Translations under genes and position numbers: made by a program
IMG/VR virus record: IMGVR_UViG_2541047728_000014
Source: a virus
Taxonomy: Duplodnaviria; Heunggongvirae; Uroviricota; Caudoviricetes
Direction: 5' to 3' (one strand)
DNA: 53,998 nucleotides
Part shown: in pieces, positions 1-53,998 of the stretch
How positions within the stretch are numbered: position 1 is the first letter of the stretch
How the letters are laid out: each line of letters starts with the position of its first letter
The notes under the pieces: model-generated
Databases searched by the model: none
Seen by the model: only the letters and a program-made list of their open reading frames with translations
Told to the model about the DNA's origin: nothing

Positions 1-1215
1 ATGCTTACGGATACCAGGTTAAGGGCCATCGCCAACAAGCCATACGACGGTCCAAGCGAGATAGCTGATCGTGATGGCCTGTCAGCCAGGATAAGCCCAA
101 AAGGGAAAATTACTTTCCAGTACCGTTACAGATTCAACGGTAAGCCAGTGCGAATGAAGATCGGTGAATACGGGAAAATGAGTCTGAAAGACGCCCGCTA
201 TGCGGTGTCTGAATACAGGGAGTTGCTTACGAAAGGGAAGAATCCGGCACTGTGCGTAAAGCAGGCCATAGCCTTTGAGCAGGGCAAGCGATCTATATCC
301 GACGTAGTGGAAGACTATCTATCCCTGCCGAACGTCATTAAGCTGGTGGCATATAAAGAAGTCAAAAGCGCATTGATGCGCCACGTAGTCAACAAGTACG
401 GCGACTACATAGCTGACGACGTAACGACAAAACAGTGGATGGATATATTTGGCGAGATCACTGCGGCGGGTCACGCGGTTACGGCTGGTTTGATATTGAA
501 GCGAATGAAAATCATCGTTAACAGCGCAATCAGGCGTGGGCTAATGACTAACACGGCGATAAACAATATCCGTGTAGCTGACGTTGGCGAGCATTATGCG
601 GTGGGGGAGCGTTACCTTTCATGTGAGGAGATAGGCCACTTCTGGCGCACGGTAGACAGTTCGCAGATCTATCCGCAGAACAAAATAGCCTTAAAGCTAT
701 TATTGCTAACCGGGTGCAGGGTTGGTGAATTGCAGAAAATGAGAAGGGAACACCTAGATCTGGACAACGGTGTATGGACCGTTCCGGCGGCGGTGGCGAA
801 GACAAGAAGTGAAATCAGGCGGGGATTATCTGACTTGTCGATAAAAATGCTCAGGGAGGTTTTAACCTCCCATGAGTATGATTATGTATTCCCGCCAGTG
901 ATTAACGGCGGCAACAGGCCAGTAAACGTATCAGTGATAAAAGTAGCTGCAATATTCGTGCGTAAAAGGATGGGCGGTAAATCATGGTCCTGTCACGACC
1001 TCCGCAGGACGTGCCGGACACACCTTTCAGCTATAGGTGTTCCGGTACATATTGCAGAAAAGATCTTAGGCCATTCATTAAGGGGAATACTGGCGGTGTA
1101 CGACAAATATGATTATCTTGATGAACAAAAGGAGGCACTAAATAAGTTTGCTGATTATGTGTTATCTTTGGCTGACGTTAAACCAATCCGATCAAAGAAC
1201 TGCATTACGTCCTGA
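1..1215 (+). CDS. int: Tyrosine-type site-specific integrase (P4-like phage integrase)
   Basis: 404-aa ORF starting at window position 1; C-terminal catalytic region with HDLRRT...HIAEKILGH...VYDKYDY typical of tyrosine recombinases; N-terminal arm-type DNA-binding-like region. Window starts at the ATG, so the att site is outside the window. Confidence 0.88.
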   Translation: MLTDTRLRAIANKPYDGPSEIADRDGLSARISPKGKITFQYRYRFNGKPVRMKIGEYGKMSLKDARYAVSEYRELLTKGKNPALCVKQAIAFEQGKRSISDVVEDYLSLPNVIKLVAYKEVKSALMRHVVNKYGDYIADDVTTKQWMDIFGEITAAGHAVTAGLILKRMKIIVNSAIRRGLMTNTAINNIRVADVGEHYAVGERYLSCEEIGHFWRTVDSSQIYPQNKIALKLLLLTGCRVGELQKMRREHLDLDNGVWTVPAAVAKTRSEIRRGLSDLSIKMLREVLTSHEYDYVFPPVINGGNRPVNVSVIKVAAIFVRKRMGGKSWSCHDLRRTCRTHLSAIGVPVHIAEKILGHSLRGILAVYDKYDYLDEQKEALNKFADYVLSLADVKPIRSKNCITS

Positions 1216-1385
1216 TAGCGGTACATAACGCCACGCCCGGTCCCAAGTACGTCAACCGGGTCGGGGAACGGAGTTCCGTTCCGTTCCCATTTTTTACGCC
1301 ATAAGTAAAACGTTCCCCTGCTAATTCCCCCAAGCATCCGGCAGATGGCAGGGCGACTAAGAAGGATTGTCCCGGTTTTATCCAT
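1155..1385 (-). CDS. AlpA-like excisionase / phage transcriptional regulator
   Basis: 76-aa ORF; LLSRPAICRMLGGISRGTFYLWRKK...FPDPVDVLGTGRGVMYRYQDVMQFF matches the AlpA/Xis winged-helix pattern; 3' end overlaps int by about 60 nt (convergent). Confidence 0.7.
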   Translation of the reverse strand: MDKTGTILLSRPAICRMLGGISRGTFYLWRKKWERNGTPFPDPVDVLGTGRGVMYRYQDVMQFFDRIGLTSAKDNT

Positions 1386-2044
1386 TATTTATCCCCCGTG
1401 TATTCAACGTGTCCGATACATCCGTCAATAATAGCTTGCGCCATGTTGCGATAATCGCACGAAAATTCGTTGTCGCGGTTAAAGTTAATCTCTTTCGCCG
1501 CATCTTCACCGATAACCTTAGTAGCCAGTGCGAAAGCAATTTCAGCAAGTGCCTTTTCTTTCTGGTCAATGTGAATGCGATAAGAGTATTGTTTCCATGT
1601 AATTATCGTTTCCACATCTGATATTAATTTACTGTGAGCGATAGCCCAATTATCACCGAGATATAAAAACTTGACGACATCAAGAACCGTTCCGCTGGTC
1701 ATACCTACACAATCAAGCCACACATTAACAGGAGGTTTATCACCTACGGCCCATTCCGTTTTTTCTGGTTGCGTTTCGCAATCATGCCGCTCATCTTCGA
1801 TTAATTCATCAATGATCTCACTTTCTTTATTCATGCCGTCATCATCCTTATTAGATAAATTAGCGTATTTATCAAATTTCCAGCTTGCAGCCATAACCGA
1901 ATAAGTGCCGCCATCCGCGCGAACACCCAATAAATAGTATGATCCAAAATTATATTCTGTGCGGCATGTTGTTACCTCAAACGATGGGTAACACTCAGGG
2001 TTAGTGCGATGGCTAATCACGCCAATTGCTTTAAGTTTATTCAT
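1385..2044 (-). CDS. Hypothetical protein (219 aa), accessory gene next to int/xis
   Basis: Long ORF with GAGGA RBS before the ATG; no recognisable motif. Confidence 0.6.
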   Translation of the reverse strand: MNKLKAIGVISHRTNPECYPSFEVTTCRTEYNFGSYYLLGVRADGGTYSVMAASWKFDKYANLSNKDDDGMNKESEIIDELIEDERHDCETQPEKTEWAVGDKPPVNVWLDCVGMTSGTVLDVVKFLYLGDNWAIAHSKLISDVETIITWKQYSYRIHIDQKEKALAEIAFALATKVIGEDAAKEINFNRDNEFSCDYRNMAQAIIDGCIGHVEYTGDK

Positions 2045-2058
2045 TTGCTTATCCTCAA

Positions 2059-2235
2059 TTACGCCACAGTTACATTGTCAACTTTGATAAAATATTCAGG
2101 GTGATTTTCTATTTCGTGCTTAAAGTGCGCGTGACACAATCGCCAATCACGCACCTGGTTGTGAAAGTAATAAACGTATTCGCCATCAATCTTATACAAA
2201 ATGCCTGTAGGTTTAGCCATGTAATAACGAGCCAT
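2059..2235 (-). CDS. Small hypothetical protein (58 aa), translationally coupled to ninB
   Basis: Hand-called ORF MARYYMAKPTGILYKIDGEYVYYFHNQVRDWRLCHAHFKHEIENHPEYFIKVDNVTVA; ATG overlaps the ninB stop (TAATG); below the 60-aa cutoff of the ORF track. Confidence 0.4.
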   Translation of the reverse strand: MARYYMAKPTGILYKIDGEYVYYFHNQVRDWRLCHAHFKHEIENHPEYFIKVDNVTVA

Positions 2236-2666
2236 TATTGCCCCCAGCGTTTTATGAATTCCTCGTTTAATTTCGTATCACCCGACCATTGAACATCATG
2301 TTCAGCACCGAACGAGTAAATTAATTCGATTAGTTCACTGAATTCTGATTTACTCATTCGACTTGTAGATGTTCCCAATACAACGAAGCCGGATTTATCC
2401 AGATTAGGCACGACGCCATATTTTTTTAGCCCGGCGGTGAATACCGCTTTCCAGTCTTCCGACGACAGCTTCTTACCGTACCAATTAACCTGATCACTAA
2501 TGTCGGTTAGCAACGCCCATAGAAGGCTATTTTGGCTTAGCGAGCGGGTTTTCTCCTGGATGGTAATTATCAGCGGGCTTTTGCTATCAGGCTGGATCTC
2601 TCTTATCTGCCTGATAGCGTTTTCTTTTACGGCGTCGTTTACTATTTCAAATCTAATTTGCCTCAT
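2235..2666 (-). CDS. ninB: NinB-like recombination protein
   Basis: 143-aa ORF; IITIQEKTRSLSQNSLLWALLTDISDQVNWYGKKLSSEDWKAVFTAG...VVPNLDKSGFVVLGTSTSRMSKSEFSELIELIYSFGAEH closely resembles lambda NinB as recalled. Confidence 0.8.
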   Translation of the reverse strand: MRQIRFEIVNDAVKENAIRQIREIQPDSKSPLIITIQEKTRSLSQNSLLWALLTDISDQVNWYGKKLSSEDWKAVFTAGLKKYGVVPNLDKSGFVVLGTSTSRMSKSEFSELIELIYSFGAEHDVQWSGDTKLNEEFIKRWGQ

Positions 2667-2860
2667 AATACACCGTTACTGTTTTTCCACTGCGCCCGCG
2701 CATACATGATCGCCTGCAAAGAAATTAGACGTGAGCTTGTCATGAAAGCGCTTTTTAAGTATCTCATATCAACCACAACAGGTTTATCAGGATCGTCACC
2801 GTGCATGTATTCCGCAATAGTGCTAAAGTCTTCAATGGTTAAATCTAACTCCTTATTCAT
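2663..2860 (-). CDS. Hypothetical small protein (65 aa)
   Basis: ORF with start overlapping the upstream gene stop; no recognisable domain. Confidence 0.45.
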   Translation of the reverse strand: MNKELDLTIEDFSTIAEYMHGDDPDKPVVVDMRYLKSAFMTSSRLISLQAIMYARAQWKNSNGVL

Positions 2861-2869
2861 GATCGCCCC

Positions 2870-3076
2870 TCACACAATACGCATTGTGTTTCGTAATTCA
2901 CCGCGCAGCACCCGCAGTGCATCACGCATTGGTACAAAAACCCGGTTAAATTTTACGTGTTTATATTTCCGCATCAGTGGCGGTGTATACACCTTTGCGT
3001 CGTATACTTCCCACGGATAATAAACGCGCGTATCGTCAACAAACGTTTCAACTGAATAAAAGATTACCCGTATCAT
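2870..3076 (-). CDS. Hypothetical small protein (68 aa)
   Basis: ORF packed in the leftward early operon; no recognisable domain. Confidence 0.45.
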   Translation of the reverse strand: MIRVIFYSVETFVDDTRVYYPWEVYDAKVYTPPLMRKYKHVKFNRVFVPMRDALRVLRGELRNTMRIV

Positions 3077-3630
3077 AATTCCAACCCCGTTTCACCGTTA
3101 AGTTTTTCGACCTCAAATACTGGTTTATCCGGCAGCAGGCCGTTATTTTTCCGGTATTCATTCAGGCGGCTGTCAAAATCAAACGCGAGATCATTAGCGT
3201 GACCGAAGCGCCCAGGTTTAAACAGTGAGTAAAAATTAAGGCCGTGCTTATTGGTGTCTATGCAAAGCGTTTCATCCAGTACCATTAAACGCAGCGTGCG
3301 CGACAGGTAATTCCACGGAATACCAGTTTCCGCGCTAATGTCACGCATACGCTTTTTAACGCTGTAGTCACTAAATAACGATGCCACACGATCGCGACGT
3401 TGTGCATACAAATATTTAATTCGATAGCCAAGCAACCTGCGGCGAGGTCCGAAATATGTATATACACGCTCGACAATGCCAGTGTCGATTAAGTGTTTAA
3501 TTGTCTCAGGCAAACATCCAGCTTCGTCATATTCCGCTGATAATCCTGTTTTCTGGCGTAACTGGTGCATTGTGTCGATGCCATCAAGTTCAAGGATATT
3601 GATAATTTTTGCTTCAAGTTCAATGCTCAT
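3073..3630 (-). CDS. Hypothetical protein (about 185 aa)
   Basis: ORF 3073..3666; start placed at MSIELEAK (GAGG RBS upstream); no recognisable motif. Confidence 0.5.
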   Translation of the reverse strand: MSIELEAKIINILELDGIDTMHQLRQKTGLSAEYDEAGCLPETIKHLIDTGIVERVYTYFGPRRRLLGYRIKYLYAQRRDRVASLFSDYSVKKRMRDISAETGIPWNYLSRTLRLMVLDETLCIDTNKHGLNFYSLFKPGRFGHANDLAFDFDSRLNEYRKNNGLLPDKPVFEVEKLNGETGLEL

Positions 3631-3709
3631 TGTTTTTCGCCTCGTTTTAAGCGCGAAAACAGCCACCAGAAAGCGGTCAACTTTCCGGTAAGCCGTTTGC
3701 TCAAGTTAA

Positions 3710-5131
3710 TTAAAAAGATGCGTTGCTCTGGCTGTTTCGTGGGGAGAATCGACTTGCCGCCGGACGTTGTTGCATTGACTGAATGCAAGCGGACGCCGCG
3801 CGGGCCTGGTCGCATGGGATGATGTTGCCGTTATCGTCAAACCGCTGGTAAACAGTCCCCGTTTTCCCGTGACGGTTTTTTGAAACGATGATCTCCATAT
3901 ATTCGCGGGCAACCGATTGTTCGTTGTAGTAGCCGTCGCGGTAGACCATGATGATCCGGTCTGCGTCCTGTTCAAGATTACCGGAATCACGCAGATCAGA
4001 ATTGTTCGGGCGCTTGTTCGGTCGTTCCTCAACGCGGCGGGATAATTGCGCCAGTGCCGCCACTGGCACGCGCAACTCTTTCGCCATCATTTTCAATGAC
4101 CGCGACAATTGCCCTACGGCGAGATCATGACGTTCGGCCTTAGCCAGTTTCATTAACCCGATATAGTCAATCATCACCATCCCCAGGTTATGATGGTCCT
4201 GTTTCATCCGTTCGACGGTGGCGCGTATTTCCTCGACCGTTAACTGCGATGCGTCAACAATCCACACATCGAGATCGGCAAGGGCACTCATTCCCTGGGC
4301 GACGTGCGCCCAACCTTCGTCATCCAGTTTTACCGGATTACGTAGGCAATCCGTTGATAAGTTCCCAGCGCCAGCGATAGCACGTTCAGTCATCTGATCG
4401 AGCGACATTTCAAGCGTGAACAGCAAAACGCCGACCCGCTGACCTTCGCCTCCAGGGTATGGGCGTTCAGCCGCCGCGCGGGCAATTGCCAACGCCAACG
4501 CCGATTTACCAGACCCTGGGCGTCCGGCGATAAGCACCAGATCAGTAGCGTTAATGCCGCCTAACATTTCGTCGAGTGGGTCAATCCCTGTTTTGATGTT
4601 GTCAGAGTTCACGCCACACTCCATGCGTTTACTTAGCACTTCCGTGTATTCCTGGACAGCATCGCGCAACAGCACCGGGATAATCTGATCTTTTGTTACC
4701 TTTAATTTTGAATACCGGGAATCAAAATCTTTCATCGTCTCTTTGACGACCTCAAGTGTCCCAGTTTCCAGTTTGTAGCGCATATCGTCGATGAGTTCCA
4801 ACATCTGCCGCCGCTGGTGCTCTTCACGTAGTAGCTGTGCATATCCCTTCAGGTTGGCAGCAGAAGGGCACGATCGCGCCGTTTGCATTAGCGGTACAAA
4901 GTTTTCATTACCAATCTCATCACCAACCAATAACGCGTCGATAAGATTCCTGTTTCTGGCTTGCGCCCGGATAATTTCAAACGCCCGCTTATACAGCGGA
5001 ATAGTGAACACTTCAGGATCTAGCGTAGCGAGAACATCTTGCGCGTTAGGAGTGAGGCCGCCTAATAGCAGCCCGCCGATAACTGACGCTTCACGTTCCT
5101 GCAGTAGTGAGTTTATCTGCTCAGTTACCAT
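3710..5131 (-). CDS. DnaB-like replicative DNA helicase
   Basis: 473-aa ORF; Walker A GRPGSGKSALALAIA, DnaB-type C-terminal RecA-like domain (MIDYIGLM, LAQLSRRVEERPNKRP..DLRDSGNLEQDAD); GGAGG RBS. Confidence 0.85.
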   Translation of the reverse strand: MVTEQINSLLQEREASVIGGLLLGGLTPNAQDVLATLDPEVFTIPLYKRAFEIIRAQARNRNLIDALLVGDEIGNENFVPLMQTARSCPSAANLKGYAQLLREEHQRRQMLELIDDMRYKLETGTLEVVKETMKDFDSRYSKLKVTKDQIIPVLLRDAVQEYTEVLSKRMECGVNSDNIKTGIDPLDEMLGGINATDLVLIAGRPGSGKSALALAIARAAAERPYPGGEGQRVGVLLFTLEMSLDQMTERAIAGAGNLSTDCLRNPVKLDDEGWAHVAQGMSALADLDVWIVDASQLTVEEIRATVERMKQDHHNLGMVMIDYIGLMKLAKAERHDLAVGQLSRSLKMMAKELRVPVAALAQLSRRVEERPNKRPNNSDLRDSGNLEQDADRIIMVYRDGYYNEQSVAREYMEIIVSKNRHGKTGTVYQRFDDNGNIIPCDQARAASACIQSMQQRPAASRFSPRNSQSNASF

Positions 5132-5149
5132 TATGTCATTACCTCCGGT

Positions 5150-6268
5150 TTACAAAATGGAATATTCAGGGTAATAAACAAAGCGCCCGATCTCACCATA
5201 ATCCTGGCTGTAAATAATCACCGCTGCCATACGACGTGACCGCCAGCCGCCATTAGTTGAGTAAGCGTCTTTACCCGCTAACGTGCCGTGATACTCAACA
5301 ACGCCTAACGATGATTCAATTAGCCGTTGATGATGCCAGTGCCCGCAATGAGCGTAAACCGCCGCAGACTTGCCAAAGTCTTCTCGCCAGTCAGAGACGC
5401 AGGCAGACAACAAATTTTCAGGTTTTTTGATAGTATGACCGTGATGATATGCAAGGAATGTTTTGCCGTACTGTGTGTGGTGGACGATGGCAGGTGACAC
5501 ATCAACAGTAACGCGCGGTACATCTTCGTAAAAAGCCGCCAGCGCCGCACGTAGCCAGATCATTCCTGACTGGTCGTGATTACCTGATAACACCTGAATT
5601 TCTACATCCTTATGATTCAACAACATCTTACCTACAGCACGCCGGACCGACCGGATCGCCACGTAAACAAGTTTTGCGTAGCGTGAATCACAATCCAAAA
5701 CGTGATTACTTGATGGCGTCACTGGTAACAGTCCGTCAGTGTGGAGCACATCCCCTCCTAACAGCAAAAAAGCTTTTTCAGACATCGGTGCAGCGCCTAC
5801 CGCGTAGTCGAAGAAATCATTTAGCACGCGCTCAGCGATCCCGGTGTCGTAGCTCTCGCCGCATTCAGCTTTATGAGCAAGCGCCCCGATATGCAGATCA
5901 AATACCGGATAAAGGGCCAGGCTTTTTTGGAAATCAATTTCCGGCACTGGCACGGCCTCCGCGCGGGGTATTTCTTCCGTGAAGGCGTCACAAGCAGATT
6001 GCATTAGCCTTTCCATTTCATCGCGATCACGGGCTGTTTTAATCCAGCGCATAATCACATTGCCATCCTTATCGACGAGCAATGACTCACCATTGACGCC
6101 AAAACCCGGCGCGCGACGCGTGGATATTAAACCGCGTTTCGCCAACCGTGCGCCCAGGCGTTCGACGTTGCGTTTTGCCATTCCGTATTTTTCGGCGATC
6201 TGTTTATACGTTAGACCGTTGTTATGTTCAGTGATTAGCTGTTCATCACTAATCTTTCTTTGACACAT
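5150..6268 (-). CDS. Replication-associated protein: N-terminal HTH plus metallophosphoesterase-like domain
   Basis: ORF 5150..6319; start placed at MCQRKISDEQ (GGAGGATATAACATTATG); HTH-like LTYKQIAEKYGMAKRNVERL; phosphoesterase-like motifs GGDVLHTD, SGNHD, HCGHWHH. Confidence 0.6.
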   Translation of the reverse strand: MCQRKISDEQLITEHNNGLTYKQIAEKYGMAKRNVERLGARLAKRGLISTRRAPGFGVNGESLLVDKDGNVIMRWIKTARDRDEMERLMQSACDAFTEEIPRAEAVPVPEIDFQKSLALYPVFDLHIGALAHKAECGESYDTGIAERVLNDFFDYAVGAAPMSEKAFLLLGGDVLHTDGLLPVTPSSNHVLDCDSRYAKLVYVAIRSVRRAVGKMLLNHKDVEIQVLSGNHDQSGMIWLRAALAAFYEDVPRVTVDVSPAIVHHTQYGKTFLAYHHGHTIKKPENLLSACVSDWREDFGKSAAVYAHCGHWHHQRLIESSLGVVEYHGTLAGKDAYSTNGGWRSRRMAAVIIYSQDYGEIGRFVYYPEYSIL

Positions 6269-6302
6269 AATGTTATATCCTCCGGTTTTACATTTTGTAT
6301 AT

Positions 6303-7226
6303 TCATTGGCAGCAAACAATCTCTTTAAATGCTTCTTCTACCATGTCGAATACTTCCGGCCTGTAATAAAAAAACTCATTGCTACCATCAAATTTTACAG
6401 GAAAGTTAATTTTATAATTGCTAAAAGCCTTATGCATCGTGTTTTCTAGTTCATGTATATTTTCGGTTGGCCCTTCTAACGTTTTCACGATATGCAAATT
6501 AGGAATTCTAACGCCTGCTTTATGTGCGCTTTTTAATATCTCGTTTCTTCGTTTATTTTCCTGAACACTTACCCCAATTTTCATTTGTGTAGGCACTTCC
6601 AGATCATCAACCATGATGTAAAGTTTGCCATACTCATGACGAAGGAAACCGTATTTCGCGCATTTTGGACAGCCGTACCCGCTTTTAAGGTTGCAAGGCC
6701 TGGCAGACCACTCATGACTACAGATCTTGCAGCGGCACGGGACTTTATCTCTATGGTTCTTAATTTTTCCCAATACTTCAACATAAGTGTTAACTTTGGC
6801 TATATCTGTGATGTGTTCTTCGTGTGTTAATGTCCTTCCTTGTGCGCCTTTTAATATTCCGCATTTCGGGCAACCGCGCCCGCGTTTTAGGTTGCAAGGT
6901 GTAGCCGACCACTCATGACTACAGATATTGCAGCGGCATAATACTTTTGTTTTGTCATTAATAATTTCACCCAACACTTCAATATCAGGATTAACTTTCG
7001 CGATAGCGGCAATATGTTCTTCGTGCGATAACTTCATCTTCCCAGCGCATTTCGGGCAACCGCGCCCGTGTTTTAGGTTGCAAGGTGTAGCCGACCACTC
7101 ATGATCACAAACCTTGCAACGGCATAACACTTTTTTATGATTTCCGGTAATTTCTCCCAGCACTTCAACATCAGGATTAATTTTCGCAATAGCCGCAATT
7201 TGTTCTTCGTGTGTTAACTTGCGCAT
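6303..7226 (-). CDS. Protein with three tandem Cys4 zinc-ribbon repeats and a C-terminal T5orf172/GIY-YIG-like domain
   Basis: 307 aa; three ~50-aa repeats LTHEEHIAAIAKVNPD.EVLGEI....KV.CRC.ICSHEWSATPCNLK.G.GCPKC; C-terminal GKLYIMVDDLEVPTQMKIGVS ... GSNEFFYYRPEVF resembles the T5orf172 family (from memory). Confidence 0.6.
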   Translation of the reverse strand: MRKLTHEEQIAAIAKINPDVEVLGEITGNHKKVLCRCKVCDHEWSATPCNLKHGRGCPKCAGKMKLSHEEHIAAIAKVNPDIEVLGEIINDKTKVLCRCNICSHEWSATPCNLKRGRGCPKCGILKGAQGRTLTHEEHITDIAKVNTYVEVLGKIKNHRDKVPCRCKICSHEWSARPCNLKSGYGCPKCAKYGFLRHEYGKLYIMVDDLEVPTQMKIGVSVQENKRRNEILKSAHKAGVRIPNLHIVKTLEGPTENIHELENTMHKAFSNYKINFPVKFDGSNEFFYYRPEVFDMVEEAFKEIVCCQ

Positions 7227-7366
7227 CGTTCCAACTCCTTAAAACGCCTCAGACGCGCTACAATGCAAAAACCCACCGCGTAACCCATTTGCACAGGTTG
7301 CAGTGTCTTATTGCGTCAGAGGCGCTATCATGTGGCTAATTTTTGATTTACAGACTGGTAGGTATG

Positions 7367-7468
7367 TTATGGATTGACGCGAAGGAACAAACCGCCGAAC
7401 AAAACGACGTTTACAGCGATTGCCGCAGCGATGGCAAAAGCCACGGCGAAAACGTGTTTACTATCCAT
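7367..7468 (-). CDS. Candidate small hydrophobic peptide (33 aa)
   Basis: Hand-called ORF MDSKHVFAVAFAIAAAIAVNVVLFGGLFLRVNP with GAGAGGA RBS about 8 nt upstream; in the gap between the zinc-ribbon gene and the replisome organiser. Confidence 0.3.
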   Translation of the reverse strand: MDSKHVFAVAFAIAAAIAVNVVLFGGLFLRVNP

Positions 7469-7600
7469 TTTAAAATCCTCTCTGTAACGCTCTCTAACGA
7501 GCTAATCGCAAAAAGGCAAGCAAGTTAGCACCACATGCGATTTAGCTCGCTGGTGAGGTTGTTTTGTGGGTAATTTTGGATTTTTGCGGATCGTGGTTGG

Positions 7601-8647
7601 TCAAAGAGCGCCAGCGCGCGTATCACGTAGCGTTTTTGGTTTAAGCAGGAAATCAAGTGTCGCAGTGAAGCCATTGCCGAAGTAAAAATCTGAAGCCGTG
7701 TTTTTGAACGTTTCGAAGTAGGCGACAAAGCCGTTAATGCTTTTGTCTTTCAGGTAGTCAGCGAACGCATAGATCTTGCGTTCAAGATCCCGATCCAGTT
7801 CGGCAGGTGGTAACAGGCCGTCAAACGTGCTGTTAAATGCTTCCACCACGTCGGCAGCGTTTACAGTAGCTGATAGCTTGCGCCATTGCTCAGCGTCAGC
7901 CAGATACCCATCGAATTTAGTTACCCGGCAAATGTTGATAGGCTTAGGTGTTCCACCACGGCTGCGCCATTGCGTCAAAGCCCATTCGATTACTAATGTG
8001 ATCTCATCCTCCGTGTATGCCTTACGTGTTTTTGTTTCTGTCAGTAGTTCGATAAATGGCTTAGCATCACGACACTTGCATCCAGCTTTGTCGTTGTAGA
8101 AGGCCAAGCAACGCAATGCCGCTTCGTTTACGCCATCCTGATTGACCGTTTTTTGTCCATTTTCGCTAATACACGAAGTGTATATATCTTTTTCTCTTTC
8201 TTCTTCTACTTCTAATTCATGACCCTTTCCTGACCCGGTCATGACCCTATCATGACCTTTTGGTGTTGGATTGATTAACTTCTCTAATTTTAATTGCTCC
8301 TTCGCTGTGTTTATAGCAGCCCTATAAGCGCTCTTAGAAGTCATTGATTGGTCCAGCCTTTTTAATAACTTTAGGCAAGTTATGTGGCCTTGAGAACATT
8401 CGAACAAACCAATTTCGATGAAGTATTTCATCATTTCTTCTATACGTTTTTCAGTAGATCCGACGTTTCGCGCAATGATTCTCGCGTCATGTCGTAGGTC
8501 AAAATTCAGATTGTGCTGATCTACGTCATAAGTTATTAGTTCGAGGCAATACCAATAAAGCCCGTACCCTTCCAGGCCATAATCTAACAAAACGTTTTGA
8601 AGTTTTTCATCGCGGTTCGCATCGCTGTCATGCTTAAACCACTTCAT
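7601..8647 (-). CDS. Phage replisome organiser / replication initiation protein (Lin1244/DUF4373-like N-terminus)
   Basis: 348 aa; N-terminal MKWFKHDSDANRDEKLQNVLLDYGLEGYGLYWYCLELI matches the conserved N-terminal domain of phage replication initiators; CCGGAGG RBS. Confidence 0.7.
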   Translation of the reverse strand: MKWFKHDSDANRDEKLQNVLLDYGLEGYGLYWYCLELITYDVDQHNLNFDLRHDARIIARNVGSTEKRIEEMMKYFIEIGLFECSQGHITCLKLLKRLDQSMTSKSAYRAAINTAKEQLKLEKLINPTPKGHDRVMTGSGKGHELEVEEEREKDIYTSCISENGQKTVNQDGVNEAALRCLAFYNDKAGCKCRDAKPFIELLTETKTRKAYTEDEITLVIEWALTQWRSRGGTPKPINICRVTKFDGYLADAEQWRKLSATVNAADVVEAFNSTFDGLLPPAELDRDLERKIYAFADYLKDKSINGFVAYFETFKNTASDFYFGNGFTATLDFLLKPKTLRDTRAGAL

Positions 8648-8650
8648 AGA

Positions 8651-8902
8651 TCATCCCTCCGGCAACATCACTACATAGACATCACTGAATGCATCAAGAC
8701 GACAAACAAATCCTTTATCCATTAACGCGGCGAAGGCATCATGTACCGTATGAACAGGAAGTTCACACATTGCGGCTACTTCTTTGCGTGATGCATCATG
8801 TACCCGTCCTTTGTTATCTGCCTTTTCAGCCAGAGCCATTAAGACAAGTTTTTGAATCGGGCTATTAAGTTTTACGTTCCATGCTTTACTAATCATACTC
8901 AT
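8651..8902 (-). CDS. Winged-helix/HTH DNA-binding protein, first gene of the leftward early operon (Cro/CII-position regulator)
   Basis: ORF 8651..8980 opens with TTG; ATG start at MSMISKAWNV preferred (AGGAGA RBS about 8 nt upstream); HTH-like LVLMALAEKADNKGRVHDASRKEVAAMCELPVHTVHDAFAALMDKGFV; transcribed divergently from cI. Confidence 0.55.
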   Translation of the reverse strand: MSMISKAWNVKLNSPIQKLVLMALAEKADNKGRVHDASRKEVAAMCELPVHTVHDAFAALMDKGFVCRLDAFSDVYVVMLPEG

Positions 8903-9093
8903 CGCATTTTCTCCTATGGTTAGAGTGAACGCGCGGGCGGGCATCCCATTAGCATTAGATAGCAGTGACTGACCGCTCAACAGATCCCGCCGTTGCGTGA
9001 TATTTGTTTTTCGCTTCGCAGCGACACCGGATTTTTAAAGAGCATAAGGTAAGTGCCTTTTTGTGCCTTCAGTTATCTTTTTCCTTGCGTCTT

Positions 9094-9177
9094 TGCAAGT
9101 ATGGCCTTACCTTGTCTGCAAGTTTACAAAATGGAATTTTAAGATCAAGGCTTAAAATACACGTTTTGTGACTTGCA
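9094..9177. promoter_or_regulatory. cI / early-operon divergent control region with ~27-bp inverted repeat and TGCAAGT repeats
   Basis: TGCAAGT at about 9094, 9117 and inverted at 9171; arms TGCAAGTTTACAAAATGGAATTTTAAG (9117-9143) and the reverse complement of 9150-9177 are near-identical; candidate leftward promoter TTGATG-16-TATTTT on the minus strand. Confidence 0.5.
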
Positions 9178-9207
9178 TCAAACTTTTTGAGGTTATAGGG
9201 TAGCGAC

Positions 9208-9855
9208 ATGAAAACAAAATGGTATGACTTAGCAAAGCAGCTCATGCGGGCGCAGGGCATGAGCCAGGATTCACTCGCGGATCGTATGGGGATAACTAAA
9301 GGCGGCCTGTCACACTGGCTGAACGGTCGCCGAGAGCCAAATCTTGAAGATATTGCGCGGATTATGCGCGAGCTTGGTCGTCGGCAGTTTACTGTTACAC
9401 ATGATGGCATGGTCATTGATGATTCTGTTTCTAATACACTTCAGGCCGTGCCGCCGCGTGATTTAGGTAGTTACCCGGTTATTGACTGGAAGGACACAGT
9501 AAACAATATGGATGACGCAAGGCGTTCAGCATTACGACACGTTACGACTAGCGTTATTTGTTCAGATGACAGTTACTGGCTGGTTGCCAAAGGTGAATCA
9601 ATGAACGCGCCGCAGGGGTTGAGCATCCCGGCGGGGACGATGATACTTGTGGACCCGCACGCGCCAGCTATTGACGGCAAACTGGTTATAGCCCAGCTTG
9701 AGGAAGGGCAGATACCGACGTTTAAACAGTTGATTATTGATGGAGGTCAAAGGCTTTTACGTTCGCTCAATCCGCTGTATCCGCCAATCCCTATGAATCC
9801 AGAATCAAAAATTATAGGCGTGGTGGTTGATGCGAAGATCGTAAACCTGCCATAA
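9208..9855 (+). CDS. cI: CI-like prophage repressor (HTH plus S24 LexA-like peptidase domain)
   Basis: 215 aa; N-terminal HTH (MSQDSLADRMGITKGGLSHWLNGRREP); C-terminal S24 domain with GESMNAP (Ser) and TFKQL (Lys) dyad. Confidence 0.9.
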   Translation: MKTKWYDLAKQLMRAQGMSQDSLADRMGITKGGLSHWLNGRREPNLEDIARIMRELGRRQFTVTHDGMVIDDSVSNTLQAVPPRDLGSYPVIDWKDTVNNMDDARRSALRHVTTSVICSDDSYWLVAKGESMNAPQGLSIPAGTMILVDPHAPAIDGKLVIAQLEEGQIPTFKQLIIDGGQRLLRSLNPLYPPIPMNPESKIIGVVVDAKIVNLP

Positions 9856-9860
9856 ACATT

Positions 9861-9886
9861 AGCCGCCGAATGGCGGCTTTTCTTTG
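9861..9886 (+). terminator. Rho-independent terminator after cI
   Basis: Hairpin GCCGCC-GAAT-GGCGGC followed by TTTTCTTT directly after the cI stop. Confidence 0.65.
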
Positions 9887-9978
9887 CCTGGAAAACACCA
9901 AAACGTAAACAGAAAACGTTATTTATTATTTAAATATCAATGGCATATAAAATATTTTAAAAAAGTATACAAAATGGA

Positions 9979-10007
9979 TTGACTCGATGTTTTACGGGGC
10001 GTATATT
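9979..10007 (+). promoter_or_regulatory. Candidate pL-like early promoter
   Basis: TTGACT-N17-TATATT (-35 at 9979-9984, -10 at 10002-10007), preceded by an AT-rich tract and a GTATACAAAATGG motif copy; about 350 nt upstream of the N-like gene. Confidence 0.45.
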
Positions 10008-10261
10008 GCGAGTCAAAGGAAGGGCGCAGGTAACAAAAGCAACTTCCTGGCACTTTAAAAATCAGGCTTAACACCTTGTCAACCGTGGAGTAACTCCCCG
10101 ATGGGGGACCGAAAGCGGCACTGATAACAAGGCGCATGGGGTGTTTAAAGCGTTACATCCCCCACGAAACCGCACGCAAGGCGACGAGTCAGCTTGCTTG
10201 GAGTGAGCAAGGTCACGCCGGGAACGGCGATGATTGCGGGATTAGTTGAAAGATGTTAAGC

Positions 10262-10299
10262 CGCTCATTAACAATCTGGTCAGCCGCTGGAAGTGCGGC
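10262..10299 (+). promoter_or_regulatory. nutL-like site (boxA plus boxB hairpin)
   Basis: CGCTCATTAA resembles boxA consensus CGCTCTTA; 11 nt later hairpin GCCGC-TGGAAGT-GCGGC (5-bp stem) as a boxB candidate; lies in the leader of the N-like gene. Confidence 0.45.
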
Positions 10300-10355
10300 A
10301 ATTAACGAAGATGATTTTTTATTAAGTATCATCAAGGATATACGGAGATCAGATT

Positions 10356-10646
10356 ATGAGCGTTACAATTATATATGGTAAATGTGATAGCAAAATGAAT
10401 GCCAGGGAACGCAGAAGGATAAAAAGAGAAAACGAAAGAAAATCATCACCTGCAATCAATAAAACAGACAATGTGGATAAAGCTATTCGATTTGCAAACG
10501 AGGAAAGATGCAAACCAAATAGCATTAAAGAACGTCGCAAAGGATCAGTAAAATGGTATACGGAAAATGAAAGCGGCAGCTACTACCACGCAACGCAACC
10601 ACGCCATTTAGGGGAAAAACCCCTGGATAAAGTCCGCTACCATTAA
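10356..10646 (+). CDS. N-like transcription antiterminator (arginine-rich motif protein)
   Basis: 96-aa basic protein; MNARERRRIKRENERK resembles the arginine-rich motif of lambdoid N proteins; first gene after the candidate pL and nut site. Confidence 0.55.
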   Translation: MSVTIIYGKCDSKMNARERRRIKRENERKSSPAINKTDNVDKAIRFANEERCKPNSIKERRKGSVKWYTENESGSYYHATQPRHLGEKPLDKVRYH

Positions 10647-10676
10647 TACAAAATGTAAACATCCGGAGGTGACATT

Positions 10677-10799
10677 ATGGTTATTCAGGCGCTTCAATTC
10701 AAACTGGCAGTAGCGGAAATGCTTCACGATGCCGAAATGTGGAGCGCCGCGAATAAAGCCTTATACATAGTGTTAACAGCACGGGAGATTAAATGGTGA
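10677..10799 (+). CDS. Small hypothetical protein (40 aa)
   Basis: Hand-called ORF MVIQALQFKLAVAEMLHDAEMWSAANKALYIVLTARENKW; CCGGAGG RBS 7 nt upstream; stop overlaps the erf start (ATGGTGA). Confidence 0.4.
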   Translation: MVIQALQFKLAVAEMLHDAEMWSAANKALYIVLTAREIKW

Positions 10800-11437
10800 A
10801 AACAGAGTTACATAAAAAGCTATGGACGATTCAGCAAACGCTGAACGCGCCGAAAAATCAGCGTAATAATTTTGGTGGATATAATTACAGGTCGGCGGAG
10901 GATATTTTAGAGGCGGTTAAACCACTGCTTCAAAGTATTACGCTGACTGTAAGCGATGAAATTGTCCTGATCGGCAATCGCTATTATGTGAAAGCTACGG
11001 CGACGCTAAGCGACGGTGAAGACGAAATAGCGGTAACGGCTTACGCCAGGGAAGAAGAAAGCAAGAAGGGAATGGACGCAAGCCAGCTAACAGGTGCGAC
11101 ATCAAGTTACGCGCGAAAATATGCTTTGAACGGTTTATTCTGCATTGATGATGCGCGAGATCCTGATACTGACGCATACGCTAAGCAGACAGGCCAGCAG
11201 CCTCGCCAGCAGAAAAACCCACCAAAACAACAACCACAGCAGCAGAAAGCGCCGCCAAATCCTGATGAAGTATTAGCACGTTTCTGTGATGCAGCAGCGA
11301 AAGCGCAGGACGCTAACAAGCTGCGTGAAATATTTGGCAAATGCTGGAAATTACTACCGGAAGGATCGGAACATCGAATCAAGGCAAAAGATGTTTATGA
11401 CATCCGGGTAGCAGAGCTTAACGGGGAGATGGGTTAA
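10793..11437 (+). CDS. erf: Erf-family single-strand annealing protein
   Basis: 214 aa; LNAPKNQRNNFGGYNYRSAEDILEAVKPLL...IVLIGNRYYVKATATLSDGEDEI...KKGMDASQLTGATSSYARKYALNGLF closely resembles P22 Erf as recalled. Confidence 0.8.
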   Translation: MVKTELHKKLWTIQQTLNAPKNQRNNFGGYNYRSAEDILEAVKPLLQSITLTVSDEIVLIGNRYYVKATATLSDGEDEIAVTAYAREEESKKGMDASQLTGATSSYARKYALNGLFCIDDARDPDTDAYAKQTGQQPRQQKNPPKQQPQQQKAPPNPDEVLARFCDAAAKAQDANKLREIFGKCWKLLPEGSEHRIKAKDVYDIRVAELNGEMG

Positions 11438-11856
11438 TGAGTTTAAATTCAATCACGCTGGGCGGGAATATCGGTAATGATATGGAGGTTCGCTACACAC
11501 AAAACGGGAAAGCGATTGGTAGTTTTCCGTTAGCTGTAACGAATGGCTACGGCGATAATAAGCGGACAATGTGGGTCACTTGCCTGGTATTTGGCGAGCG
11601 TGCGGAAAAATTGGCGCCACATATCCGTAAGGGTGGAAAAATAGTGGTAAGCGGTCGCCTGGATGTTCGGCAATATGACCGGAACGACGGCACGAAGGGG
11701 ACTGCGGTAGAAGTGGCGGTTAATGAATTTGAATTCATGAATGTTAACCAACAAGGCCAGCAGCAAGGACAGCAGCAGAAAGCGCCGCCGCAGCAGCAGA
11801 ATAATAACGGGAATAATCCGCCTCCGATGGACTTCGACGACGATATTCCTTTTTAG
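11437..11856 (+). CDS. ssb: Single-stranded DNA-binding protein
   Basis: 139 aa; OB-fold-like N-terminus, Gln/Gly-rich linker and the acidic C-terminal tail DFDDDIPF characteristic of SSB. Confidence 0.88.
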   Translation: MSLNSITLGGNIGNDMEVRYTQNGKAIGSFPLAVTNGYGDNKRTMWVTCLVFGERAEKLAPHIRKGGKIVVSGRLDVRQYDRNDGTKGTAVEVAVNEFEFMNVNQQGQQQGQQQKAPPQQQNNNGNNPPPMDFDDDIPF

Positions 11857-11872
11857 AATCAATGTGTTAGCT

Positions 11873-12151
11873 ATGAGTGATTATCTAAAACCGCCACCGC
11901 AACCACGAACAAAAGAGCAAGTATTAAAAGAAGCCCGCGATCAAATCGATCGCGGGCTTTTTTTATGCGGCACGGCAGCGGATCGAATGGCGAAAAGATT
12001 TAGTGACCTGTACGCGAAGCAAATCTGGTTTGACAACTGGCGAGCGAGTTCTTACCCGCTACAGAAAACTGATGATATGCAGTGGCCTGAATATGTTGAT
12101 CCACGAATGCGCAAATATCGCGGGCGTATGGGCAAGGTTATTAACGATTAA
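11873..12151 (+). CDS. Hypothetical protein (about 92 aa)
   Basis: ORF 11741..12151; start placed at MSDYLKPPP, the first ATG after the ssb stop. Confidence 0.45.
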   Translation: MSDYLKPPPQPRTKEQVLKEARDQIDRGLFLCGTAADRMAKRFSDLYAKQIWFDNWRASSYPLQKTDDMQWPEYVDPRMRKYRGRMGKVIND

Positions 12152-12163
12152 TGAGGTATTACC

Positions 12164-12415
12164 ATGACAGCTACAACATTAAGCGAAAATAACGGGCGCG
12201 GTTTTCAGGGGACTGCGGAAACCTCAGACGATGGTGATGTATTTGTCGAATTCGGTGGCGGTAACTATGAATTCGAAACGTCGGCGGGCTGGCACGATAA
12301 ATGGCCTTTCCCGACGCGCAAGGAATTAAGCGATCGAAAAACATTTGGCGAAGATGCCGAACGCCTGGCGAATAATAAATGGATGGATAAATTTATTGCG
12401 GAGGCTGAAAAATGA
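12164..12415 (+). CDS. Hypothetical protein (83 aa)
   Basis: ORF; no recognisable domain. Confidence 0.5.
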   Translation: MTATTLSENNGRGFQGTAETSDDGDVFVEFGGGNYEFETSAGWHDKWPFPTRKELSDRKTFGEDAERLANNKWMDKFIAEAEK

Positions 12416-12525
12416 GTTTTGCAAAAATTGCAGCATTGGCTGCGGCGGTGGCGATCGCGGCGCTATATCTTAGCTTATCGCTTTATATTACGGTGGCGAT
12501 CATCAAGCTGATTACAACTATGTGA
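12412..12525 (+). CDS. Small hydrophobic membrane peptide (37 aa)
   Basis: Hand-called ORF MSFAKIAALAAAVAIAALYLSLSLYITVAIIKLITTM; ATG overlaps the upstream stop (ATGA). Confidence 0.4.
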   Translation: MSFAKIAALAAAVAIAALYLSLSLYITVAIIKLITTM

Positions 12526-12532
12526 GGCAATC

Positions 12533-12655
12533 ATGAGAGTCAGTAAGGATATTGTGACGGTCGCGTTTTGCGTTATTTGTTTCCTGTTTGCGGTTGTGTT
12601 TTGTGGCGCACTTGCGGCAGTGATTAGCTTTATTGGTAAGGGGGTGATGTTATGA
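12533..12655 (+). CDS. Small hydrophobic membrane peptide (40 aa)
   Basis: Hand-called ORF MRVSKDIVTVAFCVICFLFAVVFCGALAAVISFIGKGVML; stop overlaps the next start (ATGA). Confidence 0.4.
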   Translation: MRVSKDIVTVAFCVICFLFAVVFCGALAAVISFIGKGVML

Positions 12656-12924
12656 CTCTGTGGGATGCAAAAGAAGGTGATCTCGTTGTCTTGCCAGCAT
12701 ATCGTAGTGATCTCGGGCTGGTCGTACTGAATAAAACATGTAGCGACATTCAACGCCCGATCCTGGTTAGATACTTAGACGGCACGATGATCGAACCGCG
12801 TTTCTTCGACAAAGTTGAACTGAAGGCCCGCAATGTTCGCGTTAAGCCTTTCCGGGCTTATGTTGAAAATCACTGGCGTAAATTGTTCGCCGGACTGAAT
12901 GGGATGTTCGGCGTATGGCTATAA
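12652..12924 (+). CDS. Hypothetical protein (90 aa)
   Basis: ORF in operon packing; no recognisable domain. Confidence 0.5.
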   Translation: MTLWDAKEGDLVVLPAYRSDLGLVVLNKTCSDIQRPILVRYLDGTMIEPRFFDKVELKARNVRVKPFRAYVENHWRKLFAGLNGMFGVWL

Positions 12925-13106
12925 AATTAGTGAAGGTTAAACACCTGAAAGGCGGTGAAAGATTAATGTCATGGTGGGGACATGAATTTATTGCTACTGC
13001 CTTTCATTTCGGCCTAGGTGGTCAAGTAACAATATTTGATGAAGATTACGACGAGGTGGGGCAATGGCATCTTGAGCAATATGTCGAGGTGTTAAATGAA
13101 AATTAA
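12915..13106 (+). CDS. Hypothetical protein (63 aa)
   Basis: ORF in operon packing. Confidence 0.45.
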   Translation: MAIKLVKVKHLKGGERLMSWWGHEFIATAFHFGLGGQVTIFDEDYDEVGQWHLEQYVEVLNEN

Positions 13107-13428
13107 ATTCCACAAAGCGTATGACGCTAACACAAACAAGCTATCACTATTTATCGAATTCGAACGCCGGATCGTGGTAGCGCCTTGGTCGCGGCGCTTT
13201 AATGACGCCGCCGGACGTAGACAATTCGCGGTCGATATGCTGTTACGCGGCTGCGGCCTTATGCGTCCGCTATCTGATTTAAAACGAATGATGCCGGGAT
13301 CGTTCGGTCAGATTGATGAAATAGAAATAAGCCCGGAAGAACTGAAACGTGAGCGTGATTTATTCCTTTCAAGCGAAGGAAACCCGTTTAATTCAGAAAC
13401 TGAAATGAAATGGCATCATCCACTATAA
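13096..13428 (+). CDS. Hypothetical protein (110 aa)
   Basis: ORF in operon packing. Confidence 0.5.
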   Translation: MKIKFHKAYDANTNKLSLFIEFERRIVVAPWSRRFNDAAGRRQFAVDMLLRGCGLMRPLSDLKRMMPGSFGQIDEIEISPEELKRERDLFLSSEGNPFNSETEMKWHHPL

Positions 13429-13439
13429 GGGTAAATATT

Positions 13440-14060
13440 ATGAACAATATCAAAACGGCTTATTCACTCGGCAGCGAAGGCATGTTAATTACTCGCTACA
13501 CAGAGGACGCGAGCTTTCACGAAGTGGTAACTAAGGATTATCACGAAGTTTTAAAAGATATGGAAGCAGGAGTGTATGACAGTGACTTAAATCTGGCGCT
13601 ACAGATTGTTGATATTATGATGGATGCATCAATCCGCGATTACGTGTCTTTAAGCATGGAAGAAAAAACATCGGTAGCGCGTTATGTGTTCTGCCTCACT
13701 TTCGTAAGACGCATGGAGGAGGAATTCGGACGCGCACCAGTGCCGGAAGATGTTGATCCGCTCGCGTTCGGAAGTGCTGTTATTTTCCCGTTGAACAAGG
13801 ATCTGCTTGGCAGTGTTTCACTGCATTCTATGCGCGGCCTGATGAAAAAGGTCTTTGAGGTTAAGATGTTGCAGAAATTTATTGAGGAAGGACACGAAGA
13901 AGTGAACGTTAAGGCGTTTATTCCGGTGCTTTACGGAAAATTTGTTGGCGATGATATGCGCGCTAATGAATTCGGCGTACAGGCGGCTATAGCTACGCTT
14001 AACGAAGCAATGAAAAGTGCACAGCCTATTCATGAACAGGAAAAACGTGTACTGCATTAA
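13440..14060 (+). CDS. Hypothetical protein (about 206 aa)
   Basis: ORF 13410..14060; start placed at MNNIKTAY (AAGGG RBS). Confidence 0.5.
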   Translation: MNNIKTAYSLGSEGMLITRYTEDASFHEVVTKDYHEVLKDMEAGVYDSDLNLALQIVDIMMDASIRDYVSLSMEEKTSVARYVFCLTFVRRMEEEFGRAPVPEDVDPLAFGSAVIFPLNKDLLGSVSLHSMRGLMKKVFEVKMLQKFIEEGHEEVNVKAFIPVLYGKFVGDDMRANEFGVQAAIATLNEAMKSAQPIHEQEKRVLH

Positions 14061-14064
14061 CAGC

Positions 14065-14123
14065 GTGATTGCGATCACATAAATATACATTTTGTATTGC
14101 GATCGCATATCCGTTTTGTAAAC
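14065..14123. promoter_or_regulatory. Intergenic regulatory region: CRP-like palindrome plus two TACA/TGTA motif copies
   Basis: GTGATTGCGATCACA (14065-14079); TGCGATCGCA perfect palindrome (14098-14107); TACATTTTGTAT (14086-14097) and CCGTTTTGTAAAC (14111-14123); upstream of the gene starting at 14159. Confidence 0.45.
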
Positions 14124-14158
14124 TGAAATTAAGAGGTTTACGGCACGGAGGAAACAAG

Positions 14159-14377
14159 ATGGAACGCGAATTGATGCTTTATTGCGTAGAAGGTGGCGTA
14201 GGTCACGATGCCTACGTCGCCGGGAAAGGCTACCCAGCCGATGAAGTGCTTTCTAATATGCACTTCAGAGAAAATGAAAGCCAGGTGTCTGTGTGGAAAC
14301 GGTGCATTGATGGTATTGAGGTTGTAAGTATCGAACGGTATTTAGGCACGTTCGATTACGGTGTTATTGAGGCTTAA
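14159..14377 (+). CDS. Hypothetical protein (72 aa)
   Basis: ORF 14069..14377; start placed at MERELMLY (GGAGG RBS). Confidence 0.5.
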   Translation: MERELMLYCVEGGVGHDAYVAGKGYPADEVLSNMHFRENESQVSVWKRCIDGIEVVSIERYLGTFDYGVIEA

Positions 14378-14379
14378 TT

Positions 14380-14472
14380 ATGGACGACACATTGTTTTAT
14401 ATGTGCTGTTGCTGGGGTTTTATTGCCTTATGTCTGTTTATCAGGTGGTTTATTGAATACCATATGAGGTGA
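14380..14472 (+). CDS. Candidate small hydrophobic peptide (30 aa)
   Basis: Hand-called ORF MDDTLFYMCCCWGFIALCLFIRWFIEYHMR between two annotated ORFs. Confidence 0.3.
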   Translation: MDDTLFYMCCCWGFIALCLFIRWFIEYHMR

Positions 14473-14475
14473 GGC

Positions 14476-14670
14476 ATGGAACAGAAAACTGATTATAGAA
14501 TACCTGACAACCTGAAGTTGGTTGGTATTGGTTTTGGCTGTCATTTTGTATCTGACACAAACGGTGCAATTTATTTAGTGCGCATCATTGATGGCGTTCA
14601 GCATATAAGAAGGCTAGGACTTTACATCAAAGCATTCAGAAGGGGTTATTTAAAAACTCATGAAATTTAA
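14476..14670 (+). CDS. Hypothetical protein (64 aa)
   Basis: ORF; no recognisable domain. Confidence 0.45.
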   Translation: MEQKTDYRIPDNLKLVGIGFGCHFVSDTNGAIYLVRIIDGVQHIRRLGLYIKAFRRGYLKTHEI

Positions 14671-14863
14671 ACATTACATGGAATGGAAAATTCCAGAAGC
14701 AGCAACAAAGGCAGCGCCAGGAAATTATTCTGGCGTTTATTTTTATATGGATGGCAAATGGTATTTCGGCAGCAGGCCGGATCACTATTATCAGGAAATA
14801 TGCAAGCCTCACGTATGGGATATTAAAGAGCGTGTGAAAGGCGGGGTAATTGAGGACGTTTAA
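14660..14863 (+). CDS. Hypothetical protein (67 aa)
   Basis: ORF; no recognisable domain. Confidence 0.45.
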   Translation: MKFKHYMEWKIPEAATKAAPGNYSGVYFYMDGKWYFGSRPDHYYQEICKPHVWDIKERVKGGVIEDV

Positions 14864-14864
14864 A

Positions 14865-15101
14865 ATGCTTAAGAGCTTTTTTAACTGGTTGGGGGCGTGG
14901 CTTTTGGCTACGCTTTTTGTTTTCCTGGCGGCCATGACTGTTATCGGTGTTATTATGCTGGGGGCTATTTTTATTACGTGGTCGCTTCCTGAATTTAACG
15001 ACATTGGGAATATTCTTTTTGCAGCCCGCGCTTTATTGGCTGTTAGCGCATTCATTGGTTTTTGCTGGACTGCCGCGCCGGATTGGACTGACACATGGTG
15101 A
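14865..15101 (+). CDS. Small membrane protein (two predicted TM helices)
   Basis: ORF 14850..15101; start placed at MLKSFFNWLG (GAGGA RBS); hydrophobic stretches LGAWLLATLFVFLAAMTVIGVIMLGAIFI and ALLAVSAFIGFCW. Confidence 0.5.
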   Translation: MLKSFFNWLGAWLLATLFVFLAAMTVIGVIMLGAIFITWSLPEFNDIGNILFAARALLAVSAFIGFCWTAAPDWTDTW

Positions 15102-15105
15102 TCCT

Positions 15106-15339
15106 ATGGCCTTATTCAATATGTCAGAGCCGCAATTTAACGCCGTAAAGACTGCCGCCCGCGCCGCGCTTTCGGCCTGCAAAGCGGAGGTAGAGAAGAA
15201 CGGCTACAGCGATAAAGCCACGCGGCTGATATTAGATAAGCATTATCGCAAGGTCGCCCCGCTAATCAGTATTGAGCGTTTTGTGTGGTTGGTGGGGTAT
15301 CTGAATAACCGCTGGGGAACAGATCAGGATTATTTCTAA
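15106..15339 (+). CDS. Hypothetical protein (about 77 aa)
   Basis: In-frame part of ORF 14947..15339 starting at MALFNMSEPQ after the upstream stop. Confidence 0.45.
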   Translation: MALFNMSEPQFNAVKTAARAALSACKAEVEKNGYSDKATRLILDKHYRKVAPLISIERFVWLVGYLNNRWGTDQDYF

Positions 15340-15348
15340 GGGGGCGTA

Positions 15349-15888
15349 ATGAAAAATGATTACGGCGGCAGCCATACGCCGAAAGAAATAAAAGACTTAT
15401 GGCAAACGCCAAAACCCGTTTTTAGAGGAATGGATCGGGAATTCGAGTTCGTCGCGGATGTGGCGGCAAACAAGGAAAACGCATTAATCCCGCGATATAT
15501 AACCGAAGAAATGGACACGCTCCATTATCCGTGGGGAGCGGTGGCGATGCCTGGTGAGTATGTCTGGATGAATCCGCCATATTCTAATCCGGGACCATTC
15601 GTTGATAAGGCGGCGCTTGAACATCAACGAAATCACATTGGCTGTGTAATGCTATTGCCCGCTGACATTTCTGTTAGCTGGTTTATGAACGGCGTGGAGA
15701 CGGCAAACGAATGCCGATTAATCACGCGCGGGCGGCTGGCGTTTATCAATGCTGCAACAGGGAAACCAGTAAGCGGGAACAATAAGGGGAGCTTGTTCTT
15801 GATCTGGCATCCACGATGCAGACATGAATGTATTTTCACGCAGATAACACGTAAAGAGCTATACGCGAGAGGCGCAAATAATGACTAA
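15349..15888 (+). CDS. Phage-type DNA N6-adenine methyltransferase (Dam family)
   Basis: 179 aa; WQTP motif near the N-terminus and catalytic NPPYS; size and layout typical of the small phage Dam methylases. Confidence 0.75.
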   Translation: MKNDYGGSHTPKEIKDLWQTPKPVFRGMDREFEFVADVAANKENALIPRYITEEMDTLHYPWGAVAMPGEYVWMNPPYSNPGPFVDKAALEHQRNHIGCVMLLPADISVSWFMNGVETANECRLITRGRLAFINAATGKPVSGNNKGSLFLIWHPRCRHECIFTQITRKELYARGANND

Positions 15889-16288
15889 GGCAGCAGATTT
15901 ATTAAGACTTGCAGCAGAAACCATAGAGCAAAGAGGTAAGCAAAACGGCTACGACAAAAAAGAGGAAAAATCAGCGCCAAAAATAGCCACTATTTACAAC
16001 GCTAAGAAGGGGGCAGATTTAACCACGCTTGATGTATGGGATCTGCTAATTTGTCTCAAGGAGGCGCGTTTAGAGGCTATTTTGAGCAATAACAGCGATC
16101 CGACAGACACACTAATTGATTTAATTAGCTATAACGCGCTAAAAGCTGAGCAAATATTAACGGAGCGGGAGGAAGAGCAAAAGAAAAAACAGGGCGTTTT
16201 TGATCTCCCTATCGGTGGATTGAAGAAAACTTTTGCTGACCTTGCCGGACCAGAACCATCTATTGTACCGGGGCAATCCCACCTGTGA
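15881..16288 (+). CDS. Conserved phage protein of unknown function (135 aa)
   Basis: ORF; AADLLRLAAETIEQRGKQNGYD ... LDVWDLLICLKEARL pattern looks like a recurring phage family; function unknown. Confidence 0.5.
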   Translation: MTKAADLLRLAAETIEQRGKQNGYDKKEEKSAPKIATIYNAKKGADLTTLDVWDLLICLKEARLEAILSNNSDPTDTLIDLISYNALKAEQILTEREEEQKKKQGVFDLPIGGLKKTFADLAGPEPSIVPGQSHL

Positions 16289-16372
16289 TGTTTAACGGTG
16301 GTGAGATTACTAATCGGCTTGATGTGAAGTTTGACAACGAATCGCTATTACGCGCGGCGGGGTATCATAAAA

Positions 16373-16876
16373 ATGGAAAGGGTGACAATTGACAGGTTAT
16401 TAGCCTGCGTTTATGTCGCCGTTTTTGTGATCATCAATCTTATTGTTAATCATTGCGGCCCGTGGGTAATTCCGATCACCACGGTAGCCGCCGTGTGTGT
16501 CAATATGATGATCCGTGACCTCCTGTTATATGACGGCGGCCTGAAATGGTCGGCTACAACATGCGCCGCCGCTGGCGCAATCACGGTGCTGATAAATTAC
16601 GACGCCGGAATGGTGGCGATCGCGTCATTCGTTGCGGTTGTTTCCGGTGCACTTATTTCTGGCGGCGTTTACCGGGTTTTGCCTGGTGGCTTTGATTCTA
16701 AACGTTGGCCTGCAAATATAGCGTCCGCCATTGGTGATGCGTTAATTTTTCCTACGCTATCGTTTATGGCGTTTATGCCGGAAATATCAGCTATGCAATT
16801 CATCTCAAAAATGGCAGCGGTAACGGTGATCACCATCATTATGCGCCGCTATTTCACGTTTGAGGGTAGAAAATGA
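16373..16876 (+). CDS. Polytopic membrane protein, possibly YhhQ/DUF165-like queuosine-precursor transporter
   Basis: ORF 16331..16876; start placed at MERVTIDR; several hydrophobic helices; weak resemblance to YhhQ motifs (MIRDLLLYDGG, IGDALIFPTLSFMAF); family assignment unverified. Confidence 0.35.
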   Translation: MERVTIDRLLACVYVAVFVIINLIVNHCGPWVIPITTVAAVCVNMMIRDLLLYDGGLKWSATTCAAAGAITVLINYDAGMVAIASFVAVVSGALISGGVYRVLPGGFDSKRWPANIASAIGDALIFPTLSFMAFMPEISAMQFISKMAAVTVITIIMRRYFTFEGRK

Positions 16877-17631
16877 GCAGGGCTAAACATTGGTTAAATA
16901 ATTGGCTTAGAAGTTGGGTGGTGTGGTCGCTGTACGACGGCAGCGGGTACGCCGTTAAAGATTGGGCGGAAGCTGGATATAAGTGCTATTGCTTCAACTA
17001 TGACGGCGCAAATCACGGAGATTATGAAGGCGTTAAAATCATTCATCCAAATATTGAATACGTTAACGTCTGGATTGATAGCCATTTCCTGGTAATGTTC
17101 TCCCCTGAATTGTCTGTTTATCCAGAGCCTGACATTATCCTGGGCTTTCCTCCATGCGACGATCTCGCTGTGTCAGGCGCTCGCTGGTTCGTTGATAAAT
17201 ACAGGAAAGATCCTTGTTTTCAGAATAGGGCGGCAAGAAACGCAATGTTGGTTGAATCTCTGGCTAACATGTATAACGTGCCGTGGATGGTGGAGAATCC
17301 TGTTGGTGTGCTGTCAACGCTATGGCGTAAACCGGATTTTATCTTCAATCCTTGCGCTTACGGTGGCTACCTGCCGGAAGATGACAAGCATCCTGCTTTC
17401 CCTGATGTTTACCCACCGCGCGACGCGTACACGAAGAAAACTTGCATATGGTGCGGCAACGGATTCAGGCAGCCGCTTTTTAGACCTGTAGATCTTAACT
17501 CTGGTGATAACCCTGGGTGGGCGAAAACCGGAGGCAGGACGAAACGAACAAAGATGATCCGCTCACTAACACCGCGTGGCTTTGCCCGTGCTGTATTCCT
17601 GGCTAACCATGACCGCGTTTTATCGGACTGA
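16873..17631 (+). CDS. Truncated C5-cytosine-methyltransferase-like protein (PCD instead of PCQ, no obvious target-recognition domain)
   Basis: 252 aa; motif I-like LYDGSGY, motif IV-like ILGFPPCDDLAVSGARWF, motif VI-like MVENPVG with canonical spacing; CIWCGNG Cys pair near the C-terminus; too short for a canonical C5 MTase. Confidence 0.5.
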   Translation: MSRAKHWLNNWLRSWVVWSLYDGSGYAVKDWAEAGYKCYCFNYDGANHGDYEGVKIIHPNIEYVNVWIDSHFLVMFSPELSVYPEPDIILGFPPCDDLAVSGARWFVDKYRKDPCFQNRAARNAMLVESLANMYNVPWMVENPVGVLSTLWRKPDFIFNPCAYGGYLPEDDKHPAFPDVYPPRDAYTKKTCIWCGNGFRQPLFRPVDLNSGDNPGWAKTGGRTKRTKMIRSLTPRGFARAVFLANHDRVLSD

Positions 17632-17633
17632 AG

Positions 17634-17713
17634 TTTACAAAATGGCGTCATTGCGTGATATGGATCACATAATGGCGCTTTTCGCCTTGTTCTGGTGTAT
17701 CCATTTTGTATAC
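17634..17713. promoter_or_regulatory. Intergenic regulatory region: inverted pair of TTTACAAAATGG motifs flanking a CRP-like palindrome
   Basis: TTTACAAAATGG (17634-17645), GTGATATGGATCACA (17655-17669), CCATTTTGTATAC (17701-17713); between the MTase-like gene and the ninF-like gene. Confidence 0.45.
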
Positions 17714-17790
17714 TTCAAGCAAACAAAATGCTCTTTAAAAATCCGGCAGCGCTGAAATGCGTAGAAATCACCTGAAAAGGAGAGAGCATT

Positions 17791-17967
17791 ATGTCTTTTG
17801 ATGATTACCAATGGCATGACGACTATGAACGAGAAAGCGTTATGCGTGCAATGTGCAATGTATGCAGCACGAAGAAAGGAGGCTGTAACGAGTGCAACGA
17901 ATGCTTAGAACATTGGCTAAGGGCCGGACACGCCGAAAGGCTGAACGAAACAGAGAATCAAAAATAA
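17791..17967 (+). CDS. NinF-like small zinc-finger protein (58 aa)
   Basis: Hand-called ORF MSFDDYQWHDDYERESVMRAMCNVCSTKKGGCNECNECLEHWLRAGHAERLNETENQK; strong AGGAGA RBS; ESV.RA..C..C pattern and length resemble lambda NinF; directly upstream of ninG. Confidence 0.5.
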   Translation: MSFDDYQWHDDYERESVMRAMCNVCSTKKGGCNECNECLEHWLRAGHAERLNETENQK

Positions 17968-17981
17968 TCGGGGTGGTTTTT

Positions 17982-18587
17982 ATGCAAAACCCTAAAAAAC
18001 CCATAAGACGCCGTTGCAAATGCTGCGGCGTTTTTTTTGAGCCTAAATATCACAATCAAACGTGGTGCAGCGATGAATGTCTGGAAGAACTGAAGTTTGA
18101 CCAGCTATGCCGCGACCGTGAGAAGGCTATGAAGGCTATGGAGCGGAAGAAACGCCGTGATAGCCAGAGGGAAGAACGCAACCGGAAGCGTAAACAGTTA
18201 AATCCGCGTAGTTATTGGATCAAACAAGTTCAAAATGTATTTAACGCCTATATTCGCGAACGTGACGCGCGCTTGCCGTGTATATCTTGCGGGACTTACT
18301 ACGGTGAGCAATGCGGGTGGGATGCAGGTCATTACAGGACGGTAGCCGCCGCCGGACACCTTCGCTTCAACGAGGATAATTGCCATAAGCAATGTAGGCA
18401 CTGCAACCAGACACTAGACGGCAACATCGGAGGGTATCGCCCGGCGCTGATTCGAAAAATTGGCCTCGCCAGGGTGGTAGCTCTGGAGAACAACAACGAT
18501 ACGCATAAATGGACGATTGCAGAATGTAAGGAGCTAATAAACATCTATCAGGCGAAATTGGACGCCTTAAGGAGAAAGGCAGCATGA
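17982..18587 (+). CDS. ninG: NinG/Rap-like recombination protein
   Basis: ORF 17892..18587; start placed at MQNPKKPIRRRCKCCG; PRSYWIKQVQNVFNAYIRERDARLPCISCGT...WDAGHYRT.AAAGHLRFNE.N.HKQC..CNQ closely resembles lambda NinG as recalled. Confidence 0.8.
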   Translation: MQNPKKPIRRRCKCCGVFFEPKYHNQTWCSDECLEELKFDQLCRDREKAMKAMERKKRRDSQREERNRKRKQLNPRSYWIKQVQNVFNAYIRERDARLPCISCGTYYGEQCGWDAGHYRTVAAAGHLRFNEDNCHKQCRHCNQTLDGNIGGYRPALIRKIGLARVVALENNNDTHKWTIAECKELINIYQAKLDALRRKAA

Positions 18588-18991
18588 ATGAATATTCTTT
18601 TAGCCTGCCTTACCCGCCATCGAATAATCGCTATTACCGACATTCGCGCGGTTTTCACTATATCAGCAAAGTGGGGAAGGAATACAGGGAACAAGTAAGA
18701 GACATCATCGAGCTATTAAATTTAAATATTAACCTACCTTGCCGACTGGCAATTGCCATTTACGCCGCGCCGCCGGATAACCGGATCAGAGATCTGGATA
18801 ATATCCCTAAATGCCTTTTTGACAGCCTTACTTATGCCGGATTCTGGAGGGATGACGGGCAAATTGACTCAATAAAAATTGTCCGCTGCCGGAAGGTAAA
18901 AGGCGGACGCTTGTTTATTAAGATCCGCGAACGCGGCGACCTACTACCGGATATTGACGAATACGCGACTAATATGTGGGGTGAGCAATGA
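18584..18991 (+). CDS. rusA: RusA-family Holliday junction resolvase
   Basis: 135 aa; SFSLPYPPSNNRYYRH ... RDLDNIPKCLFDSLTYAGFWRDDGQI matches the RusA signature. Confidence 0.8.
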   Translation: MNEYSFSLPYPPSNNRYYRHSRGFHYISKVGKEYREQVRDIIELLNLNINLPCRLAIAIYAAPPDNRIRDLDNIPKCLFDSLTYAGFWRDDGQIDSIKIVRCRKVKGGRLFIKIRERGDLLPDIDEYATNMWGEQ

Positions 18992-19170
18992 AAAACGAAG
19001 TTAAAGATCTGCAAATAGATATTCAGCGCGACGAGCGTGATTTAGAGACGGTCCGACAAATCCAGGCTTTCCACATGCGCGAATTACTTGCGCTGAAAGA
19101 GTTCGAAAGAAAGCTGGTGCAATCCATTTCTGATCGTAAACGGCTGGCGGCGCGTTATGAGGGCAAATAA
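18988..19170 (+). CDS. Hypothetical small protein (60 aa)
   Basis: ORF overlapping the rusA stop and the Q start. Confidence 0.45.
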   Translation: MKNEVKDLQIDIQRDERDLETVRQIQAFHMRELLALKEFERKLVQSISDRKRLAARYEGK

Positions 19171-19898
19171 TGAATTTAGAATCCATTCTAAAATTCCACT
19201 TTCCTAAATCACCGCGATTATCTGACGAAAGCCGGGGCACGTCCCCGGACGCTCTTAATACGACGGATGCGCTAACCGCTGCGGGTATGGCGCAATCGCG
19301 CGTAGAGCTTGGATATGGCGCTTTTTTAGGGAAGATGGAACTATCACAAGCCGAAAAACATAGGGCCGTAGTTTTGCTTACAGAGCGTTTAAGGGCTATG
19401 GCGAAAGATTACGAATACGTGATGGAGTTAAACGAGGATCAGCGCAATGGACTTATTATTCTTGTTGCCGTTTTCGCGTTTCGGGATTATTGCCAGAGTG
19501 CGGCGACCGAAAAAGTTTGCCCTAAGTGCGGCGGCCACGGGCATTTACCAAATCCATATTGCAAATACACATCGACAATTTGTTCGCGGTGCAACGGCAA
19601 AGGCTACGTTAAAAACCATTGCCAACGTTGCAAGGGGCGCGGAGAAGTACCGGATAAAGCAGCCAGTGAAGCGGCGGAAATGCCAGTATTCAAAACGTGC
19701 CAGCATTGCGGCGGGCGCGGGTACTCGCGTTTCCCGGTAGATCTCGTCCGGCAGGCCGTTAACCAGCTTGTTTTCCCGGTAAGCAGATCAACATGGTGGA
19801 AGAAATACCGGGTTTTCTATGAAGACGCCATAGCGGAGCTATTCAAAGAAGAGGCCCGCGCGGAAAGCGAAATTAAACGAGTGACACGGGGTGAATAA
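19170..19898 (+). CDS. Q: Late-gene antiterminator Q (lambda Q family)
   Basis: 242 aa; N-terminus MNLESILKFHFPKSPRLSDESRGTSPDALNTTDALTAAGMAQS...FLGKMELSQAEK parallels lambda Q (MRLESVAKFHSPKSPMMSD...) as recalled; Cys-rich zinc-binding region with four CxxCxGxG units. Confidence 0.82.
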   Translation: MNLESILKFHFPKSPRLSDESRGTSPDALNTTDALTAAGMAQSRVELGYGAFLGKMELSQAEKHRAVVLLTERLRAMAKDYEYVMELNEDQRNGLIILVAVFAFRDYCQSAATEKVCPKCGGHGHLPNPYCKYTSTICSRCNGKGYVKNHCQRCKGRGEVPDKAASEAAEMPVFKTCQHCGGRGYSRFPVDLVRQAVNQLVFPVSRSTWWKKYRVFYEDAIAELFKEEARAESEIKRVTRGE

Positions 19899-20101
19899 TG
19901 GACAAGTTAGAAATAAACGATCAGTTTGCCGTTATCTTGTTCGAAGATAAAACGGGCGGCGCGTGGTGTAAGAAAGTAACTGGTGCAGAAGCGCGATTGA
20001 TATTGGGTATGGCAAGCGCATTAAACGAAGGCGAATTGCCAGCCGTACCTATTGAGCCTGTTCACATTTACGGGAGGAATAGAGAAGATGAAAATAATTA
20101 A
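19898..20101 (+). CDS. Hypothetical small protein (67 aa)
   Basis: ORF; ATG overlaps the Q stop (TAATG). Confidence 0.45.
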   Translation: MDKLEINDQFAVILFEDKTGGAWCKKVTGAEARLILGMASALNEGELPAVPIEPVHIYGRNREDENN

Positions 20102-20435
20102 TATCGGGTGGTTATATTGCGAAAACTGCGACGACGACGGCATGGTTGTTAAGACTGAAAAAGGTTGCGGCTTCTTTTTGTATCAAGGCGATAAGTTTGT
20201 TTGTCCGCGATGCGGTGGTCATGGTGAGATAGAAATTATTGAAGATAGTGCTACAGCACCAGAGCCGGAGCGCATTGTTCTTGACGAAAAAATAAAAATT
20301 CATCCTGATTTATTGCAGCAAATTATCGATCACATATCGGCAGCAGCAATCTATGCAGATAATAATTATCATCGTAAAATGAACGTAAAACGTGTTCTTG
20401 AGCAGTATTTCGAGGGTGGTGATAATGAAGCCTAA
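20088..20435 (+). CDS. Hypothetical Cys4 zinc-ribbon protein (115 aa)
   Basis: ORF 20052..20435; start placed at MKIINIGW (GGGAGG RBS); CENC...CPRCGGHG. Confidence 0.45.
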   Translation: MKIINIGWLYCENCDDDGMVVKTEKGCGFFLYQGDKFVCPRCGGHGEIEIIEDSATAPEPERIVLDEKIKIHPDLLQQIIDHISAAAIYADNNYHRKMNVKRVLEQYFEGGDNEA

Positions 20436-20694
20436 ATTAAAAGAACATGAATTCAGGGATCTTGTAAACGGAATAACTGATAAGTCCAGGACTTATTCAA
20501 ATACACAACAATTAAGGGCTGTGATAGTTACTGAATTAAGGAAATATATAGACCTAAGAGATCCGGTCGATGTTATGACGATGGACGAGGCCATCAAGCG
20601 CCGTTCGGCTGAATGGTCAGTGAGTAATACCGGATTAACCGGATATATTGAAGGCTATAACGACTGTTTACAGGATCATAGCGATGGCAAGTAA
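20425..20694 (+). CDS. Hypothetical protein (89 aa)
   Basis: ORF 20392..20694; start placed at MKPKLKEHE. Confidence 0.45.
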   Translation: MKPKLKEHEFRDLVNGITDKSRTYSNTQQLRAVIVTELRKYIDLRDPVDVMTMDEAIKRRSAEWSVSNTGLTGYIEGYNDCLQDHSDGK

Positions 20695-20992
20695 AGACCT
20701 GCATTTGAATCTGAAAGGGGAATACTTCCACGCCATCCGGGCGGGAAAGAAGGTGGAAGAATACAGGCTTTACAATGACTATTGGCGTAAACGCCTGGAG
20801 GGGCGGGAATATGAACGCCTGATCATTAAGCTGGGGTATCCAGCCAGCCACGAAGCGCACCGGATCATAAACCTGCCTTATTTCGGGTACGAAGTAAAAA
20901 CTATCACGCATCCATTATTCGGCCCTGATCCTGTTAAGGTATTCGCAATTAAATGTGATGTGAATTGGATGTTAAGGTGGGGTGAGCAATGA
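20684..20992 (+). CDS. Hypothetical protein (102 aa), possibly ASCH/PUA-like
   Basis: ORF 20648..20992; start placed at MASKDLHL; EYFHAIRAGKKVEEYR pattern is weakly reminiscent of ASCH-like folds; unverified. Confidence 0.4.
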   Translation: MASKDLHLNLKGEYFHAIRAGKKVEEYRLYNDYWRKRLEGREYERLIIKLGYPASHEAHRIINLPYFGYEVKTITHPLFGPDPVKVFAIKCDVNWMLRWGEQ

Positions 20993-21204
20993 AAAAAGCT
21001 GGCCTGTCAATCAGTCGTGTGTTGTGCGGCGACGAAAGCGAGATCCGCATAGAAATTAAATTTAGCACGGGTAAAGAGATAATTCTCTATACGACACCTG
21101 AAAACCTGACGCTGGCGCTTACTGGTAAATCTGAAACGCCGTGCGACGTCCGGTTGCGCAATATTGAGATTAAGGAAATAGGAAGGGTGAGAAATGAAAA
21201 GTAA
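20989..21204 (+). CDS. Hypothetical small protein (71 aa)
   Basis: ORF in operon packing. Confidence 0.45.
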   Translation: MKKAGLSISRVLCGDESEIRIEIKFSTGKEIILYTTPENLTLALTGKSETPCDVRLRNIEIKEIGRVRNEK

Positions 21205-21406
21205 CCGTAAACGCCTGGTAAGGTCATATGACAAAGCGTTAAAGGTTTTTGATGATCTGCGACACAATAAACGCCAGCGCCGCAAATGGGCGCGAATGCT
21301 TGTTGGTGAATGGCATAACGAAGATTTCTTTCTGGAAGCGCGGCACATGACGCAAGAAGACGCGGACCAATTAGCTTACGATAACGTTTATTATATGATG
21401 TGGTGA
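21194..21406 (+). CDS. Hypothetical small basic protein (70 aa)
   Basis: ORF in operon packing. Confidence 0.45.
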   Translation: MKSNRKRLVRSYDKALKVFDDLRHNKRQRRKWARMLVGEWHNEDFFLEARHMTQEDADQLAYDNVYYMMW

Positions 21407-21410
21407 CAAT

Positions 21411-21776
21411 ATGCAAATAATCCTTGATTACCTTTGCCACGCTGCAAATACAATTTTTGGCATGTATCAGCAACAATTCCTCAAAGAATGGGACGACATG
21501 CTGAATGATATCCTCGATAAAGGATTAATAATGGAGGTTGACGAGCTTACAATCAAATTTAATTATGAGGGTGAAATTTATCTAATTTGGGTCGGGAATA
21601 GATGGTATTCATACGGTCATATTTATTCAATTGGCGATAAATACATTAAACGAAGCCAGGAATTCAGACCGCGCTTCCGAACAATGCGCCGCCTGCATGA
21701 TCTGCATATGAAGTTATTCGAAGATCAGGAAGCACGGGAATTATTCAAAATTTACGGGGATAAATCATGGAGCTAA
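21411..21776 (+). CDS. Hypothetical protein (121 aa)
   Basis: ORF in operon packing. Confidence 0.45.
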   Translation: MQIILDYLCHAANTIFGMYQQQFLKEWDDMLNDILDKGLIMEVDELTIKFNYEGEIYLIWVGNRWYSYGHIYSIGDKYIKRSQEFRPRFRTMRRLHDLHMKLFEDQEARELFKIYGDKSWS

Positions 21777-21997
21777 AAATCTGGCAGGCTATCGACGTGG
21801 TTGATAACGAATTATCTATGTTTGCCACTGACGGAAAGCGCGTGGTGATCGCCACATGGACGCGCAACCATGATGATATTACTTTTCGTCGCAAGGCTGC
21901 GGAGTGGCTTTTCTCTGATGAAGGCTACACGATGAATATCTCCCAGCTTGCCAGAATGAAGGATGAAAAGCTGGTAGATAGTTACACGACTGCATAG
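21767..21997 (+). CDS. Hypothetical small protein (76 aa)
   Basis: ORF in operon packing. Confidence 0.45.
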   Translation: MELKIWQAIDVVDNELSMFATDGKRVVIATWTRNHDDITFRRKAAEWLFSDEGYTMNISQLARMKDEKLVDSYTTA

Positions 21998-22007
21998 TGG
22001 GGCAAAT

Positions 22008-22241
22008 ATGCGTATCTATGAACACAAGCGGGATAAAACCCGCTTTTTTGTTCGTGCTGGCGTGGCGTACCAGTATCACGAATGTGGATATATTGAGGTG
22101 CTTGCTTACAACCTGGATTTCGAACAAGAAAAAGAATGGTTTGACTTTAAGATTTACCGGAAGCGTAAACCGACGCGCGACGAGCGACACGCTATCCGGG
22201 ACTTTTTAATCAGCATAGACCGCTGGGAGACAGAGGAATGA
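22008..22241 (+). CDS. Hypothetical small protein (77 aa)
   Basis: ORF in operon packing. Confidence 0.45.
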   Translation: MRIYEHKRDKTRFFVRAGVAYQYHECGYIEVLAYNLDFEQEKEWFDFKIYRKRKPTRDERHAIRDFLISIDRWETEE

Positions 22242-22525
22242 GAGCGAAGAAAACAGCAGATCAGAAAGCGTTAGTTATCACTACAACTGATGTGTCGTTA
22301 TTCACGAAGGGTGAAGAAATAGATCTTAAATTACTTTTCGGCATGTTTGAGCCACACGAAAAGCCGTGGTTCGTGCATGAAGACAAACAGGGAAATATGC
22401 GCGTAGTAGTGCCGGACAAAAACAGCGACATATTTTTTGCTATTCCAGACCCGTTACATGACGGTGAATTGCTGGCGGTATTGTTGATCGCTGATGCTGT
22501 TACTTATAAAGGGAAAGAAATATGA
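22238..22525 (+). CDS. Hypothetical protein (95 aa)
   Basis: ORF in operon packing. Confidence 0.45.
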   Translation: MRAKKTADQKALVITTTDVSLFTKGEEIDLKLLFGMFEPHEKPWFVHEDKQGNMRVVVPDKNSDIFFAIPDPLHDGELLAVLLIADAVTYKGKEI

Positions 22526-22749
22526 AAGTTAAATTCTTGCACGATCACGGCTACCCATCATTAAAACGCGTGGTAGGGGAAACGGTAGACGTTGTTCATT
22601 CTGATGATGTGACCTGCGTCATTTTGGGTAAAGACCTTATCGCTCACGGTGCTGATGATTACTACATTAACCCGGCGTGGTCATATACGTTTAGCCTGGG
22701 CGACTTCGTAGGCGATAAGGGGCGCGGCTTGCAAGTAGTCGAGGGTTAA
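22522..22749 (+). CDS. Hypothetical small protein (75 aa)
   Basis: ORF in operon packing. Confidence 0.45.
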   Translation: MKVKFLHDHGYPSLKRVVGETVDVVHSDDVTCVILGKDLIAHGADDYYINPAWSYTFSLGDFVGDKGRGLQVVEG

Positions 22750-22753
22750 TATC

Positions 22754-22969
22754 ATGGACGTTTACGAAGATTTATACCTTCAAACAAATACCAGCACTTT
22801 TTATTTTTTGAAAAACGGCGTCGTATATCGCAGCGATGACGGGGTAATAATGAAAGAGTGGCTATTTAAACGCAAAGACCTACTTGATGACCTGGTTTTT
22901 GCCGGGATATTCCGTAAACGTCCGGCTAACCTGGAAGAAGAAATGCTGATCGACGAGGTATTAAAATGA
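22754..22969 (+). CDS. Hypothetical small protein (71 aa)
   Basis: ORF in operon packing. Confidence 0.45.
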   Translation: MDVYEDLYLQTNTSTFYFLKNGVVYRSDDGVIMKEWLFKRKDLLDDLVFAGIFRKRPANLEEEMLIDEVLK

Positions 22970-23211
22970 AAGTGAATTATTTCAGGGCAAAAGACAAGGC
23001 AACAGGAAAGCGGGTGGCTATCTTGGTTAATGAAGCAAATTATATGTTTGTTCTCCAGCCGTGGTGCATAGCTGACTATAACGATGATTATCGCCGTCAC
23101 GCTGCGCGGCGGGCGGTCGGGATGAAAGGCTGGCAGCCTCGCGACATGCTTAATTACTGCGACTGGAATCTGATAGCAAAATACACGGTCGATTATAAAG
23201 GGGTTTTCTGA
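22966..23211 (+). CDS. Hypothetical small protein (81 aa)
   Basis: ORF in operon packing. Confidence 0.45.
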   Translation: MKVNYFRAKDKATGKRVAILVNEANYMFVLQPWCIADYNDDYRRHAARRAVGMKGWQPRDMLNYCDWNLIAKYTVDYKGVF

Positions 23212-23423
23212 TGCAAGTTAAATGCTCATACTCAAGCAATGACAGTGTTTTCACGATTGGGAGTATTTATGACGTTCACATCGTTTATGGCAATGAAGCA
23301 CACACAATGAGTAATTGCCTTGCCTTGATTGATAATCATGACGAAATATGGGTATTCAGGCCGAGCTATGAAGGCGGTGAAATATCCGGTGTAGGTTTTG
23401 CTGCCAGCTTTGAACGTTATTAA
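23211..23423 (+). CDS. Hypothetical small protein, member 1 of a four-gene tandem paralogue family
   Basis: 70 aa; shares G.IY.V ... I(T/D)(D/N)HD(E/Q)(L/I)W.F pattern with the next three ORFs. Confidence 0.45.
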   Translation: MQVKCSYSSNDSVFTIGSIYDVHIVYGNEAHTMSNCLALIDNHDEIWVFRPSYEGGEISGVGFAASFERY

Positions 23424-23433
23424 AGGGGCAACA

Positions 23434-23691
23434 ATGAAACATTTATATTTTGAGGTATTGCAGACGCGCGACCGCAATATTTTTGAAGAAGGGAAGATCT
23501 ATTGCGGCGTTCAACTCCACGGCGCACCGGGCGGTGATGGTGCAATGGCGATAACTGGCGATGATGATAAAGTTTATTTCGCTTATGTTAGCCATATCAA
23601 TAACGCCGCTGGTTTGTATATTTATCGCATAGTGCATGATTTCCGTGAGATCGCGGAGTTTTGCGCCCGCGAAGGCAGTAAACCGGAATAA
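23434..23691 (+). CDS. Hypothetical small protein, paralogue family member 2
   Basis: ORF 23398..23691; start placed at MKHLYFEV; EGKIYCGV ... ITGDDDKVYFAY. Confidence 0.45.
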   Translation: MKHLYFEVLQTRDRNIFEEGKIYCGVQLHGAPGGDGAMAITGDDDKVYFAYVSHINNAAGLYIYRIVHDFREIAEFCAREGSKPE

Positions 23692-23701
23692 GTGAGGTGC
23701 T

Positions 23702-23938
23702 ATGAATCGGAAACATAGATACCAGTGCACATACTCACGATGCAGCGCGTTTTTTAAGAATGGCAAGATCTACGAGGTTGACGCGGCATTGGTTGACGCA
23801 AAGGATCAGGAATATATTCATGCCATTACTGACGACCATGGTCAGTTATGGCGATTTTATAAGATGGGGTATGGCACGGCACTTGTTTATGCGCGTGCTG
23901 GTGGTGCTTTTGCTGCGTTTTCGTATGTAGGGGTATGA
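23702..23938 (+). CDS. Hypothetical small protein, paralogue family member 3
   Basis: 78 aa; NGKIYEVDAALVDAKDQEYIHAITDDHGQLWRFYK. Confidence 0.45.
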   Translation: MNRKHRYQCTYSRCSAFFKNGKIYEVDAALVDAKDQEYIHAITDDHGQLWRFYKMGYGTALVYARAGGAFAAFSYVGV

Positions 23939-24159
23939 AAATGATTTTAACGTGTAACGAATCGAAATTAGGCTGTTTTGAAGAAGGCGCACAGTATACG
24001 GCTGAAAAACCGATGGGATTGTCTCCTAAATTGCCGTTTATCGTCGTTACTGACACTTACGGTCACTTATGGTATGCAGAGCCGCGCCGGGGAGCTGGTC
24101 GCTATGTTGTCCGTAGTTCGGATGGGGCGATGAAGGTTACTTTTACTGAAGAAACGTAA
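23935..24159 (+). CDS. Hypothetical small protein, paralogue family member 4
   Basis: 74 aa; EGAQYTAEKPMGLSPKLPFIVVTDTYGHLWYAEPR. Confidence 0.45.
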   Translation: MKMILTCNESKLGCFEEGAQYTAEKPMGLSPKLPFIVVTDTYGHLWYAEPRRGAGRYVVRSSDGAMKVTFTEET

Positions 24160-24160
24160 A

Positions 24161-24220
24161 TGTGATCTGTATCACAATGTTTACGAAATGGCATTGTTTC
24201 GGCAGTGCCATTTTGTTATA
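24161..24220. promoter_or_regulatory. Intergenic regulatory region: near-consensus CRP-like palindrome followed by an inverted motif pair
   Basis: AAATGTGATCTGTATCACAAT (palindrome 24161-24176) close to CRP consensus TGTGA-N6-TCACA; then GTTTACGAAATGGCA and TGCCATTTTGTTATATA (8-bp inverted repeat AAATGGCA/TGCCATTT); upstream of the gene starting at 24252. Confidence 0.5.
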
Positions 24221-24251
24221 TATAAGCCACTGAAAGACGGATGGCAAAATC

Positions 24252-24551
24252 ATGAAAAGCGATAAATTCATTGCGTGCTGTTTTGTTGAAGTGCCTAAAG
24301 GTGATGTTTTCTGTAATTATGAATTTAAAGACAGCTTAGGCAGATCTCACATTGTTGTTGGCAAACGTGGTGACTGGTTATATATCACTGATGGAGACAG
24401 GATCTTCACTAAAAACCAGTTGTTAATAATAAAGTCAAGAAATGATGAAATACAGGTCGGTATTATGGGGATCATAAGTTATCACGCCAGTTTATTGTTA
24501 AAACACGATGTGGTAAATAAAGCGCGTAGCTTACCTGGTGCTGAATTTTAA
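24252..24551 (+). CDS. Hypothetical protein (99 aa)
   Basis: ORF after the intergenic regulatory region; GKRGDWLYITDGDRIF is weakly similar to the upstream paralogue family. Confidence 0.5.
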   Translation: MKSDKFIACCFVEVPKGDVFCNYEFKDSLGRSHIVVGKRGDWLYITDGDRIFTKNQLLIIKSRNDEIQVGIMGIISYHASLLLKHDVVNKARSLPGAEF

Positions 24552-24574
24552 TTCCTTACGAAGGAGAATAATCA

Positions 24575-24898
24575 ATGTCTAAATTTATCAGTGTTAAAGT
24601 TTTCCGTGGATCTTTTCCAGAAGATAAAGAAATTGGACAATTCGCAGGTAAACGCGGCGCATGTTTCCGTGTGGCTACTGAAGACGACGCGCACGTTAAA
24701 TGCTTCCACGTATCTGAACCGCCTTTTGACGCAGACCATCTTGAAGACCTGGATAGAATTAAAAGCCTAGTTTTTGCCTATCTGATGTTCCAGGGTATCG
24801 CTGATATGGAAGTGGAATTGCTTGGCGCGGAACTGGTTGCAGAATACAAAATAACAGAATCGGAAGACGGGGGATCGAAAATTGAGCGCATCAAATAA
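24575..24898 (+). CDS. Hypothetical protein (107 aa)
   Basis: ORF with a GGAG-type RBS. Confidence 0.5.
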   Translation: MSKFISVKVFRGSFPEDKEIGQFAGKRGACFRVATEDDAHVKCFHVSEPPFDADHLEDLDRIKSLVFAYLMFQGIADMEVELLGAELVAEYKITESEDGGSKIERIK

Positions 24899-25133
24899 AC
24901 CTTACAAAATCCGGTGTAAGGGAGAGTATCCGGGATTTACGATTGGGTGTGAATACCTGGGCTGTATGGGGTATGGCCCTTTTGGTGAATTAGGGATGAA
25001 TACGATTGACGACGACAGCGACAACAGGACGCTTGATCTTGATTCTGATGATTTCGAATACATCCCGCCAGTAACTTACCGCGTAGTTGATTATTTCCTA
25101 GCTGAACAAGAAGGCGAGGGCGATGATGATTGA
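24882..25133 (+). CDS. Hypothetical acidic protein (83 aa; start uncertain)
   Basis: ORF opens with TTG; Asp/Glu-rich C-terminus (EQEGEGDDD). Confidence 0.35.
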   Translation: MSASNKPYKIRCKGEYPGFTIGCEYLGCMGYGPFGELGMNTIDDDSDNRTLDLDSDDFEYIPPVTYRVVDYFLAEQEGEGDDD

Positions 25134-33238: not shown

Positions 33239-34511
33239 AACCGTGAAAAAAGAATTAATTCAGGTTAATACCAAATTAACCGCTAATACCATACGTCGGG
33301 AAACGTATAACGGGCGCGAGCATATTGTTGTTCCGTCCTATACGTTGCCATTCAATATCGTTATGAATCGTGAGTATTACCCAGAAGCTGAAATTATCGC
33401 TAATTACCAGTCACTGGAGGGGACGCTTGCACCGTTAGGCCATCCTACCGTTGACGGTAAATTTGTTTCCGCATTTAGCCCGGAAGGATTGAACACCGGG
33501 TTTTGTGGAGCGTGGAACAGAAACGTTGAATTACGCGGCAATCGTGTTTATGTGGAAAAATGGGTGGATATTGAAACAGCCAGCCATTCAGAACAGGGGC
33601 GCGAATTATTAACCCGACTGGAAGCACTGGAGAAAGGAGAAAGCAAAGATCCTATCTGGTCGTCCGTCGCTGTATATCGTCAGCGTATGCCAGCTACTGA
33701 AGAGATGAAAGCCCAGGGCGCTGACCATGTAGTAAAAATTATGTCGATCGACCATGACGCTATTTTGCTGCATGAGCCGCCAGCCGCATCACCTGAACAG
33801 GGTGTAGGGTTGATGGTTAATACTGACCAGGCGAAACCGTTAATGGCGGTGGCAATGAAAGAAAACAGTTACCGTACGCTTGAGAAACAATTAACCGACG
33901 CGGCGCGTGAATTATTTCCTGATGCCGATTACGTGTATGTTGTGGACTTCACTGATAAAGAAGTGACGATTGCCACTAATACCGAAAGTGCTCAAGTTTG
34001 CGCATATGAAAAACAGGCTGATAAAATTATTCTCAATAATGGCGAGCTTGCAACCAATGAGGAAAGTAAATCATGGTTCGCTCAGTTCGCTGAACACCTG
34101 TCTAATCTTTTCTCCCTGAATGAAAAAATTAAGGCCAATAAATCGGAGGACGATCCCATGCCTTTGACCAAAGAAGAACGCGCCGAACTGGTAAAAGAAA
34201 TTAACGAAGGCTTATCCGCCAATATCGCTAATGCAGTAGCAGAGGCATTAAAACCAGTACAGGCAAGCGTTGAAGAATTACAGACCAATCAGAAAGCGAT
34301 TAAAGAAGAGATCGCAGCAAACGCAAATAAAGAAGAAGCAGAAAAACGCGCCGCAGTAGCAAAAGTACACGGCGAAATTGTTGCTAACGCATTAAGCGGT
34401 GAAGCGTTAGAAGCAATGTTTAAATCCCTGGGCAAAGCCGCGCCGATGGCAACCAACGCAGCAAGCGAAGGTAAAAAAGGCGAAGTACCAGACTTTAACA
34501 CCTATTTCTAA
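33219..34511 (+). CDS. Putative capsid scaffolding protein
   Basis: ORF 33204..34511; start placed at MAKIGSKT; Ala/Glu/Lys-rich helical C-terminal half typical of scaffolds; lies between morphogenesis and capsid genes. Confidence 0.55.
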   Translation: MAKIGSKTVKKELIQVNTKLTANTIRRETYNGREHIVVPSYTLPFNIVMNREYYPEAEIIANYQSLEGTLAPLGHPTVDGKFVSAFSPEGLNTGFCGAWNRNVELRGNRVYVEKWVDIETASHSEQGRELLTRLEALEKGESKDPIWSSVAVYRQRMPATEEMKAQGADHVVKIMSIDHDAILLHEPPAASPEQGVGLMVNTDQAKPLMAVAMKENSYRTLEKQLTDAARELFPDADYVYVVDFTDKEVTIATNTESAQVCAYEKQADKIILNNGELATNEESKSWFAQFAEHLSNLFSLNEKIKANKSEDDPMPLTKEERAELVKEINEGLSANIANAVAEALKPVQASVEELQTNQKAIKEEIAANANKEEAEKRAAVAKVHGEIVANALSGEALEAMFKSLGKAAPMATNAASEGKKGEVPDFNTYF

Positions 34512-34527
34512 TTAAAAGGGGATCACA

Positions 34528-34956
34528 ATGTTTCGTTTTCGTCGTGTAAATATTGATGGTAAGTCAATTACCGAAACCTATGCAGCCAATGAGGCGGTGA
34601 AGCCTGGTGAACTGGTTAAACTGGCTGAAGGTAAATTCGCTAAAGCAGCCCTTGCAGATGTTGGCAAGGCCCAACTTTTCATTGTTAACCCGGCATTCCA
34701 TGAAGGCAAAACCATTGCTGATGAAATTGCTAAAGGCGCAACCGTTGTTGCTGATTATGTGGAACAGGGCCGAGAGTTTGCTCTCCTTGTTCCTGCAGCC
34801 GCTTATGTTAAGGGTGCAGCTATTGCTCTCGCAGCCGACGGGGTGAAACTGTTTGTTGCGCCAAGTGAACAGGCAGCGCCAGATCCGATCATCGCATACT
34901 GCCAGGAAGACGTAACCCTGGAGGCGGAAGATTTTATCCGCGTTCGCGTTGCTTAA
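34528..34956 (+). CDS. Putative head decoration / structural protein (142 aa)
   Basis: ORF with AAGGGGA RBS; Ala/Val-rich; immediately upstream of the major capsid gene. Confidence 0.45.
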   Translation: MFRFRRVNIDGKSITETYAANEAVKPGELVKLAEGKFAKAALADVGKAQLFIVNPAFHEGKTIADEIAKGATVVADYVEQGREFALLVPAAAYVKGAAIALAADGVKLFVAPSEQAAPDPIIAYCQEDVTLEAEDFIRVRVA

Positions 34957-34973
34957 TTTAAAAGGGGAAAAAC

Positions 34974-36038
34974 ATGTACTTTACAAAAGAAAACCTTGCC
35001 ACCAACGCCCGTATGCAGGGCCATTGGAAAGAACTGTGGGCGCAACGCAATATCTTCAACGAGCAGCACAACGCCATGATTGCAGCAAATCAGGCAAATA
35101 TGACCGCTGAAATGTTGACCTGTAACGCCGTCGGCGGCTTCGCAAAAGAATTCTGGAAAGAAATCGATAACCAGATTATCGAACTGAACACCGAAGAAAT
35201 CGGTATTGAGATCGTAAACGACCTGATGGGTGTGCAAACCGTACTGCCAGTCGGTAAAACGCTGAAAATGTACAACGTATCCGGTGACATCAATGATGAA
35301 GTTGTGATGTCTATGGATGGTCAAGCGCCACACGGCTTTGATCACACCGAATACGATAGCGATGGCGACCCGATCCCGATGTTCGCGGCTGGTTACGGTG
35401 TTAACTGGCGTCTCGCTCAGGGCTTGAATACTGTAGGCATCGACCTTGCCCTGGATAGTCAGCGCCTGAAACTGAAAAAATTCAACAAAGCACGCGTCCA
35501 GTTCTACCTGAATGGTAACGATCGCATCGTGGTTGATGGTCATAAAGCTATGGGTATTAAAAACCACAAAAGCACCCAGCAGCTTAAACTAAAAACCGTC
35601 GCAAAAGTCGACCTGACTACTGCGGTTTTCGACAAGATCATTGACTTCTTCACCGTTGGTGAGTTCGGCAAGCTGGCTCGCGCCAACTTCGTAGCTAAAT
35701 ACGACGTCATGTGGGTATCGCCTGAGATCATGGCTAACCTGGCCCGTCCGCACATCGTCAATGGTGCTGTAGTCGGTAGCGTGCTGAGCGTCATTATGCC
35801 GTTCGCTCCGGTTGGTGAGATTCGCCAGAGCTATGCATTGTCCGGCAACGAGTTCATTGCTTATCAGCGCAGCCGTAGCGTAATTACCCCGCTGGTTGGT
35901 ATGACTACTGGTGTTGTACCGTTACCGCGCATGATGCCGACTGATAACTACAACTTCCGCATCATGTCCGCTGAGGGTCTGCAAATCACCCGTGACATGG
36001 AAGGTCGTTCAGGAGTGGTCTACGGCAGCAATACCTGA
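34974..36038 (+). CDS. Major capsid protein
   Basis: 354 aa; AAGGGGAAAAACATG start context; position before a strong terminator and the head-tail genes. Confidence 0.65.
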   Translation: MYFTKENLATNARMQGHWKELWAQRNIFNEQHNAMIAANQANMTAEMLTCNAVGGFAKEFWKEIDNQIIELNTEEIGIEIVNDLMGVQTVLPVGKTLKMYNVSGDINDEVVMSMDGQAPHGFDHTEYDSDGDPIPMFAAGYGVNWRLAQGLNTVGIDLALDSQRLKLKKFNKARVQFYLNGNDRIVVDGHKAMGIKNHKSTQQLKLKTVAKVDLTTAVFDKIIDFFTVGEFGKLARANFVAKYDVMWVSPEIMANLARPHIVNGAVVGSVLSVIMPFAPVGEIRQSYALSGNEFIAYQRSRSVITPLVGMTTGVVPLPRMMPTDNYNFRIMSAEGLQITRDMEGRSGVVYGSNT

Positions 36039-36056
36039 TTGATATGTTTCTGTAGC

Positions 36057-36086
36057 TCCCCGGCGCAATGCCGGGGATTTTTTTTG
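36057..36086 (+). terminator. Rho-independent terminator after the major capsid gene
   Basis: Hairpin CCCCGGC-GCAAT-GCCGGGG followed by an 8-nt T run. Confidence 0.7.
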
Positions 36087-36103
36087 TATGTGGAGAAAAC
36101 AAA

Positions 36104-36490
36104 ATGGTTACCACACAACAGGCGCGGGAATATCTCGAAAGCCAGGGGATTGACCTGCCAGACATTATCTTATCTTTGCTGGTGGAGCAGGCTAATAGCG
36201 TAAACGAATGCCTTGATGCTAATTATCCGTCCTCCACTGCAACATTGATTCAGCTTTATCTGATTGGCCTGTTAGGACTTACCCAGGCTGATAAATACAT
36301 TTCCTCGCAGACTGGGCCGAACGGTGCGATCCAGTCCTACCGCTATGTCGATTTTAATAAAAGATGGAAGGCAGCTTGCTCGTTGCTTCGTTCAATTGAC
36401 AAACATAATTGCACAGCCGAACTAATCCCGGCAGATCCCGAAGCCACCGCGCACGCCGGACTATGGATCGGTAAGAGTAGGAGGATGTAA
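36104..36490 (+). CDS. Putative head-tail connector / adaptor protein
   Basis: ORF 36068..36490; start placed at MVTTQQAREYL (GGAGAAAACAAAATG); assigned by position. Confidence 0.45.
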   Translation: MVTTQQAREYLESQGIDLPDIILSLLVEQANSVNECLDANYPSSTATLIQLYLIGLLGLTQADKYISSQTGPNGAIQSYRYVDFNKRWKAACSLLRSIDKHNCTAELIPADPEATAHAGLWIGKSRRM

Positions 36491-36492
36491 CA

Positions 36493-36678
36493 ATGTGGAA
36501 CGACCTAACACTACCGAAGCCACTAATGCCGAAGCCGTTTACCCGCGTATGGGTGAAGACTGACACCGGGCGACAGGTGGCGGCATATCTCAATGATGCT
36601 GGTGAATGGGTGATTCTTTGCCCGCGCGTGGCGAAAACTCATCCAAAGGTCATTAGCTGGAGTTACGGCTATGAGTAA
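36493..36678 (+). CDS. Hypothetical small protein (61 aa)
   Basis: ORF in the head-tail joining region. Confidence 0.45.
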   Translation: MWNDLTLPKPLMPKPFTRVWVKTDTGRQVAAYLNDAGEWVILCPRVAKTHPKVISWSYGYE

Positions 36679-37039
36679 GATTGCGCGATTCAGTTACAAG
36701 GCATTAGCCACCATCTACCCCGTAACGCATGACGACTGGACAAACGCCGACGTATACGGCGCACCATACCTGATTAACTGCGCATGGGAGCGCACCGACG
36801 GCACTGCAACAGACACAAACGGTAATGAGGTTAGCAATACAATAACCGTATTTACCGAACTGCTTCATAATATGCAGCCAGTGCAGCGCCCGAAAAACGG
36901 CTGGATGATTGCCACTGGCGACACCACTAATATTTCCGACCCGCTGATGGCTGGGGCCAACGTTATTACCGGGATCGTTGAATGGGATATGAGCATGTTT
37001 AACGACACGCCGGATTATAAGATCGTGACAGGGGGTTAA
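36671..37039 (+). CDS. Putative head-tail joining protein (122 aa)
   Basis: ORF; assigned by position. Confidence 0.45.
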   Translation: MSKIARFSYKALATIYPVTHDDWTNADVYGAPYLINCAWERTDGTATDTNGNEVSNTITVFTELLHNMQPVQRPKNGWMIATGDTTNISDPLMAGANVITGIVEWDMSMFNDTPDYKIVTGG

Positions 37040-37041
37040 TC

Positions 37042-37506
37042 ATGCCTATCAAGGGGGTTAAACGCGTCCGTGAGAGATTAAAGCAGGAACTAAAGGAAAT
37101 CACCGATAAAAAGACGCACGAAGTTTTATGGCGCGTCGGTATGCTGGCTGGTGGCTTCGCGGCTAATATGACGCCAGTCGATACGGGCTTCTTAATTAAC
37201 AGTCAGTTCCAGTACATAGGGAACACGGCGGACGGTATGCAATTACGCCTGGGATATACGGCCCGCTACGCTGAATGGGTGCACAATATGCCGGGTACAT
37301 TAAAAGGCCAGCCGCGCGAAGATTTCGGCAAAACGAATAACCTTTCAGATTTCGGGCCGAAACAGGTAATTGAGTTCGGCGGCGGTACTGGCAAAGGTAA
37401 ATATTGGGACCCAAACGCGGAGCCGGAATTCTTGCGCAAGGCATTCGAAGATCCAAACAACGCCGACGATATTTATAAAGAGATTGTAGAAGGTTACAAA
37501 ACATGA
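37042..37506 (+). CDS. Putative neck / head-closure protein (154 aa)
   Basis: ORF; assigned by position. Confidence 0.45.
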   Translation: MPIKGVKRVRERLKQELKEITDKKTHEVLWRVGMLAGGFAANMTPVDTGFLINSQFQYIGNTADGMQLRLGYTARYAEWVHNMPGTLKGQPREDFGKTNNLSDFGPKQVIEFGGGTGKGKYWDPNAEPEFLRKAFEDPNNADDIYKEIVEGYKT

Positions 37507-37889
37507 AGCGCAGCGAAGTATACGACGAAATAAGGGATTGGATTCAATCCCACGGATACGATGAGGGCTATATTTTGCAGGCCCGTTTCTGGAATGAGCG
37601 GAGCAATTCGAATAATGACAGATACATCGTAATCCAGCAAAACGGCGGCGCGACTGGTGAAGAAGCAATAACCCGTGATTATTTCCGCATTCTGGTTATT
37701 TCAGCGCGTAATGATACAAATATCAGTGAAGTGGAAGACCTTGCCGATGCCATCCGTCAAAGTATGTTAACAGAATATAAAACTGATAAAATTACACACA
37801 TGAAGCCAGTTGGCGCTATCCCTGCAATGCAGACAAGAGAAGGGCGCTTTATTTTTACCGTAGCTTTTCAATCCATCATATCCAGATAA
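37503..37889 (+). CDS. Putative tail completion / terminator protein (128 aa)
   Basis: ORF; assigned by position. Confidence 0.45.
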   Translation: MKRSEVYDEIRDWIQSHGYDEGYILQARFWNERSNSNNDRYIVIQQNGGATGEEAITRDYFRILVISARNDTNISEVEDLADAIRQSMLTEYKTDKITHMKPVGAIPAMQTREGRFIFTVAFQSIISR

Positions 37890-37902
37890 GAGGTAAACCA
37901 AT

Positions 37903-38379
37903 ATGTCCGAAACCTGTAAATCCGGTGCGTTTACCGGGCGTGATGTTGCCGTGTTCTATGCCATTGCTTGTCCCAGCGCGAAACCGGAAGAGGGTGGCTA
38001 CAAGCCGTTAGGTATGATGCGCGGCAAAACGCTTTCCGTAGAATGGGAATCCGCAGACGCTACCGCTGATAAATCCGCCGACTATACCAAAGAGTCGCTG
38101 GTTACTTATAAATCAGTGAGCTTCTCTGGTGATGGTGTTTCACGTAGCGATGATACATACAACCAGAAAGCACTAAAACGGCATGTAATGTCGCCGGGCA
38201 CTGCTACCGGAAATCAACCATATGTGTGGCTGAAAATTGTCAGTGCCACCGATGTAACCGAGGGGCCATTCCTTTGCACCTCCTTCAAAGAAGAGGCTCC
38301 GTATGATGATGTGACGACCTGGTCTATCGAGTGCGAAAGCGCTGGCCAGGTAACTGTAACCGATCCGGTTGCTGCGTAA
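37903..38379 (+). CDS. Putative major tail (tube) protein
   Basis: 158 aa; AGAGG RBS; followed by a strong terminator and then chaperone and tape-measure genes. Confidence 0.55.
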   Translation: MSETCKSGAFTGRDVAVFYAIACPSAKPEEGGYKPLGMMRGKTLSVEWESADATADKSADYTKESLVTYKSVSFSGDGVSRSDDTYNQKALKRHVMSPGTATGNQPYVWLKIVSATDVTEGPFLCTSFKEEAPYDDVTTWSIECESAGQVTVTDPVAA

Positions 38380-38384
38380 ACAAT

Positions 38385-38414
38385 AAGGGGGCTATTTAGC
38401 CCCCTTCCTTTTAG
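38385..38414 (+). terminator. Rho-independent terminator after the major tail gene
   Basis: Hairpin AAGGGGGC-TATTTA-GCCCCCTT followed by CCTTTT. Confidence 0.6.
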
Positions 38415-38424
38415 GGTGAAGACT

Positions 38425-39102
38425 ATGATTCATGTTCGTACCGGACAATTTGTGGCTATGGTGAACGGTAAGCGCTATGAATTTAACCCGTGTTTCGCTG
38501 CGATGGCTAAAATCGGTAATGACAGGGAGCTTGTGGAATATTTCGCAACCATCCACGGTAGCAAATACCCTTCACGATTACCTACAGATCCAGACCTCCG
38601 CAATCGCATTATGGCGCGGTGTTATGGTGGGATAGTGCAAACGTCAATGCACATCCTGAAATGTTGCTCAGACGACGAAACAGGCCCGTTATTGGGCGAA
38701 TGCTGGTTTACTCCTTCGGGCAAATTAAGGTTAAAGCCCGGAATAATGCCAGTTGATGATGTTATTACGCTGGCGCAACACTGCATGTACCACGGTTTAA
38801 TCGGTGACGGGCCGGAAGAAAATACAAGCGAGATCCAGGAAGGTGAATACAAGCCGACATTTGATGTACTTGATTTCGTTTATTCTGCCGTTGCTCATCT
38901 GGGATTATCTGAATCAGAAGCGTGGAACATGACAATGACCGGATACAGGGCCGCAGTGCGCGCTAAAACGCCGCCAGACGAAAGAAATGAAAGAAGTAGA
39001 CCAAATGTTCACATAAATAAACGTGCTTATGACGAGCAAATGGAGGCCGCTAAAAAGGCGCTAAAAAGAATGGAAAATCGCAAGCAAGAAAAAGCCCGGT
39101 AG
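38425..39102 (+). CDS. Putative tail assembly chaperone (by position)
   Basis: ORF 38416..39102; ATG at 38425 after AGGGTGA RBS; lies between major tail and tape-measure genes; no frameshift partner seen. Confidence 0.4.
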   Translation: MIHVRTGQFVAMVNGKRYEFNPCFAAMAKIGNDRELVEYFATIHGSKYPSRLPTDPDLRNRIMARCYGGIVQTSMHILKCCSDDETGPLLGECWFTPSGKLRLKPGIMPVDDVITLAQHCMYHGLIGDGPEENTSEIQEGEYKPTFDVLDFVYSAVAHLGLSESEAWNMTMTGYRAAVRAKTPPDERNERSRPNVHINKRAYDEQMEAAKKALKRMENRKQEKAR

Positions 39103-39124
39103 ATCCGGGCGTTTGTCTTATTTG
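39088..39124. terminator. Bidirectional terminator between the convergent chaperone and secreted-protein genes
   Basis: Hairpin GCCCGG-TAGAT-CCGGGC flanked by AAAAA upstream and GTTTGTCTTATTT downstream. Confidence 0.6.
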
Positions 39125-39531
39125 ATTCTAACAATATCAATAAAACCGTTACCTAAATCGACAATTGCGTGATTTTTTGCACCAGCGCCGCCTTTATTAA
39201 AAATTCTTTCAGCGAAAGCAACTTTATTTGCTTTGCACTCGTTAGCTATCCTGTTTTTTATTTCGCTGTTGTTTTCAAAGACTACGCCTACAGCAGCCTC
39301 GTTTACAAGGCCATAATTAAACCAACGAGCATAAGCTGGTTTACCTTCAAAATTTTTATCAATTGCCTTAAAAAGAATTGTGGGTGCGGCTGGTTCTTTT
39401 TTGATCATGTCGTGATATGCGGCTACATGGTTTGCCACTTCTTCACAGTTAATGTTTATGGCCTCGTTAGCGTTAGCGTTAAATGCTAGTGCAGCAATCA
39501 CAGCAAGCACCATTTTTGCTAACCGTTTCAT
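39118..39531 (-). CDS. Secreted (signal-peptide) protein of unknown function; moron inside the tail module
   Basis: ORF 39118..39537; ATG at MKRLAKMVLAVIAALAFNANA (Sec-type signal peptide); reverse orientation to the surrounding tail genes. Confidence 0.55.
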   Translation of the reverse strand: MKRLAKMVLAVIAALAFNANANEAININCEEVANHVAAYHDMIKKEPAAPTILFKAIDKNFEGKPAYARWFNYGLVNEAAVGVVFENNSEIKNRIANECKANKVAFAERIFNKGGAGAKNHAIVDLGNGFIDIVRIK

Positions 39532-39834
39532 AATCAACCCCCTGTAATTATTCTGATTTGCTAAATGCTTCCTTTAACTTAGTTATACACGCATATTGTT
39601 TATTTTTTAAGTGCTTTTAACATTTCTTCGATAAGGTCCGCATAGCGTTCATATTCGTTGGGACGGTAGTTTACGTTTCTCATTTTCTTATCCTCTTTCA
39701 CTTCCTCCGGGACATCCGGCCTTCCTGCATCTCTTCTATCTTTCTCTACATCATCTATACAAAACGGTATCGTTAAAATAAAGACATTTTGTATAAAATA
39801 GATACATAGATCACATTTTGCATGAGGTTAAATC

Positions 39835-42177
39835 ATGGCTACCAGTGTAGGCACAATTTATTACGAAGTTGACGCAAAAACAGGACAACTTCTTGTAGCA
39901 CAACGACAGGCAGACCAGGCCTTTGACCGTATAGAGCACGGTGCTAAACAGGCCGATCGCCAGGTAAACACACTGAAAACATCAATCAAAGCACTGACCA
40001 GGGTTATCCATCTGCTAATTGCTGCCGAGGCCGTTAGACAGTTTATGGAAATGGCAGAGCAGGCCAAAATGCTACGCGTCAAAATCAAAATGCTTACAGG
40101 CGACGCGGAATCTGCCGGGCGGGTTTTTGATGGTCTGAAAGAAATATCCAGGGAGACGGGGCAGAGCCTGAAAGATACTGGCGAATTATGGCAAGGCCTG
40201 GCTATCTCACTAAAAAACACCTCCGCTACGGAAGGGCAATTGCTTAACCTGGTTGGCACTATTCAGAAAATGGGTGCATTAGGCGGCGCGTCAGCGGAAC
40301 AGATGTCTAACTCAATGCGTCAATTCCGTCAGTCTATCGACGGCGGTGTTCTTCGTGCCGAAGAATTTAACAGCCTGCTTGAAAATACGCCGACCATCGT
40401 ACAAACAATGGCCCGCCATATGGGATTATCAATGGGCCAGTTCCGCGCCGAAATGCTGGACGGCAAGATAACGGCTGAAAGGATGGTTAACGCAATACAG
40501 GCGGCTACGCAGGAAACAAACGATAAGTTTGCTCAGTTGCCGCGCACATCCGGCATGGCTATCAATGAGCTTAAAGTAGAAATTATGGGCCTTGTTGAGC
40601 AGTTGGATGATCTTTTTGGCGTGTCAGATGGCGTTGTTTCAGCTATCGACTTGATCACGAAAGGCGTTAAAGGGCTTGGCGATGGCGCTAAATTCGCTAA
40701 AACCTGCTTCGACACACTCAAAACGGCTGGTAGCGAATTTATCGACATGTTTGATGATGTGGCTGTTAAGGCTGGAGAGGTGGCAGAGAAGATCATCGCA
40801 ATGGTGACGCCAATCAAGGCGCTAATGGATGGCTATAAATGGATGAAGGAGGTAGTAGGAGAGCAAACCGACGAATATAACAGCAACTACGAGAAGAAAT
40901 ACGGGAAGACCGTTGGCAAGGTCATGCAACTACAGGATGATCTGACCGCAGCAATCCAGGCTACAGAAGAAGCAAGGAAAAATGAACAGAATGCTGCCAA
41001 TGACGGAGCGATTACCGGATTCGACAAGCCAGTAGACAAGCCGAAAAAACAGAAAAAAGAGAAGAAATCGGAAGCTGATCGGCTTGGTGACAAAGGTATA
41101 AGCGTTTCTGATCAGTACAACAAAGACGCCGCCGCCATGCGCAAAGCGTTGGAGAACGGCAAGGCCATTGATGCTGCATTTGCCCAGGGTAAAATCACGC
41201 TCCTTGAGTACCGCGCCGCGCAAAAAGGGATCGGCAAGGAACTGAAAGAAGAATTAGCACAAATTCCGGTAGATGAATTGCGTGATAAATGGTCACAAAT
41301 AGTAAGCCCGATGGATCAGCTAAAAGGCGAAGTTGACCCCATCCAGCAGGCGCAAAATGAATGGGCCATCCGTAAGCAAATGCTTATAGACCTGGGCGCT
41401 ACTGAAGCGCAACAGAAACAGGAATTGTTAGCCTATGAGCAACAGATCCGCGATCTGAAATGGGAACAATGGCAGGCGCAAAGCGACACAAACGGCCTTA
41501 TCGGTGATTGTGTTAATGGCCTTAAAGGCGGAATGAGTAATGCGCTTGTTGGCCTGTTAAACGGCACTCAATCATTGAGTGATGTTTTTGCTAACTTAGG
41601 AAGCAATATACTCGGCAATATCGGTAACAGACTCTCAGACATAGCTGCAAACTGGATAGCAGATCAGATCATGATGGAGACACAAAGCAAGGCCACGCAA
41701 ACAAGTACAACAGCAAGCGCGGTAGCAGCTCAGGGAAGCATTGCTGCGGCGGCGGCCCCAGCAGCGGCGGCAACTGCGGCGTCAACTGGCGGTAGCTGGG
41801 CGGCGGCTGGTTCGGCGGCGCTCACTGCGATCATGTCGCTGGCTACGTCAATTTTCGGCGGCGGTCGCTTTAATGGTGGTAGCGTCATTGGTGGTAATAT
41901 GTACCGCGTAGGGGAACACAACAGGCCGGAGCTATTCCAGACATCTAACGGCAATCAATATATGATCCCTGGCGAGAACGGCAGAGTTATTCCGGGCCGT
42001 GATATTGGCGGCGGTGGCGGTATTAGTATGCCTGTCAGTATCAGCATTCAGACCACGAACGGATTCAGCGACGAAGACAGCCGCAGACTTGAATTAACAA
42101 TGGAACGTGTAGCCATGAAAATGATAACAAGGGAATCTCAAAGACCAGGCGGAATGTTGCAACCTCGCCGCAAATAA
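39835..42177 (+). CDS. Tail tape measure protein
   Basis: 780 aa; long helical protein with Gly/Ala-rich tract (AAAAPAAAATAASTGGSWAAAGSAALTA); position between chaperone and minor tail genes. Confidence 0.85.
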   Translation: MATSVGTIYYEVDAKTGQLLVAQRQADQAFDRIEHGAKQADRQVNTLKTSIKALTRVIHLLIAAEAVRQFMEMAEQAKMLRVKIKMLTGDAESAGRVFDGLKEISRETGQSLKDTGELWQGLAISLKNTSATEGQLLNLVGTIQKMGALGGASAEQMSNSMRQFRQSIDGGVLRAEEFNSLLENTPTIVQTMARHMGLSMGQFRAEMLDGKITAERMVNAIQAATQETNDKFAQLPRTSGMAINELKVEIMGLVEQLDDLFGVSDGVVSAIDLITKGVKGLGDGAKFAKTCFDTLKTAGSEFIDMFDDVAVKAGEVAEKIIAMVTPIKALMDGYKWMKEVVGEQTDEYNSNYEKKYGKTVGKVMQLQDDLTAAIQATEEARKNEQNAANDGAITGFDKPVDKPKKQKKEKKSEADRLGDKGISVSDQYNKDAAAMRKALENGKAIDAAFAQGKITLLEYRAAQKGIGKELKEELAQIPVDELRDKWSQIVSPMDQLKGEVDPIQQAQNEWAIRKQMLIDLGATEAQQKQELLAYEQQIRDLKWEQWQAQSDTNGLIGDCVNGLKGGMSNALVGLLNGTQSLSDVFANLGSNILGNIGNRLSDIAANWIADQIMMETQSKATQTSTTASAVAAQGSIAAAAAPAAAATAASTGGSWAAAGSAALTAIMSLATSIFGGGRFNGGSVIGGNMYRVGEHNRPELFQTSNGNQYMIPGENGRVIPGRDIGGGGGISMPVSISIQTTNGFSDEDSRRLELTMERVAMKMITRESQRPGGMLQPRRK

Positions 42178-42182
42178 ACTAA

Positions 42183-42211
42183 ACCCCGGTGCAATGCCGG
42201 GGTTATTTTTC
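42183..42211 (+). terminator. Rho-independent terminator after the tape-measure gene
   Basis: Hairpin CCCCGG-TGCAAT-GCCGGGG followed by TTATTTTT; near-identical to the hairpin at 36057. Confidence 0.7.
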
Positions 42212-42263
42212 GTATTTATAAACGACCATTCCGCGCGATATATCCCCTTTCGAATATCTCGAC

Positions 42264-42518
42264 TCACTTATGAGTGCCTTTCACGCCACATAACTTGTTA
42301 TAGGCATGGTGCTCAACAATTAACCAAACCTTCAAATCTTCGCTAAACAGCCTCCAATCAAGATTGATATCCATTTTGTATCCGTAACCGTCGCGTAACT
42401 TTTTGGGGTAAACTTCTTTTCTCAGAAAGGCTTTAAGTAATTCCTTACCTTTCTTGATGATCCGGTCCTGTGCGTTTTTCTGTGCTTTCAGATTTCTGTC
42501 AATCGCTACCAGTTTCAT
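42264..42518 (-). CDS. Hypothetical small protein (84 aa), possibly RelE/ParE-superfamily toxin-like; second gene of a minus-strand two-gene cassette
   Basis: GGGGTGAG RBS; size and C-terminal LKVWLIVEHHAYNKL are loosely reminiscent of RelE/ParE/YoeB toxins; unverified. Confidence 0.4.
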   Translation of the reverse strand: MKLVAIDRNLKAQKNAQDRIIKKGKELLKAFLRKEVYPKKLRDGYGYKMDINLDWRLFSEDLKVWLIVEHHAYNKLCGVKGTHK

Positions 42519-42535
42519 AACTCACCCCATCATCC

Positions 42536-42691
42536 TTAGTTAAGTGCCTTCAGGAAGAAGTCCCGGTATTCATCTTCTTTCGCATTCATCATGAATTGAC
42601 CGTATTTGAATGCGTCGTCGAAACCCTTAACGATTGCTATTTCCACTTGTTCGAATGCGTTATTTAGCATTACTACTACATAGCGTTTCAT
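42536..42691 (-). CDS. Hypothetical small protein (51 aa), first gene of the minus-strand two-gene cassette
   Basis: Hand-called ORF MKRYVVVMLNNAFEQVEIAIVKGFDDAFKYGQFMMNAKEDEYRDFFLKALN with GAAGGAGG RBS; 17 nt upstream of the 84-aa ORF. Confidence 0.4.
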   Translation of the reverse strand: MKRYVVVMLNNAFEQVEIAIVKGFDDAFKYGQFMMNAKEDEYRDFFLKALN

Positions 42692-42760
42692 TTTGGGCCT
42701 CCTTCGTTGGTACTACTTTCTTCTTGCTTTCTATATACATCTTGTTGCGTGCTATGTGAA

Positions 42761-42845
42761 GCCATTTTGTAAACTAGCTATAATCATTGTGACAATGATC
42801 TTATTTTTCGCGTGGAAGCGCGTAAAGATATATACAAAATGTAAC
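42761..42845. promoter_or_regulatory. Divergent control region between the minus-strand cassette and gpM
   Basis: GCCATTTTGTAAAC (42761-42774), TATAAT (42779-42784), 17-bp palindrome ATCATTGTGACAATGAT (about 42783-42799), TATACAAAATGTAAC (42831-42845) 14 nt upstream of the gpM ATG. Confidence 0.5.
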
Positions 42846-42858
42846 TTGTGGGGGTTTT

Positions 42859-43212
42859 ATGCCGGAAGTGTTCAGATGGACGCCGCAAAGAAGCTACAGC
42901 GTGACCAGGAAGCCAGACGTATCTGTTGTTAAGCTGGGCGATGGTTATGAGCAAAGACAGGTAAAAGGTATCAATCCATTGCTTGATAGCTACACCCTGG
43001 TGTTTAAAGGCAGTAGCGCCGGATGTGGTGATGGTGGAAACGTAGCAATCCAGGCGGAAGCATTCTTGAGGGCGCGCGGCGCGGTCGAGGCTTTTTACTG
43101 GTCGCCGTCAATGGATAACGTGCAAAGGCTTTTTGTCTGTCGGCAATGGAGCATGACTAAAGACGGGCCTTTGTACACGCTAAACGCAACGTTTGAGCAA
43201 GTTATTAATTAG
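42859..43212 (+). CDS. Minor tail protein M (lambda gpM-like)
   Basis: 117 aa; FRWTPQ...VVKLGDGYEQRQ...FEQVIN closely resembles lambda gpM as recalled. Confidence 0.75.
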   Translation: MPEVFRWTPQRSYSVTRKPDVSVVKLGDGYEQRQVKGINPLLDSYTLVFKGSSAGCGDGGNVAIQAEAFLRARGAVEAFYWSPSMDNVQRLFVCRQWSMTKDGPLYTLNATFEQVIN

Positions 43213-43222
43213 AGGTGGTTAT

Positions 43223-43405
43223 ATGCCTTATTTTTGTGTAGTGGAGCGCACTGGAGCTTTTACATTATTTGCCGATTATGAAATTAATGATCTCACTGTA
43301 AAGGCTGATGACGGTGAGACCTGGTATCTTCATGATATGGGTGATGGGTATGTCGGCTGTACGACATATGATGGCAAAGAGGTGGCATTTCTATCCTACG
43401 ATTAA
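43223..43405 (+). CDS. Hypothetical small protein (60 aa)
   Basis: ORF 43193..43405; ATG at MPYFCVVERTG after AGAGGTGG RBS. Confidence 0.45.
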   Translation: MPYFCVVERTGAFTLFADYEINDLTVKADDGETWYLHDMGDGYVGCTTYDGKEVAFLSYD

Positions 43406-43441
43406 AAAAAACACCCCGCCGGAGCGGGGTTTATAATATTG
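43404..43441. terminator. Terminator hairpin between convergent genes
   Basis: A run, then CCCCGC-CGGA-GCGGGG, then TTTATAATATT. Confidence 0.55.
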
Positions 43442-43506
43442 GTGATAATACCAGCATTACAGCTACCGCAATAATAATCACTTCGAGAATGTAATGTTCA
43501 CACACC

Positions 43507-43755
43507 TCATAACACTCCCTTCAAATATGTCAATCCCTTATCGGTGACGAATGAATGATTTACCTGGTTTTCATCCGTCATGATGATAAATAACTTTTCC
43601 TGTAGGTATTTCGCTTTCGGGTACAGCGTTAAACATACCTGGTACAGAATCCCGCGCTCAATCAGCAAATCAATAAATTCGTGCTCATGATAACCGACGA
43701 GGCGGGCAGCCTGTTTCAACGTGTACACATAATCACCGTGATTGCGCCGCCCCAT
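43507..43755 (-). CDS. Hypothetical HTH-like small protein (82 aa), last gene of a minus-strand island in the tail module
   Basis: ORF 43507..43821; start placed at MGRRNHGDYV (AGGAG RBS); YTLKQAARLVGYHEHEFIDLLIERGIL looks like a helix-turn-helix. Confidence 0.45.
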   Translation of the reverse strand: MGRRNHGDYVYTLKQAARLVGYHEHEFIDLLIERGILYQVCLTLYPKAKYLQEKLFIIMTDENQVNHSFVTDKGLTYLKGVL

Positions 43756-43765
43756 GATTTTACTC

Positions 43766-43999
43766 CTACGCATCAAAAAATAGCATATCAGGCATAAAAT
43801 CATCGCCGTAAACAGTTCCATACCCTTTCACCATGCCTCCAGAAACATCAAGCACTGTCAGCGGAACAAAGTTTAAACAGTTGCCAACAGTGAAATAAGT
43901 ACCAGAAGATGTTTTGAATAATGGGTATTTATCTTTTATATTAAAATCCTTCTTTTTGTTAGATGTAACAACGAGTTTGATAATACCTATCATCTTCAT
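43766..43999 (-). CDS. Hypothetical small protein (about 77 aa)
   Basis: ORF 43766..44011 opens with GTG; ATG at MKMIGIIKLVV preferred. Confidence 0.4.
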   Translation of the reverse strand: MKMIGIIKLVVTSNKKKDFNIKDKYPLFKTSSGTYFTVGNCLNFVPLTVLDVSGGMVKGYGTVYGDDFMPDMLFFDA

Positions 44000-44014
44000 A
44001 TATTGGCTCACTCT

Positions 44015-44365
44015 TTATTTGCCATTAAAACAGCTTAGGTTATCGATGCAGAAGTCTTTCGCAGCTTTTTCGTATTCGCATTTTGCTTCTGGATCGTCAG
44101 CCGGGAAACCTTTTGCGTGTATTTCACCAGGGCAAGACTGATCCATAGAGTCTGCAAAATTAACATTGAAGTTAACATTAATATCTTTCGGGTTCATATC
44201 TTCCACCTCATCAACTATCTGTACCGGATTAGCAGCATATTTCACTGGATGGCCTAAACTACATTCAAGAATCCTGCCTTCTTCCAGGGCTACTTCTTCG
44301 CTATCAAATAATCCGAAACACTCCTTGCTACCACTTAACCACACATCAAGACTGTATTTTTTCAT
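44015..44365 (-). CDS. Hypothetical protein (116 aa), paralogue of the upstream 62-aa gene with a Cys-containing C-terminal extension
   Basis: Part of ORF 44015..44467 starting at MKKYSLDVWLSGSKECFGLFDSEEVALEEG; N-terminal 55 aa align with MTEKPWKLTVFMTDGREKVIALYDDEGEALVDA of the neighbouring gene. Confidence 0.45.
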   Translation of the reverse strand: MKKYSLDVWLSGSKECFGLFDSEEVALEEGRILECSLGHPVKYAANPVQIVDEVEDMNPKDINVNFNVNFADSMDQSCPGEIHAKGFPADDPEAKCEYEKAAKDFCIDNLSCFNGK

Positions 44366-44534
44366 TTTTGTTAGCCTCATATTTGACAGGTTCGATCTGG
44401 TATCCCAAAAGGCGGTCATCCTCAGCAAGTAAAAGCGCGTCAACCAATGCTTCCCCCTCGTCGTCATACAGGGCGATAACCTTTTCCCTACCGTCTGTCA
44501 TGAATACCGTCAACTTCCATGGCTTTTCAGTCAT
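44346..44534 (-). CDS. Hypothetical small protein (62 aa), first gene of the minus-strand island
   Basis: Part of ORF 44346..44654 starting at MTEKPWKLTVF (GGAGG RBS, preceded by an AACAAAATGG motif copy). Confidence 0.45.
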   Translation of the reverse strand: MTEKPWKLTVFMTDGREKVIALYDDEGEALVDALLLAEDDRLLGYQIEPVKYEANKNEKIQS

Positions 44535-44663
44535 AACGCACCTCCGCGCCATTTTGTTAACTTCCCCTTCGTTTGAGTAAAATATACATATTGTAAAAAC
44601 CATGATCAATCCATTTTGGTGTGATTTAGCGTGACGCATATCACAAAATGACAAGGTGAGAAA

Positions 44664-45368
44664 ATGCGCAATATTCCGAGAGAGATGATTATTGATTCCG
44701 TCGATGCCGGAGTTGGCGCGGTCATTGACTTATTTGAACTGGACCTTACTCCCCTGGGAGGCGAGGTTATCCGCTTCCATTCCGGCGCGAACGGCTATTA
44801 CGGCCAGGTTATCTGGAAGGGAGTAGCTTACAACAGCTACCCGATCGAGGCGACGGGCTTCGAAATGAAAAATGAGGGTGTTTATTCGCGGCCTCAAATG
44901 GTTGTAGCCAATATCGGCGGACTCATTACGGGGATGAACAACGATTTTAACGACCTTAGAGGAATGAAGGTTACGCGCCGCCAGGTGGAGGTGAAATATC
45001 TTGACGCCGTTAACTTCCCTAACGGTAATCCAGACGCAGATCCATCTATTGAGGCTGTATCTTTTTACGTCGTTGAAGCAATGAGCGAAGAAACAGCGGA
45101 TCAGGTGCAGTATGAACTGTCAACGCCAATTGATGCAGATAAAGCTGTCATCCCTGGGCGCACCATCCTTGCTGACGTTTGCCAGTGGCAATACAGAGGC
45201 GACGGGTGTATGTACGCTGGAGGACCAGTAGCAAACGATAAAGACGAGCCGACAAGCGATCCTAAAGCCGACAGATGTAGCCACCGTCTGAGCGGTTGTC
45301 GTTTACGTTTCCCGCGTCCAAATCCGTTACCAATTTCCTGTTTCCCCGGTTCAAGTAAGGTGGGCTAA
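44664..45368 (+). CDS. Minor tail protein L (lambda gpL-like)
   Basis: 234 aa; IDLTPLGGE...GFEMKNEGVYSRPQMVVANIGGLITGM...VNFPNGNPDADP...CQWQYRGDGCMYAG...CSHRLSGCRLRF closely parallels lambda gpL as recalled. Confidence 0.8.
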   Translation: MRNIPREMIIDSVDAGVGAVIDLFELDLTPLGGEVIRFHSGANGYYGQVIWKGVAYNSYPIEATGFEMKNEGVYSRPQMVVANIGGLITGMNNDFNDLRGMKVTRRQVEVKYLDAVNFPNGNPDADPSIEAVSFYVVEAMSEETADQVQYELSTPIDADKAVIPGRTILADVCQWQYRGDGCMYAGGPVANDKDEPTSDPKADRCSHRLSGCRLRFPRPNPLPISCFPGSSKVG

Positions 45369-45370
45369 TT

Positions 45371-46102
45371 ATGGCACTTGAAGACAAAATGGTTCGCTAC
45401 GCCGCAGCTCACCCGCGTGAGGAAGTTTGCGGCCTGGTGATAAATAACGAATATTTTTACCCGTGCGCTAACGTATCTGAAACGCCATACAACAGCTTCA
45501 AAATTTCGCCGGACGATTACATCAAAGCTGACGAATTAGGCGTTATAACCGCCGTTTTTCACTCTCACGTTGATGATATTCCGGTATTGTCTGCGCTGGA
45601 TCGACAACAACAGGTTATTTCCGGCCTCCCGTGGCTTTTATGTTCCGGTGGCAGGGTTAGAAAATTCCGCCCGGTAGCGCACCTGTTAGGCCGAAAATTT
45701 GAGCACGGGAAAACAGACTGCTACGCGCTTTTCCGCGACGCATATCACCTTTGTGGCGTGGATCTGCCGGACTTCGAGCGCCTTGATGGCTGGTGGCTTC
45801 GCGGTGAAAACCTGTATTTAAAAAACTTGCCGCGAAACGGGTTTTATCAGGTTGATGCGCAAAGCATCCAGCCAGGTGACGTAATAATCAGGCAGCCGTT
45901 CAAAGGCGCTGACCCATGCCACGCGATGATTTACCTGGGCGATAACACTGTTTTGCATCATGACAATGCCGGACTGTTAAGCCGCCGCGAGCAAATGCGG
46001 CCCGCTTATGTTCGACAAACGCATTCAATATGGAGATCTGATAAATGCTCAAATTTAGATTTACGGGCAATCTTCGAAGATATTACAGCAAAGTGTGTTT
46101 AA
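45371..46102 (+). CDS. Tail assembly protein K (lambda gpK-like; JAB/MPN plus NlpC/P60-like)
   Basis: 243 aa; HSHVDD (JAMM-like) and Cys/His peptidase-like C-terminal part; position between L and I. Confidence 0.75.
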   Translation: MALEDKMVRYAAAHPREEVCGLVINNEYFYPCANVSETPYNSFKISPDDYIKADELGVITAVFHSHVDDIPVLSALDRQQQVISGLPWLLCSGGRVRKFRPVAHLLGRKFEHGKTDCYALFRDAYHLCGVDLPDFERLDGWWLRGENLYLKNLPRNGFYQVDAQSIQPGDVIIRQPFKGADPCHAMIYLGDNTVLHHDNAGLLSRREQMRPAYVRQTHSIWRSDKCSNLDLRAIFEDITAKCV

Positions 46103-46575
46103 ACGTTGAAACGCCAGCGCAAGGGCTTCGCTTATTGACCGCGCAGAATCAGGAATTCAAGAAGGCGTTTTTAAACACTCCTTTGCGCTTACGAATTGCC
46201 GGGAAAGATTACGACGAAAAGACCGCGCCAGCTGCGGTTAATAGCAAATATCCAGATGGAACTACTGTGATTATTGCGCCAATAGTGGAAGGTGGTATTG
46301 CAGGTATTGGTGTGATCGGCTGGATTATGATTGGGATATCAGTTGTCAGTGTCGCTTTTTCTATTTTTATGTCTCGCAACATGAAGGTAAAAACATCATC
46401 AGAAAGCGCACAGGACAACACCATAACTAATAACACTTACACCAGCATAGAAAACAGGGTAGGCCAAGGTAGACCAGTGCCAATTTTATTAGGTGAAATG
46501 AAAGTTGGTTCAAACGTCGGATCGTTAGGCATAGACACAACAAACAATAAAGACGCCTTAGATGTTGTAAGTTAA
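46045..46575 (+). CDS. Tail assembly protein I (lambda gpI-like)
   Basis: 176 aa; overlaps the K 3' end as in lambda; hydrophobic segment GIAGIGVIGWIMIGISVVSVAFSIF. Confidence 0.7.
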   Translation: MLKFRFTGNLRRYYSKVCLNVETPAQGLRLLTAQNQEFKKAFLNTPLRLRIAGKDYDEKTAPAAVNSKYPDGTTVIIAPIVEGGIAGIGVIGWIMIGISVVSVAFSIFMSRNMKVKTSSESAQDNTITNNTYTSIENRVGQGRPVPILLGEMKVGSNVGSLGIDTTNNKDALDVVS

Positions 46576-46589
46576 CAGGAGAATTAACC

Positions 46590-49500
46590 ATGAGTAGCGG
46601 CGGCGGTAAAGCAAAAACACCGACTTTAATTAACGATAATCTATACCATAAACAATTTTATCGTGTACTTGATATTATTTCGGAAGGTCCGATTTATGGA
46701 CCTGTAAATACAAAAGCGCCATTAAATAGCGTGATGCTTAATGATACGCCTGTTACAGACGCGAACGGCAATACAAGTGTCCCTGGTGTTAGCGTGGCGT
46801 GGCGTAACGGCACGTTAGATCAATCACCTATTAACGGTTTTAACGCCATTGAATCAACCGTTATTGTTAACGCTCAGGTGAAACACGATACCCCAATAAT
46901 CAGGACTGTATCAGATCCTAACGTTGCGCGCGTTCGCCTGAATATCGGCGTCGATTCACTTGTACAATCTGACGAGCAAAGCAATCAACATAACACATCG
47001 GTTATGATGATGATTGATGTCAAGCCTTCATCTTCTTCTGCGTGGACGCTTGTTAAAGATGTCACTATAGGTCCGGGTAAGATCAGCGGAGAATATCTTG
47101 AAGCGCATATTATCAATGCACCAGATGAAAAGCCGTTTGATATTCGCGTTCGCCGTGTCACCGCTGATAGCACGAGCGATCTATTGCGGAATGGTACGCG
47201 ATGGAGTAGCTACAGCGAAATAATCGACGATAATTTGTCATATCCCCACACCGCTGTAGCTGGCGCGGTTATTGATCATGATCAGTACACTGATACACCT
47301 ACCCGCACTTATCACCTGCGCGGGCTGATTGTTGACGTTCCTGATAACTATAACCCGGAAACGCGCACTTATTCCGGTTTGTGGCTTGGCGGCTTCAAGA
47401 AGGCGTACACCAATAACCCAGCATGGATCTTCCGTTACCTGGTTAAAAACGAGCGTTTCGGCCTTGCCCGCCATGCTGGATACATTGACGTTGACGACGG
47501 CGCATTATATACGCTTTCTCAATACTGCGACCAGTTGGTAGATGATGGTTACGGTGGCCTTGAGCCTCGCGTGACGCTTAATGCTTACATTACAGAGCAA
47601 ATGAGCGCCCGCGATTTACTGGACAATATCGCCGGGATGTTCCGAGGCATCGCGTTATGGGACGGGCAACGCCTTACCGTGATGATTGATGCGCCACAAG
47701 ACCCGATCGCCACCATCACAAACGCAAACGTCGTTGATGGTGCGTTCACTCGTTCAAGTATCGCCCGCGCAGAATGCTACAACGCCGTGATTGTATCATG
47801 GACCGACCCGGAAAACGGCTGGGAGCAATCAAAAGAGTATGTGGCAGATGATGAGCTAATCGCCCGTGATGGTTATAACGAAACAACGTTGGAGGCGTTC
47901 GGGTGCACTTCACGCGGGCAAGCGTACCGCGCTGGCAAATGGCTGATAGAAACAGCAAAACGCGAGCCGTCAAAATTCACGTTTAAAATGGCCCGTGACG
48001 CAATTCACTTCACCCCTGGGGATATTATCGAGATACTCGACAATAACCGCGCAGGCGCTCGTTTGGGCGGTCGCATCGTGGTAAACAGTGGCAGGGTTAT
48101 CACGGTCGATAAAGTTGATTCTGAATATATCGCCCCTGGTGACACCATTAGCTTGCTTGATAGCGATGGCAAGTTTAAAAAACACCAGATCACTGGAGTT
48201 AGCGGAAACAAAATTACCCTTGCATCCGCCCCGGCATGGATTCGTAACGGTACTGTTTTTGCTGTATCAACCAACGCAGCAAAACCCGTTTTATGTCGAA
48301 TCACCAGCGTAGCAGAAACAGAAAATAACAGCGTATACACCATCGAGGCCGCACAGCATGATCCACATAAGCAGGCCGTAGTCGATAATGGCGCAATCTT
48401 CGAGATCAATAACGACACGCTTAATCACTTCCGCGTGCCGAACATTGAAAATCTGAAGGTGTTAAACGTTGGATCTGAAACGGTTCAATGTCGCGCAACA
48501 TGGGAAACACAGACGACAACGCGTCGCCTGACCTTTGAGATTCGCGTGTATAACGCCGACGGCGCTGTGGTTAAAAGCTACGAAACTACGAATTACAGTT
48601 ATGATTTTTATGGCATTGATTCAGGAACCTACTCATTAGGCATTCGCGGTCGTAATGATACGGGCATGAAGGGCGCTGAGAGTGTAGTTGATCTGGTTAT
48701 TGGTGCACCAGCAGCCCCGATTGGCGTTAATTGGGTTCCTGGTGTATTCCAGGCAACAGTGTATCCGATCAGCAGAACAACGCTTACCACTGATACCAGT
48801 TACGAGTTTTATTACTCAGGTGAAACACAGATCACCGACCCGGCATCAGTAACCACTAAAGCACAATATACGGGGCGTGGTCATCAGTGGACGTTTGGCG
48901 GCATGAATACAGGTCACATATATTACGTTTATGTGCGCACGCGTAACGCTTTTGGTGTGTCTGACTTTGTGGAAGCGTCAGGTAAGCCAACAGAAAACTT
49001 TGACGAAATTACCGATTACGTCACCAAAGACGTAATGAATTCCAAACAATTTAAAGAAATGGTTGGTGACATTAAAGATCTAGGCGACCGCACTGATCTT
49101 ATCGAAAGCGCTACGAATGACCTTAAAACTGCTACTGACAACCTCAAAACTGCAACTGATAATCTGACCAATATAACTGACGATTTAAGGACTGAAACTG
49201 ACAACCTAACCATAGAAACAGGATTAATAAAAGCTGACACGGACACACTTAAAAAAGAAACGGAAGATCTTTATAAAAAGGTTAAGGAAAACGCCGATGA
49301 TATTGGACAGCATGAGTCGAGAATCGACTCGCTAGAGGTGTCTAGCGAAAAAGTTGGCAGCGAACTAGCGCAAGCAAAAGCAAGTCTGCAAAACGCCTCA
49401 CTTGCTCTTATTAATAACTCGCTTGCACAGACTAACACTCGCGTAACTCTTACCGCTCAGTACAAGAAAGGCAGGACAGAGACGAAAGCGGAAATTGACC

Positions 49501-51452
49501 GCATTGACAACGTTATCGCTGAAGAGAAAAAAGCGACAGCGGAATCACTGGAAACCATCACGGCAGAAATGAATGTGATGGACACAAACCTTAAAGGTCA
49601 GATCTCTAATGTGCAACGCGCAGTAGCTGACGAGGCCAGCGCTCGCGCTGAAGCTATTAACGGTGTAAATGCCTCAATAAGCAATCTTGACAAGAAAACT
49701 GACGCCAGCGTAAACCGTCTTGATCGGGCAATTGCAGACGAAACAAGTGCGCGTACTCAGGCTATCAGCGACGTGAACGCAAGTATCTCAACGCTTGACA
49801 AGAAAACTGACGCCAGTGTTAAGCGCCTCGATAAGGCAATATCAGATGAAACGCAGGCAAGAAGCGACGCAATAACAGTGGTTAAAGCTGATTTAACAAC
49901 GCTTGAAAATAACACAAATGCCAGTGTTAGCCGTCTTGATCAAGCTATCGCTGACGAATCAAGCACACGCGCTCAGGCGATATCAGGTATCAGCGCGTCG
50001 CTTGGCAGCGTTAAAAGTGAGGTTGATAAAAACAGCGACGAGATAGTTCAGGCGAAAGCAGGTCTGCAAAACGCATCTCTGGCGCTTATTAATAACTCAA
50101 TGGCGCAAAGCAAGATGAGCACTGTTATTGAGGCGAAATACAGGAAAGGACAAACAAAAACAAAAGCGGAAATAGCAAGGGTAGACACAGCAATCGCAGA
50201 TGAGGCGAGCGCACGCGCAGAAGCTATTAGCGGGATTAATGCGTCAATTTCCACGCTCGATAGCAAGGTGACAAGCAACGTAACCAGGATGGATAAAGCG
50301 ATCGCAGATGAGAAGAATGCACGCACTGACGCAATCAGCAGCCTTAACTCATCGCTTACCAGTACGATTAATTCGAAAGTATCCGAAGTGTCAACTGCAC
50401 TTTCTACGCATGAAACATCAAGCGCGGAAAAATTTGGCCAGATCTCGGCATCTTTCGACGATGTAAACTCAAGCATCACGGAATGGTCACAGGCTATGGC
50501 AACGGCAGACGAGGCATTGTCAACCAGAATCGACCAGTTGAAAGTAACTATTAACGGAAACACAACGGCGATAGAAACGACATCAAAAGCACTGACTGAC
50601 TTCAAAGGTAACGTTGATGCGTCATATTCAATTAAGATTGCCACTGATAAAAACGGTATGAAATACGCTACAGGAATGTCGCTCGGCCTTACTGGTAGCG
50701 GGACTAACGTTCAATCGCAGTGTATTTTCCTCGTTGACCGTTTCGTGCTTATGACTGCGGCAGGTGGCTCCTATCAGACCCCGTTCTATGTTACTAACGG
50801 TGCTTGCTACATCCGTGATGCGTGGATCAGAGACGCATCAATCACTACCGCGAAGATTGCGCAGCAAATTCAGTCAACCAACTATAAAGCTGGTTCGGCT
50901 GGCTGGATGCTAAATAAAAACGGCAATGCGGAGTTCAACAACGTCACTGTACGCGGTACGGTGTACGCAACATCTGGTAAATTCACTGGTGAGATTCAGG
51001 CCACAAGCGGGAAGTTTAAAGGTACAGTAGAGGCAAAGTCATTTGTCGGTGACGTTGCTAACATGGGGGTTGGTCCAGATCGAGTGCTTGGGCATAACGG
51101 AAGTTATAGCGCAACCATCACATATAAAGACAGCACGGATAATGCATTGACGAAATCAGTTATGCTTATGGCGACTATTTCATTAATGTCTGGTGAATAT
51201 AGATCCACTTATAACGTAACGTTTAGTTGCGGAGATAAAAACAAAACAATTTCATATTACGTGCCTTATGGTGGATGCACATTAACAGTGCAATGCGCTT
51301 TTTCTGGTTTAAAAGCATCAGATATTATCGGGAAAATATATTGTCCTCAAACATCATCATCTGAAGGATACGCATATTGTACCGCGTTGTATTCTCCAAC
51401 AATGATAGTAGCAAGAGGCACCGGATCATTTAGAACATCAACGACAGCATAA
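46590..51452 (+). CDS. Host specificity / central tail fibre protein J with extended repeat-rich C-terminal region
   Basis: 1620 aa; N-terminal two-thirds parallels lambda gpJ (KTPTLINDNLYHKQFYRVLDIISEGPIYGP ...); C-terminal part has tandem ~30-aa repeats (ADEASARAEAINGVNASISNLDKKTDASVNRLD...). Confidence 0.88.
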   Translation: MSSGGGKAKTPTLINDNLYHKQFYRVLDIISEGPIYGPVNTKAPLNSVMLNDTPVTDANGNTSVPGVSVAWRNGTLDQSPINGFNAIESTVIVNAQVKHDTPIIRTVSDPNVARVRLNIGVDSLVQSDEQSNQHNTSVMMMIDVKPSSSSAWTLVKDVTIGPGKISGEYLEAHIINAPDEKPFDIRVRRVTADSTSDLLRNGTRWSSYSEIIDDNLSYPHTAVAGAVIDHDQYTDTPTRTYHLRGLIVDVPDNYNPETRTYSGLWLGGFKKAYTNNPAWIFRYLVKNERFGLARHAGYIDVDDGALYTLSQYCDQLVDDGYGGLEPRVTLNAYITEQMSARDLLDNIAGMFRGIALWDGQRLTVMIDAPQDPIATITNANVVDGAFTRSSIARAECYNAVIVSWTDPENGWEQSKEYVADDELIARDGYNETTLEAFGCTSRGQAYRAGKWLIETAKREPSKFTFKMARDAIHFTPGDIIEILDNNRAGARLGGRIVVNSGRVITVDKVDSEYIAPGDTISLLDSDGKFKKHQITGVSGNKITLASAPAWIRNGTVFAVSTNAAKPVLCRITSVAETENNSVYTIEAAQHDPHKQAVVDNGAIFEINNDTLNHFRVPNIENLKVLNVGSETVQCRATWETQTTTRRLTFEIRVYNADGAVVKSYETTNYSYDFYGIDSGTYSLGIRGRNDTGMKGAESVVDLVIGAPAAPIGVNWVPGVFQATVYPISRTTLTTDTSYEFYYSGETQITDPASVTTKAQYTGRGHQWTFGGMNTGHIYYVYVRTRNAFGVSDFVEASGKPTENFDEITDYVTKDVMNSKQFKEMVGDIKDLGDRTDLIESATNDLKTATDNLKTATDNLTNITDDLRTETDNLTIETGLIKADTDTLKKETEDLYKKVKENADDIGQHESRIDSLEVSSEKVGSELAQAKASLQNASLALINNSLAQTNTRVTLTAQYKKGRTETKAEIDRIDNVIAEEKKATAESLETITAEMNVMDTNLKGQISNVQRAVADEASARAEAINGVNASISNLDKKTDASVNRLDRAIADETSARTQAISDVNASISTLDKKTDASVKRLDKAISDETQARSDAITVVKADLTTLENNTNASVSRLDQAIADESSTRAQAISGISASLGSVKSEVDKNSDEIVQAKAGLQNASLALINNSMAQSKMSTVIEAKYRKGQTKTKAEIARVDTAIADEASARAEAISGINASISTLDSKVTSNVTRMDKAIADEKNARTDAISSLNSSLTSTINSKVSEVSTALSTHETSSAEKFGQISASFDDVNSSITEWSQAMATADEALSTRIDQLKVTINGNTTAIETTSKALTDFKGNVDASYSIKIATDKNGMKYATGMSLGLTGSGTNVQSQCIFLVDRFVLMTAAGGSYQTPFYVTNGACYIRDAWIRDASITTAKIAQQIQSTNYKAGSAGWMLNKNGNAEFNNVTVRGTVYATSGKFTGEIQATSGKFKGTVEAKSFVGDVANMGVGPDRVLGHNGSYSATITYKDSTDNALTKSVMLMATISLMSGEYRSTYNVTFSCGDKNKTISYYVPYGGCTLTVQCAFSGLKASDIIGKIYCPQTSSSEGYAYCTALYSPTMIVARGTGSFRTSTTA

Positions 51453-51480
51453 AAAACGGGGCATAAGCCCCGTTTTTTTA
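51451..51480. terminator. Bidirectional terminator after J
   Basis: AAAAACGGGGC-ATAA-GCCCCGTTTTTTT. Confidence 0.7.
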
Positions 51481-51490
51481 TGCATTGTTT

Positions 51491-51736
51491 TTATTTTTTA
51501 CACCCATCATTTACACCAGAAAAATGGATAGGTAAATTACATTCACTGTCAATAATTTTACCTTGTAGTTGTTTTTCTTTCCATGAGTCAGTATTGAAAT
51601 AACTCGAACGTTGGTTATCAAGGCCAGTATCACCATATTGAGCAGTGCCAGCATCACTCTTATCTGTCGAATTTACAGAAGCAAAAGCACCAAAAGACAG
51701 AGCTGATAAGATGCAAGCAACAATTAGTTTTTTCAT
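51491..51736 (-). CDS. Small secreted protein (81 aa precursor); moron between J and the side tail fibre gene
   Basis: ORF 51491..51793; ATG at MKKLIVACILSALSFGAFA (signal peptide) with AAGGTGA RBS; two Cys in the mature part; reverse orientation to the tail genes. Confidence 0.5.
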   Translation of the reverse strand: MKKLIVACILSALSFGAFASVNSTDKSDAGTAQYGDTGLDNQRSSYFNTDSWKEKQLQGKIIDSECNLPIHFSGVNDGCKK

Positions 51737-51850
51737 TGTATTCACCTTACTGTTTGTTTTACTGTCATTTGTTGTTCGTGATGATCCACCCATCCGATGA
51801 GCAAATCACCGCAGAAGCTATCATTTCGTATGTTGATATAGATCAAAAAA

Positions 51851-51894
51851 TACATTATGTATAAGATCAAAGTGTAACGCGGATTACAAAATGG
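51851..51894. promoter_or_regulatory. Divergent control region with TACATTATGTATA and ATTACAAAATGG motif copies
   Basis: TACATTATGTATA (51851-51863) toward the minus-strand secreted-protein gene; ATTACAAAATGG (51883-51894) followed by TAGAAT, 37 nt upstream of the tail-fibre ATG. Confidence 0.4.
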
Positions 51895-51933
51895 TAGAAT
51901 TATTCCGTTAATTAACATAATGGAGTCATTGCA

Positions 51934-53998: not shown

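Follow-up and report, generated by a model that had tools for sequence, protein, structure and literature searches.

The window – 53,998 nucleotides of viral DNA (IMGVR_UViG_2541047728_000014) – is the complete genome of a temperate Escherichia coli phage from the mEpimmI group, the relatives of mEp021 and mEp010. The phage has its own lambda-CI-like repressor, Rep. The Rep translation has an N-terminal helix-turn-helix (HTH) and a C-terminal S24/LexA-type domain, and a Rep orthologue is named ‘LexA family protein’ by PGAP. Rep021 has been shown experimentally to confer immunity (PMC11893012). The immunity region is organized as follows, with operators and promoters as predicted from sequence:

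9123-9137, no strand assigned: OL2-like operator TTTACAAAATGGAAT in the PL/rep-promoter region; left arm of a 27-nt inverted repeat, I1
9158-9172, no strand assigned: OL1-like operator TACACGTTTTGTGAC; right arm of I1, ~43 bp upstream of the rep start codon
9208-9855, plus strand: rep, the CI-like repressor gene, whose product is the proposed binder of the motif
9966-9980, no strand assigned: OR2-like operator TATACAAAATGGATT, centred at about -41, whose end overlaps the first 2 nt of the PR -35 hexamer
9979-10007, plus strand: PR, rightward early promoter TTGACT-17-TATATT, found by consensus scan with 10/12 matches
9991-10005, no strand assigned: OR1-like operator TTTACGGGGCGTATA, centred at about -16, with perfect half-sites around a GC-rich middle; its end overlaps the first 4 nt of the PR -10 hexamer

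The two PR operators are 25 bp apart, and a nutR1 boxA-like sequence lies downstream of PR at ~10048-10071 (also PMC11893012). On the other side of rep, the 9158-9172 site falls in the spacer of a predicted leftward PL (TTGATG-16-TATTTT, 9181 to 9154), whose hexamers we identified by eye and the promoter scan did not report. Motif copies therefore flank the repressor gene (9123 and 9158 to the left, 9966 and 9991 on PR) and overlap the early promoters. Leaving boxA/nut repeats aside, the best repeat common to the regions left and right of rep is the 16-mer AAGTWTACAAAATGGA, two copies of which form the 27-nt inverted repeat on the left.

The same motif recurs across the genome. The original prediction described a recurrent AT-rich motif at a frequency far beyond chance, and counts against expectation and shuffled sequence confirm it. 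The 8-mer ACAAAATG/CATTTTGT – the most frequent among the strongly enriched 8-mers of the window – was observed 22 times in the window against 2.9 expected, with 16-17 of the 22 copies in non-coding DNA, which makes up ~13% of the window. TACAWWWTGTA has 6 matches in the window against 0.10 expected, and TTTACAAAATGG with at most two mismatches has 27 against 8.7, a count reached by no shuffle. A position weight matrix (PWM) built from the window sites returned 23 sites at or above its 14-bit threshold against 1.2 in Markov shuffles, a count that is partly circular because the matrix was derived from those sites; in genomes where it is not circular, the same scan found 19 sites (mEp021) and 20 sites (mEp010).

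Our own tally is 25 sites at 12 loci. Every position in the original list of about 18 intergenic sites carries the sequence described, and the sites are real with one exception: 24902-24910 is a single half-site, really CTTACA-N8-TGTAAG, and not a proper copy. The list was also incomplete, and we added 9991-10005, 39756-39770, 42734-42748, 44608-44622 and 51912-51926. An extended context proposed for three early gene starts was found at 5131-5163, 6263-6301 and 10645-10679 as ..TGTAAA(A)C..CCGGAGG-N7-ATG. Outside the immunity region, which holds the minority of copies (21 of the 25 sites lie beyond it), the loci are:

5149-5163, no strand assigned: operator A TTTACAAAATGGAAT, intra-operon, adjoining the Shine-Dalgarno of the helicase gene in an 18-bp gap upstream of it
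6287-6301, no strand assigned: operator B TTTACATTTTGTATA, intra-operon, with perfect half-sites, before the 5150-6263 gene
10645-10659, no strand assigned: operator E AATACAAAATGTAAA, intra-operon, separating the N-like gp17 gene from the next one
14084-14122, plus strand: pair F2 (14084-14098) and F1 (14108-14122), 24 bp apart in the PR register, on predicted promoter TTGCGA(14097-14102)-16-TAAACT(14119-14124), read by eye
17634-17648, no strand assigned: operator G1 TTTACAAAATGGCGT, overlapping the 5' arm of an intrinsic terminator hairpin
17698-17712, no strand assigned: operator G2 TATCCATTTTGTATA, overlapping the -10 of predicted promoter TTGTTC(17687-17692)-16-TATACT(17709-17714), read by eye, with the boxA of nutR2 (a site described in PMC11893012) ~15 nt downstream
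24180-24220, plus strand: pair H2 (24180-24194) and H1 (24206-24220), 26 bp apart, on predicted promoter TTGTTT(24194-24199)-17-TATATA(24217-24222), read by eye
39756-39824, no strand assigned: tripartite cluster J (39756-39770, 39781-39795, 39810-39824), its sites 25 and 29 bp apart, in the gap where a reverse-oriented cassette and the tape-measure gene diverge
42734-42845, no strand assigned: cluster K (42734-42748, 42759-42773, 42831-42845), the first two 25 bp apart in the PR register; a minus-strand predicted promoter TTCACA(42760 to 42755)-17-TATATA(42737 to 42732), read by eye, points into a cassette encoding a ParE-like toxin, and a plus-strand TATAAT (42779-42784) follows site 42759-42773
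44546-44622, no strand assigned: tripartite cluster L (44546-44560, 44583-44597, 44608-44622), its second and third sites 25 bp apart in the PR register; a minus-strand promoter TTGATC-17-TATATT (44609 to 44581), found by scan, reads into a cassette encoding an Ant/KilAC-domain protein (Pfam ANT match)
51849-51926, no strand assigned: tripartite cluster M (51849-51863, 51883-51897, 51912-51926), its sites 34 and 29 bp apart, in a divergent gap ahead of the tail-fibre gene; 51883-51897 shares letters with an extended -10-like TGgTAGAAT

Five of the clusters are adjoined by CRP-like palindromes.

The motif is a 15-bp pseudo-palindrome, TWTACA-N3-TGTAWA, present in both orientations. Like lambdoid CI-type operators, which span 13-17 bp, it is short and dyad-symmetric, with conserved half-sites and a variable centre. 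In about 14 copies TGG replaces TGT in one half – a consistent asymmetry that a simple symmetric dimer model leaves without explanation. The counted operators include weak sites at 39810, 44608, 9158 and 51912. The 25 sites occupy 12 of 41 gaps, including five of the six divergent gaps and none of the six convergent ones. The original placement of the motif at the starts of transcription units, often in pairs, is correct, and the pairs fall into two spacing classes: neighbours are 24-26 bp apart six times and 29-36 bp apart six times. Both classes also occur in the OL/OR regions of ST64T and ENT1 (25-26 bp among them), and the six closer pairs have the centre-to-centre spacing (~24-26 bp) suited to pairwise cooperative binding.

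Six predicted promoters – PR and five further ones – share the PR register, in which one operator lies at the upstream edge of the -35 and the other, 24-26 bp away, over the -10. A consensus scan found only PR and 44609-44581; the other predicted promoters were read by eye. Their -10 matches consist in part of operator half-site letters (GTATA), and promoter-like matches in the late region are not enriched (21 against 22.6 expected in shuffles). No predicted promoter lies near the three intra-operon sites (5149, 6287 and 10645).

We observed the motif at 3.3-7.8 sites per 10 kb in all 42 IMG/VR relatives that encode Rep (N-terminal domain at least 94.6% identical), against 4 sites in ~330 kb at 33 loci with only the replication-protein domain in common. 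Synteny holds for each early-region site in 33-42 of the 42 relatives. Left of rep, both 9123-9137 and 9158-9172 align in 42/42, and at the latter 12 relatives have the better match AATACATTTTGTGAC. On PR, 9966-9980 is kept in 41/42 (the sole variant changes TGG to TGT), and 9991-10005 keeps its half-sites around a centre of GGGGC, GTGGC or AGGGC. Operator A aligns in 39/42; operator B is present in 33/42 with centre ATTTT, AGAAT or AAATT; and operator E is present in 41/42, with centres TAAC and TATC between intact half-sites. The H pair belongs to an accessory cassette that mEp021 lacks. Across the 42 relatives, changes cluster in the central bases while the TAC(A/G) and (T/C)GTA cores stay intact, and 89% of operator columns are invariant against 72% in the surrounding non-coding DNA (Fisher p ~1e-10, with columns that are not independent). 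Part of this conservation reflects shared ancestry, since the relatives are close (~87-93% identical), and no heteroimmune relative was found among those searched.

Homologous repressors provide a comparison for the site. The N-terminal 72 amino acids of Rep are 54-61% identical (tblastn) to repressors of phage L/ST64T, Midgardsormr38, ENT1 and Klebsiella prophages, and the recognition helix TKGxxSHWLNGRR is common to Rep and epsilon34 gp46 (VTKGAVSHWLNGRR in epsilon34 matching ITKGGLSHWLNGRR in Rep). The cro-cI gap of L/ST64T, Midgardsormr38, ENT1 and the Klebsiella phage holds three copies each of WATACA-N3-TGTAT, with more in OL, and the cro-cI gap of epsilon34 likewise has three. Two sequences, ATACAATTTGTAT and ATACGATGTGTAT, are marked as potential repressor sites in the epsilon34 GenBank record, and the published consensus is WTACRAWWTGTAT (PMC2629481). 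A related repressor, that of 933W, binds by experiment a 15-bp site symmetric about the central base pair (PMC3317979). It is reported to be a non-cooperative binder. The motif lies at 12758, 12783 and 12813 (OL) and 13565, 13591 and 13625 (OR) in ST64T, and four of four perfect sites in ENT1 are at OL or OR; neither genome has a motif excess outside OL/OR. The homologous repressors use the same site family at OR/OL. Searching the window for Cro with L/epsilon34-family queries returned no homologue – the queries match only Rep's own HTH.

We therefore conclude, with good though not complete confidence, that the motif is most likely the operator of Rep: it is the best non-nut repeat common to the PL and PR regions, phages whose repressors share its recognition helix carry the palindrome as a triplet in the cro-cI gap, and the window encodes no Cro homologue. 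The original prediction offered a regulator site or a promoter element, which it considered not resolvable from sequence; comparative sequence analysis decides for the CI-like repressor and supports the phage-regulator reading, and the promoter element fails. We infer that Rep binds these sites, probably cooperatively at close pairs, and that the secondary promoters are active.

The reading of the motif as a promoter part – an UP-like or -35-proximal element, an extended -10, or the site of a phage-specific activating factor – has some local appeal. ACAAAATGGN abuts the -35 at three promoters (9966-9984, 42755-42773 and 44604-44622) with an A-tract that we take to resemble a proximal UP subsite, and the motif's TG forms an extended -10 (TGgTAGAAT) at 51883-51900. 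Lambda CI activates PRM from a site centred near -41, so some copies at this position could activate instead of repress. The position of the motif is variable, however: about -41, -16 to -18, -24, or ~+17 downstream of the predicted start, which is incompatible with the fixed position relative to the -10 or start of a sigma-70 promoter element. Some copies lie against a Shine-Dalgarno with no nearby promoter, many are palindromic, both orientations occur, and in homologous phages the palindrome is the canonical triple operator between cro and cI; we consider a promoter part improbable. We give a similarly low probability to binding by another phage protein, instead of or alongside Rep. Such a protein might be a functional analogue of Cro, the gp14-like winged-helix protein (8651-8902) or the MarR-like protein (3073-3630). 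Cro and CI share operators in lambdoid phages, and a lytic-phase regulator could use Rep's sites in the same way; the window also encodes further putative DNA-binding proteins, with N-terminal domain matches to PHROG ‘MarR family’ and ‘replication initiation’ proteins, and an Lrp/AsnC-type name appears in PGAP annotation. Yet the L/epsilon34-family Cro is absent from the window, none of the other proteins has any link to the motif sequence, and homology points specifically to the Rep-type HTH.

Still less probable is binding by the host, for example by an E. coli transcription factor or nucleoid protein that recognises TACA..TGTA. The AT-richness of the motif and its location in promoter regions would suit such a factor, and host regulators may act at the five clusters with CRP-like palindromes. 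To our knowledge the consensus matches no E. coli factor – the TyrR, CRP, FNR, LexA, ArgR and Fur boxes differ – and the motif tracks the Rep-type repressor in phages of Salmonella, Erwinia, Enterobacter and Klebsiella, always at immunity regions; its confinement to OL/OR in ST64T and ENT1 also argues against a host protein. An equally slight chance attaches to protein binding being incidental, with the copies serving as recombination linkers between mosaic modules or as start-associated sequences acting at the RNA or translation level. Homology breakpoints within 40 bp of operators number 37 against 12.4 expected among the 42 relatives, and flanks diverge right at the motif in clusters B, J and M; but a single locus (6275-6300) supplies 26 of the 37, the relatives do not count as independent, and such a role could follow secondarily from dispersal instead of competing with it as an explanation. 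A Shine-Dalgarno lies 0-5 nt from 7-8 of the 25 copies, and three copies share TGTAAAC..CCGGAGG-N7-ATG, but copies point either way relative to genes, many lie at a distance from start codons, and conservation follows the dyad half-sites rather than an RNA or Shine-Dalgarno-linked pattern. Start-associated sequences of the Cluster K mycobacteriophage type have a single orientation directly upstream of start codons, which these copies do not.

With Rep as the binder, the arrangement suggests a specific mechanism. Each monomer of a Rep dimer would contact one half-site, and at PR two dimers, probably binding cooperatively like those at lambda OR1/OR2, would keep RNA polymerase out. This two-operator module is repeated at the five further predicted promoters, with looser clusters in the PL/rep region, at the promoter upstream of nutR2 and at all four of the divergent junctions beside reverse-oriented cassettes in the tail-gene region. 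Given operators at all these loci, we propose that Rep silences a dozen loci at once in the lysogen, and that RecA-stimulated Rep cleavage would release them together. The three intra-operon sites against ribosome-binding sites could be roadblocks or auxiliary looping sites, the weakest part of the proposal; this role and repression at the secondary promoters are both inferred.

The closest known systems are the OR/OL regions of L, ST64T and epsilon34, with which this phage shares a WATACA-N3-TGTAT dyad of 13-15 bp, a homologous HTH with a near-identical recognition helix, sites that overlap early promoters, and spacings of ~25 bp and ~30-35 bp. Those phages have two clusters that flank the repressor gene and are shared with Cro, whereas here most sites lie outside, no Cro homologue is present, and rep sits between PL and PR, transcribed in the same direction as the PR operon; it is in confinement to OL/OR and sharing with Cro that the present system is a variant. 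Lambda also offers paired operators ~24-25 bp apart over the early-promoter -35 and -10, and N-like antitermination with nut sites downstream of promoters. The lambda operator is 17 bp, and differs from this one in sequence as well as length; lambda CI acts at two operator regions only, against ~12 loci here, the late region included. The HTH plus self-cleaving S24 architecture is common to both repressors (PMC11893012).

Dispersed operators have other precedents. Many repressor sites are scattered genome-wide in short intergenic gaps, including inside operons, in the case of the stoperators of mycobacteriophage L5 and other Cluster A phages (PMC9283540). The 25 sites at 12 loci described here, three of them single intra-operon sites, are dispersed in the same way. 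A stoperator is an asymmetric 13-mer to which a two-domain repressor binds as a monomer, and its orientation follows transcription so that elongation is stopped; the sites here are instead pseudo-palindromic, in both orientations and mostly over predicted promoters, and Rep is of the CI/LexA type. In P1 (C1) and phiC31, where the repressor binds conserved inverted repeats, one immunity repressor has many scattered operators, mostly at the heads of separate transcription units. The scattering is similar here, but the repressor families are unrelated, P1 uses an asymmetric 17-mer as its operator, and these phages are of other lineages and hosts. LexA, the regulator of the SOS regulon, belongs to the same superfamily (HTH or winged HTH plus S24), controls tens of dispersed palindromic boxes and is inactivated through RecA, but it serves the host and recognises another box (CTGT-N8-ACAG), and the Rep regulon lies within the phage genome.

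What is unusual is thus the dispersal, which suggests one protein silencing many separate promoters and not only those beside the repressor gene. As a whole, the combined picture – a genome-wide silencer with copied modules, tail-gene control, an nutR2 feed, roadblocks and no Cro – is tentative, and we think it unlikely to hold in every part. If it did, a lambda-CI-type repressor would be a genome-wide silencer instead of a two-operator switch in this phage family, with copies of PR-like operator-promoter modules and of OR-like tripartite clusters at every divergent junction, four of them in the tail-gene region. Tail genes and the reverse cassettes (ParE-like toxin, Ant-domain protein) would then be directly Rep-controlled through internal promoters that do not depend on Q. 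The need for three nut sites in these phages would be explained by a third early promoter under Rep control that feeds nutR2, while single intra-operon sites would act as elongation roadblocks and the system would run without Cro.

Consistent with the original prediction that an AT-rich motif recurs in the window beyond chance, we found pattern, mismatch and 8-mer counts above expectation. TACAWWWTGTA occurs 6 times against 0.10 expected, TTTACAAAATGG with up to two mismatches 27 times against 8.7, and ACAAAATG/CATTTTGT – the commonest strongly enriched 8-mer in the window – 22 times against 2.9, with 16–17 of these 22 exact copies falling in the ~13% of the genome that is non-coding. Alignment of the copies defines the unit as a 15-bp pseudo-palindrome, T-W-T-A-C-A/W-W-W/T-G-T-A-W-A. 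A position matrix built from 19 window sites (cut-off at least 14 bits) also revealed enrichment over shuffled controls, with Markov shuffles of the window giving ~1.2 sites, and detected 19 sites in mEp021 and 20 in mEp010. The predicted coordinates all hold except 24902-24910, a single half-site, and the prediction overlooked TTTACGGGGCGTATA at 9991-10005, which has the same half-sites around a GC-rich centre. At 24899-24918, CTTACAAAATCCGGTGTAAG places half-sites TTACA and TGTAA 8 bp apart rather than 3 (CTTACA-N8-TGTAAG), a spacing that puts them on different faces of the helix.

The copies fall into two classes: nearly symmetric ones (e.g., TATACAAAATGTAAC, TTTACATTTTGTATA) and ones with a single good half and TGG in the other (e.g., (AAG)TTTACAAAATGGA). 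A given site may have TGG in one genome and TGT in another: OR2, on the predicted rightward early promoter PR, is TGGATT in 36 of the relatives against TGTGTT in 5, and site A (5149-5163, before the helicase gene), TGGAAT in the window, is TGTATT in mEp010. We therefore treat the classes as versions of one site. Iterated refinement of the matrix drifted into start-codon contexts (AAAATGG) and was replaced by a curated matrix and plain k-mer counts. A half-site-only model was too noisy at 9/10 matches (34 vs 22 expected) and at 10/12 (44 vs 29), and was informative only at its strictest level, 11/12 (13 vs 1.8). An association with GATC/Dam sites was unconvincing (7 vs 4.5 expected within 20 bp; 11 vs 7.2 within 40 bp), and searching the literature for the motif strings yielded no relevant report.

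We counted 25 sites in 12 of the 41 intergenic gaps, and only four of them flank rep (9208-9855, +), the gene for the CI-like repressor Rep. Five of the six divergent gaps carry 2–3 sites each, and none of the six convergent gaps in the window carries one. Two good operator-like 15-mers also occur within coding sequence: AATACGCACTGTAAT at 30317-30331 in the terminase/portal region and TATCCATTTTGTATC at 42368-42382 in a ParE-like gene.

Putative operator loci in the window
5149 and 6287: A and B, single sites within the leftward replication operon
9123 and 9158: OL, region of the predicted leftward early promoter PL and rep
9966 and 9991: OR, on PR
10645: E, single site after the N-like gene
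14084 and 14108: F, pair
17634 and 17698: G, sites 64 bp apart, before nutR2
24180 and 24206: H, pair
39756-39824: J, late-region junction cluster where a reverse-oriented cassette meets the tape measure gene
42734-42845: K, late-region junction cluster where a reverse-oriented cassette meets a minor tail gene
44546-44622: L, late-region junction cluster where a reverse-oriented cassette meets the tail L gene
51849-51926: M, late-region junction cluster where a reverse-oriented cassette meets the tail fibre gene

The window is a complete genome of ~54 kb, collinear with the temperate E. coli phages mEp010, mEp013, mEp021, mEp044, mEp515, mEp554 and MagusPhagus (~87% identity) and with prophages adjoining dgcM in 35 complete E. 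coli genomes (best 93%). It belongs to the mEpimmI group, described in 2025 as prevalent among gut coliphages and possibly a new family, in which the CI-like Rep021 (the mEp021 counterpart of Rep) confers immunity alongside an N-like antiterminator (Gp17) with three nut sites and a Q-like late regulator (PMC11893012). That study names neither operators nor promoters, stating only that Rep 'may' recognise operators differing from those of lambda (PMC11893012). Within the Erf-family recombinase gene, 74 bp (11051-11124) are 84–85% identical to Bacteroides fragilis phages BF698P1 and BF698P3, an odd cross-phylum match at the nucleotide level.

The immunity region points to Rep as the binder. BoxA/nut repeats aside, the best repeat common to both flanks of rep is the 16-mer AAGTWTACAAAATGGA, two copies of which lie to the left of rep inside a 27-nt inverted repeat. 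To the right, a promoter scan found one strong promoter, PR (TTGACT-17-TATATT, 9979-10007), with two sites 25 bp apart: 9966-9980 overlaps the -35 hexamer by 2 nt and 9991-10005 overlaps the -10 hexamer by 4 nt. Flanked by PL and PR, the rep gene reads co-directionally with the PR operon. No Cro homologue was found in the window; the Cro proteins of phages L, epsilon34, Midgardsormr38 and a Klebsiella phage match only the helix-turn-helix of Rep, making Rep the only protein of the Cro/Rep type encoded there. At 8651-8902, the leftward operon opens with a gene whose similarity is to the N-terminal winged-helix domain of replication initiators and not to Cro. About 43 bp separate site 9158-9172 from the rep ATG downstream of it (9208), and a weak TTGCAT-17-TAGGGT would put a transcription start at or beside that ATG. 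By analogy with lambda PRM, where a repressor-activated promoter yields a leaderless cI message, this site could drive a nearly leaderless rep message if that start holds.

Comparison with homologous repressors links this motif to the Rep family. By tblastn, the N-terminal 72 residues of Rep are 54–61% identical to repressors of the Salmonella phages L and ST64T, Erwinia phage Midgardsormr38, Enterobacter phage ENT1 and Klebsiella prophages; over an 85-residue MAFFT alignment, identity is 47–51%. All of these phages are classical lambdoids with divergent cro and cI, and each cro–cI gap contains three copies of the same palindrome.

Sites in the cro–cI gaps of homologous phages
Phage L: AATACATTTCGTACT, AATACAATATGTGTG, AATACATCTCGTAAT
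Klebsiella phage: AATACATAACGTACT, AATACAAAATGGAAG, AATACGGAATGTAAT
Midgardsormr38: TATACATTTCGTATC, TATACAAAATGTGTC, AATACAGATTGTATG
ENT1: TATACGTTTTGTATT, TATACGAATTGTGGC, TATACAACTTGTATC

Further copies occur in their OL regions. In the GenBank record of epsilon34, ATACAATTTGTAT and ATACGATGTGTAT are marked as possible binding sites for the repressor, and the consensus published with the genome is WTACRAWWTGTAT, for a repressor that has the phage L protein among its nearest relatives (PMC2629481); the epsilon34 recognition helix (VTKGAVSHWLNGRR) is almost that of Rep (ITKGGLSHWLNGRR). The related 933W repressor was shown by experiment to bind a 15-bp operator symmetric about its central base pair, with specificity at positions 2–5 (PMC3317979), though its sequence specificity differs from that of the window motif. 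At the level of sequence, we regard the identity of the window motif with the operator family of the homologous repressors as established, and we infer that Rep dimers bind the 15-bp sites.

What sets the window apart from its lambdoid counterparts is dispersal. The ST64T sites lie at OL (12758, 12783, 12813) and OR (13565, 13591, 13625), all four perfect ENT1 sites lie at OL or OR, and neither control genome has a site excess outside these regions. Neighbouring window sites are spaced 24–26 bp apart six times and 29–36 bp six times, the same two classes as at OL and OR of ST64T and ENT1 (25/30, 26/34, 25/34), and clusters J, L and M thus look like extra copies of a tripartite OR.

The sites are conserved alongside Rep. 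Each early-region site is syntenic in 33–42 of the 42 relatives (IMG/VR loci encoding Rep), with variation mostly in the centre – AAAAT, ATAAC or ATATC at site E (10645), ATTTT, AGAAT or AAATT at site B (6287), and GGGGC, GTGGC or AGGGC at OR1 – while the TAC(A/G) and (T/C)GTA cores are kept. In 3–4-genome alignments, the share of invariant columns is 89% within operators and 72% in the rest of the non-coding DNA (odds ratio 3.1, Fisher p ~1e-10), a result that is supportive only, since columns and genomes are not independent. At clusters J and M, sites persist while flanks diverge. All 42 relatives carry 3.3–7.8 sites per 10 kb of early region, against 4 sites in ~330 kb across 33 loci sharing only a replication-protein domain – a weak control, as these are otherwise unrelated phages. 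No heteroimmune relative with the same backbone and another repressor was found in IMG/VR: all 42 backbone relatives carry the same Rep.

The register seen at PR, in which the final TT of the upstream operator opens the -35 hexamer and the final TATA/TAAA of the downstream operator opens the -10, could be read at five further loci.

Predicted operator-promoter modules
F, + strand: centres 24 bp apart, predicted promoter TTGCGA-16-TAAACT
H, + strand: centres 26 bp apart, predicted promoter TTGTTT-17-TATATA
J, - strand: centres 25 bp apart, predicted promoter TTTATT-17-TATAGA
K, - strand: centres 25 bp apart, predicted promoter TTCACA-17-TATATA
L, - strand: centres 25 bp apart, predicted promoter TTGATC-17-TATATT

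A consensus scan returned only PR and the L promoter and showed no overall enrichment of promoter-like matches; the other promoters were read by eye, and the -10 matches arise partly from the operator half-site itself. The predicted promoters at K and L, each with two overlapping operators, lead into accessory cassettes: K into one (42264-42691, -) that encodes a ParE-like toxin (Pfam PF24732, E = 9e-12) preceded by a 51-aa partner, L into one (43507-44534, -) that encodes an Ant/KilAC-domain protein (PF03374). At locus G, a methyltransferase gene is followed, within 17644-17760, by an intrinsic terminator with a 15-bp stem (-20 kcal/mol, z = -2.6) and a U-run. Site G1 overlaps this terminator; next come a predicted promoter (TTGTTC-16-TATACT), which site G2 overlaps, and, ~15 nt past it, the nutR2 boxA TGCTCTTTAAAAATC. 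Given this series, the third nut site may serve a third early promoter rather than PR read-through, and locus G would give it its own promoter under Rep control.

A second palindrome, CRP-like TGTGA-N6-TCACA with at most one mismatch, occurs five times against 1.3 expected (0 of 100 shuffles reached 5), at 9167-9182, 14064-14079, 17654-17669, 24161-24176 and 44630-44645. None of the five is more than 50 bp from an operator cluster, and at syntenic positions in mEp021 and mEp010 the half-sites are preserved around a variable 6-bp centre. The copies at F, H and L precede the predicted starts by ~60–63 bp, close to the class I position of CRP, an arrangement suggestive of CRP-activated, Rep-repressed promoters. 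The copy at 17654-17669, however, proved to be the tip of the terminator hairpin, and the palindrome is recorded as a side observation and not adopted as a second element.

The original prediction had left a promoter element and a regulator site as alternatives. The promoter element is excluded by the variable position and palindromic form of the motif; read as sigma-70 hexamers (TTTACA as -35, TATACA as -10), the copies had no consistent partners on inspection. A host factor binding the motif is unlikely because, in phages from four host genera, the site goes with the repressor family. A second phage protein may share the sites, though the window encodes no candidate of the right family. Breakpoints do concentrate near operators (37 vs 12.4 expected), as they would if the sites were recombination linkers, but one locus dominates this threefold excess (26 of 37), and a linker role is at most a side effect. 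At 6275-6300, the homology breakpoints that separate the window from 26 of the 42 IMG/VR relatives coincide exactly with operator B, and the adjoining zinc-ribbon gene region (6650-7250) is a mosaicism hotspot.

With the sites read as Rep operators, dimers on 25-bp pairs would fill them cooperatively and occlude the -35 and -10 hexamers, and secondary promoters would become active once Rep is removed. Lambda CI activates at PRM, and Rep on sites centred near -41, such as 9158-9172, might activate as well. The single sites A, B and E, with no promoter nearby, may act as roadblocks or looping partners, the least supported of the points inferred here.

The site family itself is already known as a putative operator, having been predicted for epsilon34 and found here in L/ST64T, Midgardsormr38, ENT1 and the Klebsiella phage. 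Dispersed repressor sites are known for P1 C1 and phiC31. Mycobacteriophages carry them as L5-type stoperators (PMC9283540). None of the P1, phiC31 and L5 repressors is related to Rep, and asymmetric sites are used in P1 and L5, against pseudo-palindromic ones in the window. To our knowledge, distributed immunity has so far been reported mainly from P1, phiC31 and mycobacteriophages. What appears to be new is a coliphage CI/LexA-type repressor with ~12 putative target loci, including late-region copies of the PR module and OR-like clusters, and no Cro; such a system is undescribed for mEpimmI, and we found none elsewhere in the literature searched.

The operator assignment would supply the missing cis-element of the mEpimmI immunity system and predicts a regulon of ~12 loci. 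If the dispersed sites are functional, distributed immunity would have an E. coli representative that relies on an ordinary CI/LexA-type repressor. The model also offers a reason for the third nut site and suggests how prophages hold promoter-bearing accessory cassettes silent.

Follow-up and report, generated by a model that had tools for sequence, protein, structure and literature searches.

A gene joining three zinc-finger modules to a T5orf172 domain is a probable homing-endonuclease-like cassette in the replication operon of an mEp021-like coliphage

The gene at positions 6303..7226 of the window, by which we mean the whole 53,998-nt stretch of phage DNA that was analysed, is, judged by its predicted domains, a T5orf172 (GIY-YIG superfamily) nuclease with three zinc-finger DNA-binding modules. 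It is probably a free-standing homing-endonuclease-like gene of the T5orf172 class, carried as an optional single-gene cassette by an mEp021-like (mEpimmI) temperate coliphage. The slot in which it lies is a recombination-prone site of the early replication operon, and the cassette may also serve conflicts between phages. Previous work found regularly repeated zinc fingers of the CapR/DUF723/DUF4379 type in 200 of 229 (87%) phage T5orf172 homing-endonuclease genes, while homing is unverified even for the T5orf172 genes of phage ICP1 (Barth et al. 2023, PMC10448857). The gene is a further example of this published type of selfish phage gene, not a replication factor, and its domain combination, which the initial annotation had called unusual, is the commonest architecture of the type.

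The ORF list, the sequence itself, Pfam and PHROG all place a complete open reading frame at 6303..7226 on the minus strand, exactly where it had first been marked, with the zinc-finger modules preceding the T5orf172 domain. It encodes 307 amino acids plus a stop (ATG at 7226-7224, TGA at 6305-6303). A Shine-Dalgarno sequence, AAGGAG, was located 8 nt 5' of the ATG (7235..7240, minus strand), and a junction alignment of 35 loci assigned it to the cassette and not to the conserved flank. The same region of E. coli M1/5 is 99.6% identical, and its RefSeq product (WP_021516891.1) is named 'zinc-ribbon domain-containing protein'. An NCBIfam search with the protein gave no meaningful match, and tblastn revealed no paralogues elsewhere in the window.

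The neighbours had been described as a replisome organiser and a replication HTH protein, which is approximately right. The conserved gene upstream (7601..8647, minus strand) encodes a Lin1244_N-domain protein resembling replication initiators or organisers (Pfam 5e-11; PHROG 20981/428/345). The conserved gene downstream (5150..6268, minus strand), whose RBS abuts the cassette, encodes 372 aa with weak N-terminal HTH matches; its product also matches PHROG 704 'DNA repair exonuclease', and some RefSeq genomes name it a metallophosphoesterase family protein. The DnaB gene comes next. Consensus scans for a promoter or terminator of the gene's own yielded nothing above shuffled expectation, and an Rfam scan of 6000-9300 gave no match. 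The leader upstream of the gene (7215-7366) folded overall no better than its shuffles (z = -1.0); one part of it, a hairpin at 7265-7305 that resembles a terminator, is conserved. Iteron-like 11-bp repeats were also noticed at 8217-8257, approximately 1 kb from the gene.

The N-terminal two thirds of the protein consist of module 1 (residues 1-63, 7038..7226; C35, C37, C40, C57 and C60), module 2 (residues 64-132, 6831..7037; C97, C99, C102, C119 and C122) and module 3 (residues 133-196, 6639..6830; C164, C166, C169, C186 and C189), all on the minus strand. Each is supported by Pfam (DUF4379/CapR for module 1), by an alignment of 39 sequences and by the AF2 model, and modules 2 and 3 also by the repeats. 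Module 2 carries a longer linker, GILKGAQGRT, and module 1 reached a pLDDT of ~82-91. At the DNA level, Tandem Repeats Finder detected a 186-nt period (85% matches), and a DNA repeat search found three 172-nt copies with 73-76% mutual identity. DUF4379 (E=6.2e-21, 74.8 bits, cut-off 24.5) and the CapR homology domain (E=1.9e-16, 60.4 bits, cut-off 24.2) each matched three stretches in Pfam, which puts the repeats far beyond chance. The initial annotation was therefore right about three tandem repeats but not about their length, given as ~50 aa, since the units span 62-69 aa.

The consensus C-x-C-x2-C-x-HEW-x3-P-x2-LK-x4-C-P-K-C, and with it the cysteine motif noted earlier, is present in every unit; the additional cysteine of 'PCNLK', however, occupies a hypervariable position and is allele-specific, not a conserved ligand. 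The module cysteines are invariant in the 39-sequence alignment. Across 335 unique repeat units the scaffold is fixed at four of the five cysteines, the proline, nearly every tryptophan and Lys-49, and the fifth cysteine position (CxCxxC) holds Cys in 330. About ten positions per module (unit positions 26, 27, 38, 42-44, 46, 47, 50 and 52) are hypervariable, with entropies of 2.6-3.5 bits. The only solved relatives of the modules are DUF4379 proteins of trypanosome mitoribosome assembly intermediates, and a phmmer search of PDB sequences returned weak DUF4379 matches only. In a wider library, arrays of up to roughly 16 modules occur, joined to T5orf172, HNH-type nucleases or TniQ, or to no effector. 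Among these zinc modules, DNA binding has been shown only for CapR of the V. cholerae satellite PLE, where it is zinc-dependent and sequence-specific and is lost in Cys-to-Ser mutants (Netter et al. 2021, PMC8096241). By homology to CapR, the three modules here probably bind DNA as well.

The T5orf172 domain covers residues 197-307 (6306..6638, minus strand). PF10544 (T5orf172) matched residues 210-294 with 26.3 bits (cut-off 20), PF13455 (MUG113) matched the C-terminal region with 23.7 bits (cut-off 22.3), and PHROG 681 'endonuclease' matched residues 5-304 (1.5e-62). The motifs GKLYIMVDD, KIGVS and NEFFYY, from which this family had been recognised at the outset, are all present. AF2 modelled the domain with a pLDDT of 94.2 and a beta-beta-alpha-beta-alpha topology, that of the GIY-YIG alpha/beta core. 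The family-invariant residues are Y203, K216, G218, S220, R226, E261, H265 and E284, and in 39 homologues the catalytic-type Y203, R226 and E261 together with K216, G218 and E284 are invariant. The catalytic positions are thus kept, strand 1 carrying the Tyr, helix 1 opening with the Arg and helix 2 holding the Glu; this equivalence to I-TevI is drawn from motif order and predicted secondary structure rather than from residue-level superposition. The second GIY-YIG tyrosine is a lysine here (KIG), which T5orf172 proteins typically have at this position. MAFFT aligned E261 with E180 of ICP1 Odn, a residue whose change to alanine abolished cleavage in vitro and in vivo (PMC8263062); by this homology the domain is predicted to cleave DNA.

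Both the nuclease domain (dN/dS about 0.10-0.12) and the module scaffold (about 0.14) are under purifying selection. At the hypervariable codons dN/dS was about 1.0-1.4, a value biased by the picking of sites for their variability, with 10 codons per comparison, many comparisons saturated and recombination among repeats ignored. For these reasons (site choice, few codons, saturation and recombination) we do not claim positive selection there.

We surveyed the occupancy of the slot, with the same borders, in 38 related mEp021-like (mEpimmI) phage contigs from IMG/VR. It held this gene, with 1-3 modules, in 15 contigs, a Rha/Bro-KilAC gene in 13 and a DUF559 nuclease gene in 5, and was empty in the remaining 5; the gene is therefore absent or replaced in 23/38 contigs that have the same replication and regulatory genes. 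E. coli RefSeq genomes gave the same picture of presence and absence: many E. coli prophages with flanking replication genes 88-94% identical lack the gene, and in STEC308-type prophages (STEC308 itself: NZ_CP091020, 2,824,000-2,826,700) the slot is empty and the flanking replication genes are intact at 90-94% identity. The whole cassette, RBS plus ORF, extends over 6303..7253 (minus strand; BLAST breakpoints and junction alignments), and the breakpoints against empty-slot prophages and IMG/VR loci fell at 7253 and 6307. Its upstream border comes after TTGTAGCGCG; downstream it ends at the stop codon, followed immediately by (A/G)TATACAWWWTGTAAAC and the next gene's RBS. The indel is exactly RBS plus ORF, a discrete insertion. 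Furthermore, the junction nucleotides co-vary with the cassettes: TCTGAGGCGTT (5') and ACAAAATGT (3') accompany zinc-finger and DUF559 cassettes, and TTTTACGGA and ACATT(C/T)TGT accompany empty and Rha/Bro slots. It is a speculation that these differences are immunity polymorphisms.

The slot occasionally holds several genes in tandem. Further nuclease genes are found at this place, namely the DUF559 cassettes, a weak HNH_3 protein in locus L095 and an HNH gene in mEp021, and this gathering fits the view that nuclease genes sit where genetic exchange has its boundaries (PMC10448857). Among close homologues the number of modules ranges from 1 to 6, the arrays gaining and losing units through recombination between repeats. 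One allele (L017) is a one-module deletion derivative of the present one with a recombination breakpoint inside the repeats; its identity is 92.5% upstream of the breakpoint and 99.5% downstream. Diversity per column in the flanks of 32 loci, on both sides, rose only slightly and near the slot, and a clear co-conversion signature was not found in it. All close homologues examined (mEp021_12, P0036, P0062, P0007 and 15 IMG/VR loci; ~58-75% identity or more) lie in the same slot, with no sign that the gene has moved elsewhere in these phage genomes. More widely, the model matches 257 BFVD viral proteins (E<=0.001), and tblastn located relatives in 898 phage records, of which 235 are Vibrio. A link to 'Hef-like' homing endonucleases comes only from the name of one BFVD match.

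Of the possibilities listed in the initial annotation, a homing-endonuclease-like element fits these observations best. The gene points the same way as the replication genes and brings its own RBS, and the scans revealed no separate promoter; on this basis it would be transcribed along with them upon induction or infection. The three modules, predicted to be treble clefs linked like beads on a string, would bind a long DNA site, with specificity presumably set by the ten hypervariable surface positions of each. The tethered GIY-YIG-type domain would then cut DNA, using its Tyr203/Arg226/Glu261 set, in the genome of a related co-resident or co-infecting phage that lacks the cassette, and recombinational repair from the cassette-bearing genome would copy the cassette plus neighbouring markers. 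Such copying would explain why the gene lies where genetic exchange has a boundary. Both the target and homing as such are inferred. Counted against homing are the confinement to one slot, the differences between alleles, the lack of a clear co-conversion signature and the lysine in place of the second tyrosine. Alleles of this slot have near-identical junctions yet diverge strongly where specificity is presumed to lie, unlike what a nuclease recognising only the conserved empty slot would need.

Comparison with known systems shows both likenesses and differences. The T5orf172 genes of Vibrio phage ICP1 and other phages likewise place repeated zinc-finger modules before a C-terminal T5orf172 domain (PMC10448857, PMC8096241), are free-standing and sporadic, adjoin essential genes at boundaries of genetic exchange, and gain or lose repeats in frame through recombination. 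However, pairwise BLASTP against ICP1 ORF121 (gp122) was not significant, the nuclease domains being ~22-27% identical; ICP1 is lytic and has many paralogues, whereas the gene here occurs in a temperate, Nus-dependent coliphage group (mEpimmI) as one copy per genome in one fixed slot. Like I-TevI and the T4 Seg enzymes, the protein tethers a catalytic domain to DNA-binding modules including a zinc finger as 'beads on a string' (PMC8096241), and their genes are also free-standing between essential phage genes. It differs from them in its reversed domain order, with the nuclease C-terminal, in its second motif (KIG, not YIG), and in having a tandem array of one zinc module instead of a zinc finger plus a minor-groove helix plus an HTH. 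A positional orthologue is mEp021_12 of Enterobacteria phage mEp021 (MH706966), with a homologue in mEp013. It lies in the same slot between a replication protein and a 376-aa gene, with 75% amino-acid and 81% nucleotide identity, but has six zinc modules in 495 aa; its annotation says no more than 'putative zinc-ribbon domain-containing protein', and it goes unmentioned in the passages of the mEpimmI genome paper seen here (PMC11893012).

A reading that overlaps homing, without excluding it, is that of a 'weaponised' or domesticated site-specific nuclease for conflicts between mobile elements, analogous to ICP1 Odn. Its cuts would be aimed at competing phages, at superinfecting relatives or at phage satellites, and its zinc-module specificity residues would diversify in an arms race. 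We regard this as possible but on balance doubtful. It would account for a conserved scaffold with ten hypervariable positions in each module (dN/dS ~1.0-1.4 at these against 0.14, the former biased by the choice of sites), for alleles of an identical slot that vary in module number and in presumed specificity residues, and for the strongly conserved nuclease domain. Re-targeting by a swap of DNA-binding domains has precedents in Odn and in the E. coli phages Inny and Muut (PMC8263062, PMC10448857). Odn (ICP1 gp88, the origin-directed nuclease; Barth et al. 2021, PMC8263062) shares with the present protein a T5orf172 domain with the Tyr/Lys-Gly/Arg/Glu/Glu pattern, including the experimentally essential E180 that aligns with E261. 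The satellite that Odn targets is, however, the source of its DNA-binding part, a copied RepA_N domain, whereas the protein here has three zinc modules and no similarity to a replication initiator. The mark of Odn, chimerism with a satellite or phage replication protein, is missing, and the anti-satellite role demonstrated for Odn would be putative for the present protein. Protection of a lysogen is also unlikely from a lytic early operon with no detectable promoter for the gene. The best PADLOC match (PDC-S57, 3.2e-4, 18 bits) covers the nuclease domain only. A component of a PADLOC defence system was considered separately and rejected, as no model matched convincingly and the neighbours are replication genes.

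Two further readings would tie the gene to the phage's own physiology. It is quite unlikely that the protein has lost nuclease activity and, domesticated like PLE CapR, binds specific DNA sequences as a regulator that represses or tunes phage transcription or origin use. The match of the modules to the CapR homology domain (1.9e-16) speaks for such a role, CapR being a repressor whose DNA binding needs four Cys (PMC8096241) and which is thought to be a domesticated derivative of a homing endonuclease; so do the many relatives in the large libraries that are long zinc-module arrays with no recognisable nuclease domain, and the iteron-like repeats nearby. Unlike CapR, however, the protein has three modules and an attached nuclease domain under strong purifying selection, with invariant catalytic-type residues including the equivalent of Odn E180, and the gene is dispensable or replaced in 23/38 relatives. 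An integral replisome accessory or nicking factor, as the initial annotation had suggested, is highly improbable. All that speaks for it is the location of the gene, with the initiator-like gene on one side and the HTH-metallophosphoesterase and DnaB genes on the other. Against it, the slot is empty in five related contigs and in STEC308-type prophages, unrelated Rha/Bro-KilAC or DUF559 genes fill it in 18/38 contigs, and the cassette borders coincide exactly with the gene's own RBS and stop codon. The reading is largely refuted by these observations, and an essential replication factor was rejected on the presence/absence data; the survey likewise gave a negative answer as to a conserved essential replication family, which favours a selfish or accessory gene.

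We recommend annotating the gene as T5orf172/GIY-YIG homing-endonuclease-like, with three CapR-type zinc-finger modules, and not as a replication gene or a bare 'zinc-ribbon protein'. We suggest only tentatively, and think it rather unlikely, that the 57-aa zinc module serves generally as a programmable unit for reading DNA. Should its hypervariable residues let each module read a short sub-site, a decipherable code like that of C2H2 fingers or TALE repeats would be possible, and nature would have supplied, in the mEpimmI alleles of one slot, a series of re-targeted nucleases. With its 1-6 modules, hypervariable sites and fixed scaffold, the set of alleles is raw material for learning how such modules read DNA, and the cultivable phages mEp021, mEp013 and their relatives offer a convenient system for a first direct homing test of a T5orf172 enzyme. 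Finally, these results document that the gut-prevalent mEpimmI coliphages have a well-defined slot for single-gene cassettes in their replication operon. Its borders are precise to the nucleotide, and it alternately holds three kinds of DNA-targeting genes or nothing.

The ORF at 6303..7226 (- strand) encodes a protein of 307 aa and is preceded by an AAGGAG ribosome-binding site 8 nt upstream. Residues 1-196 form three tandem units of 62-69 aa each; the three repeats described in the initial annotation are thus real, but the units are somewhat longer than the ~50 aa given there. The repetition was also evident in the DNA of the gene, as a period of 186 nt with 85% matches (Tandem Repeats Finder) and as three 172-nt copies with 73-76% identity (DNA repeat search), and no second copy of the gene was found within the window by tblastn. 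Pfam searches, which had been proposed for both parts of the protein, matched three stretches to DUF4379, a 'probable treble clef zinc finger' (E=6e-21), and to the CapR homology domain (E=2e-16), and residues 210-294 to T5orf172 (26.3 bits against a cut-off of 20) and the related MUG113. In addition, PHROG 681 'endonuclease' spanned nearly the entire protein (1.5e-62). Structure prediction of the full protein with AlphaFold, from 39 aligned sequences, gave three zinc modules, each with a helix and three strands, and a compact C-terminal domain, with linkers of lower confidence between them (mean pLDDT 86.7). Residues G200, Y203, K216, G218, S220, R226, E261, H265 and E284 were invariant across 39 homologues. 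When the protein was aligned with Odn, the origin-directed nuclease of phage ICP1 (gp88, YP_004251029, from the phage collection), E261 corresponded to E180 of Odn, a glutamate at which the E180A change eliminates cleavage both in vitro and in vivo (PMC8263062). Based on the profile match, the modelled fold, the invariant residues and this alignment, we place the C-terminal domain in the T5orf172 branch of the GIY-YIG superfamily, in line with the original assignment, and predict that it has nuclease activity.

Repeated zinc fingers joined to T5orf172 are an already published architecture. CapR-, DUF723- or DUF4397/4379-type zinc fingers, regularly repeated, occur in 200 of 229 phage T5orf172 homing-endonuclease genes, so the domain combination is not the unusual one it was first taken for; such repeats are gained and lost through recombination, and the genes mark boundaries of genetic exchange (Barth et al., 2023, PMC10448857). 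According to the same authors, homing by T5orf172 genes lacks experimental verification, and nuclease activity has been shown for one T5orf172 protein, Odn (Barth et al., 2021, PMC8263062). CapR, the repressor of the Vibrio cholerae satellite PLE, binds DNA via a four-Cys zinc finger and resembles the N-terminal domains of ICP1 proteins with T5orf172 C-termini (Netter et al., 2021, PMC8096241). The family is large: tblastn found relatives in 898 phage records (including Vibrio 235, Staphylococcus 151 and Escherichia 142), 257 BFVD structures fitted the model at E<=0.001, and 17,291 clusters (50% identity) were matched in a library of 1.84 billion proteins. Close homologues are named 'GIY-YIG nuclease family protein' at NCBI. 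Specific to the gene studied here are its temperate coliphage host of the mEpimmI group, its single fixed slot and its clean allelic series; the passages of the mEpimmI genome paper on zinc and endonuclease topics make no mention of it (PMC11893012). The protein library also contained zinc-module relatives in much longer arrays (P0121-P0142), with up to ~16 modules in 1041-1108 aa and no recognisable nuclease domain in these long arrays. In one of them, P0142 (857 aa), the array is combined with a TniQ domain at the N-terminus, which suggests that a Tn7-like transposon uses the zinc module for target choice.

E. coli M1/5 carries a prophage that matches the region containing the gene at 99.6% identity. 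Phages mEp021 and mEp013 are relatives; they belong to the mEpimmI group, which is Nus-dependent and non-lambdoid (PMC11893012). Downstream of a divergent LexA-like repressor gene, the replication region has all its genes on the - strand, in the following order: a small HTH gene, an initiator/organiser-like gene with a Lin1244_N domain (7601-8647), a conserved spacer of 374 nt, the zinc-module/T5orf172 gene, a 372-aa gene (5150-6268) and a DnaB gene. The 372-aa product shows weak N-terminal HTH matches and PHROG 704 'DNA repair exonuclease', and is named 'metallophosphoesterase family protein' in some RefSeq genomes. Inside the Lin1244-domain gene, four tandem 11-bp repeats TCATGACCCNN (8217-8257; individual copies TCATGACCCTT TCCTGACCCGG TCATGACCCTA TCATGACC) fall in the part coding for the linker between the two protein halves. 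Their arrangement resembles that of origin iterons, comparable to lambda, in which ori sits inside gene O, and makes 8217-8257 a candidate origin of replication, located ~1 kb upstream of the nuclease gene. The spacer between the initiator gene and the slot contains a hydrophobic 33-aa ORF (MDSKHVFAVAFAIAAAIAVNVVLFGGLFLRVNP; 7367-7468, - strand), preceded by a purine-rich GAGAGGA that could act as a ribosome-binding site. Most of the related contigs that were examined have a 33-aa gene called at the corresponding place; the predicted product, possibly a small membrane peptide, had no Pfam match. A conserved hairpin, CACUGCAACCUGU-GCAA-AUGGGUUACGCGGUG followed by GGUUUUUGC (7265-7305, - strand), immediately precedes the cassette border. 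It resembles an intrinsic terminator and was retained across 12 diverse loci, one of its base pairs having changed in a compensatory way from C-G to A-U; a simple terminator scan did not pick it up. Because of this likeness, transcription may have to read through the hairpin, or be antiterminated, for the slot gene and the metallophosphoesterase and DnaB genes behind it to be expressed; this would agree with the Nus dependence of the mEpimmI phages.

We then compared the slot, the position between the initiator-like gene and the 372-aa gene, among relatives. The replication region was present in 35 complete E. coli genomes, and at least 80% of a 4-kb query including the gene was covered in 12 of them; among the matches listed, a zinc-ribbon gene was annotated in those 12, most of the other genomes had a different gene at the slot (DUF559, BRO, KilAC/Ant or Rha), and several had none. 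Against the empty-slot prophage of STEC308, homology stopped at 6307 and 7253, with 945 nt corresponding to 9 nt. Using the downstream protein as query, 80 IMG/VR loci were retrieved, 38 of which were mEp021-like (query protein 88-99% identical). In these, the slot held the zinc-finger/T5orf172 gene with 1, 2 or 3 modules (15 loci), a Rha- or Bro-N plus KilAC (ANT) gene (13), a DUF559 (Vsr-like nuclease) gene of 372-378 aa (5) or no gene (5). This survey of related prophages, which the initial annotation had called for, speaks against its suggestion of a replication accessory factor: the gene is not an essential replication component, since 23 of 38 relatives that keep the same replication genes lack it or have another gene in its place. 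Three further close homologues that were traced (P0036, P0062 and P0007) all lay in the same slot, at times beside a different initiator (HTH_36 instead of Lin1244). Phage mEp021 carries a six-module version in the slot and an additional HNH endonuclease gene separating the two genes that follow. Furthermore, two loci (L095 and L096, from E. coli GCA_949767695 and GCA_028598295; 4001-7933) have three cassettes in tandem, namely a four-module zinc-finger/T5orf172 gene (380 aa), a gene whose 635-aa product matches HNH_3 weakly, below threshold, and a Rha-family gene. The slot region behaves like a small nuclease-gene island.

The cassette borders were nucleotide-precise and common to all slot states. 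Upstream, all sequences read ...TTGTAGCGCG and then diverge; downstream, the cassette stop codon is directly followed by (A/G)TATACAWWWTGTAAAC and the ribosome-binding site of the next gene. Zinc-finger/T5orf172 and DUF559 cassettes have in common extra nucleotides at the 5' (TCTGAGGCGTT) and 3' (ACAAAATGT) junctions, and empty and Rha/Bro slots have a different set in common. In addition, the zinc-finger cassettes of two loci (L023 and L034) carry a 177-nt tail otherwise seen after the DUF559 gene of a third (L025). Judging from the junction nucleotides and this tail, the cassettes have replaced one another by recombination. The alternative DUF559 cassette (locus L002, 2940-3995, also L025, L029 and L033; 351-378 aa) has its Vsr-like nuclease domain at the C-terminus, with a PADLOC match to 'Type II methyl-directed restriction enzyme' (1.3e-8), and no recognised domain in its N-terminal ~280 aa.

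To describe the variation of the zinc modules, 335 unique 57-aa repeat units were excised from 120 homologues. Four of the five Cys positions and Pro-45 were invariant, the fifth Cys, Trp-41 and Lys-49 differed in just 3-5 of the 335 units, and entropy was low at most scaffold positions. Ten positions (26, 27, 38, 42, 43, 44, 46, 47, 50 and 52) had an entropy of 2.6-3.5 bits; they map to the loop before strand 2, beside the first zinc knuckle, and to strand 3 and the short helix to the second knuckle. By Nei-Gojobori estimates on the DNA sequences retrieved, dN/dS was ~0.14 for scaffold codons, 0.10-0.12 for the nuclease domain, ~0.06 for the neighbouring gene and ~1.0-1.4 for the ten hypervariable codons, a figure inflated by the choice of these sites for their variability; we therefore read them as 'unconstrained or diversifying' and do not claim positive selection. 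Module number also varied: among 115 homologues in which the nuclease motif and one or more modules were recognised, 2 proteins had one module, 26 two, 63 three, 18 four, 4 five and 2 six. Locus L017 carries a one-module deletion derivative of the window's allele, with 99.5% identity downstream and 92.5% upstream, which places a recombination breakpoint inside the repeats. In the window's allele (6639-7226), the hypervariable residues of modules 1, 2 and 3 are NHDSATCNHR, DKSSATCNRR and HRSSARCNSY; any two modules have four to six of the ten in common (SAT/SAT/SAR, CN/CN/CN), and the DNA of modules 1 and 2 shows 85% identity. This likeness points to a recent internal duplication, and the DNA target possibly contains repeated sub-sites.

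A free-standing homing-endonuclease-like cassette, one of the options in the initial annotation, is in our view the most likely reading, and a probable one: the cassette has precise borders and is optional in relatives. It would be expressed together with the early replication genes, its three zinc modules would bind a long DNA site, and the nuclease would cut cassette-less relatives, in which repair would copy the cassette in. Alleles found in one slot diverge strongly at the hypervariable positions, which are presumed to set specificity, and a nuclease recognising only the conserved empty slot would not need such differences. This argues for the main rival, compatible with homing, in which the nuclease is used in conflicts among phages or with satellites; we hold it to be possible but doubtful. 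A CapR-like regulator that does not cut is quite unlikely, because the catalytic-type residues are invariant and the nuclease domain is strongly constrained, and an integral replication factor, contradicted by the presence/absence data, is highly improbable. As a tractable system, the homing-endonuclease-like cassette is of value mainly for testing T5orf172 homing directly for the first time and for learning how the zinc modules read DNA.

Follow-up and report, generated by a model that had tools for sequence, protein, structure and literature searches.

A candidate pair of CI-like repressor sites around an early promoter in the immunity region of an mEp021-like phage

Between a cI-like repressor gene and a divergent early operon, the window (the whole 53,998-nucleotide stretch of viral DNA analyzed, IMG/VR record IMGVR_UViG_2541047728_000014) carries an inverted repeat that had been put forward as the operator/promoter complex of the immunity region. 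The question is whether this repeat is an operator, of what size and for which protein, or whether it serves some other function. From sequence comparison we favor, with a probability of roughly three in four, a reading in which it comprises two CI-like repressor sites bracketing an early promoter, the immunity switch of the mEp021-like group. The genes concerned are the following.

9208-9855, plus strand: cI-like repressor gene, 215 aa, with HTH_3 and Peptidase_S24 domains (Pfam)
8651-8902, minus strand: 83-aa gene, the first of the leftward operon, divergent from cI
7601-8647, minus strand: replication gene, 348 aa, with a Lin1244_N domain and an O-like C-terminal part
9861-9878: terminator, downstream of cI
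Downstream of cI and of the promoter at 9979-10007: N-like gene (phrog_271), erf and ssb

The ORF map and Pfam matches showed a cI-type gene (helix-turn-helix plus S24 autoprotease) divergent from the early operon, and its product matched the lambda repressor 3BDN (E = 1.4e-20); NCBIfam held no informative family for the repressor or its neighbors. At the position of the lambda CI cleavage site, which is Ala-Gly in lambda, the protein has LG (..PRDLGSYPV..). It is 95% identical to Rep021 of mEp021, and the region shares 87.5-92% DNA identity with the mEp021-like ("mEpimmI") temperate coliphages. Several Escherichia coli prophages contain the 311-bp intergenic stretch at 100% identity, and it is present in 35 of 5,426 complete genomes.

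The mEpimmI phages are reported to occur in human gut samples as often as lambdoid phages, to constitute one immunity group and to be mostly not UV inducible; experiments with Rep021 showed that it blocks infection by six of these phages and thus confers the group immunity (PMC11893012). The same paper mentions possible "different operator sequences" without identifying operators or promoters; neither there nor in the GenBank annotation, the two sources covered, are mEpimmI operators defined, and the 2023 nut-site paper (PMID 36795170) may describe promoters. A full-text literature search with the motif sequences returned unrelated primer matches only.

Extent and conservation of the inverted repeat

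The two arms and the sites that we propose within them are located as follows (no strand is assigned to these features).

9117-9143 and 9151-9177: arms of the inverted repeat
9094-9100: third TGCAAGT, inside the predicted transcribed leader
9120-9139: left predicted operator, OR1 equivalent; its 15-mer, AAGTTTACAAAATGG, is 9120-9134
9124-9136: left-site core, TTAC-AAAAT-GGAA, center 9130, -78 from the cI ATG
9135-9158: inner arms and spacer, AATTTTAAG..CTTAAAAT, unconserved except for the -35 element
9156-9174: right predicted operator, OR2 equivalent, a degenerate inverted partner of the 15-mer (9159-9174)
9159-9171: right-site core, ACAC-GTTTT-GTGA, center 9165, -43 from the cI ATG and 35 bp from the left site

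The left arm is TGCAAGTTTACAAAATGGAATTTTAAG, the right arm reads TGCAAGTCACAAAACGTGTATTTTAAG in reverse complement, and 7 nt separate them. Both arms of the 27-bp inverted repeat of the original prediction thus exist, the second beginning at 9151 and not at 9150, but their description as near-identical was overstated: the ungapped arms are complementary at 19 of 27 positions (70%), or at about 22 of 28 columns by our own count when two 1-nt gaps are introduced. As an ungapped repeat, the structure is not beyond chance, since the window has two loci with repeats of at least 19/27 and loops of 3 to 12 nt, and 26% of locally shuffled windows have one or more. The other locus of this kind is GCGCTAAATTCGCTA...TAGCGAATTTATCGAC (40683-40750), within the tape-measure gene. 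As a gapped hairpin, with bulges allowed, the repeat is beyond chance, with a predicted energy of -14.5 kcal/mol against -5.6 ± 1.95 in 200 shuffled sequences (z = -4.56), none of which did equally well. The third TGCAAGT is indeed found at 9094, but the operator role ascribed to it lacks support: the heptamer occurs 9 times in the window against 8.8 expected, and the copy at 9094-9100 is TGCAACT in some relatives.

Conservation was followed in alignments of ten mEpimmI (mEp021-like) phage and prophage sequences, or eleven with one more distant relative. Among the ten, the left-site 15-mer has a single variable position (most relatives have TACAGAATGG, and mEp010 has TACATAATGG), and TTTTGTGACTTG in the right site is invariant in 11 of 11 sequences. 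From left to right, the conserved blocks of the mEpimmI alignment are GCAAGTTTACARAATGG, a central TCAAG and A(C/T)RTTTTGTGACTTG. For their part, the inner segments AATTTTAAG and CTTAAAAT of the window are replaced in relatives by GCTAACAGG, ATTTGCAGG and so on, and the inner TTTTAAG/CTTAAAA complementarity is specific to the lineage of the window.

The hairpin energy is what would favor the view that the repeat acts as a structure, either a DNA cruciform (for example an origin or recombination site) or an RNA hairpin (a terminator or processing site). In the 11 aligned sequences, however, none of the 27 hairpin pairs changed on both sides, the inner pairs were broken in 4 to 10 sequences, and 85.9% of the cells were paired, compared with 85.8% in column shuffles; the repeat is therefore not maintained as a structure. 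Moreover, the stem is A/T rich, no run of T's follows it, and both flanking transcripts are predicted to start outside the hairpin or at its edge, so that we give this view very little credence.

The original prediction also held that the operator is larger than the typical 14 to 17 bp, and this did not survive the comparison. Since only the outer 15 to 17 bp of each arm are conserved, each unit would be of normal operator size, and the lineage-specific inner part together with the lack of any compensatory pair argues against both a selected hairpin and a single large operator. Judged by the alignment, the repeat is better described as two sequence-conserved blocks facing each other than as one 27-bp palindrome. 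The inner TTAAG-N7-CTTAA was considered as a P22-like operator and rejected: the operators of P22 are TNAAG-N4-CTTNA, so that the spacing is wrong, and the element is unconserved in relatives.

The repressor family and its operators

Relatives of the repressor were collected from the protein database and by contig look-ups, and the DNA around seven homologs was examined; a search of the repressor protein against one genome per species gave no match. In homologs of about 40 to 55% identity the recognition helix, ITKGGLSHWLNGRREP, is almost unchanged, following the pattern T-K/Q-G-G/A-x-x-HWLN-x-RRE. The N-terminal domain of the window repressor is about 54% identical to those of ST64T and L C2 and 45% identical to that of VT2-Sakai-type CI (tblastn).

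Near-palindromes of the form (T)ATAC-N5-GTAT(A) were found around the repressor gene in prophages of Citrobacter, Enterobacter, Tatumella and Serratia, in Erwinia phage Midgardsormr38 and in Salmonella phage ST64T, which carries AATACATTTCGTACT, AATACAATATGTGTG and AATACATCTCGTAAT between cro and c2. The outgroup lambdoid prophages and phages with ATAC-N5-GTAT have replication and late-control modules unrelated to those of the window. In four loci these sites numbered 18 in 1,504 flanking intergenic positions, compared with 13 in 36,311 other positions. Relative to the cI ATG, the sites are centered at -75, -42 and -16 in loci L022 to L024 and at -76, -43 and -18 in L019, and a further operator pair, 25 bp apart and downstream of cI, is present in three of four outgroup loci (L019, L022-L024) and in the window. 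Loci L016 to L018, whose repressors are 55% identical, share their gene order with mEpimmI but include an ordinary cro-like gene (HTH_3 in L016), and their intergenic region contains TGCAAGTTTACGAATTGG...CCATTTTGTGACTTGA in the same inverted layout as in the window. The repressor was the sole protein to co-occur with the motif across all loci examined; on this comparison, the motif travels with the repressor and not with the phage.

A Shewanella prophage (L025) has a 39%-identical repressor with the helix TPGGMGHWLNG and, at 2910-3001, half-sites with GTAC and not ATAC (TGTACATTATGTATA, GTACATATCGTACA). Helix and half-site may be covarying in this single example.

In the work on epsilon34, WTACRAWWTGTAT is predicted as the operator of a repressor with an N-terminal domain related to its counterparts in L and VT2-Sakai (PMC2629481). 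Given the homologous N-terminal domain and this predicted operator, the TACAAAATG of the window would correspond to the strong half-site plus the center of that operator type. The left site (TTACAAAATGGAA) agrees with the WTACRAWWTGTAT consensus at 11 of 13 positions and the right site (reverse complement TCACAAAACGTGT) at 10 of 13, by our own count. With a position weight matrix (PWM) built from the outgroups, they scored 9.1 and 9.3 bits, respectively, and the right site of mEp021 scored 12.5 bits. Both are thus moderate-to-weak matches to the palindromic outgroup consensus, at about 9 bits each, and chance alone would be expected to give some 9 sites scoring 8 bits or more in the window. 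Because of these moderate scores, the case for the two sites is built on their conservation, their position and the group-specific 15-mer. The right site also resembles the middle operator of the outgroups, TATACATTTTGTGTC, which is centered at -42.

By inspection, no convincing internal dyad symmetry was found in the 15-mer, which would be unusual for a dimeric CI; only one of its halves is canonical, and it has a strictly conserved ..ATGG for which the operator model does not account. The bare ATAC-N5-GTAT, with one mismatch allowed, was unenriched in the window (27 matches against 20.7 expected). Enrichment appeared only when the A/T-rich center and the flanks were scored with the PWM: the outgroup-only matrix gave 10 sites scoring 14 bits or more in the window, compared with 0.43 in shuffled sequences, and the well-fitting sites elsewhere reached 14 to 20 bits.

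The original prediction had named the 8651-8902 protein, together with CI, as a regulator to be footprinted on the repeat, and the gene occupies the place of cro in lambdoid phages as the first gene of the divergent operon. Its RefSeq annotation as a MarR-type or helix-turn-helix protein would also fit a Cro substitute that acts on the repeat, alone or with CI. However, the first divergent gene of the window resembles no cro but the N-terminal domain of an initiator: its product matched only the N-terminal 85 or so residues (the winged helix) of replication-initiator families (phrog_4617, 1.8e-20, and O-like families). Moreover, the window and mEp021 share the sites but only 34% identity in this protein, and the gene is absent from the motif-bearing outgroup prophages, which have an ordinary cro. 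Binding of the repeat by this protein is thus unlikely, and its action there as a Cro substitute is improbable.

Regarding the replication module, the initiator is apparently split into the 83-aa winged-helix part and the 348-aa protein that follows. This module has been swapped within the group (the 34% identity to mEp021), and the immunity region has been kept.

A CI-like repressor therefore remains the preferred ligand of the two sites. The proposal of an immunity-region operator/promoter complex is backed by the comparison with related phages and prophages, by the association of motif and repressor across loci and by the immunity that the closely related Rep021 confers.

Arrangement of sites and promoters beside the repressor gene

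The promoter elements predicted at the repeat, and the nut element downstream of the leftward one, are the following.

9121-9126, minus strand: predicted -10 of the leftward early promoter, TAAACT, within the left site and invariant in relatives
9143-9148, minus strand: predicted -35 of the same promoter, TTGATC, 16 nt from the -10; TTGACC in some relatives
9032-9044, minus strand: boxA-like TGCTCTTTAAAAA of nutL, in the leader of the leftward transcript; the same sequence is found at 17729-17741 on the plus strand
9173-9201, plus strand: putative PRM-like promoter, TTGCAT (9173-9178)-17-TAGGGT (9196-9201), its -10 ending 6 nt before the ATG

The leftward -35 falls in the "loop" of the inverted repeat, where TCAAG is invariant and the flanking spacer variable. 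The promoters predicted at the repeat match the consensus at 8 of 12 positions, which is under the threshold of the consensus scan, so that they went unreported by it. The leftward promoter is predicted to transcribe through nutL into the replication genes, nutL having been placed upstream of the repressor gene (PMC11893012). An operator-embedded -10 also occurs in outgroups, as in the TTGCCA-17-TATACT of L022. In the PRM-like region, ATAGGGTAGCGA is invariant in relatives, and the cI mRNA is probably leaderless, although the AGGG of TAGGGT could alternatively be a Shine-Dalgarno ribosome-binding site. Every relative has a -10-like hexamer that ends 6 nt before the cI ATG, in the outgroups TATGAT, TATTAT, TATAAT or AATAAT. 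Inspection of the spacer revealed no convincing lambda CII-type TTGC-N6-TTGC or IHF site.

The mechanism that we propose starts from the asymmetry of the sites. Each would consist of a strong half, AAGTWTAC, an A/T-rich center and a weak half, GG.., and it is because of this asymmetry that the two would lie in inverted orientation. The left site (9130) overlaps the -10 and the spacer of the predicted TTGATC-16-TAAACT; since this promoter would transcribe nutL and the replication genes, bound repressor would occlude RNA polymerase there, as at lambda OR1. Lying at about -51 relative to the predicted leftward start and -43 relative to the cI ATG, the right site (9165) would behave like OR2, stabilizing binding to the OR1 equivalent and activating PRM. 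TTGCAT-17-TAGGGT would yield a leaderless cI mRNA from a promoter touched by a repressor dimer centered near -42, an arrangement whose geometry suggests activation. Finally, the same repressor would shut two other nut-bearing early promoters through identical 15-mers. Binding, transcription starts, repression and activation are all steps that we infer from the DNA sequence.

The spacing of 35 bp between the two sites corresponds to about 3.3 helical turns, a poorer phasing than that of the 33 bp of the outgroups. A PWM scan of the window showed no third operator near -16 of cI. With sites at -78 and -43 only, the arrangement would correspond to the OR1 and OR2 of canonical relatives, with the position of OR3 empty.

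In its general layout, the region resembles OR/PR/PRM of lambda: a helix-turn-helix plus S24 repressor is divergent from the early operon, one predicted operator covers the -10 of the predicted early promoter and a second lies near -42/-43 of a probably leaderless cI promoter, operators are also present at the other early promoter, beyond cI, and the promoters have N-type antitermination sites after them. Unlike lambda, the window has two operators and not three, with none over the cI promoter, and no cro gene. Its sites are asymmetric and 35 bp apart, compared with 24 bp in lambda, so that the second does not cover the early -35 as it does in lambda, and there is a third, predicted operator-controlled early promoter at 17631-17715.

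The likeness to epsilon34, L and ST64T, and to VT2-Sakai-type Stx phages, lies in the homologous N-terminal domain of the repressor, the conserved recognition helix and the partial agreement of the two sites with WTACRAWWTGTAT given above. The epsilon34/L/ST64T family, however, has three near-palindromic operators (only predicted in epsilon34) and cro, whereas in the window one half-site is replaced by the conserved GG.., and both OR3 and cro are missing. The window belongs to the same phage group as mEp021, whose Rep021 is the 95%-identical repressor with experimentally demonstrated immunity (PMC11893012).

Further copies of the motif in the window

That the repeat embeds a recurrent motif was confirmed: TACAAAATG is strongly nonrandom, with 15 copies in the window against 0.94 expected, a number reached in none of 100 shuffles. 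The 15-mer AAGTWTACAAAATGG occurs exactly four times, at 9120 (+), 9963 (+), 17631 (+) and 17701-17715 (-), and 22 times with up to three mismatches (4.3 expected). Every exact copy is at an early promoter region, adjoining boxA or a strong sigma-70 promoter, and the four sites keep their position and orientation in mEp021, mEp515, mEp010, RM9245, UMNK88 and PAR, while the spacers vary. The features of the two further early promoter regions are as follows.

9963-10007, plus strand: second early promoter, TTGACT (9979)-17-TATATT (10002-10007), strong in the consensus scan
9963-9977: 15-mer AAGTATACAAAATGG, center 9973, 16.8 bits, ending one base before the -35 TTGACT
9992-10004: weak site TTACGGGGCGTAT, center 9998, 4.5 bits, over the -10 and 25 bp from 9973
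17631-17715, plus strand: third early promoter, predicted, TTGTTC (17687)-16-TATACT (17709-17714)
17631-17645 (plus) and 17701-17715 (minus): inverted 15-mers, just upstream of TGCTCTTTAAAAA
17729-17741, plus strand: boxA of nutR2, TGCTCTTTAAAAA, the same as 9032-9044 in reverse
17654-17669: CRP-like CGTGATATGGATCACA, within the third early promoter region

The exact 15-mer is thus repeated at the second early promoter, in the OL position, beside TTGACT-17-TATATT. Published work describes three nut sites in mEpimmI phages: nutL, nutR1, which precedes the N-like gene, and nutR2, which follows the cytosine methyltransferase gene. Taken together with the copies at the promoters, this suggests that each nut-bearing transcription unit starts beside the motif.

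Since CCATTTTGTAWACT provides the predicted -10 at 9121-9126, 14119-14124 and 17709-17714, the motif might instead be a shared promoter core only (-10 TAWACT plus upstream TTTTG), bound by no repressor, the inverted copy being fortuitous or part of a divergent promoter. This is unlikely, as some copies stand in the opposite orientation ahead of a -35 (9963; 42762) and others are upstream partners without a promoter (17631; 9159-9174), and as the same sequence in the outgroups takes the form of full palindromes in the classic three-operator layout around the CI gene. Taking the copies as candidate repressor sites, we describe below those found outside the early promoters.

The best operator-like site of the window lies inside the rightward early operon (14064-14124): a perfect palindrome, ATATACATTTTGTAT, with its center at 14091 and 19.9 bits. 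It is followed 24 bp later by CCGTTTTGTAAACT (center 14115) and a predicted promoter, TTGCGA-16-TAAACT; the CRP-like CGTGATTGCGATCACA (14064-14079) precedes the predicted start by about 60 bp. The 14091/14115 operator pair is conserved in mEp021 (16546/16570). Upstream of the ORF that starts at 24253, the region 24161-24224 contains a CRP-like TGTGATCTGTATCACA directly followed by ATGTTTACGAAATGG, with an inverted partner, GCCATTTTGTTATAT, 25 bp away, and seems to be a further operator pair that embeds a -10.

Operator-like pairs were also found in each of three divergent regions that separate minus-strand accessory cassettes from tail genes (39753-39797, 42757-42847 and 44544-44599). The centers are at 39763/39788 (25 bp apart), 42766/42838 and 44553/44590, with mEp021 counterparts at 37654/37679, 42052/42125 and 43926/43962, respectively. 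At 42762-42776 the 15-mer stands one base upstream of TTCACA-17-TATATA, a layout like that at 9963.

Three copies of TACAAAATGTAA (6285-6303, 10643-10661 and 42829-42847) fall in the interval from a stop codon to the following ribosome-binding site, as in TACAAAATGTAAAACCGGAGG...ATG. As operators they score 15 to 16 bits, the first two are conserved in mEp021, and they might be roadblocks, internal promoters or module junctions. At 51847-51894, an operator-like AAAATACATTATGTATAAG (18.9 bits, center 51856) is followed 34 bp later by a copy of TACAAAATGG; no counterpart was found in the first 50 kb of mEp021.

GTGAT-N4-ATCACA, which matches the E. coli CRP consensus, is present at 14065, 17655, 24161 and 44631 (GTGAC at 44631), each time adjoining operator-like sites, and GTGA-N6-TCACA has 5 matches in the window against 0.25 expected, which none of 100 shuffles equaled. 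Two of the CRP-like sites lie about 60 bp upstream of predicted starts (those of the 14119-14124 and 17709-17714 promoters), the position of a class I activator. The copy at 17655 is an exact TGTGA-N6-TCACA in UMNK88 and RM9245. This proximity to several motif copies could suggest that the sites are bound by a host factor (CRP, IHF or Fis) and not by a phage protein. Nevertheless, on our own inspection the 15-mer itself matches neither the CRP nor the IHF consensus, the CRP-like sites are sequences separate from it, and the motif co-occurs with one repressor family across genera, all of which makes a host ligand highly improbable.

With the CI-like repressor as the ligand, a broader and tentative picture, which we hold to be possible and no better, is that mEpimmI has a lambda-type switch minus Cro and the third operator, whose repressor would be a genome-wide regulator. 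It would act at five or more operator-bearing promoters (the three nut-linked ones and those near 14082-14124 and 24177-24221), three divergent accessory/tail regions and several intercistronic sites, with CRP sites in four regions. If so, the lysis-lysogeny decision and accessory-gene expression would be coupled to cAMP-CRP. The named sites and promoters are direct targets for footprinting, for immunity engineering and for the study of a CI-type switch without Cro or OR3. Beyond that, such a locus is an expected feature of a temperate phage, and its oddities for specialists are that cro and OR3 are missing, that a third early promoter would be under operator control and that motif copies are numerous genome-wide.

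Dispersal of many motif copies over the genome, several of them intergenic within operons, recalls the stoperators of L5 gp71. L5 stoperators are strictly asymmetric, orientation dependent and bound by a monomer without an S24 domain; in contrast, the dispersed copies of the window are pseudo-palindromic, of mixed orientation and mostly at predicted promoters. They follow no L5-type orientation rule: copies in the leftward operon lie on both strands, at 2195 (+), 5151 (+) and 6291 (-), and the best dispersed copies are palindromic.

Follow-up and report, generated by a model that had tools for sequence, protein, structure and literature searches.

The closest described relative of the locus analysed here is the Gp17/nut system of coliphage mEp021 and the mEpimmI group (Valencia-Toxqui et al. 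2023, Arch Virol 168:92; Negrete-Mendez et al. 2025, PMC11893012). According to the accessible text of PMC11893012, which cites the former study, mEp021 Gp17 has been shown experimentally to be a lambda-N-like, Nus-dependent early antiterminator that acts at three sites, nutR1 (upstream of gp17), nutR2 and nutL; its arginines 17, 19, 20 and 24 are conserved, and gp17 is kept in all 48 genomes of the mEpimmI group. The same report demonstrates the repressor function of Rep021 (section 3.3), and its accessible text makes no mention of an optional leader domain, of operator-like repeats or of joint variation of the arginine-rich motif (ARM) and boxB. In lambda, likewise, an ARM protein, a boxA-boxB RNA and host Nus factors bring about processive antitermination. 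About 200 nt separate the lambda nutL site from the N gene downstream, and N together with Nus factors at this site represses N translation, an effect modulated by RNase III, as described in the accessible text of PMC5725501 (citing Wilson 1997 and 2002). In P22, the order is c2, pL, boxA CGCTCTTTAAC, 9 nt, boxB and gene 24, and the boxB loop is GACAA, a pentaloop in which one base is looped out (PMC12550061).

We analysed a window of 53,998 nt, the whole of the IMG/VR viral record IMGVR_UViG_2541047728_000014. Over positions 9860-10700 it is 100% identical to an E. coli prophage, 99.4% to MagusPhagus, 96.6% to mEp010 and 93% to mEp021. The window has the immunity repressor and the gene order of the mEpimmI phages, and it represents a temperate coliphage or prophage of this group (mEp021-type). 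In its antitermination system it differs from mEp021 only in alleles, and MagusPhagus and mEp010 are closer to it than mEp021 is; the repressor gene is 86-91% identical among relatives. As in mEp021, an orthologous antiterminator gene follows the repressor gene and a terminator, the same arginines are conserved, and three nut sites stand at the same relative positions. The module is therefore already known as the published Gp17/nutR1 system, and the window adds no new system; the new point is an optional, almost invariant, folded RNA domain of about 200 nt in the leader. With high confidence, we read the region as the repressor-controlled early promoter, nutR1 and N-type antiterminator gene of an mEpimmI-group coliphage (Table 1). 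An earlier note on this DNA had proposed a coherent N-antitermination module of individually weak elements, and this reading is supported: the elements jointly exceed chance, with a gp17 orthologue and three nut sites, while the promoter match alone does not.

Table 1. Features of the early region in the window (positions in the window; ranges read on the strand given).
Feature	Position	Strand	Basis or remark
nutL: boxA TGCTCTTTAAAAA (9044-9032), boxB UCGCU-GCGA-AGCGA (9024-9011)	9011-9044	-	leftward early transcript, toward replication genes
CI/LexA-type repressor gene	9208-9855	+	Pfam HTH_3 and Peptidase_S24; annotated repressor in mEp021 and mEp013
Intrinsic terminator 3' of repressor gene (AGCCGCCGAATGGCGGCT and TTTTCTTT)	9861-9878	+	annotated terminator in mEp021 and mEp013
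Operator-like 16-mer AAGTATACAAAATGGA	9963-9978	.	adjoins the -35 hexamer; repeat search
Early promoter TTGACT-N17-TATATT	9979-10007	+	10/12 sigma-70 match; predicted start ~10014/10015
5'-proximal leader hairpin GGAAG...CUUCC	10018-10047	+	RNAalifold columns 5-9/32-36; 20/20 sequences
boxA-like GCACTTTAAAA	10050-10060	+	5' edge of the insert; in all long-form leaders
Optional closed multi-branched leader RNA domain, 198 nt	10065-10262	+	predicted fold, conservation, presence/absence
Hairpin CUUGCU-UGGAGUG-AGCAAG	10193-10211	+	in the domain; compensatory changes
Hairpin CGCCG-GGAA-CGGCG, GNRA loop	10216-10229	+	in the domain; loop GGAA or GAAA among relatives
nutR1 boxA CGCTCATTAACAA	10262-10274	+	10/11 against the gamma-proteobacterial consensus GYTCTTTAANA (PMC5725501)
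nutR1 boxB GCCGC-UGGAAGU-GCGGC	10283-10299	+	hairpin; helix covaries across nut variants
Hairpin GAUGAU-(12 nt)-AUCAUC	10310-10333	+	between nutR1 and the ribosome-binding site; missing in type B relatives
Shine-Dalgarno GGAG	10344-10347	+	8 nt 5' of the ATG; annotated RBS in mEp021
gp17 orthologue, 96-aa N-like antiterminator	10356-10646	+	ARM NARERRRIKRENERK at residues 15-29; orthology, PHROG, hhalign
nutR2: boxA TGCTCTTTAAAAA (17729-17741), boxB GCGC-UGAAAU-GCGU (17749-17762)	17729-17762	+	ahead of NinG/RusA/Q-like genes

Downstream of the N-like gene lie Kil-like, Erf and SSB genes, a methyltransferase gene occupies 16873-17631 with nutR2 downstream of it, and NinG, RusA and Q-like genes come after nutR2; candidate terminators on the plus strand are found at 14713-14737, 14891-14917 and 18012-18030. 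Like lambda N, the gene is the first of its early operon and stands beside the immunity region. The rightward operon of the window joins functions of the lambda pL type (N, kil, recombination) with those of the nin/Q region. The earlier note had named the promoter and site after lambda pL and nutL; the published name of the site is nutR1 and the operon is called rightward, whereas the comparison is apt functionally by gene content (N-like, Kil-like, Erf, SSB). In P22, as in the window, the antiterminator gene lies 3' of the repressor gene and in the same direction, and genes of the Kil, Erf and Abc2 types lie downstream. The repressor gene and the N-like gene share their direction in lambda as well.

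The 96-aa protein is basic (pI 9.96, 24 K+R) and carries MNARERRRIKRENERK at residues 14-29, as the earlier note had said. Its amino acid identity to mEp021 Gp17, of which it is the orthologue, is 92.7%, and R17, R19, R20, R21 and R24 are all present, among them the four arginines conserved in Gp17 (R17, R19, R20 and R24; PMC11893012). AlphaFold2 gave a mean pLDDT of 57, with mostly low confidence and helices at residues 16-30 and 36-50; the protein is small, basic and mostly disordered with an N-terminal arginine-rich motif, as expected of an N-type protein. When it was compared with known N proteins, one family, phrog_271 ('anti-termination protein N-like'), proved common to Gp17 (1.3e-13), lambda N (4.1e-23) and P22 gp24 (6.9e-40). 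An hhalign comparison of the Gp17 family with P22 gp24 gave an E value of 4e-4 and a probability of 34% over 47 columns with 38% identity, the match spanning MTVxIxYGK, NA(R/K)xRR and a second block, DxVxKAIxxA. The N terminus of P22 gene 24 reads MTVITYGK...NAKTRRHERRRK, that of Gp17 M(S/T)VTI(I/M)YGK...NARERRRIKR, and the second block common to both reads DRVTKAISLA in P22 and DNVDKAIRFA in Gp17. Gp17 has about 18 residues fewer between the two shared blocks, and its C-terminal half (WY.ENESG.Y.HATQPR.LGE.PL) is unrelated to P22 gp24; similarity to lambda N is limited to the ARM and to the profile level. In Pfam, Gp17 scored 15.9 bits against PF25694 (N_peptide; threshold 27.9) and did not match PF11438, a tblastn search of phages with E values up to 1 returned the mEpimmI group only and no lambdoid N gene, and a PDB sequence search found no N peptide. 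The homology of Gp17 with N thus rests on PHROG and hhalign. The family is narrow, with 31 clusters all at least 60% identical, so that it offers no distant loci with which the RNA alignment could be broadened.

Recognition of boxB by an ARM is common to lambda N and HK022 Nun, and what happens to RNA polymerase afterwards is not readable from sequence alone. The basic protein could in principle be a Nun-like terminator or exclusion factor, or only a translational repressor, using the same recognition. We regard this as extremely improbable: the 92.7%-identical protein of mEp021 antiterminates in reporter and infection experiments according to the accessible text of PMC11893012, the gene opens a long operon that contains terminators and, before the Q-like gene, a second nut site, and no genome of the group, by the same text, has lost it among the 48.

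The case for an N-type antiterminator is strengthened by the nut sites. The earlier note had placed a boxA and a boxB hairpin, with a 7-nt loop instead of the lambda pentaloop, just before the gene; both are found at 10262-10274 and 10283-10299, separated by a spacer of 8 nt, and the loop, UGGAAGU, is indeed 7 nt long and belongs to a family of GNRA-type loops. Against known nut sites, boxA is near consensus and the layout resembles that of P22 nutL, with which it shares a spacer of 8-9 nt and a GC-rich boxB stem of 5 bp closed by U. The nutR1 boxA departs from GYTCTTTAANA once (T5 to A), reads GCTCTTTAACA or GCTCTTTAATA in relatives, and is accompanied in the window by the perfectly matching boxA sequences of nutL and nutR2. 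These boxA sequences fit the same gamma-proteobacterial consensus as those of the rrn operons and suhB. The rrn and suhB boxA, however, acts without a phage protein, whereas every boxA here precedes a boxB hairpin whose changes go along with those of a phage ARM protein.

A search for [CT]GCTC[AT]TTAA with a GC-rich hairpin 3-13 nt after it returned three sites in the window (10262+, 17729+ and 9044-), where 0.05 were expected and at most two occurred in any of 200 shuffles; all three are intergenic and oriented with transcription. They lie upstream of the gp17 orthologue, upstream of the repressor gene, in agreement with the published position of nutL (PMC11893012), and, 7.5 kb beyond nutR1, on the 3' side of the methyltransferase gene, which are the published relative positions. 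Lambda has two nut sites where the window has three. Since the pair at 10262-10299 is the only one upstream of the 96-aa gene, we take it to be the published nutR1, on the grounds of position and uniqueness. Across nut variants the boxB helix is 92.7% paired with six different stems, four of its five pairs are changed on both sides, and its covariation score was reached by 0 of 500 shuffles. Among relatives, ARM type and boxB type change jointly. The loops are U-GAAA-U, U-GAAA-A, U-GCGA-A and U-GGAAG-U, that is, GNRA-type loops flanked by U or A, and the 6-nt forms UGAAAU, UGAAAA and UGCGAA become GNRA tetraloops when one takes the flanking U-U or U-A to be a closing pair. None of these boxB loops has the GNRA-like 5-nt pentaloop geometry of lambda and P22 (GACAA in the latter) or the hexaloop geometry of phi21; they represent a variant loop geometry.

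The promoter described in the earlier note is present and is the top sigma-70 match within 8500-11500. This interval contains seven promoter-like sites against 6.0 expected, which is not above chance, so the consensus match by itself is weak; in the 37 distinct leaders of relatives, on the other hand, both hexamers are invariant and the 17-nt spacer is variable. Transcription would start near 10014/10015. The operator-like 16-mer next to the promoter is invariant among relatives and has a second, 94% identical copy at 9120-9135 in the divergent promoter region, and we infer that the repressor binds at these two putative operators.

Taken together with the published work, these features suggest the following sequence of events. 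In the absence of the CI-like repressor, transcription would begin near 10014, and the nascent RNA, as read from its sequence, would bear boxA and the boxB hairpin of nutR1. The first gene product, the largely disordered 96-aa protein, would then bind boxB through its N-terminal arginine-rich helix, as its homology and the joint change of ARM and boxB indicate. Together with host Nus factors at boxA, it would render RNA polymerase resistant to terminators, as published for mEp021 Gp17, and the modified polymerase could pass the terminators of the long rightward operon (Kil-like, Erf, SSB, etc.). At nutR2 the modification would be loaded again ahead of the NinG/RusA/Q-like genes, and nutL may play the same role for the leftward replication operon.

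The leader spans about 342 nt from the predicted start to the ATG. The earlier note had called it an ORF-free leader of about 350 nt that could also host a small RNA, and each part of this statement needs to be qualified. Free of ORFs of at least 60 aa, it nevertheless contains three small ones of 30-42 aa, which are annotated in some GenBank records, not in RefSeq. Its length is as described in the window, but only because an optional insert of about 215 nt lies between the promoter and nutR1; in about a quarter of the relatives (mEp013, mEp044, mEp554 and other short-form phages) the insert is missing and only some 45 nt separate nutR1 from the start. As to a small RNA, the leader does contain a selected, structured RNA domain, whereas nothing establishes it as a separate sRNA. 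Long, highly structured leaders are common to lambda and the window, with nut site and structured part in the opposite order: lambda and P22 have the nut site near the start, as do the short leaders of the window group, and P22 has a structured leader of about 155 nt after nutL, while in the window the structured domain precedes nutR1.

When the structure of the leader was predicted, a closed domain of 198 nt was obtained, with a minimum free energy of -77.6 kcal/mol and z = -3.67. It is closed by GGCUUAACA (10065-10073) pairing with UGUUAAGCC (10254-10262), and the predicted closing helix, whose 9+3+5 bp are separated by small interruptions, would suit RNase III as a substrate. Because the domain folds on itself, nutR1 function would stay intact. 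Nucleotide diversity within the domain is 0.012, about 14 times less than at neighbouring third codon positions (0.17), and the insert with nutR1 is 98.5-99% identical to mEp021. This leaves too little variation for covariation to be assessed over the whole domain, and one helix is informative: the hairpin at 10193-10211 has an alternative allele, AUCACU-UGGAUUG-AGUGGU, in which three pairs are changed on both sides and one U-A pair becomes U-G, so that the plus-strand RNA is favoured. The allele follows the Gp17/boxB type in 23/23 and 8/8 cases.

The same two alleles bear on whether the insert is conserved as coding sequence for a 37-aa protein, gp16 in the annotation of mEp021 (10136-10249 in the window). 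This ORF is annotated in mEp021, MagusPhagus and others and, by eye, neither hairpin allele interrupts it. The alleles differ at eight bases, however, which replaces six amino acids across eight codons (L>I, A>T, S>I, Q>W, G>C, A>T) with pairing preserved, and the rest of the ORF is nearly devoid of synonymous variation, against a diversity of 0.17 at third positions of neighbouring genes. Conservation also continues for about 70 nt upstream of the ORF, its start is deleted in one variant leader (L094), there is no PHROG match, and RefSeq has no gene there. We therefore consider a conserved gp16 protein very unlikely, and rejected it as a coding gene on the substitution pattern.

The insert might also be functionless, either left over from a small mobile element or a scar of recombination, and have spread recently. 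Some relatives have it and others do not, with sharp boundaries; 9-bp inverted repeats (GGCTTAACA and TGTTAAGCC) form its ends; and its sequence is almost the same in genomes that differ by 10-20% in the flanks. Yet blastn against phages and E. coli genomes found it only at the same locus of the same phage group, in one copy per genome; exact-pattern scans found it in none of the species-representative genomes and, in viral and metagenome contigs, only in mEpimmI contexts; and no second copy was found within the window. Since it occurs once per genome at one fixed site, and 5,426 E. coli genomes, 50,697 phage records, species-representative genomes and metagenomes gave no further location, we rejected a dispersed repeat or MITE. 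Moreover, the hairpin at 10193-10211 has diverged at 8 of 19 nt, about the neutral rate, with compensation, while at most three positions differ in the remaining 179 nt, which argues for an old element under selection rather than a recent spread. A functionless insert thus appears improbable.

The domain may be a new, strongly selected phage RNA element that works with the N-type system, as a module for gp17 processing, stability or translation, as a second hairpin recognised by Gp17 (10193-10211), or as an early RNA with a role of its own; we consider this possible, though less likely than not. By analogy with the structured lambda N leader, which RNase III processes, our best guess, with low confidence, is that it acts in cis, on the stability or processing of the early transcript or by tuning gp17 expression. 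An independent early RNA, which might be processed into an sRNA acting in trans or serve as a protein sponge or anti-defence decoy, would account for its being optional, like accessory or moron functions, and for its extreme conservation; the 9-bp helix could allow excision as a unit, and the compensatory changes with their U-G pair speak for a plus-strand RNA. No known family matches: Rfam 15 gave nothing at gathering score in the whole window, and a permissive search of 9800-10800 brought up nothing relevant, with no match over 10030-10250 at E values up to 10, and ARAGORN found no tRNA or tmRNA. The insert, however, has no promoter or terminator of its own and no evidence of processing, and it occurs at one position only, directly upstream of nutR1, in one phage group. 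The perfect association of the variable hairpin with the Gp17/boxB type suggests a relation in cis, although simple linkage over 70 nt would also explain it. On balance, we consider an independent RNA unlikely.

The domain is a small but real lead, being so much less variable than neighbouring synonymous sites and yet absent from a quarter of the relatives. If it does control the expression of an N-type antiterminator, or has its own function, it would add a regulatory RNA to those known from phages, in a genetically tractable E. coli system; the phage group is a common one in human guts. Two comparative results sharpen the picture of the known system: the jointly changing boxB stems and ARMs, of at least four to six types, offer natural specificity pairs for studies of RNA-peptide recognition, and the boxB loops are of GNRA type flanked by U or A in place of the classical pentaloop.

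Two small elements lie 5' of the closed domain. The boxA-like sequence at the 5' edge of the insert matches, with its 3' flank, 15 of 17 bases of the boxA and spacer of nutL and nutR2; since one-mismatch matches to GYTCTTTAANA are at chance level (10 against 8.8 expected), it is a lead only. The 5'-proximal leader hairpin shows a single change, G-C to G-U, among the 20 sequences.

Identity of the window over positions 9860-10700 is 99.4% with Escherichia phage MagusPhagus, 96.6% with mEp010, 95.0% with mEp515 and 93.1% with mEp021, and a prophage of E. coli LP-26-E1-261 matches it at 100%; among complete genomes of E. coli, 35 of 5,426 carried one copy each. The mEpimmI phages, to which mEp021 and MagusPhagus belong, are Nus-dependent temperate coliphages of non-lambdoid type that originate from human faeces (PMC11893012). 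Their N-like protein Gp17, encoded in 48 of 48 mEpimmI genomes with fully conserved arginines 17, 19, 20 and 24, has three targets: nutR1, which precedes gp17; nutL, which precedes the repressor gene; and nutR2, which follows a methyltransferase gene (PMC11893012). That paper, citing work of 2023, describes Gp17 as the N-lambda-like protein that experiments identified with early antitermination. Identity between the window ORF and mEp021 Gp17 is 92.7%, and the ORF keeps all four arginines. An earlier note had proposed a pL-like promoter, a nutL-like boxA/boxB and an N-like antiterminator at 9979-10646. In the region 9400-11200 all its elements are present where it had placed them, and its interpretation is supported by the Gp17 orthology and the published nut-site system. 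The module is not new: a further mEpimmI isolate or prophage here carries the Gp17/nutR1 system already published. Our additions are modest, namely the proof of boxB by covariation, a catalogue of types of boxB and of the Gp17 arginine-rich motif (ARM), a link to P22 gp24 beyond the ARM, candidate operators, and a leader domain that is optional yet ultra-conserved; of these, only the leader domain might reward experimental work.

Features of the gp17 region and of the three nut sites (window positions)
Feature	Strand	Coordinates	Details
Repressor gene, CI/LexA-type		9208-9855	HTH_3 + Peptidase_S24
Strong intrinsic terminator		9861-9878	followed by an AT-rich stretch
Promoter TTGACT-N17-TATATT		9979-10007	10/12; top promoter match within 8500-11500
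Leader			342 nt; no ORF of at least 60 aa
Ribosome-binding site GGAG		10344-10347
Basic ORF (gp17)		10356-10646	96 aa; pI 9.96; NARERRRIKRENERK at residues 15-29
nutR1 boxA	+	10262-10274	CGCTCATTAACAA
nutR1 boxB	+	10283-10299	GCCGC-UGGAAGU-GCGGC
nutL boxA	-	9044-9032	TGCTCTTTAAAAA
nutL boxB	-	9024-9011	UCGCU-GCGA-AGCGA
nutR2 boxA	+	17729-17741	TGCTCTTTAAAAA
nutR2 boxB	+	17749-17762	GCGC-UGAAAU-GCGU

A 3 kb scan returned seven promoter-like sites against 6.0 expected, and the consensus match by itself is not above chance. Among 37 distinct leaders both hexamers are invariant while the spacer between them varies, and this comparison of relatives gives the promoter the support that the consensus match cannot. 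The 16-mer AAGTATACAAAATGGA adjoins the -35 hexamer, and beyond the repressor gene a second copy occupies 9120-9135 in the divergent promoter region, an arrangement expected of operators. The copies at 9120-9135 and 9963-9978 have the operator-like form AAGT(T/A)TACAAAATGGA, and an imperfect inverted repeat of 27 nt (9117-9143 / 9151-9177) is found in the interval that separates the leftward operon from the repressor gene. We predict 9117-9177 and 9963-9978 as candidate sites for the CI-like repressor, undescribed in the literature consulted.

Across the 54 kb, the pattern [CT]GCTC[AT]TTAA with a GC-rich hairpin 3-13 nt downstream occurs three times (10262+, 17729+, 9044-), against 0.05 expected and at most two in 200 shuffles. 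All three sites, matched by position to the published nutR1, nutL and nutR2, are intergenic and oriented along transcription: nutL on the leftward transcript that runs to the replication genes, and nutR2 7.5 kb downstream of nutR1, after the methyltransferase gene (16873-17631) and ahead of genes for NinG/Rap, RusA and a Q-like protein (19170-19898). The boxA shared by nutL and nutR2 is perfect against the gamma-proteobacterial consensus GYTCTTTAANA (PMC5725501). The nutR1 boxA is the odd one out, in agreement with PMC11893012, where nutR1 is noted to vary more than the other nut sites. Terminator-like sites on the + strand (14713-14737, 14891-14917, 18012-18030, 22026-22045) give the antitermination system something to override.

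A perfect boxA consensus match, GCTCTTTAATA, lies antisense to the early operon at 14821-14831 (- strand), and is probably due to chance since no boxB-like hairpin was found after it. Duplicated terminator-like matches at 6867 and 7053 reflect the repeated coding units of the gene at 6303-7226 (- strand), which encodes a 307-aa protein where a zinc-ribbon unit of about 60 aa (…HEEHIAAIAK.NPD.EVLGEI…CPKC…) occurs as three copies in tandem, and whose mEp021 counterpart is annotated as a zinc-ribbon domain protein. The nutR1 boxA-boxB spacer AAUCUGGUC (10273-10281) is complementary over 9 bp, one of them G-U, to GAUCAGAUU (10347-10355), which follows the Shine-Dalgarno sequence and precedes the gp17 AUG. 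In the minimum free energy (MFE) fold of the full leader these two segments are paired, and relatives with type B Gp17/boxB retain only about 5 bp; the pairing may couple nut occupancy to gp17 translation, or may be chance.

Loci of relatives, gathered from IMG/VR, public assemblies and metagenomes, contained six versions of the nutR1 boxB: GCCGC-UGGAAGU-GCGGC, GCUAC-UGAAAU-GUAGC, GCAC-UGAAAU-GUGC, UCGC-UGAAAU-GCGA, GCAC-UGAAAA-GUGC and GCUC-UGAAAA-GAGC. When these were aligned with nutL, nutR2 and P22 nutL, standard pairs occupied 92.7% of helix cells and four of the five pairs had changed on both sides. The covariation score was 0.391 against 0.135 in shuffles, none of 500 shuffles reached it, and it was far lower in every slid register. 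The ARM type varies together with the boxB type: NARERRRIKRENERK occurs with the loop UGGAAGU, NAR(K/A)RRRMKRAAEQ with GCUAC/GCAC-UGAAAU, NARTIRRMKRRAAEQ with UCGC-UGAAAU, and NARERR(R/K)LKRAGK with UGAAAA. These comparisons are evidence for boxB as a genuine RNA helix and for its pairing with the protein. The loops share a GNRA-type core (GAAA, GCGA, or GGAA inside UGGAAGU) with U or A flanks, and differ from the lambda/P22 pentaloop (PMC12550061).

Simple searches give no link from Gp17 to lambdoid N proteins; profile methods appear to give one. A tblastn search with Gp17 at E up to 1 matched only seven mEpimmI phage records, and no N peptide was found in a PDB sequence search. Against Pfam PF25694 (N_peptide) Gp17 scored 15.9 bits, under the cut-off of 27.9 and about equal to lambda N itself (16.4 bits). 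Gp17 matches phrog_271, 'anti-termination protein N-like', at 1.3e-13 (divergent relatives at 1.7e-9 to 1.8e-6), as do P22 gp24 (6.9e-40; gene 24 taken from AB362338.2) and lambda N (4.1e-23). P22 gp24 and Gp17 align from residue 1 (MTVITYGK...NAKTRRHERRRK / M(S/T)VTI(I/M)YGK...NARERRRIKR) and in a second block (DRVTKAISLA / DNVDKAIRFA). BLASTP gave E 0.017 over the first 20 residues, and hhalign of the Gp17 family profile against P22 gp24 gave E 4e-4 over 47 columns at 38% identity; P22 gp24 is without a counterpart to the C-terminal half of Gp17. The AlphaFold2 model is of low confidence (mean pLDDT 57, pTM 0.23). Its only helices span 16-30 (the ARM) and 36-50, consistent with an N-type protein that is disordered for the most part.

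The P22 layout equals the plan of the window: c2, pL, boxA CGCTCTTTAAC, 9 nt, boxB GCGCUGACAAAGCGC, about 155 nt from nutL to the gene, and gene 24. Downstream of gp17 lie genes for a Kil-like protein (10677-10799), Erf and SSB, which resemble those of the P22/lambda pL operon; for this reason the label 'pL-like' is functionally apt, although the published name of the site is nutR1. The Kil-like ORF (40 aa; Lambda_Kil 21.1 bits, below the Pfam cut-off of 27.6; phrog_2055) adjoins gp17 and strengthens this likeness. In locus L006, a prophage of E. coli E21845/O/A, an HNH endonuclease gene (2410-2877) sits between the Kil-like gene and erf, an example of early-operon mosaicism in one relative.

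The matches to mEp013, mEp044, mEp554 and several prophages covered no more than 71-77% of the query. Alignment revealed short leaders without about 215 nt between promoter and nutR1, corresponding to an insert at about 10031-10248 in the window; their nutR1 begins about 45 nt past the predicted start, like in lambda and P22. The extra segment is predicted to fold into a closed, multi-branched domain in which GGCUUAACA (10065-10073) pairs with UGUUAAGCC (10254-10262), the closing helix ending on base 1 of boxA (MFE -77.6 kcal/mol; z = -3.67 versus shuffles). At the 5' edge of the insert, 10050-10064, GCACTTTAAAAATCA(GG) agrees at 15 of 17 bases with the nutL/nutR2 boxA and its spacer (GCTCTTTAAAAATCCGG), so that the domain is flanked by a boxA-like sequence and the real nutR1 boxA; this is only a lead, because boxA matches with one mismatch occur in the window about as often as by chance (10 found, 8.8 expected). 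In one variant (L094, a contig of Logan ERR14001007), upstream of its gp17, an internal stretch of about 115 nt is deleted from the domain, joining GGGGGACCG to GAAACGGCG and retaining the closing helix and the 3' part; the deletion could be natural, between short repeats, or an assembly artefact.

The domain is missing in about a quarter of relatives (26 distinct long leaders, 10 short), and both forms are found with different Gp17 types. In the phage, E. coli, species-representative and metagenome sequences searched it occurs only at the gp17 leader locus of the mEpimmI group, without a second copy in the window, and PMC11893012 makes no mention of it. A functionless mobile remnant is one alternative reading of such an element. 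Over 36 distinct long-form genomes, diversity (pi) in the domain outside one hairpin was 0.012, compared with 0.168 and 0.176 at third codon positions of the repressor gene and gp17 and 0.06-0.08 in flanking non-coding stretches, about 14 times below neighbouring synonymous sites. Between the window and the most distant long-form prophages, identity was 94-94.5% in the domain, 87-90% in the repressor gene and 76-80% in gp17. Recent spread is argued against by the old, compensated divergence of one hairpin in an otherwise frozen sequence: this hairpin (10193-10211) holds 8 of about 11 domain differences, and its alleles, CUUGCU-UGGAGUG-AGCAAG and AUCACU-UGGAUUG-AGUGGU, differ by three pairs changed on both sides and one U-A to U-G. 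As the U-G would be an A-C mismatch on the opposite strand, the selected molecule is the + strand RNA. The allele is linked to the Gp17/boxB type in 23 of 23 and 8 of 8 cases, which may reflect functional coupling or plain linkage over 70 nt.

Alternatively, the domain might be a micro-protein gene, and some records (RefSeq not among them) annotate here a 37-aa 'gp16' ORF (10136-10249), which has no PHROG match. We rejected gp16 as a conserved protein, because the hairpin alleles replace amino acids (L>I, A>T, S>I, Q>W, G>C, A>T) and synonymous changes are nearly absent from the remainder of the ORF. The domain could also be an independent early RNA; it had no Rfam match, and no tRNA-like gene was found.

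Our first guess is a cis role, predicted to lie in processing, stability or gp17 expression, since the predicted closing helix (9+3+5 bp with small interruptions) resembles the irregular duplexes cut by RNase III. In the Discussion of PMC5725501, lambda nutL is placed about 200 nt upstream of N in a long, structured leader, and N with Nus factors at nutL is described as repressing N translation, modulated by RNase III (citing Wilson et al. 1997, 2002). In contrast to lambda, the window has a structured leader part before the nut site. A tight fold would also keep the 250-nt untranslated leader from serving as a Rho entry site.

Follow-up and report, generated by a model that had tools for sequence, protein, structure and literature searches.

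Three copies of a short palindrome, GTGAT-N4-ATCAC, lie within the long rightward operon of a viral genome (IMGVR_UViG_2541047728_000014), and they raise the question of whether the host regulator cAMP-CRP controls promoters inside this operon, as an earlier note on the same DNA had suggested. The window that we analysed is the whole stretch of 53,998 nucleotides, and the virus is a temperate E. coli phage of the mEp021 group (mEpimmI). The palindromes were found exactly where the earlier note had placed them, at 14065-14079 (GTGATTGCGATCACA), 17655-17669 (GTGATATGGATCACA) and 24161-24176 (TGTGATCTGTATCACA), and each is indeed located in a non-coding gap, of 98 nt (14061-14158), 159 nt (17632-17790) and 92 nt (24160-24251), respectively. 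Within its gap, each site begins 1-23 nt past the stop codon of the preceding gene. Copies of the TACA/TGTA motif (CATTTTGTA) adjoin the sites, as had also been pointed out, at positions 14088, 14112, 17636 (minus strand), 17702, 24182 (minus strand) and 24209.

The three palindromes are real, non-random matches to the CRP binding site. The window contains exactly three instances of GTGAT-N4-ATCAC against 0.07 expected, and none of 100 shuffles reached this number, while TGTGA-N6-TCACA with at most one mismatch was found five times against 1.29 expected, with all five instances in non-coding DNA. The fit to the latter consensus had been claimed for all three sites; it holds in full for site 3 (core 10/10), whereas sites 1 and 2 start with CGTGA and match at 9 of the 10 positions. 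Over the full 22-bp CRP consensus, flanks included, site 3 is identical at 18 of 22 positions. We also scored the sites with a position weight matrix (PWM) for CRP, a check that the earlier note had proposed. This matrix, an approximate one derived from classic literature sites, gives those sites themselves scores from 3.4 to 17.6; with it, sites 1, 2 and 3 scored 13.6, 17.2 and 19.3, compared with 15.7 for the lac site. The null maxima (n = 300) had a mean of 13.5 and a highest value of 18.5, such that site 3 exceeded every training site and 300 of 300 null maxima, while site 1 was only at the level of a null maximum. Four sites in the window scored at least 14, against 0.4 expected.

Each palindrome is followed by a candidate promoter on the plus strand, and the three modules are all built as [CRP site]-17 nt-[weak -35 TTGnnn]-11 nt-[TTTTG + TA(A/T)A(C/T)T]. 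In module 1, site 1 (CGTGATTGCGATCACA, 14064-14079, centre 14071.5) precedes a promoter candidate at 14097-14124 with -35 TTGCGA (14097-14102), a 16-nt spacer ending in TTTTG and -10 TAAACT (14119-14124). In module 2, site 2 (CGTGATATGGATCACA, 17654-17669, centre 17661.5) precedes a candidate at 17687-17714 with -35 TTGTTC (17687-17692), a 16-nt spacer and -10 TATACT (17709-17714). In module 3, the perfect core of site 3 has an AAA left flank (centre 24168.5), and the candidate at 24194-24222 consists of -35 TTGTTT (24194-24199), a 17-nt spacer and a TGn-extended -10 (TGTTATATA, with the -10 at 24217-24222). From the site centre to the start of the -35 box, all three modules measure 25.5 bp, identical to lac P1 (NC_000913.3), and the distance to the predicted -10 box is 47.5-48.5 bp, versus 49.5 bp in lac P1. 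With spacers of 16-17 bp, not 18 bp, between the -35 and -10 boxes, the site centres come to lie about 59.5 to 60.5 bp upstream of the predicted starts, 1-2 bp closer to them than the position -61.5. Weak -35 boxes such as these are typical of activator-dependent promoters.

The module 1 candidate has the top plus-strand sigma70 score in its gap and ranks 64th among some 540,000 candidates of the window, and the module 2 candidate is the top one in its gap and ranks 63rd; both are within the top 0.02% of sigma70 scores, among which the obvious early promoter ranked first. The module 3 candidate is also the top plus-strand candidate in its gap but weak (rank 1774), and it overlaps a strong terminator-like hairpin (TACGAAATGGCA...TGCCATTTTGT, 24183-24216, plus strand) that follows site 3 and holds the -35 candidate in its loop. 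ARNold predicted terminators at the equivalent place in mEp554 (T10), mEp010 (T8) and mEp044 (T7). A simple consensus promoter scan did not call any of the module 1-3 candidates. Their reading as core promoters gains support from the paralogy to the early promoter and, in module 2, from the conserved CTTGTT and -10 region, both described below.

A fourth CRP-like site (TGTGACTTGCATCAAA, 9167-9182, centre 9174.5, PWM score 16.9) is located between cI and the leftward early promoter. Its centre lies 26.5 bp upstream of the -35 box of a PL-like candidate (TTGATC-16-TAAACT, 9121-9148, minus strand), the best candidate in the cI-nutL interval and the 25th in the window, and in 21 distinct relatives its TGTGA and TCAAA halves are invariant while the middle is variable. 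Alignment of the modules with this region revealed a common GCCTTG[A/T]TCT...TCCATTTTGTA[A/T]ACTT and an identical boxA. Judged by sequence, all three modules are paralogous to the region of the leftward early promoter. The sequence between the elements has diverged beyond recognition, with the palindrome arms, TTG, TTTTGT and the exact spacing kept in all three modules. No independent fourth family with the module architecture was found among 80 loci; given this and the paralogy, the geometry may be partly inherited, not selected three times.

Conservation among relatives differed between the modules. The GTGA and TCACA arms of site 2 are invariant in 66 loci (36 distinct sequences), which together display 16 spacer variants and PWM scores of 16.3-19.8. 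CTTGTT and GTATCCATTTTGTATACTT are likewise invariant in module 2, and the linker and the spacer differ in sequence at a fixed length. In the 36 distinct sequences, only 3 of the 31 variable columns fall within the 22 columns contacted in the model (P = 0.006), and these three are the least specified CRP positions. Site 2, alone of the three, thus appears clearly to be under selection. The PWM scores of site 1, on the other hand, vary from -0.9 to 16.1 in 30 distinct relatives, with the arm changes GTAAT, ATTACA and ATCATA, and about half of the related genomes carry a degraded form of the site. The -10 box of module 1 has decayed to TAAGCC in a clade with a broken palindrome; where the -10 box was intact, the palindrome core was broken in 1 of 16 sequences, versus 8 of 14 where the box was degraded (Fisher P = 0.004, largely due to one clade), which implies that the two were once constrained together. 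At site 3, 21 distinct relatives retain the left half (TGTGATCT), and the spacing of the module is invariant in 21 relatives as well; on the right, one of two versions is present, ATCACA or CC[T/C/A]CGCA. The genes flanking the module vary from relative to relative. Variation did not significantly avoid the contact columns in module 1 (P = 0.63) or in module 3 (P = 0.84).

The small-ORF accessory genes that had been described downstream of the sites are present after modules 1 and 3 but not after module 2, which precedes nutR2-ninF-ninG-rusA-Q, with Q the late regulator. The nutR2 element (17729-17770, plus strand), composed of boxA (TGCTCTTTAAAAATCCGG, 17729-17746) and a boxB region after it, has been published as located downstream of the cytosine methyltransferase gene (PMC11893012); that paper mentions neither CRP input nor a promoter in the interval from the methyltransferase gene to nutR2. 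Further copies of the boxA 17-mer, which spans 17730-17746 at nutR2, are found at 9027-9043 (minus strand) and 10050-10066 (plus strand), and no change in the nutR2 boxA was seen among relatives. Only module 2 contains a boxA; modules 1 and 3 are without it. We rejected the possibility that the palindromes are themselves nut elements: their loops vary freely (16 variants at site 2), boxA is restricted to the three places just named, and nutR2 lies apart from site 2, as an element of its own 60 nt further downstream.

Could the palindromes work as hairpins, formed by the rightward RNA or by single-stranded DNA, with an incidental likeness to CRP sites? Site 2 would then be the core of an intrinsic terminator, t4, placed where the methyltransferase gene ends, and sites 1 and 3 small 3'-end or stabilising hairpins. 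Site 2 is indeed surrounded by an extended 15-bp imperfect hairpin (17644-17679, plus strand) at the place of TERM_4 in mEp021; the same stem is annotated as TERM_4 (score 79) in the mEp021 record MH706966, and t4 is listed as a predicted terminator (PMC11893012). The RNA from 17632 to 17700 (69 nt) folds with -23.2 kcal/mol (z = -3.7), with an A/U-rich stem. The hairpin is conserved over 36 bp; its loop is the variable part, and its flanks, which the CRP model leaves unexplained, are nearly invariant. Four one-sided changes (10 sequences) preserve the pairing; against these, four variants break pairs and double compensatory changes are absent. The T-tract after site 2 is variable (3-6 T in 8, with TATT or CATT in some relatives and TATTCACC in mEp021 itself), and ARNold predicted no terminator at this place in five other mEp genomes. 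All three sites directly follow stop codons and a strong terminator-like hairpin comes after site 3, yet sites 1 and 3 alone fold no better than shuffled sequences (-3.9 and -4.6 kcal/mol; z = -0.9 and -2.1), and neither is followed by a T-tract. Substitutions in the arms across modules were G-U-compatible transitions in 6 versus 2 cases, but this asymmetry is not significant (P = 0.14), and the hairpin is disrupted both by GTAAT at site 1 and by the CC[T/C/A]CGCA arms at site 3, with the left half-site remaining fixed. Moreover, all three palindromes share GUGAU/AUCAC, and generic hairpins need no common stem sequence. None of the three was listed in a terminator scan of the window, and an Rfam search gave no match. 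Hairpins of this kind are, in our view, an unlikely explanation for the set of three.

The paralogy opens another explanation, namely that the sites are functionless or nearly so, were inherited through duplication of the leftward early promoter region with its TGTGA...TCAAA element, and persist by descent and recombination between modules; CRP may then bind with no regulatory effect. Consistent with this, every instance falls into one of three paralogous families, a hybrid of modules 1 and 2 is found in one relative (L053), the contact columns of modules 1 and 3 bear no footprint of selection, many lineages have site 1 in a state of decay, and module 2 is so conserved throughout that its invariant arms are not significant by themselves. 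We nevertheless regard neutral inheritance as rather unlikely, given the retention of arms, TTG, TTTTGT and exact spacing in modules that have otherwise diverged, the avoidance of contact columns by the variation in module 2, the joint decay of palindrome and -10 box in module 1, and the closer match of sites 2 and 3 to the CRP consensus than of the putative parent site at 9167-9182. A phage DNA-binding protein, which the earlier note had allowed for, might also read TGTGA(T)-N4-(A)TCACA and coordinate the internal promoters, with the CRP likeness due to mimicry or coincidence; a Cro-like helix-turn-helix protein (8651-8980, minus strand) or an uncharacterised small protein would be examples, and such a factor would use the site beside cI too. 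That site lies upstream of PL and overlaps the -35 box of a candidate leaderless cI promoter, where a Cro-type operator would typically be located, and many of the phage ORFs lack a recognisable domain. In favour of host CRP, no Crp/FNR-like domain was found among the 30 phage ORFs scanned. We consider a phage factor quite improbable, since no candidate protein was identified, site 3 matches the CRP consensus at 18 of 22 positions, and the host contains abundant CRP, which would bind at such sites regardless. An operator for the immunity repressor or Cro was rejected as well: the related element occurs at PL/cI only, and the PR1 region contains no such site (best PWM score 4.8, at least 4 mismatches to GTGAT-N4-ATCAC), and the palindromes are therefore not a shared immunity operator.

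The best reading, which we would call plausible rather than probable, is class-I-type activation of internal promoters by cAMP-CRP through the three predicted sites. CRP, as we infer, would bind at high cAMP levels about 61 bp upstream of the starts and recruit the C-terminal domain of the RNA polymerase alpha subunit, and the CRP-boosted initiation at the internal promoters would add to what the early promoter supplies by read-through. Module 1 would drive a short moron-like unit, with a 72-aa ORF at 14159 and its neighbours, that ends at two terminator-like hairpins (14713-14737 and 14891-14917, plus strand; TERM_3, T5 in relatives), and module 3 would drive ORFs of 99 and 107 aa, with a possible transcript end at a terminator-like hairpin at 24959-24979 (plus strand). 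Transcripts from module 2 would begin about 9 nt before nutR2. In the absence of the N-like protein Gp17, they would end at a terminator-like hairpin with a T8 run in the 5' part of ninG (18012-18030, plus strand), which is located about 310 nt past the module 2 promoter and was predicted by ARNold in five relatives; with Gp17, they would continue into ninG, rusA and the late regulator Q. If the CRP reading is true, a sugar-sensing regulator of the host would act on internal promoters of the phage.

The modules resemble lac P1 and other class I CRP promoters in having the site 25.5 bp upstream of the -35 box of a weak core promoter. They differ from lac P1 in the spacer between the -35 and -10 boxes (16-17 versus 18 bp), in the phage-specific TTTTG before the -10 box and in their location inside an operon, directly after stop codons. 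Direct regulation of phage promoters by cAMP-CRP has been described for pir, dam and recE of phage T1 (Laganenka et al. 2019, PMC6737242), and the likeness is that host CRP acts on coliphage promoters and ties the phage programme to sugar uptake (PMC6737242). CRP represses in T1, however, whereas activation is predicted here because the sites are upstream of the -35 boxes; T1 also belongs to another phage family. Like morons, modules 1 and 3 precede groups of short ORFs with terminator-like hairpins 600-800 nt downstream, but these cassettes have the same orientation as the antiterminated operon in which they reside, and their expression from the prophage is putative. Module 2, finally, recalls the lambda-type N units and the nutL, nutR1 and nutR2 elements of mEp021 in that it is located immediately upstream of nutR2, and its promoter-like part together with boxA is paralogous to the PL-nutL unit.

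Three CRP-type palindromes, here called sites 1, 2 and 3, are located at 14064-14079, 17654-17669 and 24161-24176 in non-coding gaps of 98, 159 and 92 nt in the rightward operon, and the coordinates given for these sequences in the earlier note were exact. The genes immediately upstream are a 216-aa ORF (13410-14060), a cytosine methyltransferase (16873-17631) and a 74-aa ORF (23935-24159), respectively. The window contains 3 copies of GTGAT-N4-ATCAC against 0.07 expected, a number reached by no shuffle, and 5 matches to the CRP core TGTGA-N6-TCACA with at most 1 mismatch against 1.29 expected (9167, 14064, 17654, 24161 and 44630), all 5 of them non-coding. For the weight-matrix scoring that the earlier note had called for, we used a symmetrised matrix of 19 classic footprinted sites, with the lac site checked against NC_000913.3; the matrix, with its training sites drawn from the literature, is approximate. 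On this approximate scale, site 3 scored 19.3, site 2 17.2 and site 1 13.6, compared with 15.7 for lac, while 300 Markov-simulated windows gave a mean maximum of 13.5 and a top value of 18.5. Four sites scored at least 14 on the same approximate matrix, where 0.4 were expected. Site 3 is identical to the 22-bp CRP ideal at 18 positions, every core position among them. Judging from this closeness to the consensus, we think that CRP probably binds sites 2 and 3. A special role of GATC in the sites was considered and dropped, the genome not being depleted in GATC (259 versus 207 expected) and several natural site variants lacking it.

Each site is followed in the same gap by a candidate promoter, and we refer to these combinations as modules 1, 2 and 3. 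Aligned on the palindromes, the modules share the layout core, 17 nt, TTGnnn, 11 nt and TTTTG, followed by TAAACT, TATACT or (T)TATATA. In every module the -35 begins 25.5 bp from the centre of the palindrome, and the distance measured in lac P1, with CRP at -61.5, is also 25.5 bp; the class I CRP promoter architecture is textbook knowledge. We ranked about 540,000 candidate promoters in the window with a frequency-weighted sigma70 score. The rightward early promoter PR1 (TTGACT-17-TATATT at 9979) ranked first, the leftward early promoter candidate PL (9121-9148, minus strand) 25, and modules 2, 1 and 3 ranked 63, 64 and 1774, the candidate promoter of module 3 having a TGn extended -10. When the plus strand was ranked gap by gap, the module promoter came out on top in all three gaps. 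A simple consensus promoter scan called no module promoter, which fits activator dependence, yet is no evidence for it. Sigma32, sigma54 and sigmaE readings of the modules, compared by eye only, were rejected, with spacings that did not fit or a likeness in one module alone. Separately, an 8-bp inverted repeat, TTGACTCG...CGAGTCAA (9979-9986 and 10009-10016), brackets the strongest sigma70 promoter of the window (9979-10016) and is possibly the operator pair of the rightward early promoter.

Module 2 and the leftward early promoter region are paralogous: GCCTTGTTCT...TCCATTTTGTATACTT corresponds to GCCTTGATCT...TCCATTTTGTAAACTT, and an identical boxA, TGCTCTTTAAAAATCCGG, then follows in both. 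The boxA/boxB downstream of the methyltransferase gene is nutR2, the third nut site of the system of Gp17, an N-like antitermination protein (PMC11893012), and the predicted start of module 2 lies about 9 nt upstream of it. A terminator-like hairpin with a T8 run is located in ninG, 310 nt downstream of module 2, and a terminator was predicted there in 5 relatives. The boxA-like 17-mer GC[T/A]CTTTAAAAATC[C/A]GG occurs in three copies, at 9027-9043 (minus strand), 10050-10066 and 17730-17746 (both plus strand), which correspond to the published nutL, nutR1 and nutR2, the nutL copy being identical to that of nutR2. The ninF 5' leader including nutR2 (17719-17790) was nearly invariant in 36 distinct relatives and exceeded the adjoining coding sequence in conservation.

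The leftward early promoter has a CRP-like element of its own, TGTGACTTGCATCAAA, with a score of 16.9, located 26.5 bp upstream of its -35; in 21 distinct relatives the half-sites were invariant and the middle varied. This element (in the region 9167-9208) shares bases with the -35 of a candidate cI promoter of the leaderless type (TTGCAT at 9173, 17 nt, TAGGGT), which would start at about the cI ATG at 9208. CRP at TGTGACTTGCATCAAA could favour PL over cI transcription.

To follow the modules across relatives, we assembled 80 loci from phages in GenBank and from IMG/VR with anchors that excluded the palindromes. The region has 87-90% identity to MagusPhagus, mEp554, mEp010, mEp515, mEp021, mEp013 and mEp044, which form the mEp021 group (mEpimmI) of temperate, Nus-dependent, non-lambdoid coliphages. 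In human faecal samples, phages of this group have been reported to equal lambdoid phages in frequency (PMC11893012). Gene calls were transferred from the relatives' annotation and supplemented with Pfam, yielding cI at 9208-9855, the N-like gene gp17 at 10356-10646 and a Q-type antiterminator (PF03589) at 19170-19898. More distant relatives, sought in a species-level genome collection via the 216-aa protein, were not found.

The GTGA and TCACA of site 2 were invariant in 66 loci (36 distinct sequences), and the spacer came in 16 variants with scores of 16.3-19.8 throughout on the approximate matrix. CTTGTT and GTATCCATTTTGTATACTT of module 2 were likewise invariant, and the linker and the -35/-10 spacer varied in sequence with a constant length, bar one 1-bp deletion. 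Under a CRP-plus-sigma70 model, only 3 of the 31 variable columns fell among the 22 contacted columns (P=0.006), and those 3 are the least specified. The left half of site 3, TGTGATCT, was kept in each of 21 distinct relatives, with ATCACA as the right half in about half of the sequences and CC[T/C/A]CGCA in the remainder. Site 1 scored anywhere between -0.9 and 16.1, and both of its arms carried changes that break the core. Broken cores were found in 8 of 14 sequences in a clade where the -10 TAAACT is degraded to TAAGCC, versus 1 of 16 sequences with an intact -10 (Fisher P=0.004), so that palindrome and -10 appear to decay together. No independent further instance of the architecture was found in the 80 loci outside the three paralogous families. 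A related locus (L053, IMGVR_UViG_3300045988_076772; minus strand near 3072) joins a module 1 palindrome to a -35/spacer of the module 2 kind, TTGTCCtgctgtatccg, a sign that paralogous modules have undergone recombination or gene conversion with each other. Both mEp021 and mEp515 lack module 3 (window 24160-24251 versus 14983-15054 in related loci L003 and L005) and the genes on both sides of it vary among relatives; it thus behaves like a mobile boundary between gene cassettes.

The fifth match to the CRP core, CGTGACGCATATCACA (44630-44645, matrix score 15.8), precedes the gene for tail protein L (44664, PF05100) by 18 nt and adjoins a minus-strand moron block; its distance to the -35 of the best leftward promoter is 28.5 bp, unlike class I. 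The tail gene cluster is broken by minus-strand moron-like genes (39118-39537, 42264-42518, 43507-43821, 44015-44467 and 51491-51793), among whose products are one protein with a ParE-like toxin domain and another with a KilAC antirepressor domain. The phages mEp021, mEp515 and mEp013 carry an intact GTGA-N6-TCAC palindrome, GGTGATTCCTATCACT, within a membrane-protein gene (10391 in L003, 10391 in L005 and 10456 in L006), and the window has a counterpart with one mismatch, GTAATTCCGATCAC (16466-16479); the palindrome probably reflects coding constraint or chance.

The 9-mer CATTTTGTA flanks all three sites, in agreement with the TACA/TGTA motif described beside them in the earlier note. Its 15 exact copies are at 6291, 14088, 14542, 17702, 39785, 42372 and 42763, and on the minus strand at 2195, 5151, 9125, 9968, 10647, 17636, 42833 and 51885; with at most 1 mismatch there were 40 against 22 expected, and [T/G]CCATTTTGTA[A/T]ACTT is a frequent extended form. 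Every divergent intergenic region contains one copy per strand followed by a TA.A.T hexamer, suggesting a phage-typical -10-proximal promoter element. Since TACAAAATGGA is the sole word of at least 9 nt common to both early control regions, the motif could also be a repressor or Cro operator, in the manner of the scattered operators of P1 C1. Some copies inside the rightward operon point backwards.

The strongest rival explanation is that the palindromes act as RNA hairpins. An imperfect 15-bp stem (z -3.7) is centred on site 2 and corresponds to TERM_4 in the mEp021 record and to 'predicted t4' of PMC11893012; the stem flanks are conserved and pairing is kept by four one-sided changes. However, four singletons break the pairing, a compensatory double change is absent, and the T-tract after site 2 is short and variable. 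Sites 1 and 3 alone do not form stable hairpins and lack a T-tract, and many natural variants lose pairing yet keep the left half-site. Only in module 3 could TTTTGT be read as the U-tract of a terminator. The strand asymmetry of arm substitutions, suggestive with 8 genomes, was discarded as hairpin evidence with 80 loci, where the G-U-compatible transition bias was not significant (6 versus 2, P=0.14). At site 2, a CRP site in the DNA and a hairpin in the RNA could coexist. Sites 1 and 3 may instead be neutrally inherited from the duplicated early promoter region; avoidance of contact columns across the whole family was not significant for modules 1 and 3 (P=0.63 and 0.84).

The absence of any such site from the PR1 control region ruled out an immunity operator, and boxB-like nut hairpins were rejected on account of the varying loops and the lack of boxA in modules 1 and 3. 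No domain evidence supported a CRP/FNR homologue encoded by the phage, whether the 216-aa ORF, which is of CRP size, or another; no Crp, cNMP-binding or related HTH domain was found among 30 phage ORFs. No known RNA family was found in the whole window with Rfam.

Of the single explanations, we tentatively rank functional class I activation of internal promoters first. The palindromes and positions of the earlier note stand, and its view that CRP controls internal promoters is supported in part only. Under class I activation, module 2 would be a cAMP-CRP-activated internal promoter carrying its own nut site, nutR2. Without Gp17, its transcripts would halt in ninG, so that expression of the late regulator Q would need a starvation signal from the host as well as the early programme of the phage. 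With TGTGACTTGCATCAAA over the candidate cI promoter and upstream of PL, carbon status would be wired into the lysis-lysogeny switch and late gene timing. That module 2 is CRP-activated with its own nut site and ties both Q and this switch to host carbon status strikes us as rather unlikely. If CRP does drive the promoters, gut sugar supply would tune prophage cargo gene expression and would also adjust, via nutR2 and Q, when lytic growth occurs or how much it yields; the phage group's third nut site, an unusual feature, would gain a functional reason, which a CRP-dependent promoter may provide. If the CRP reading is wrong, the sites still mark conserved module junctions and a 'terminator t4' that is mis-annotated or has a dual use.

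For this phage group, the searchable literature contains no mention of CRP, these palindromes or a promoter before nutR2. Phage T1 offers a precedent for CRP acting directly on the promoters of a coliphage; there it represses pir, dam and recE (PMC6737242). Such control and the class I architecture are thus already known, and a CRP-dependent promoter that explains the third nut site may be the testable addition.
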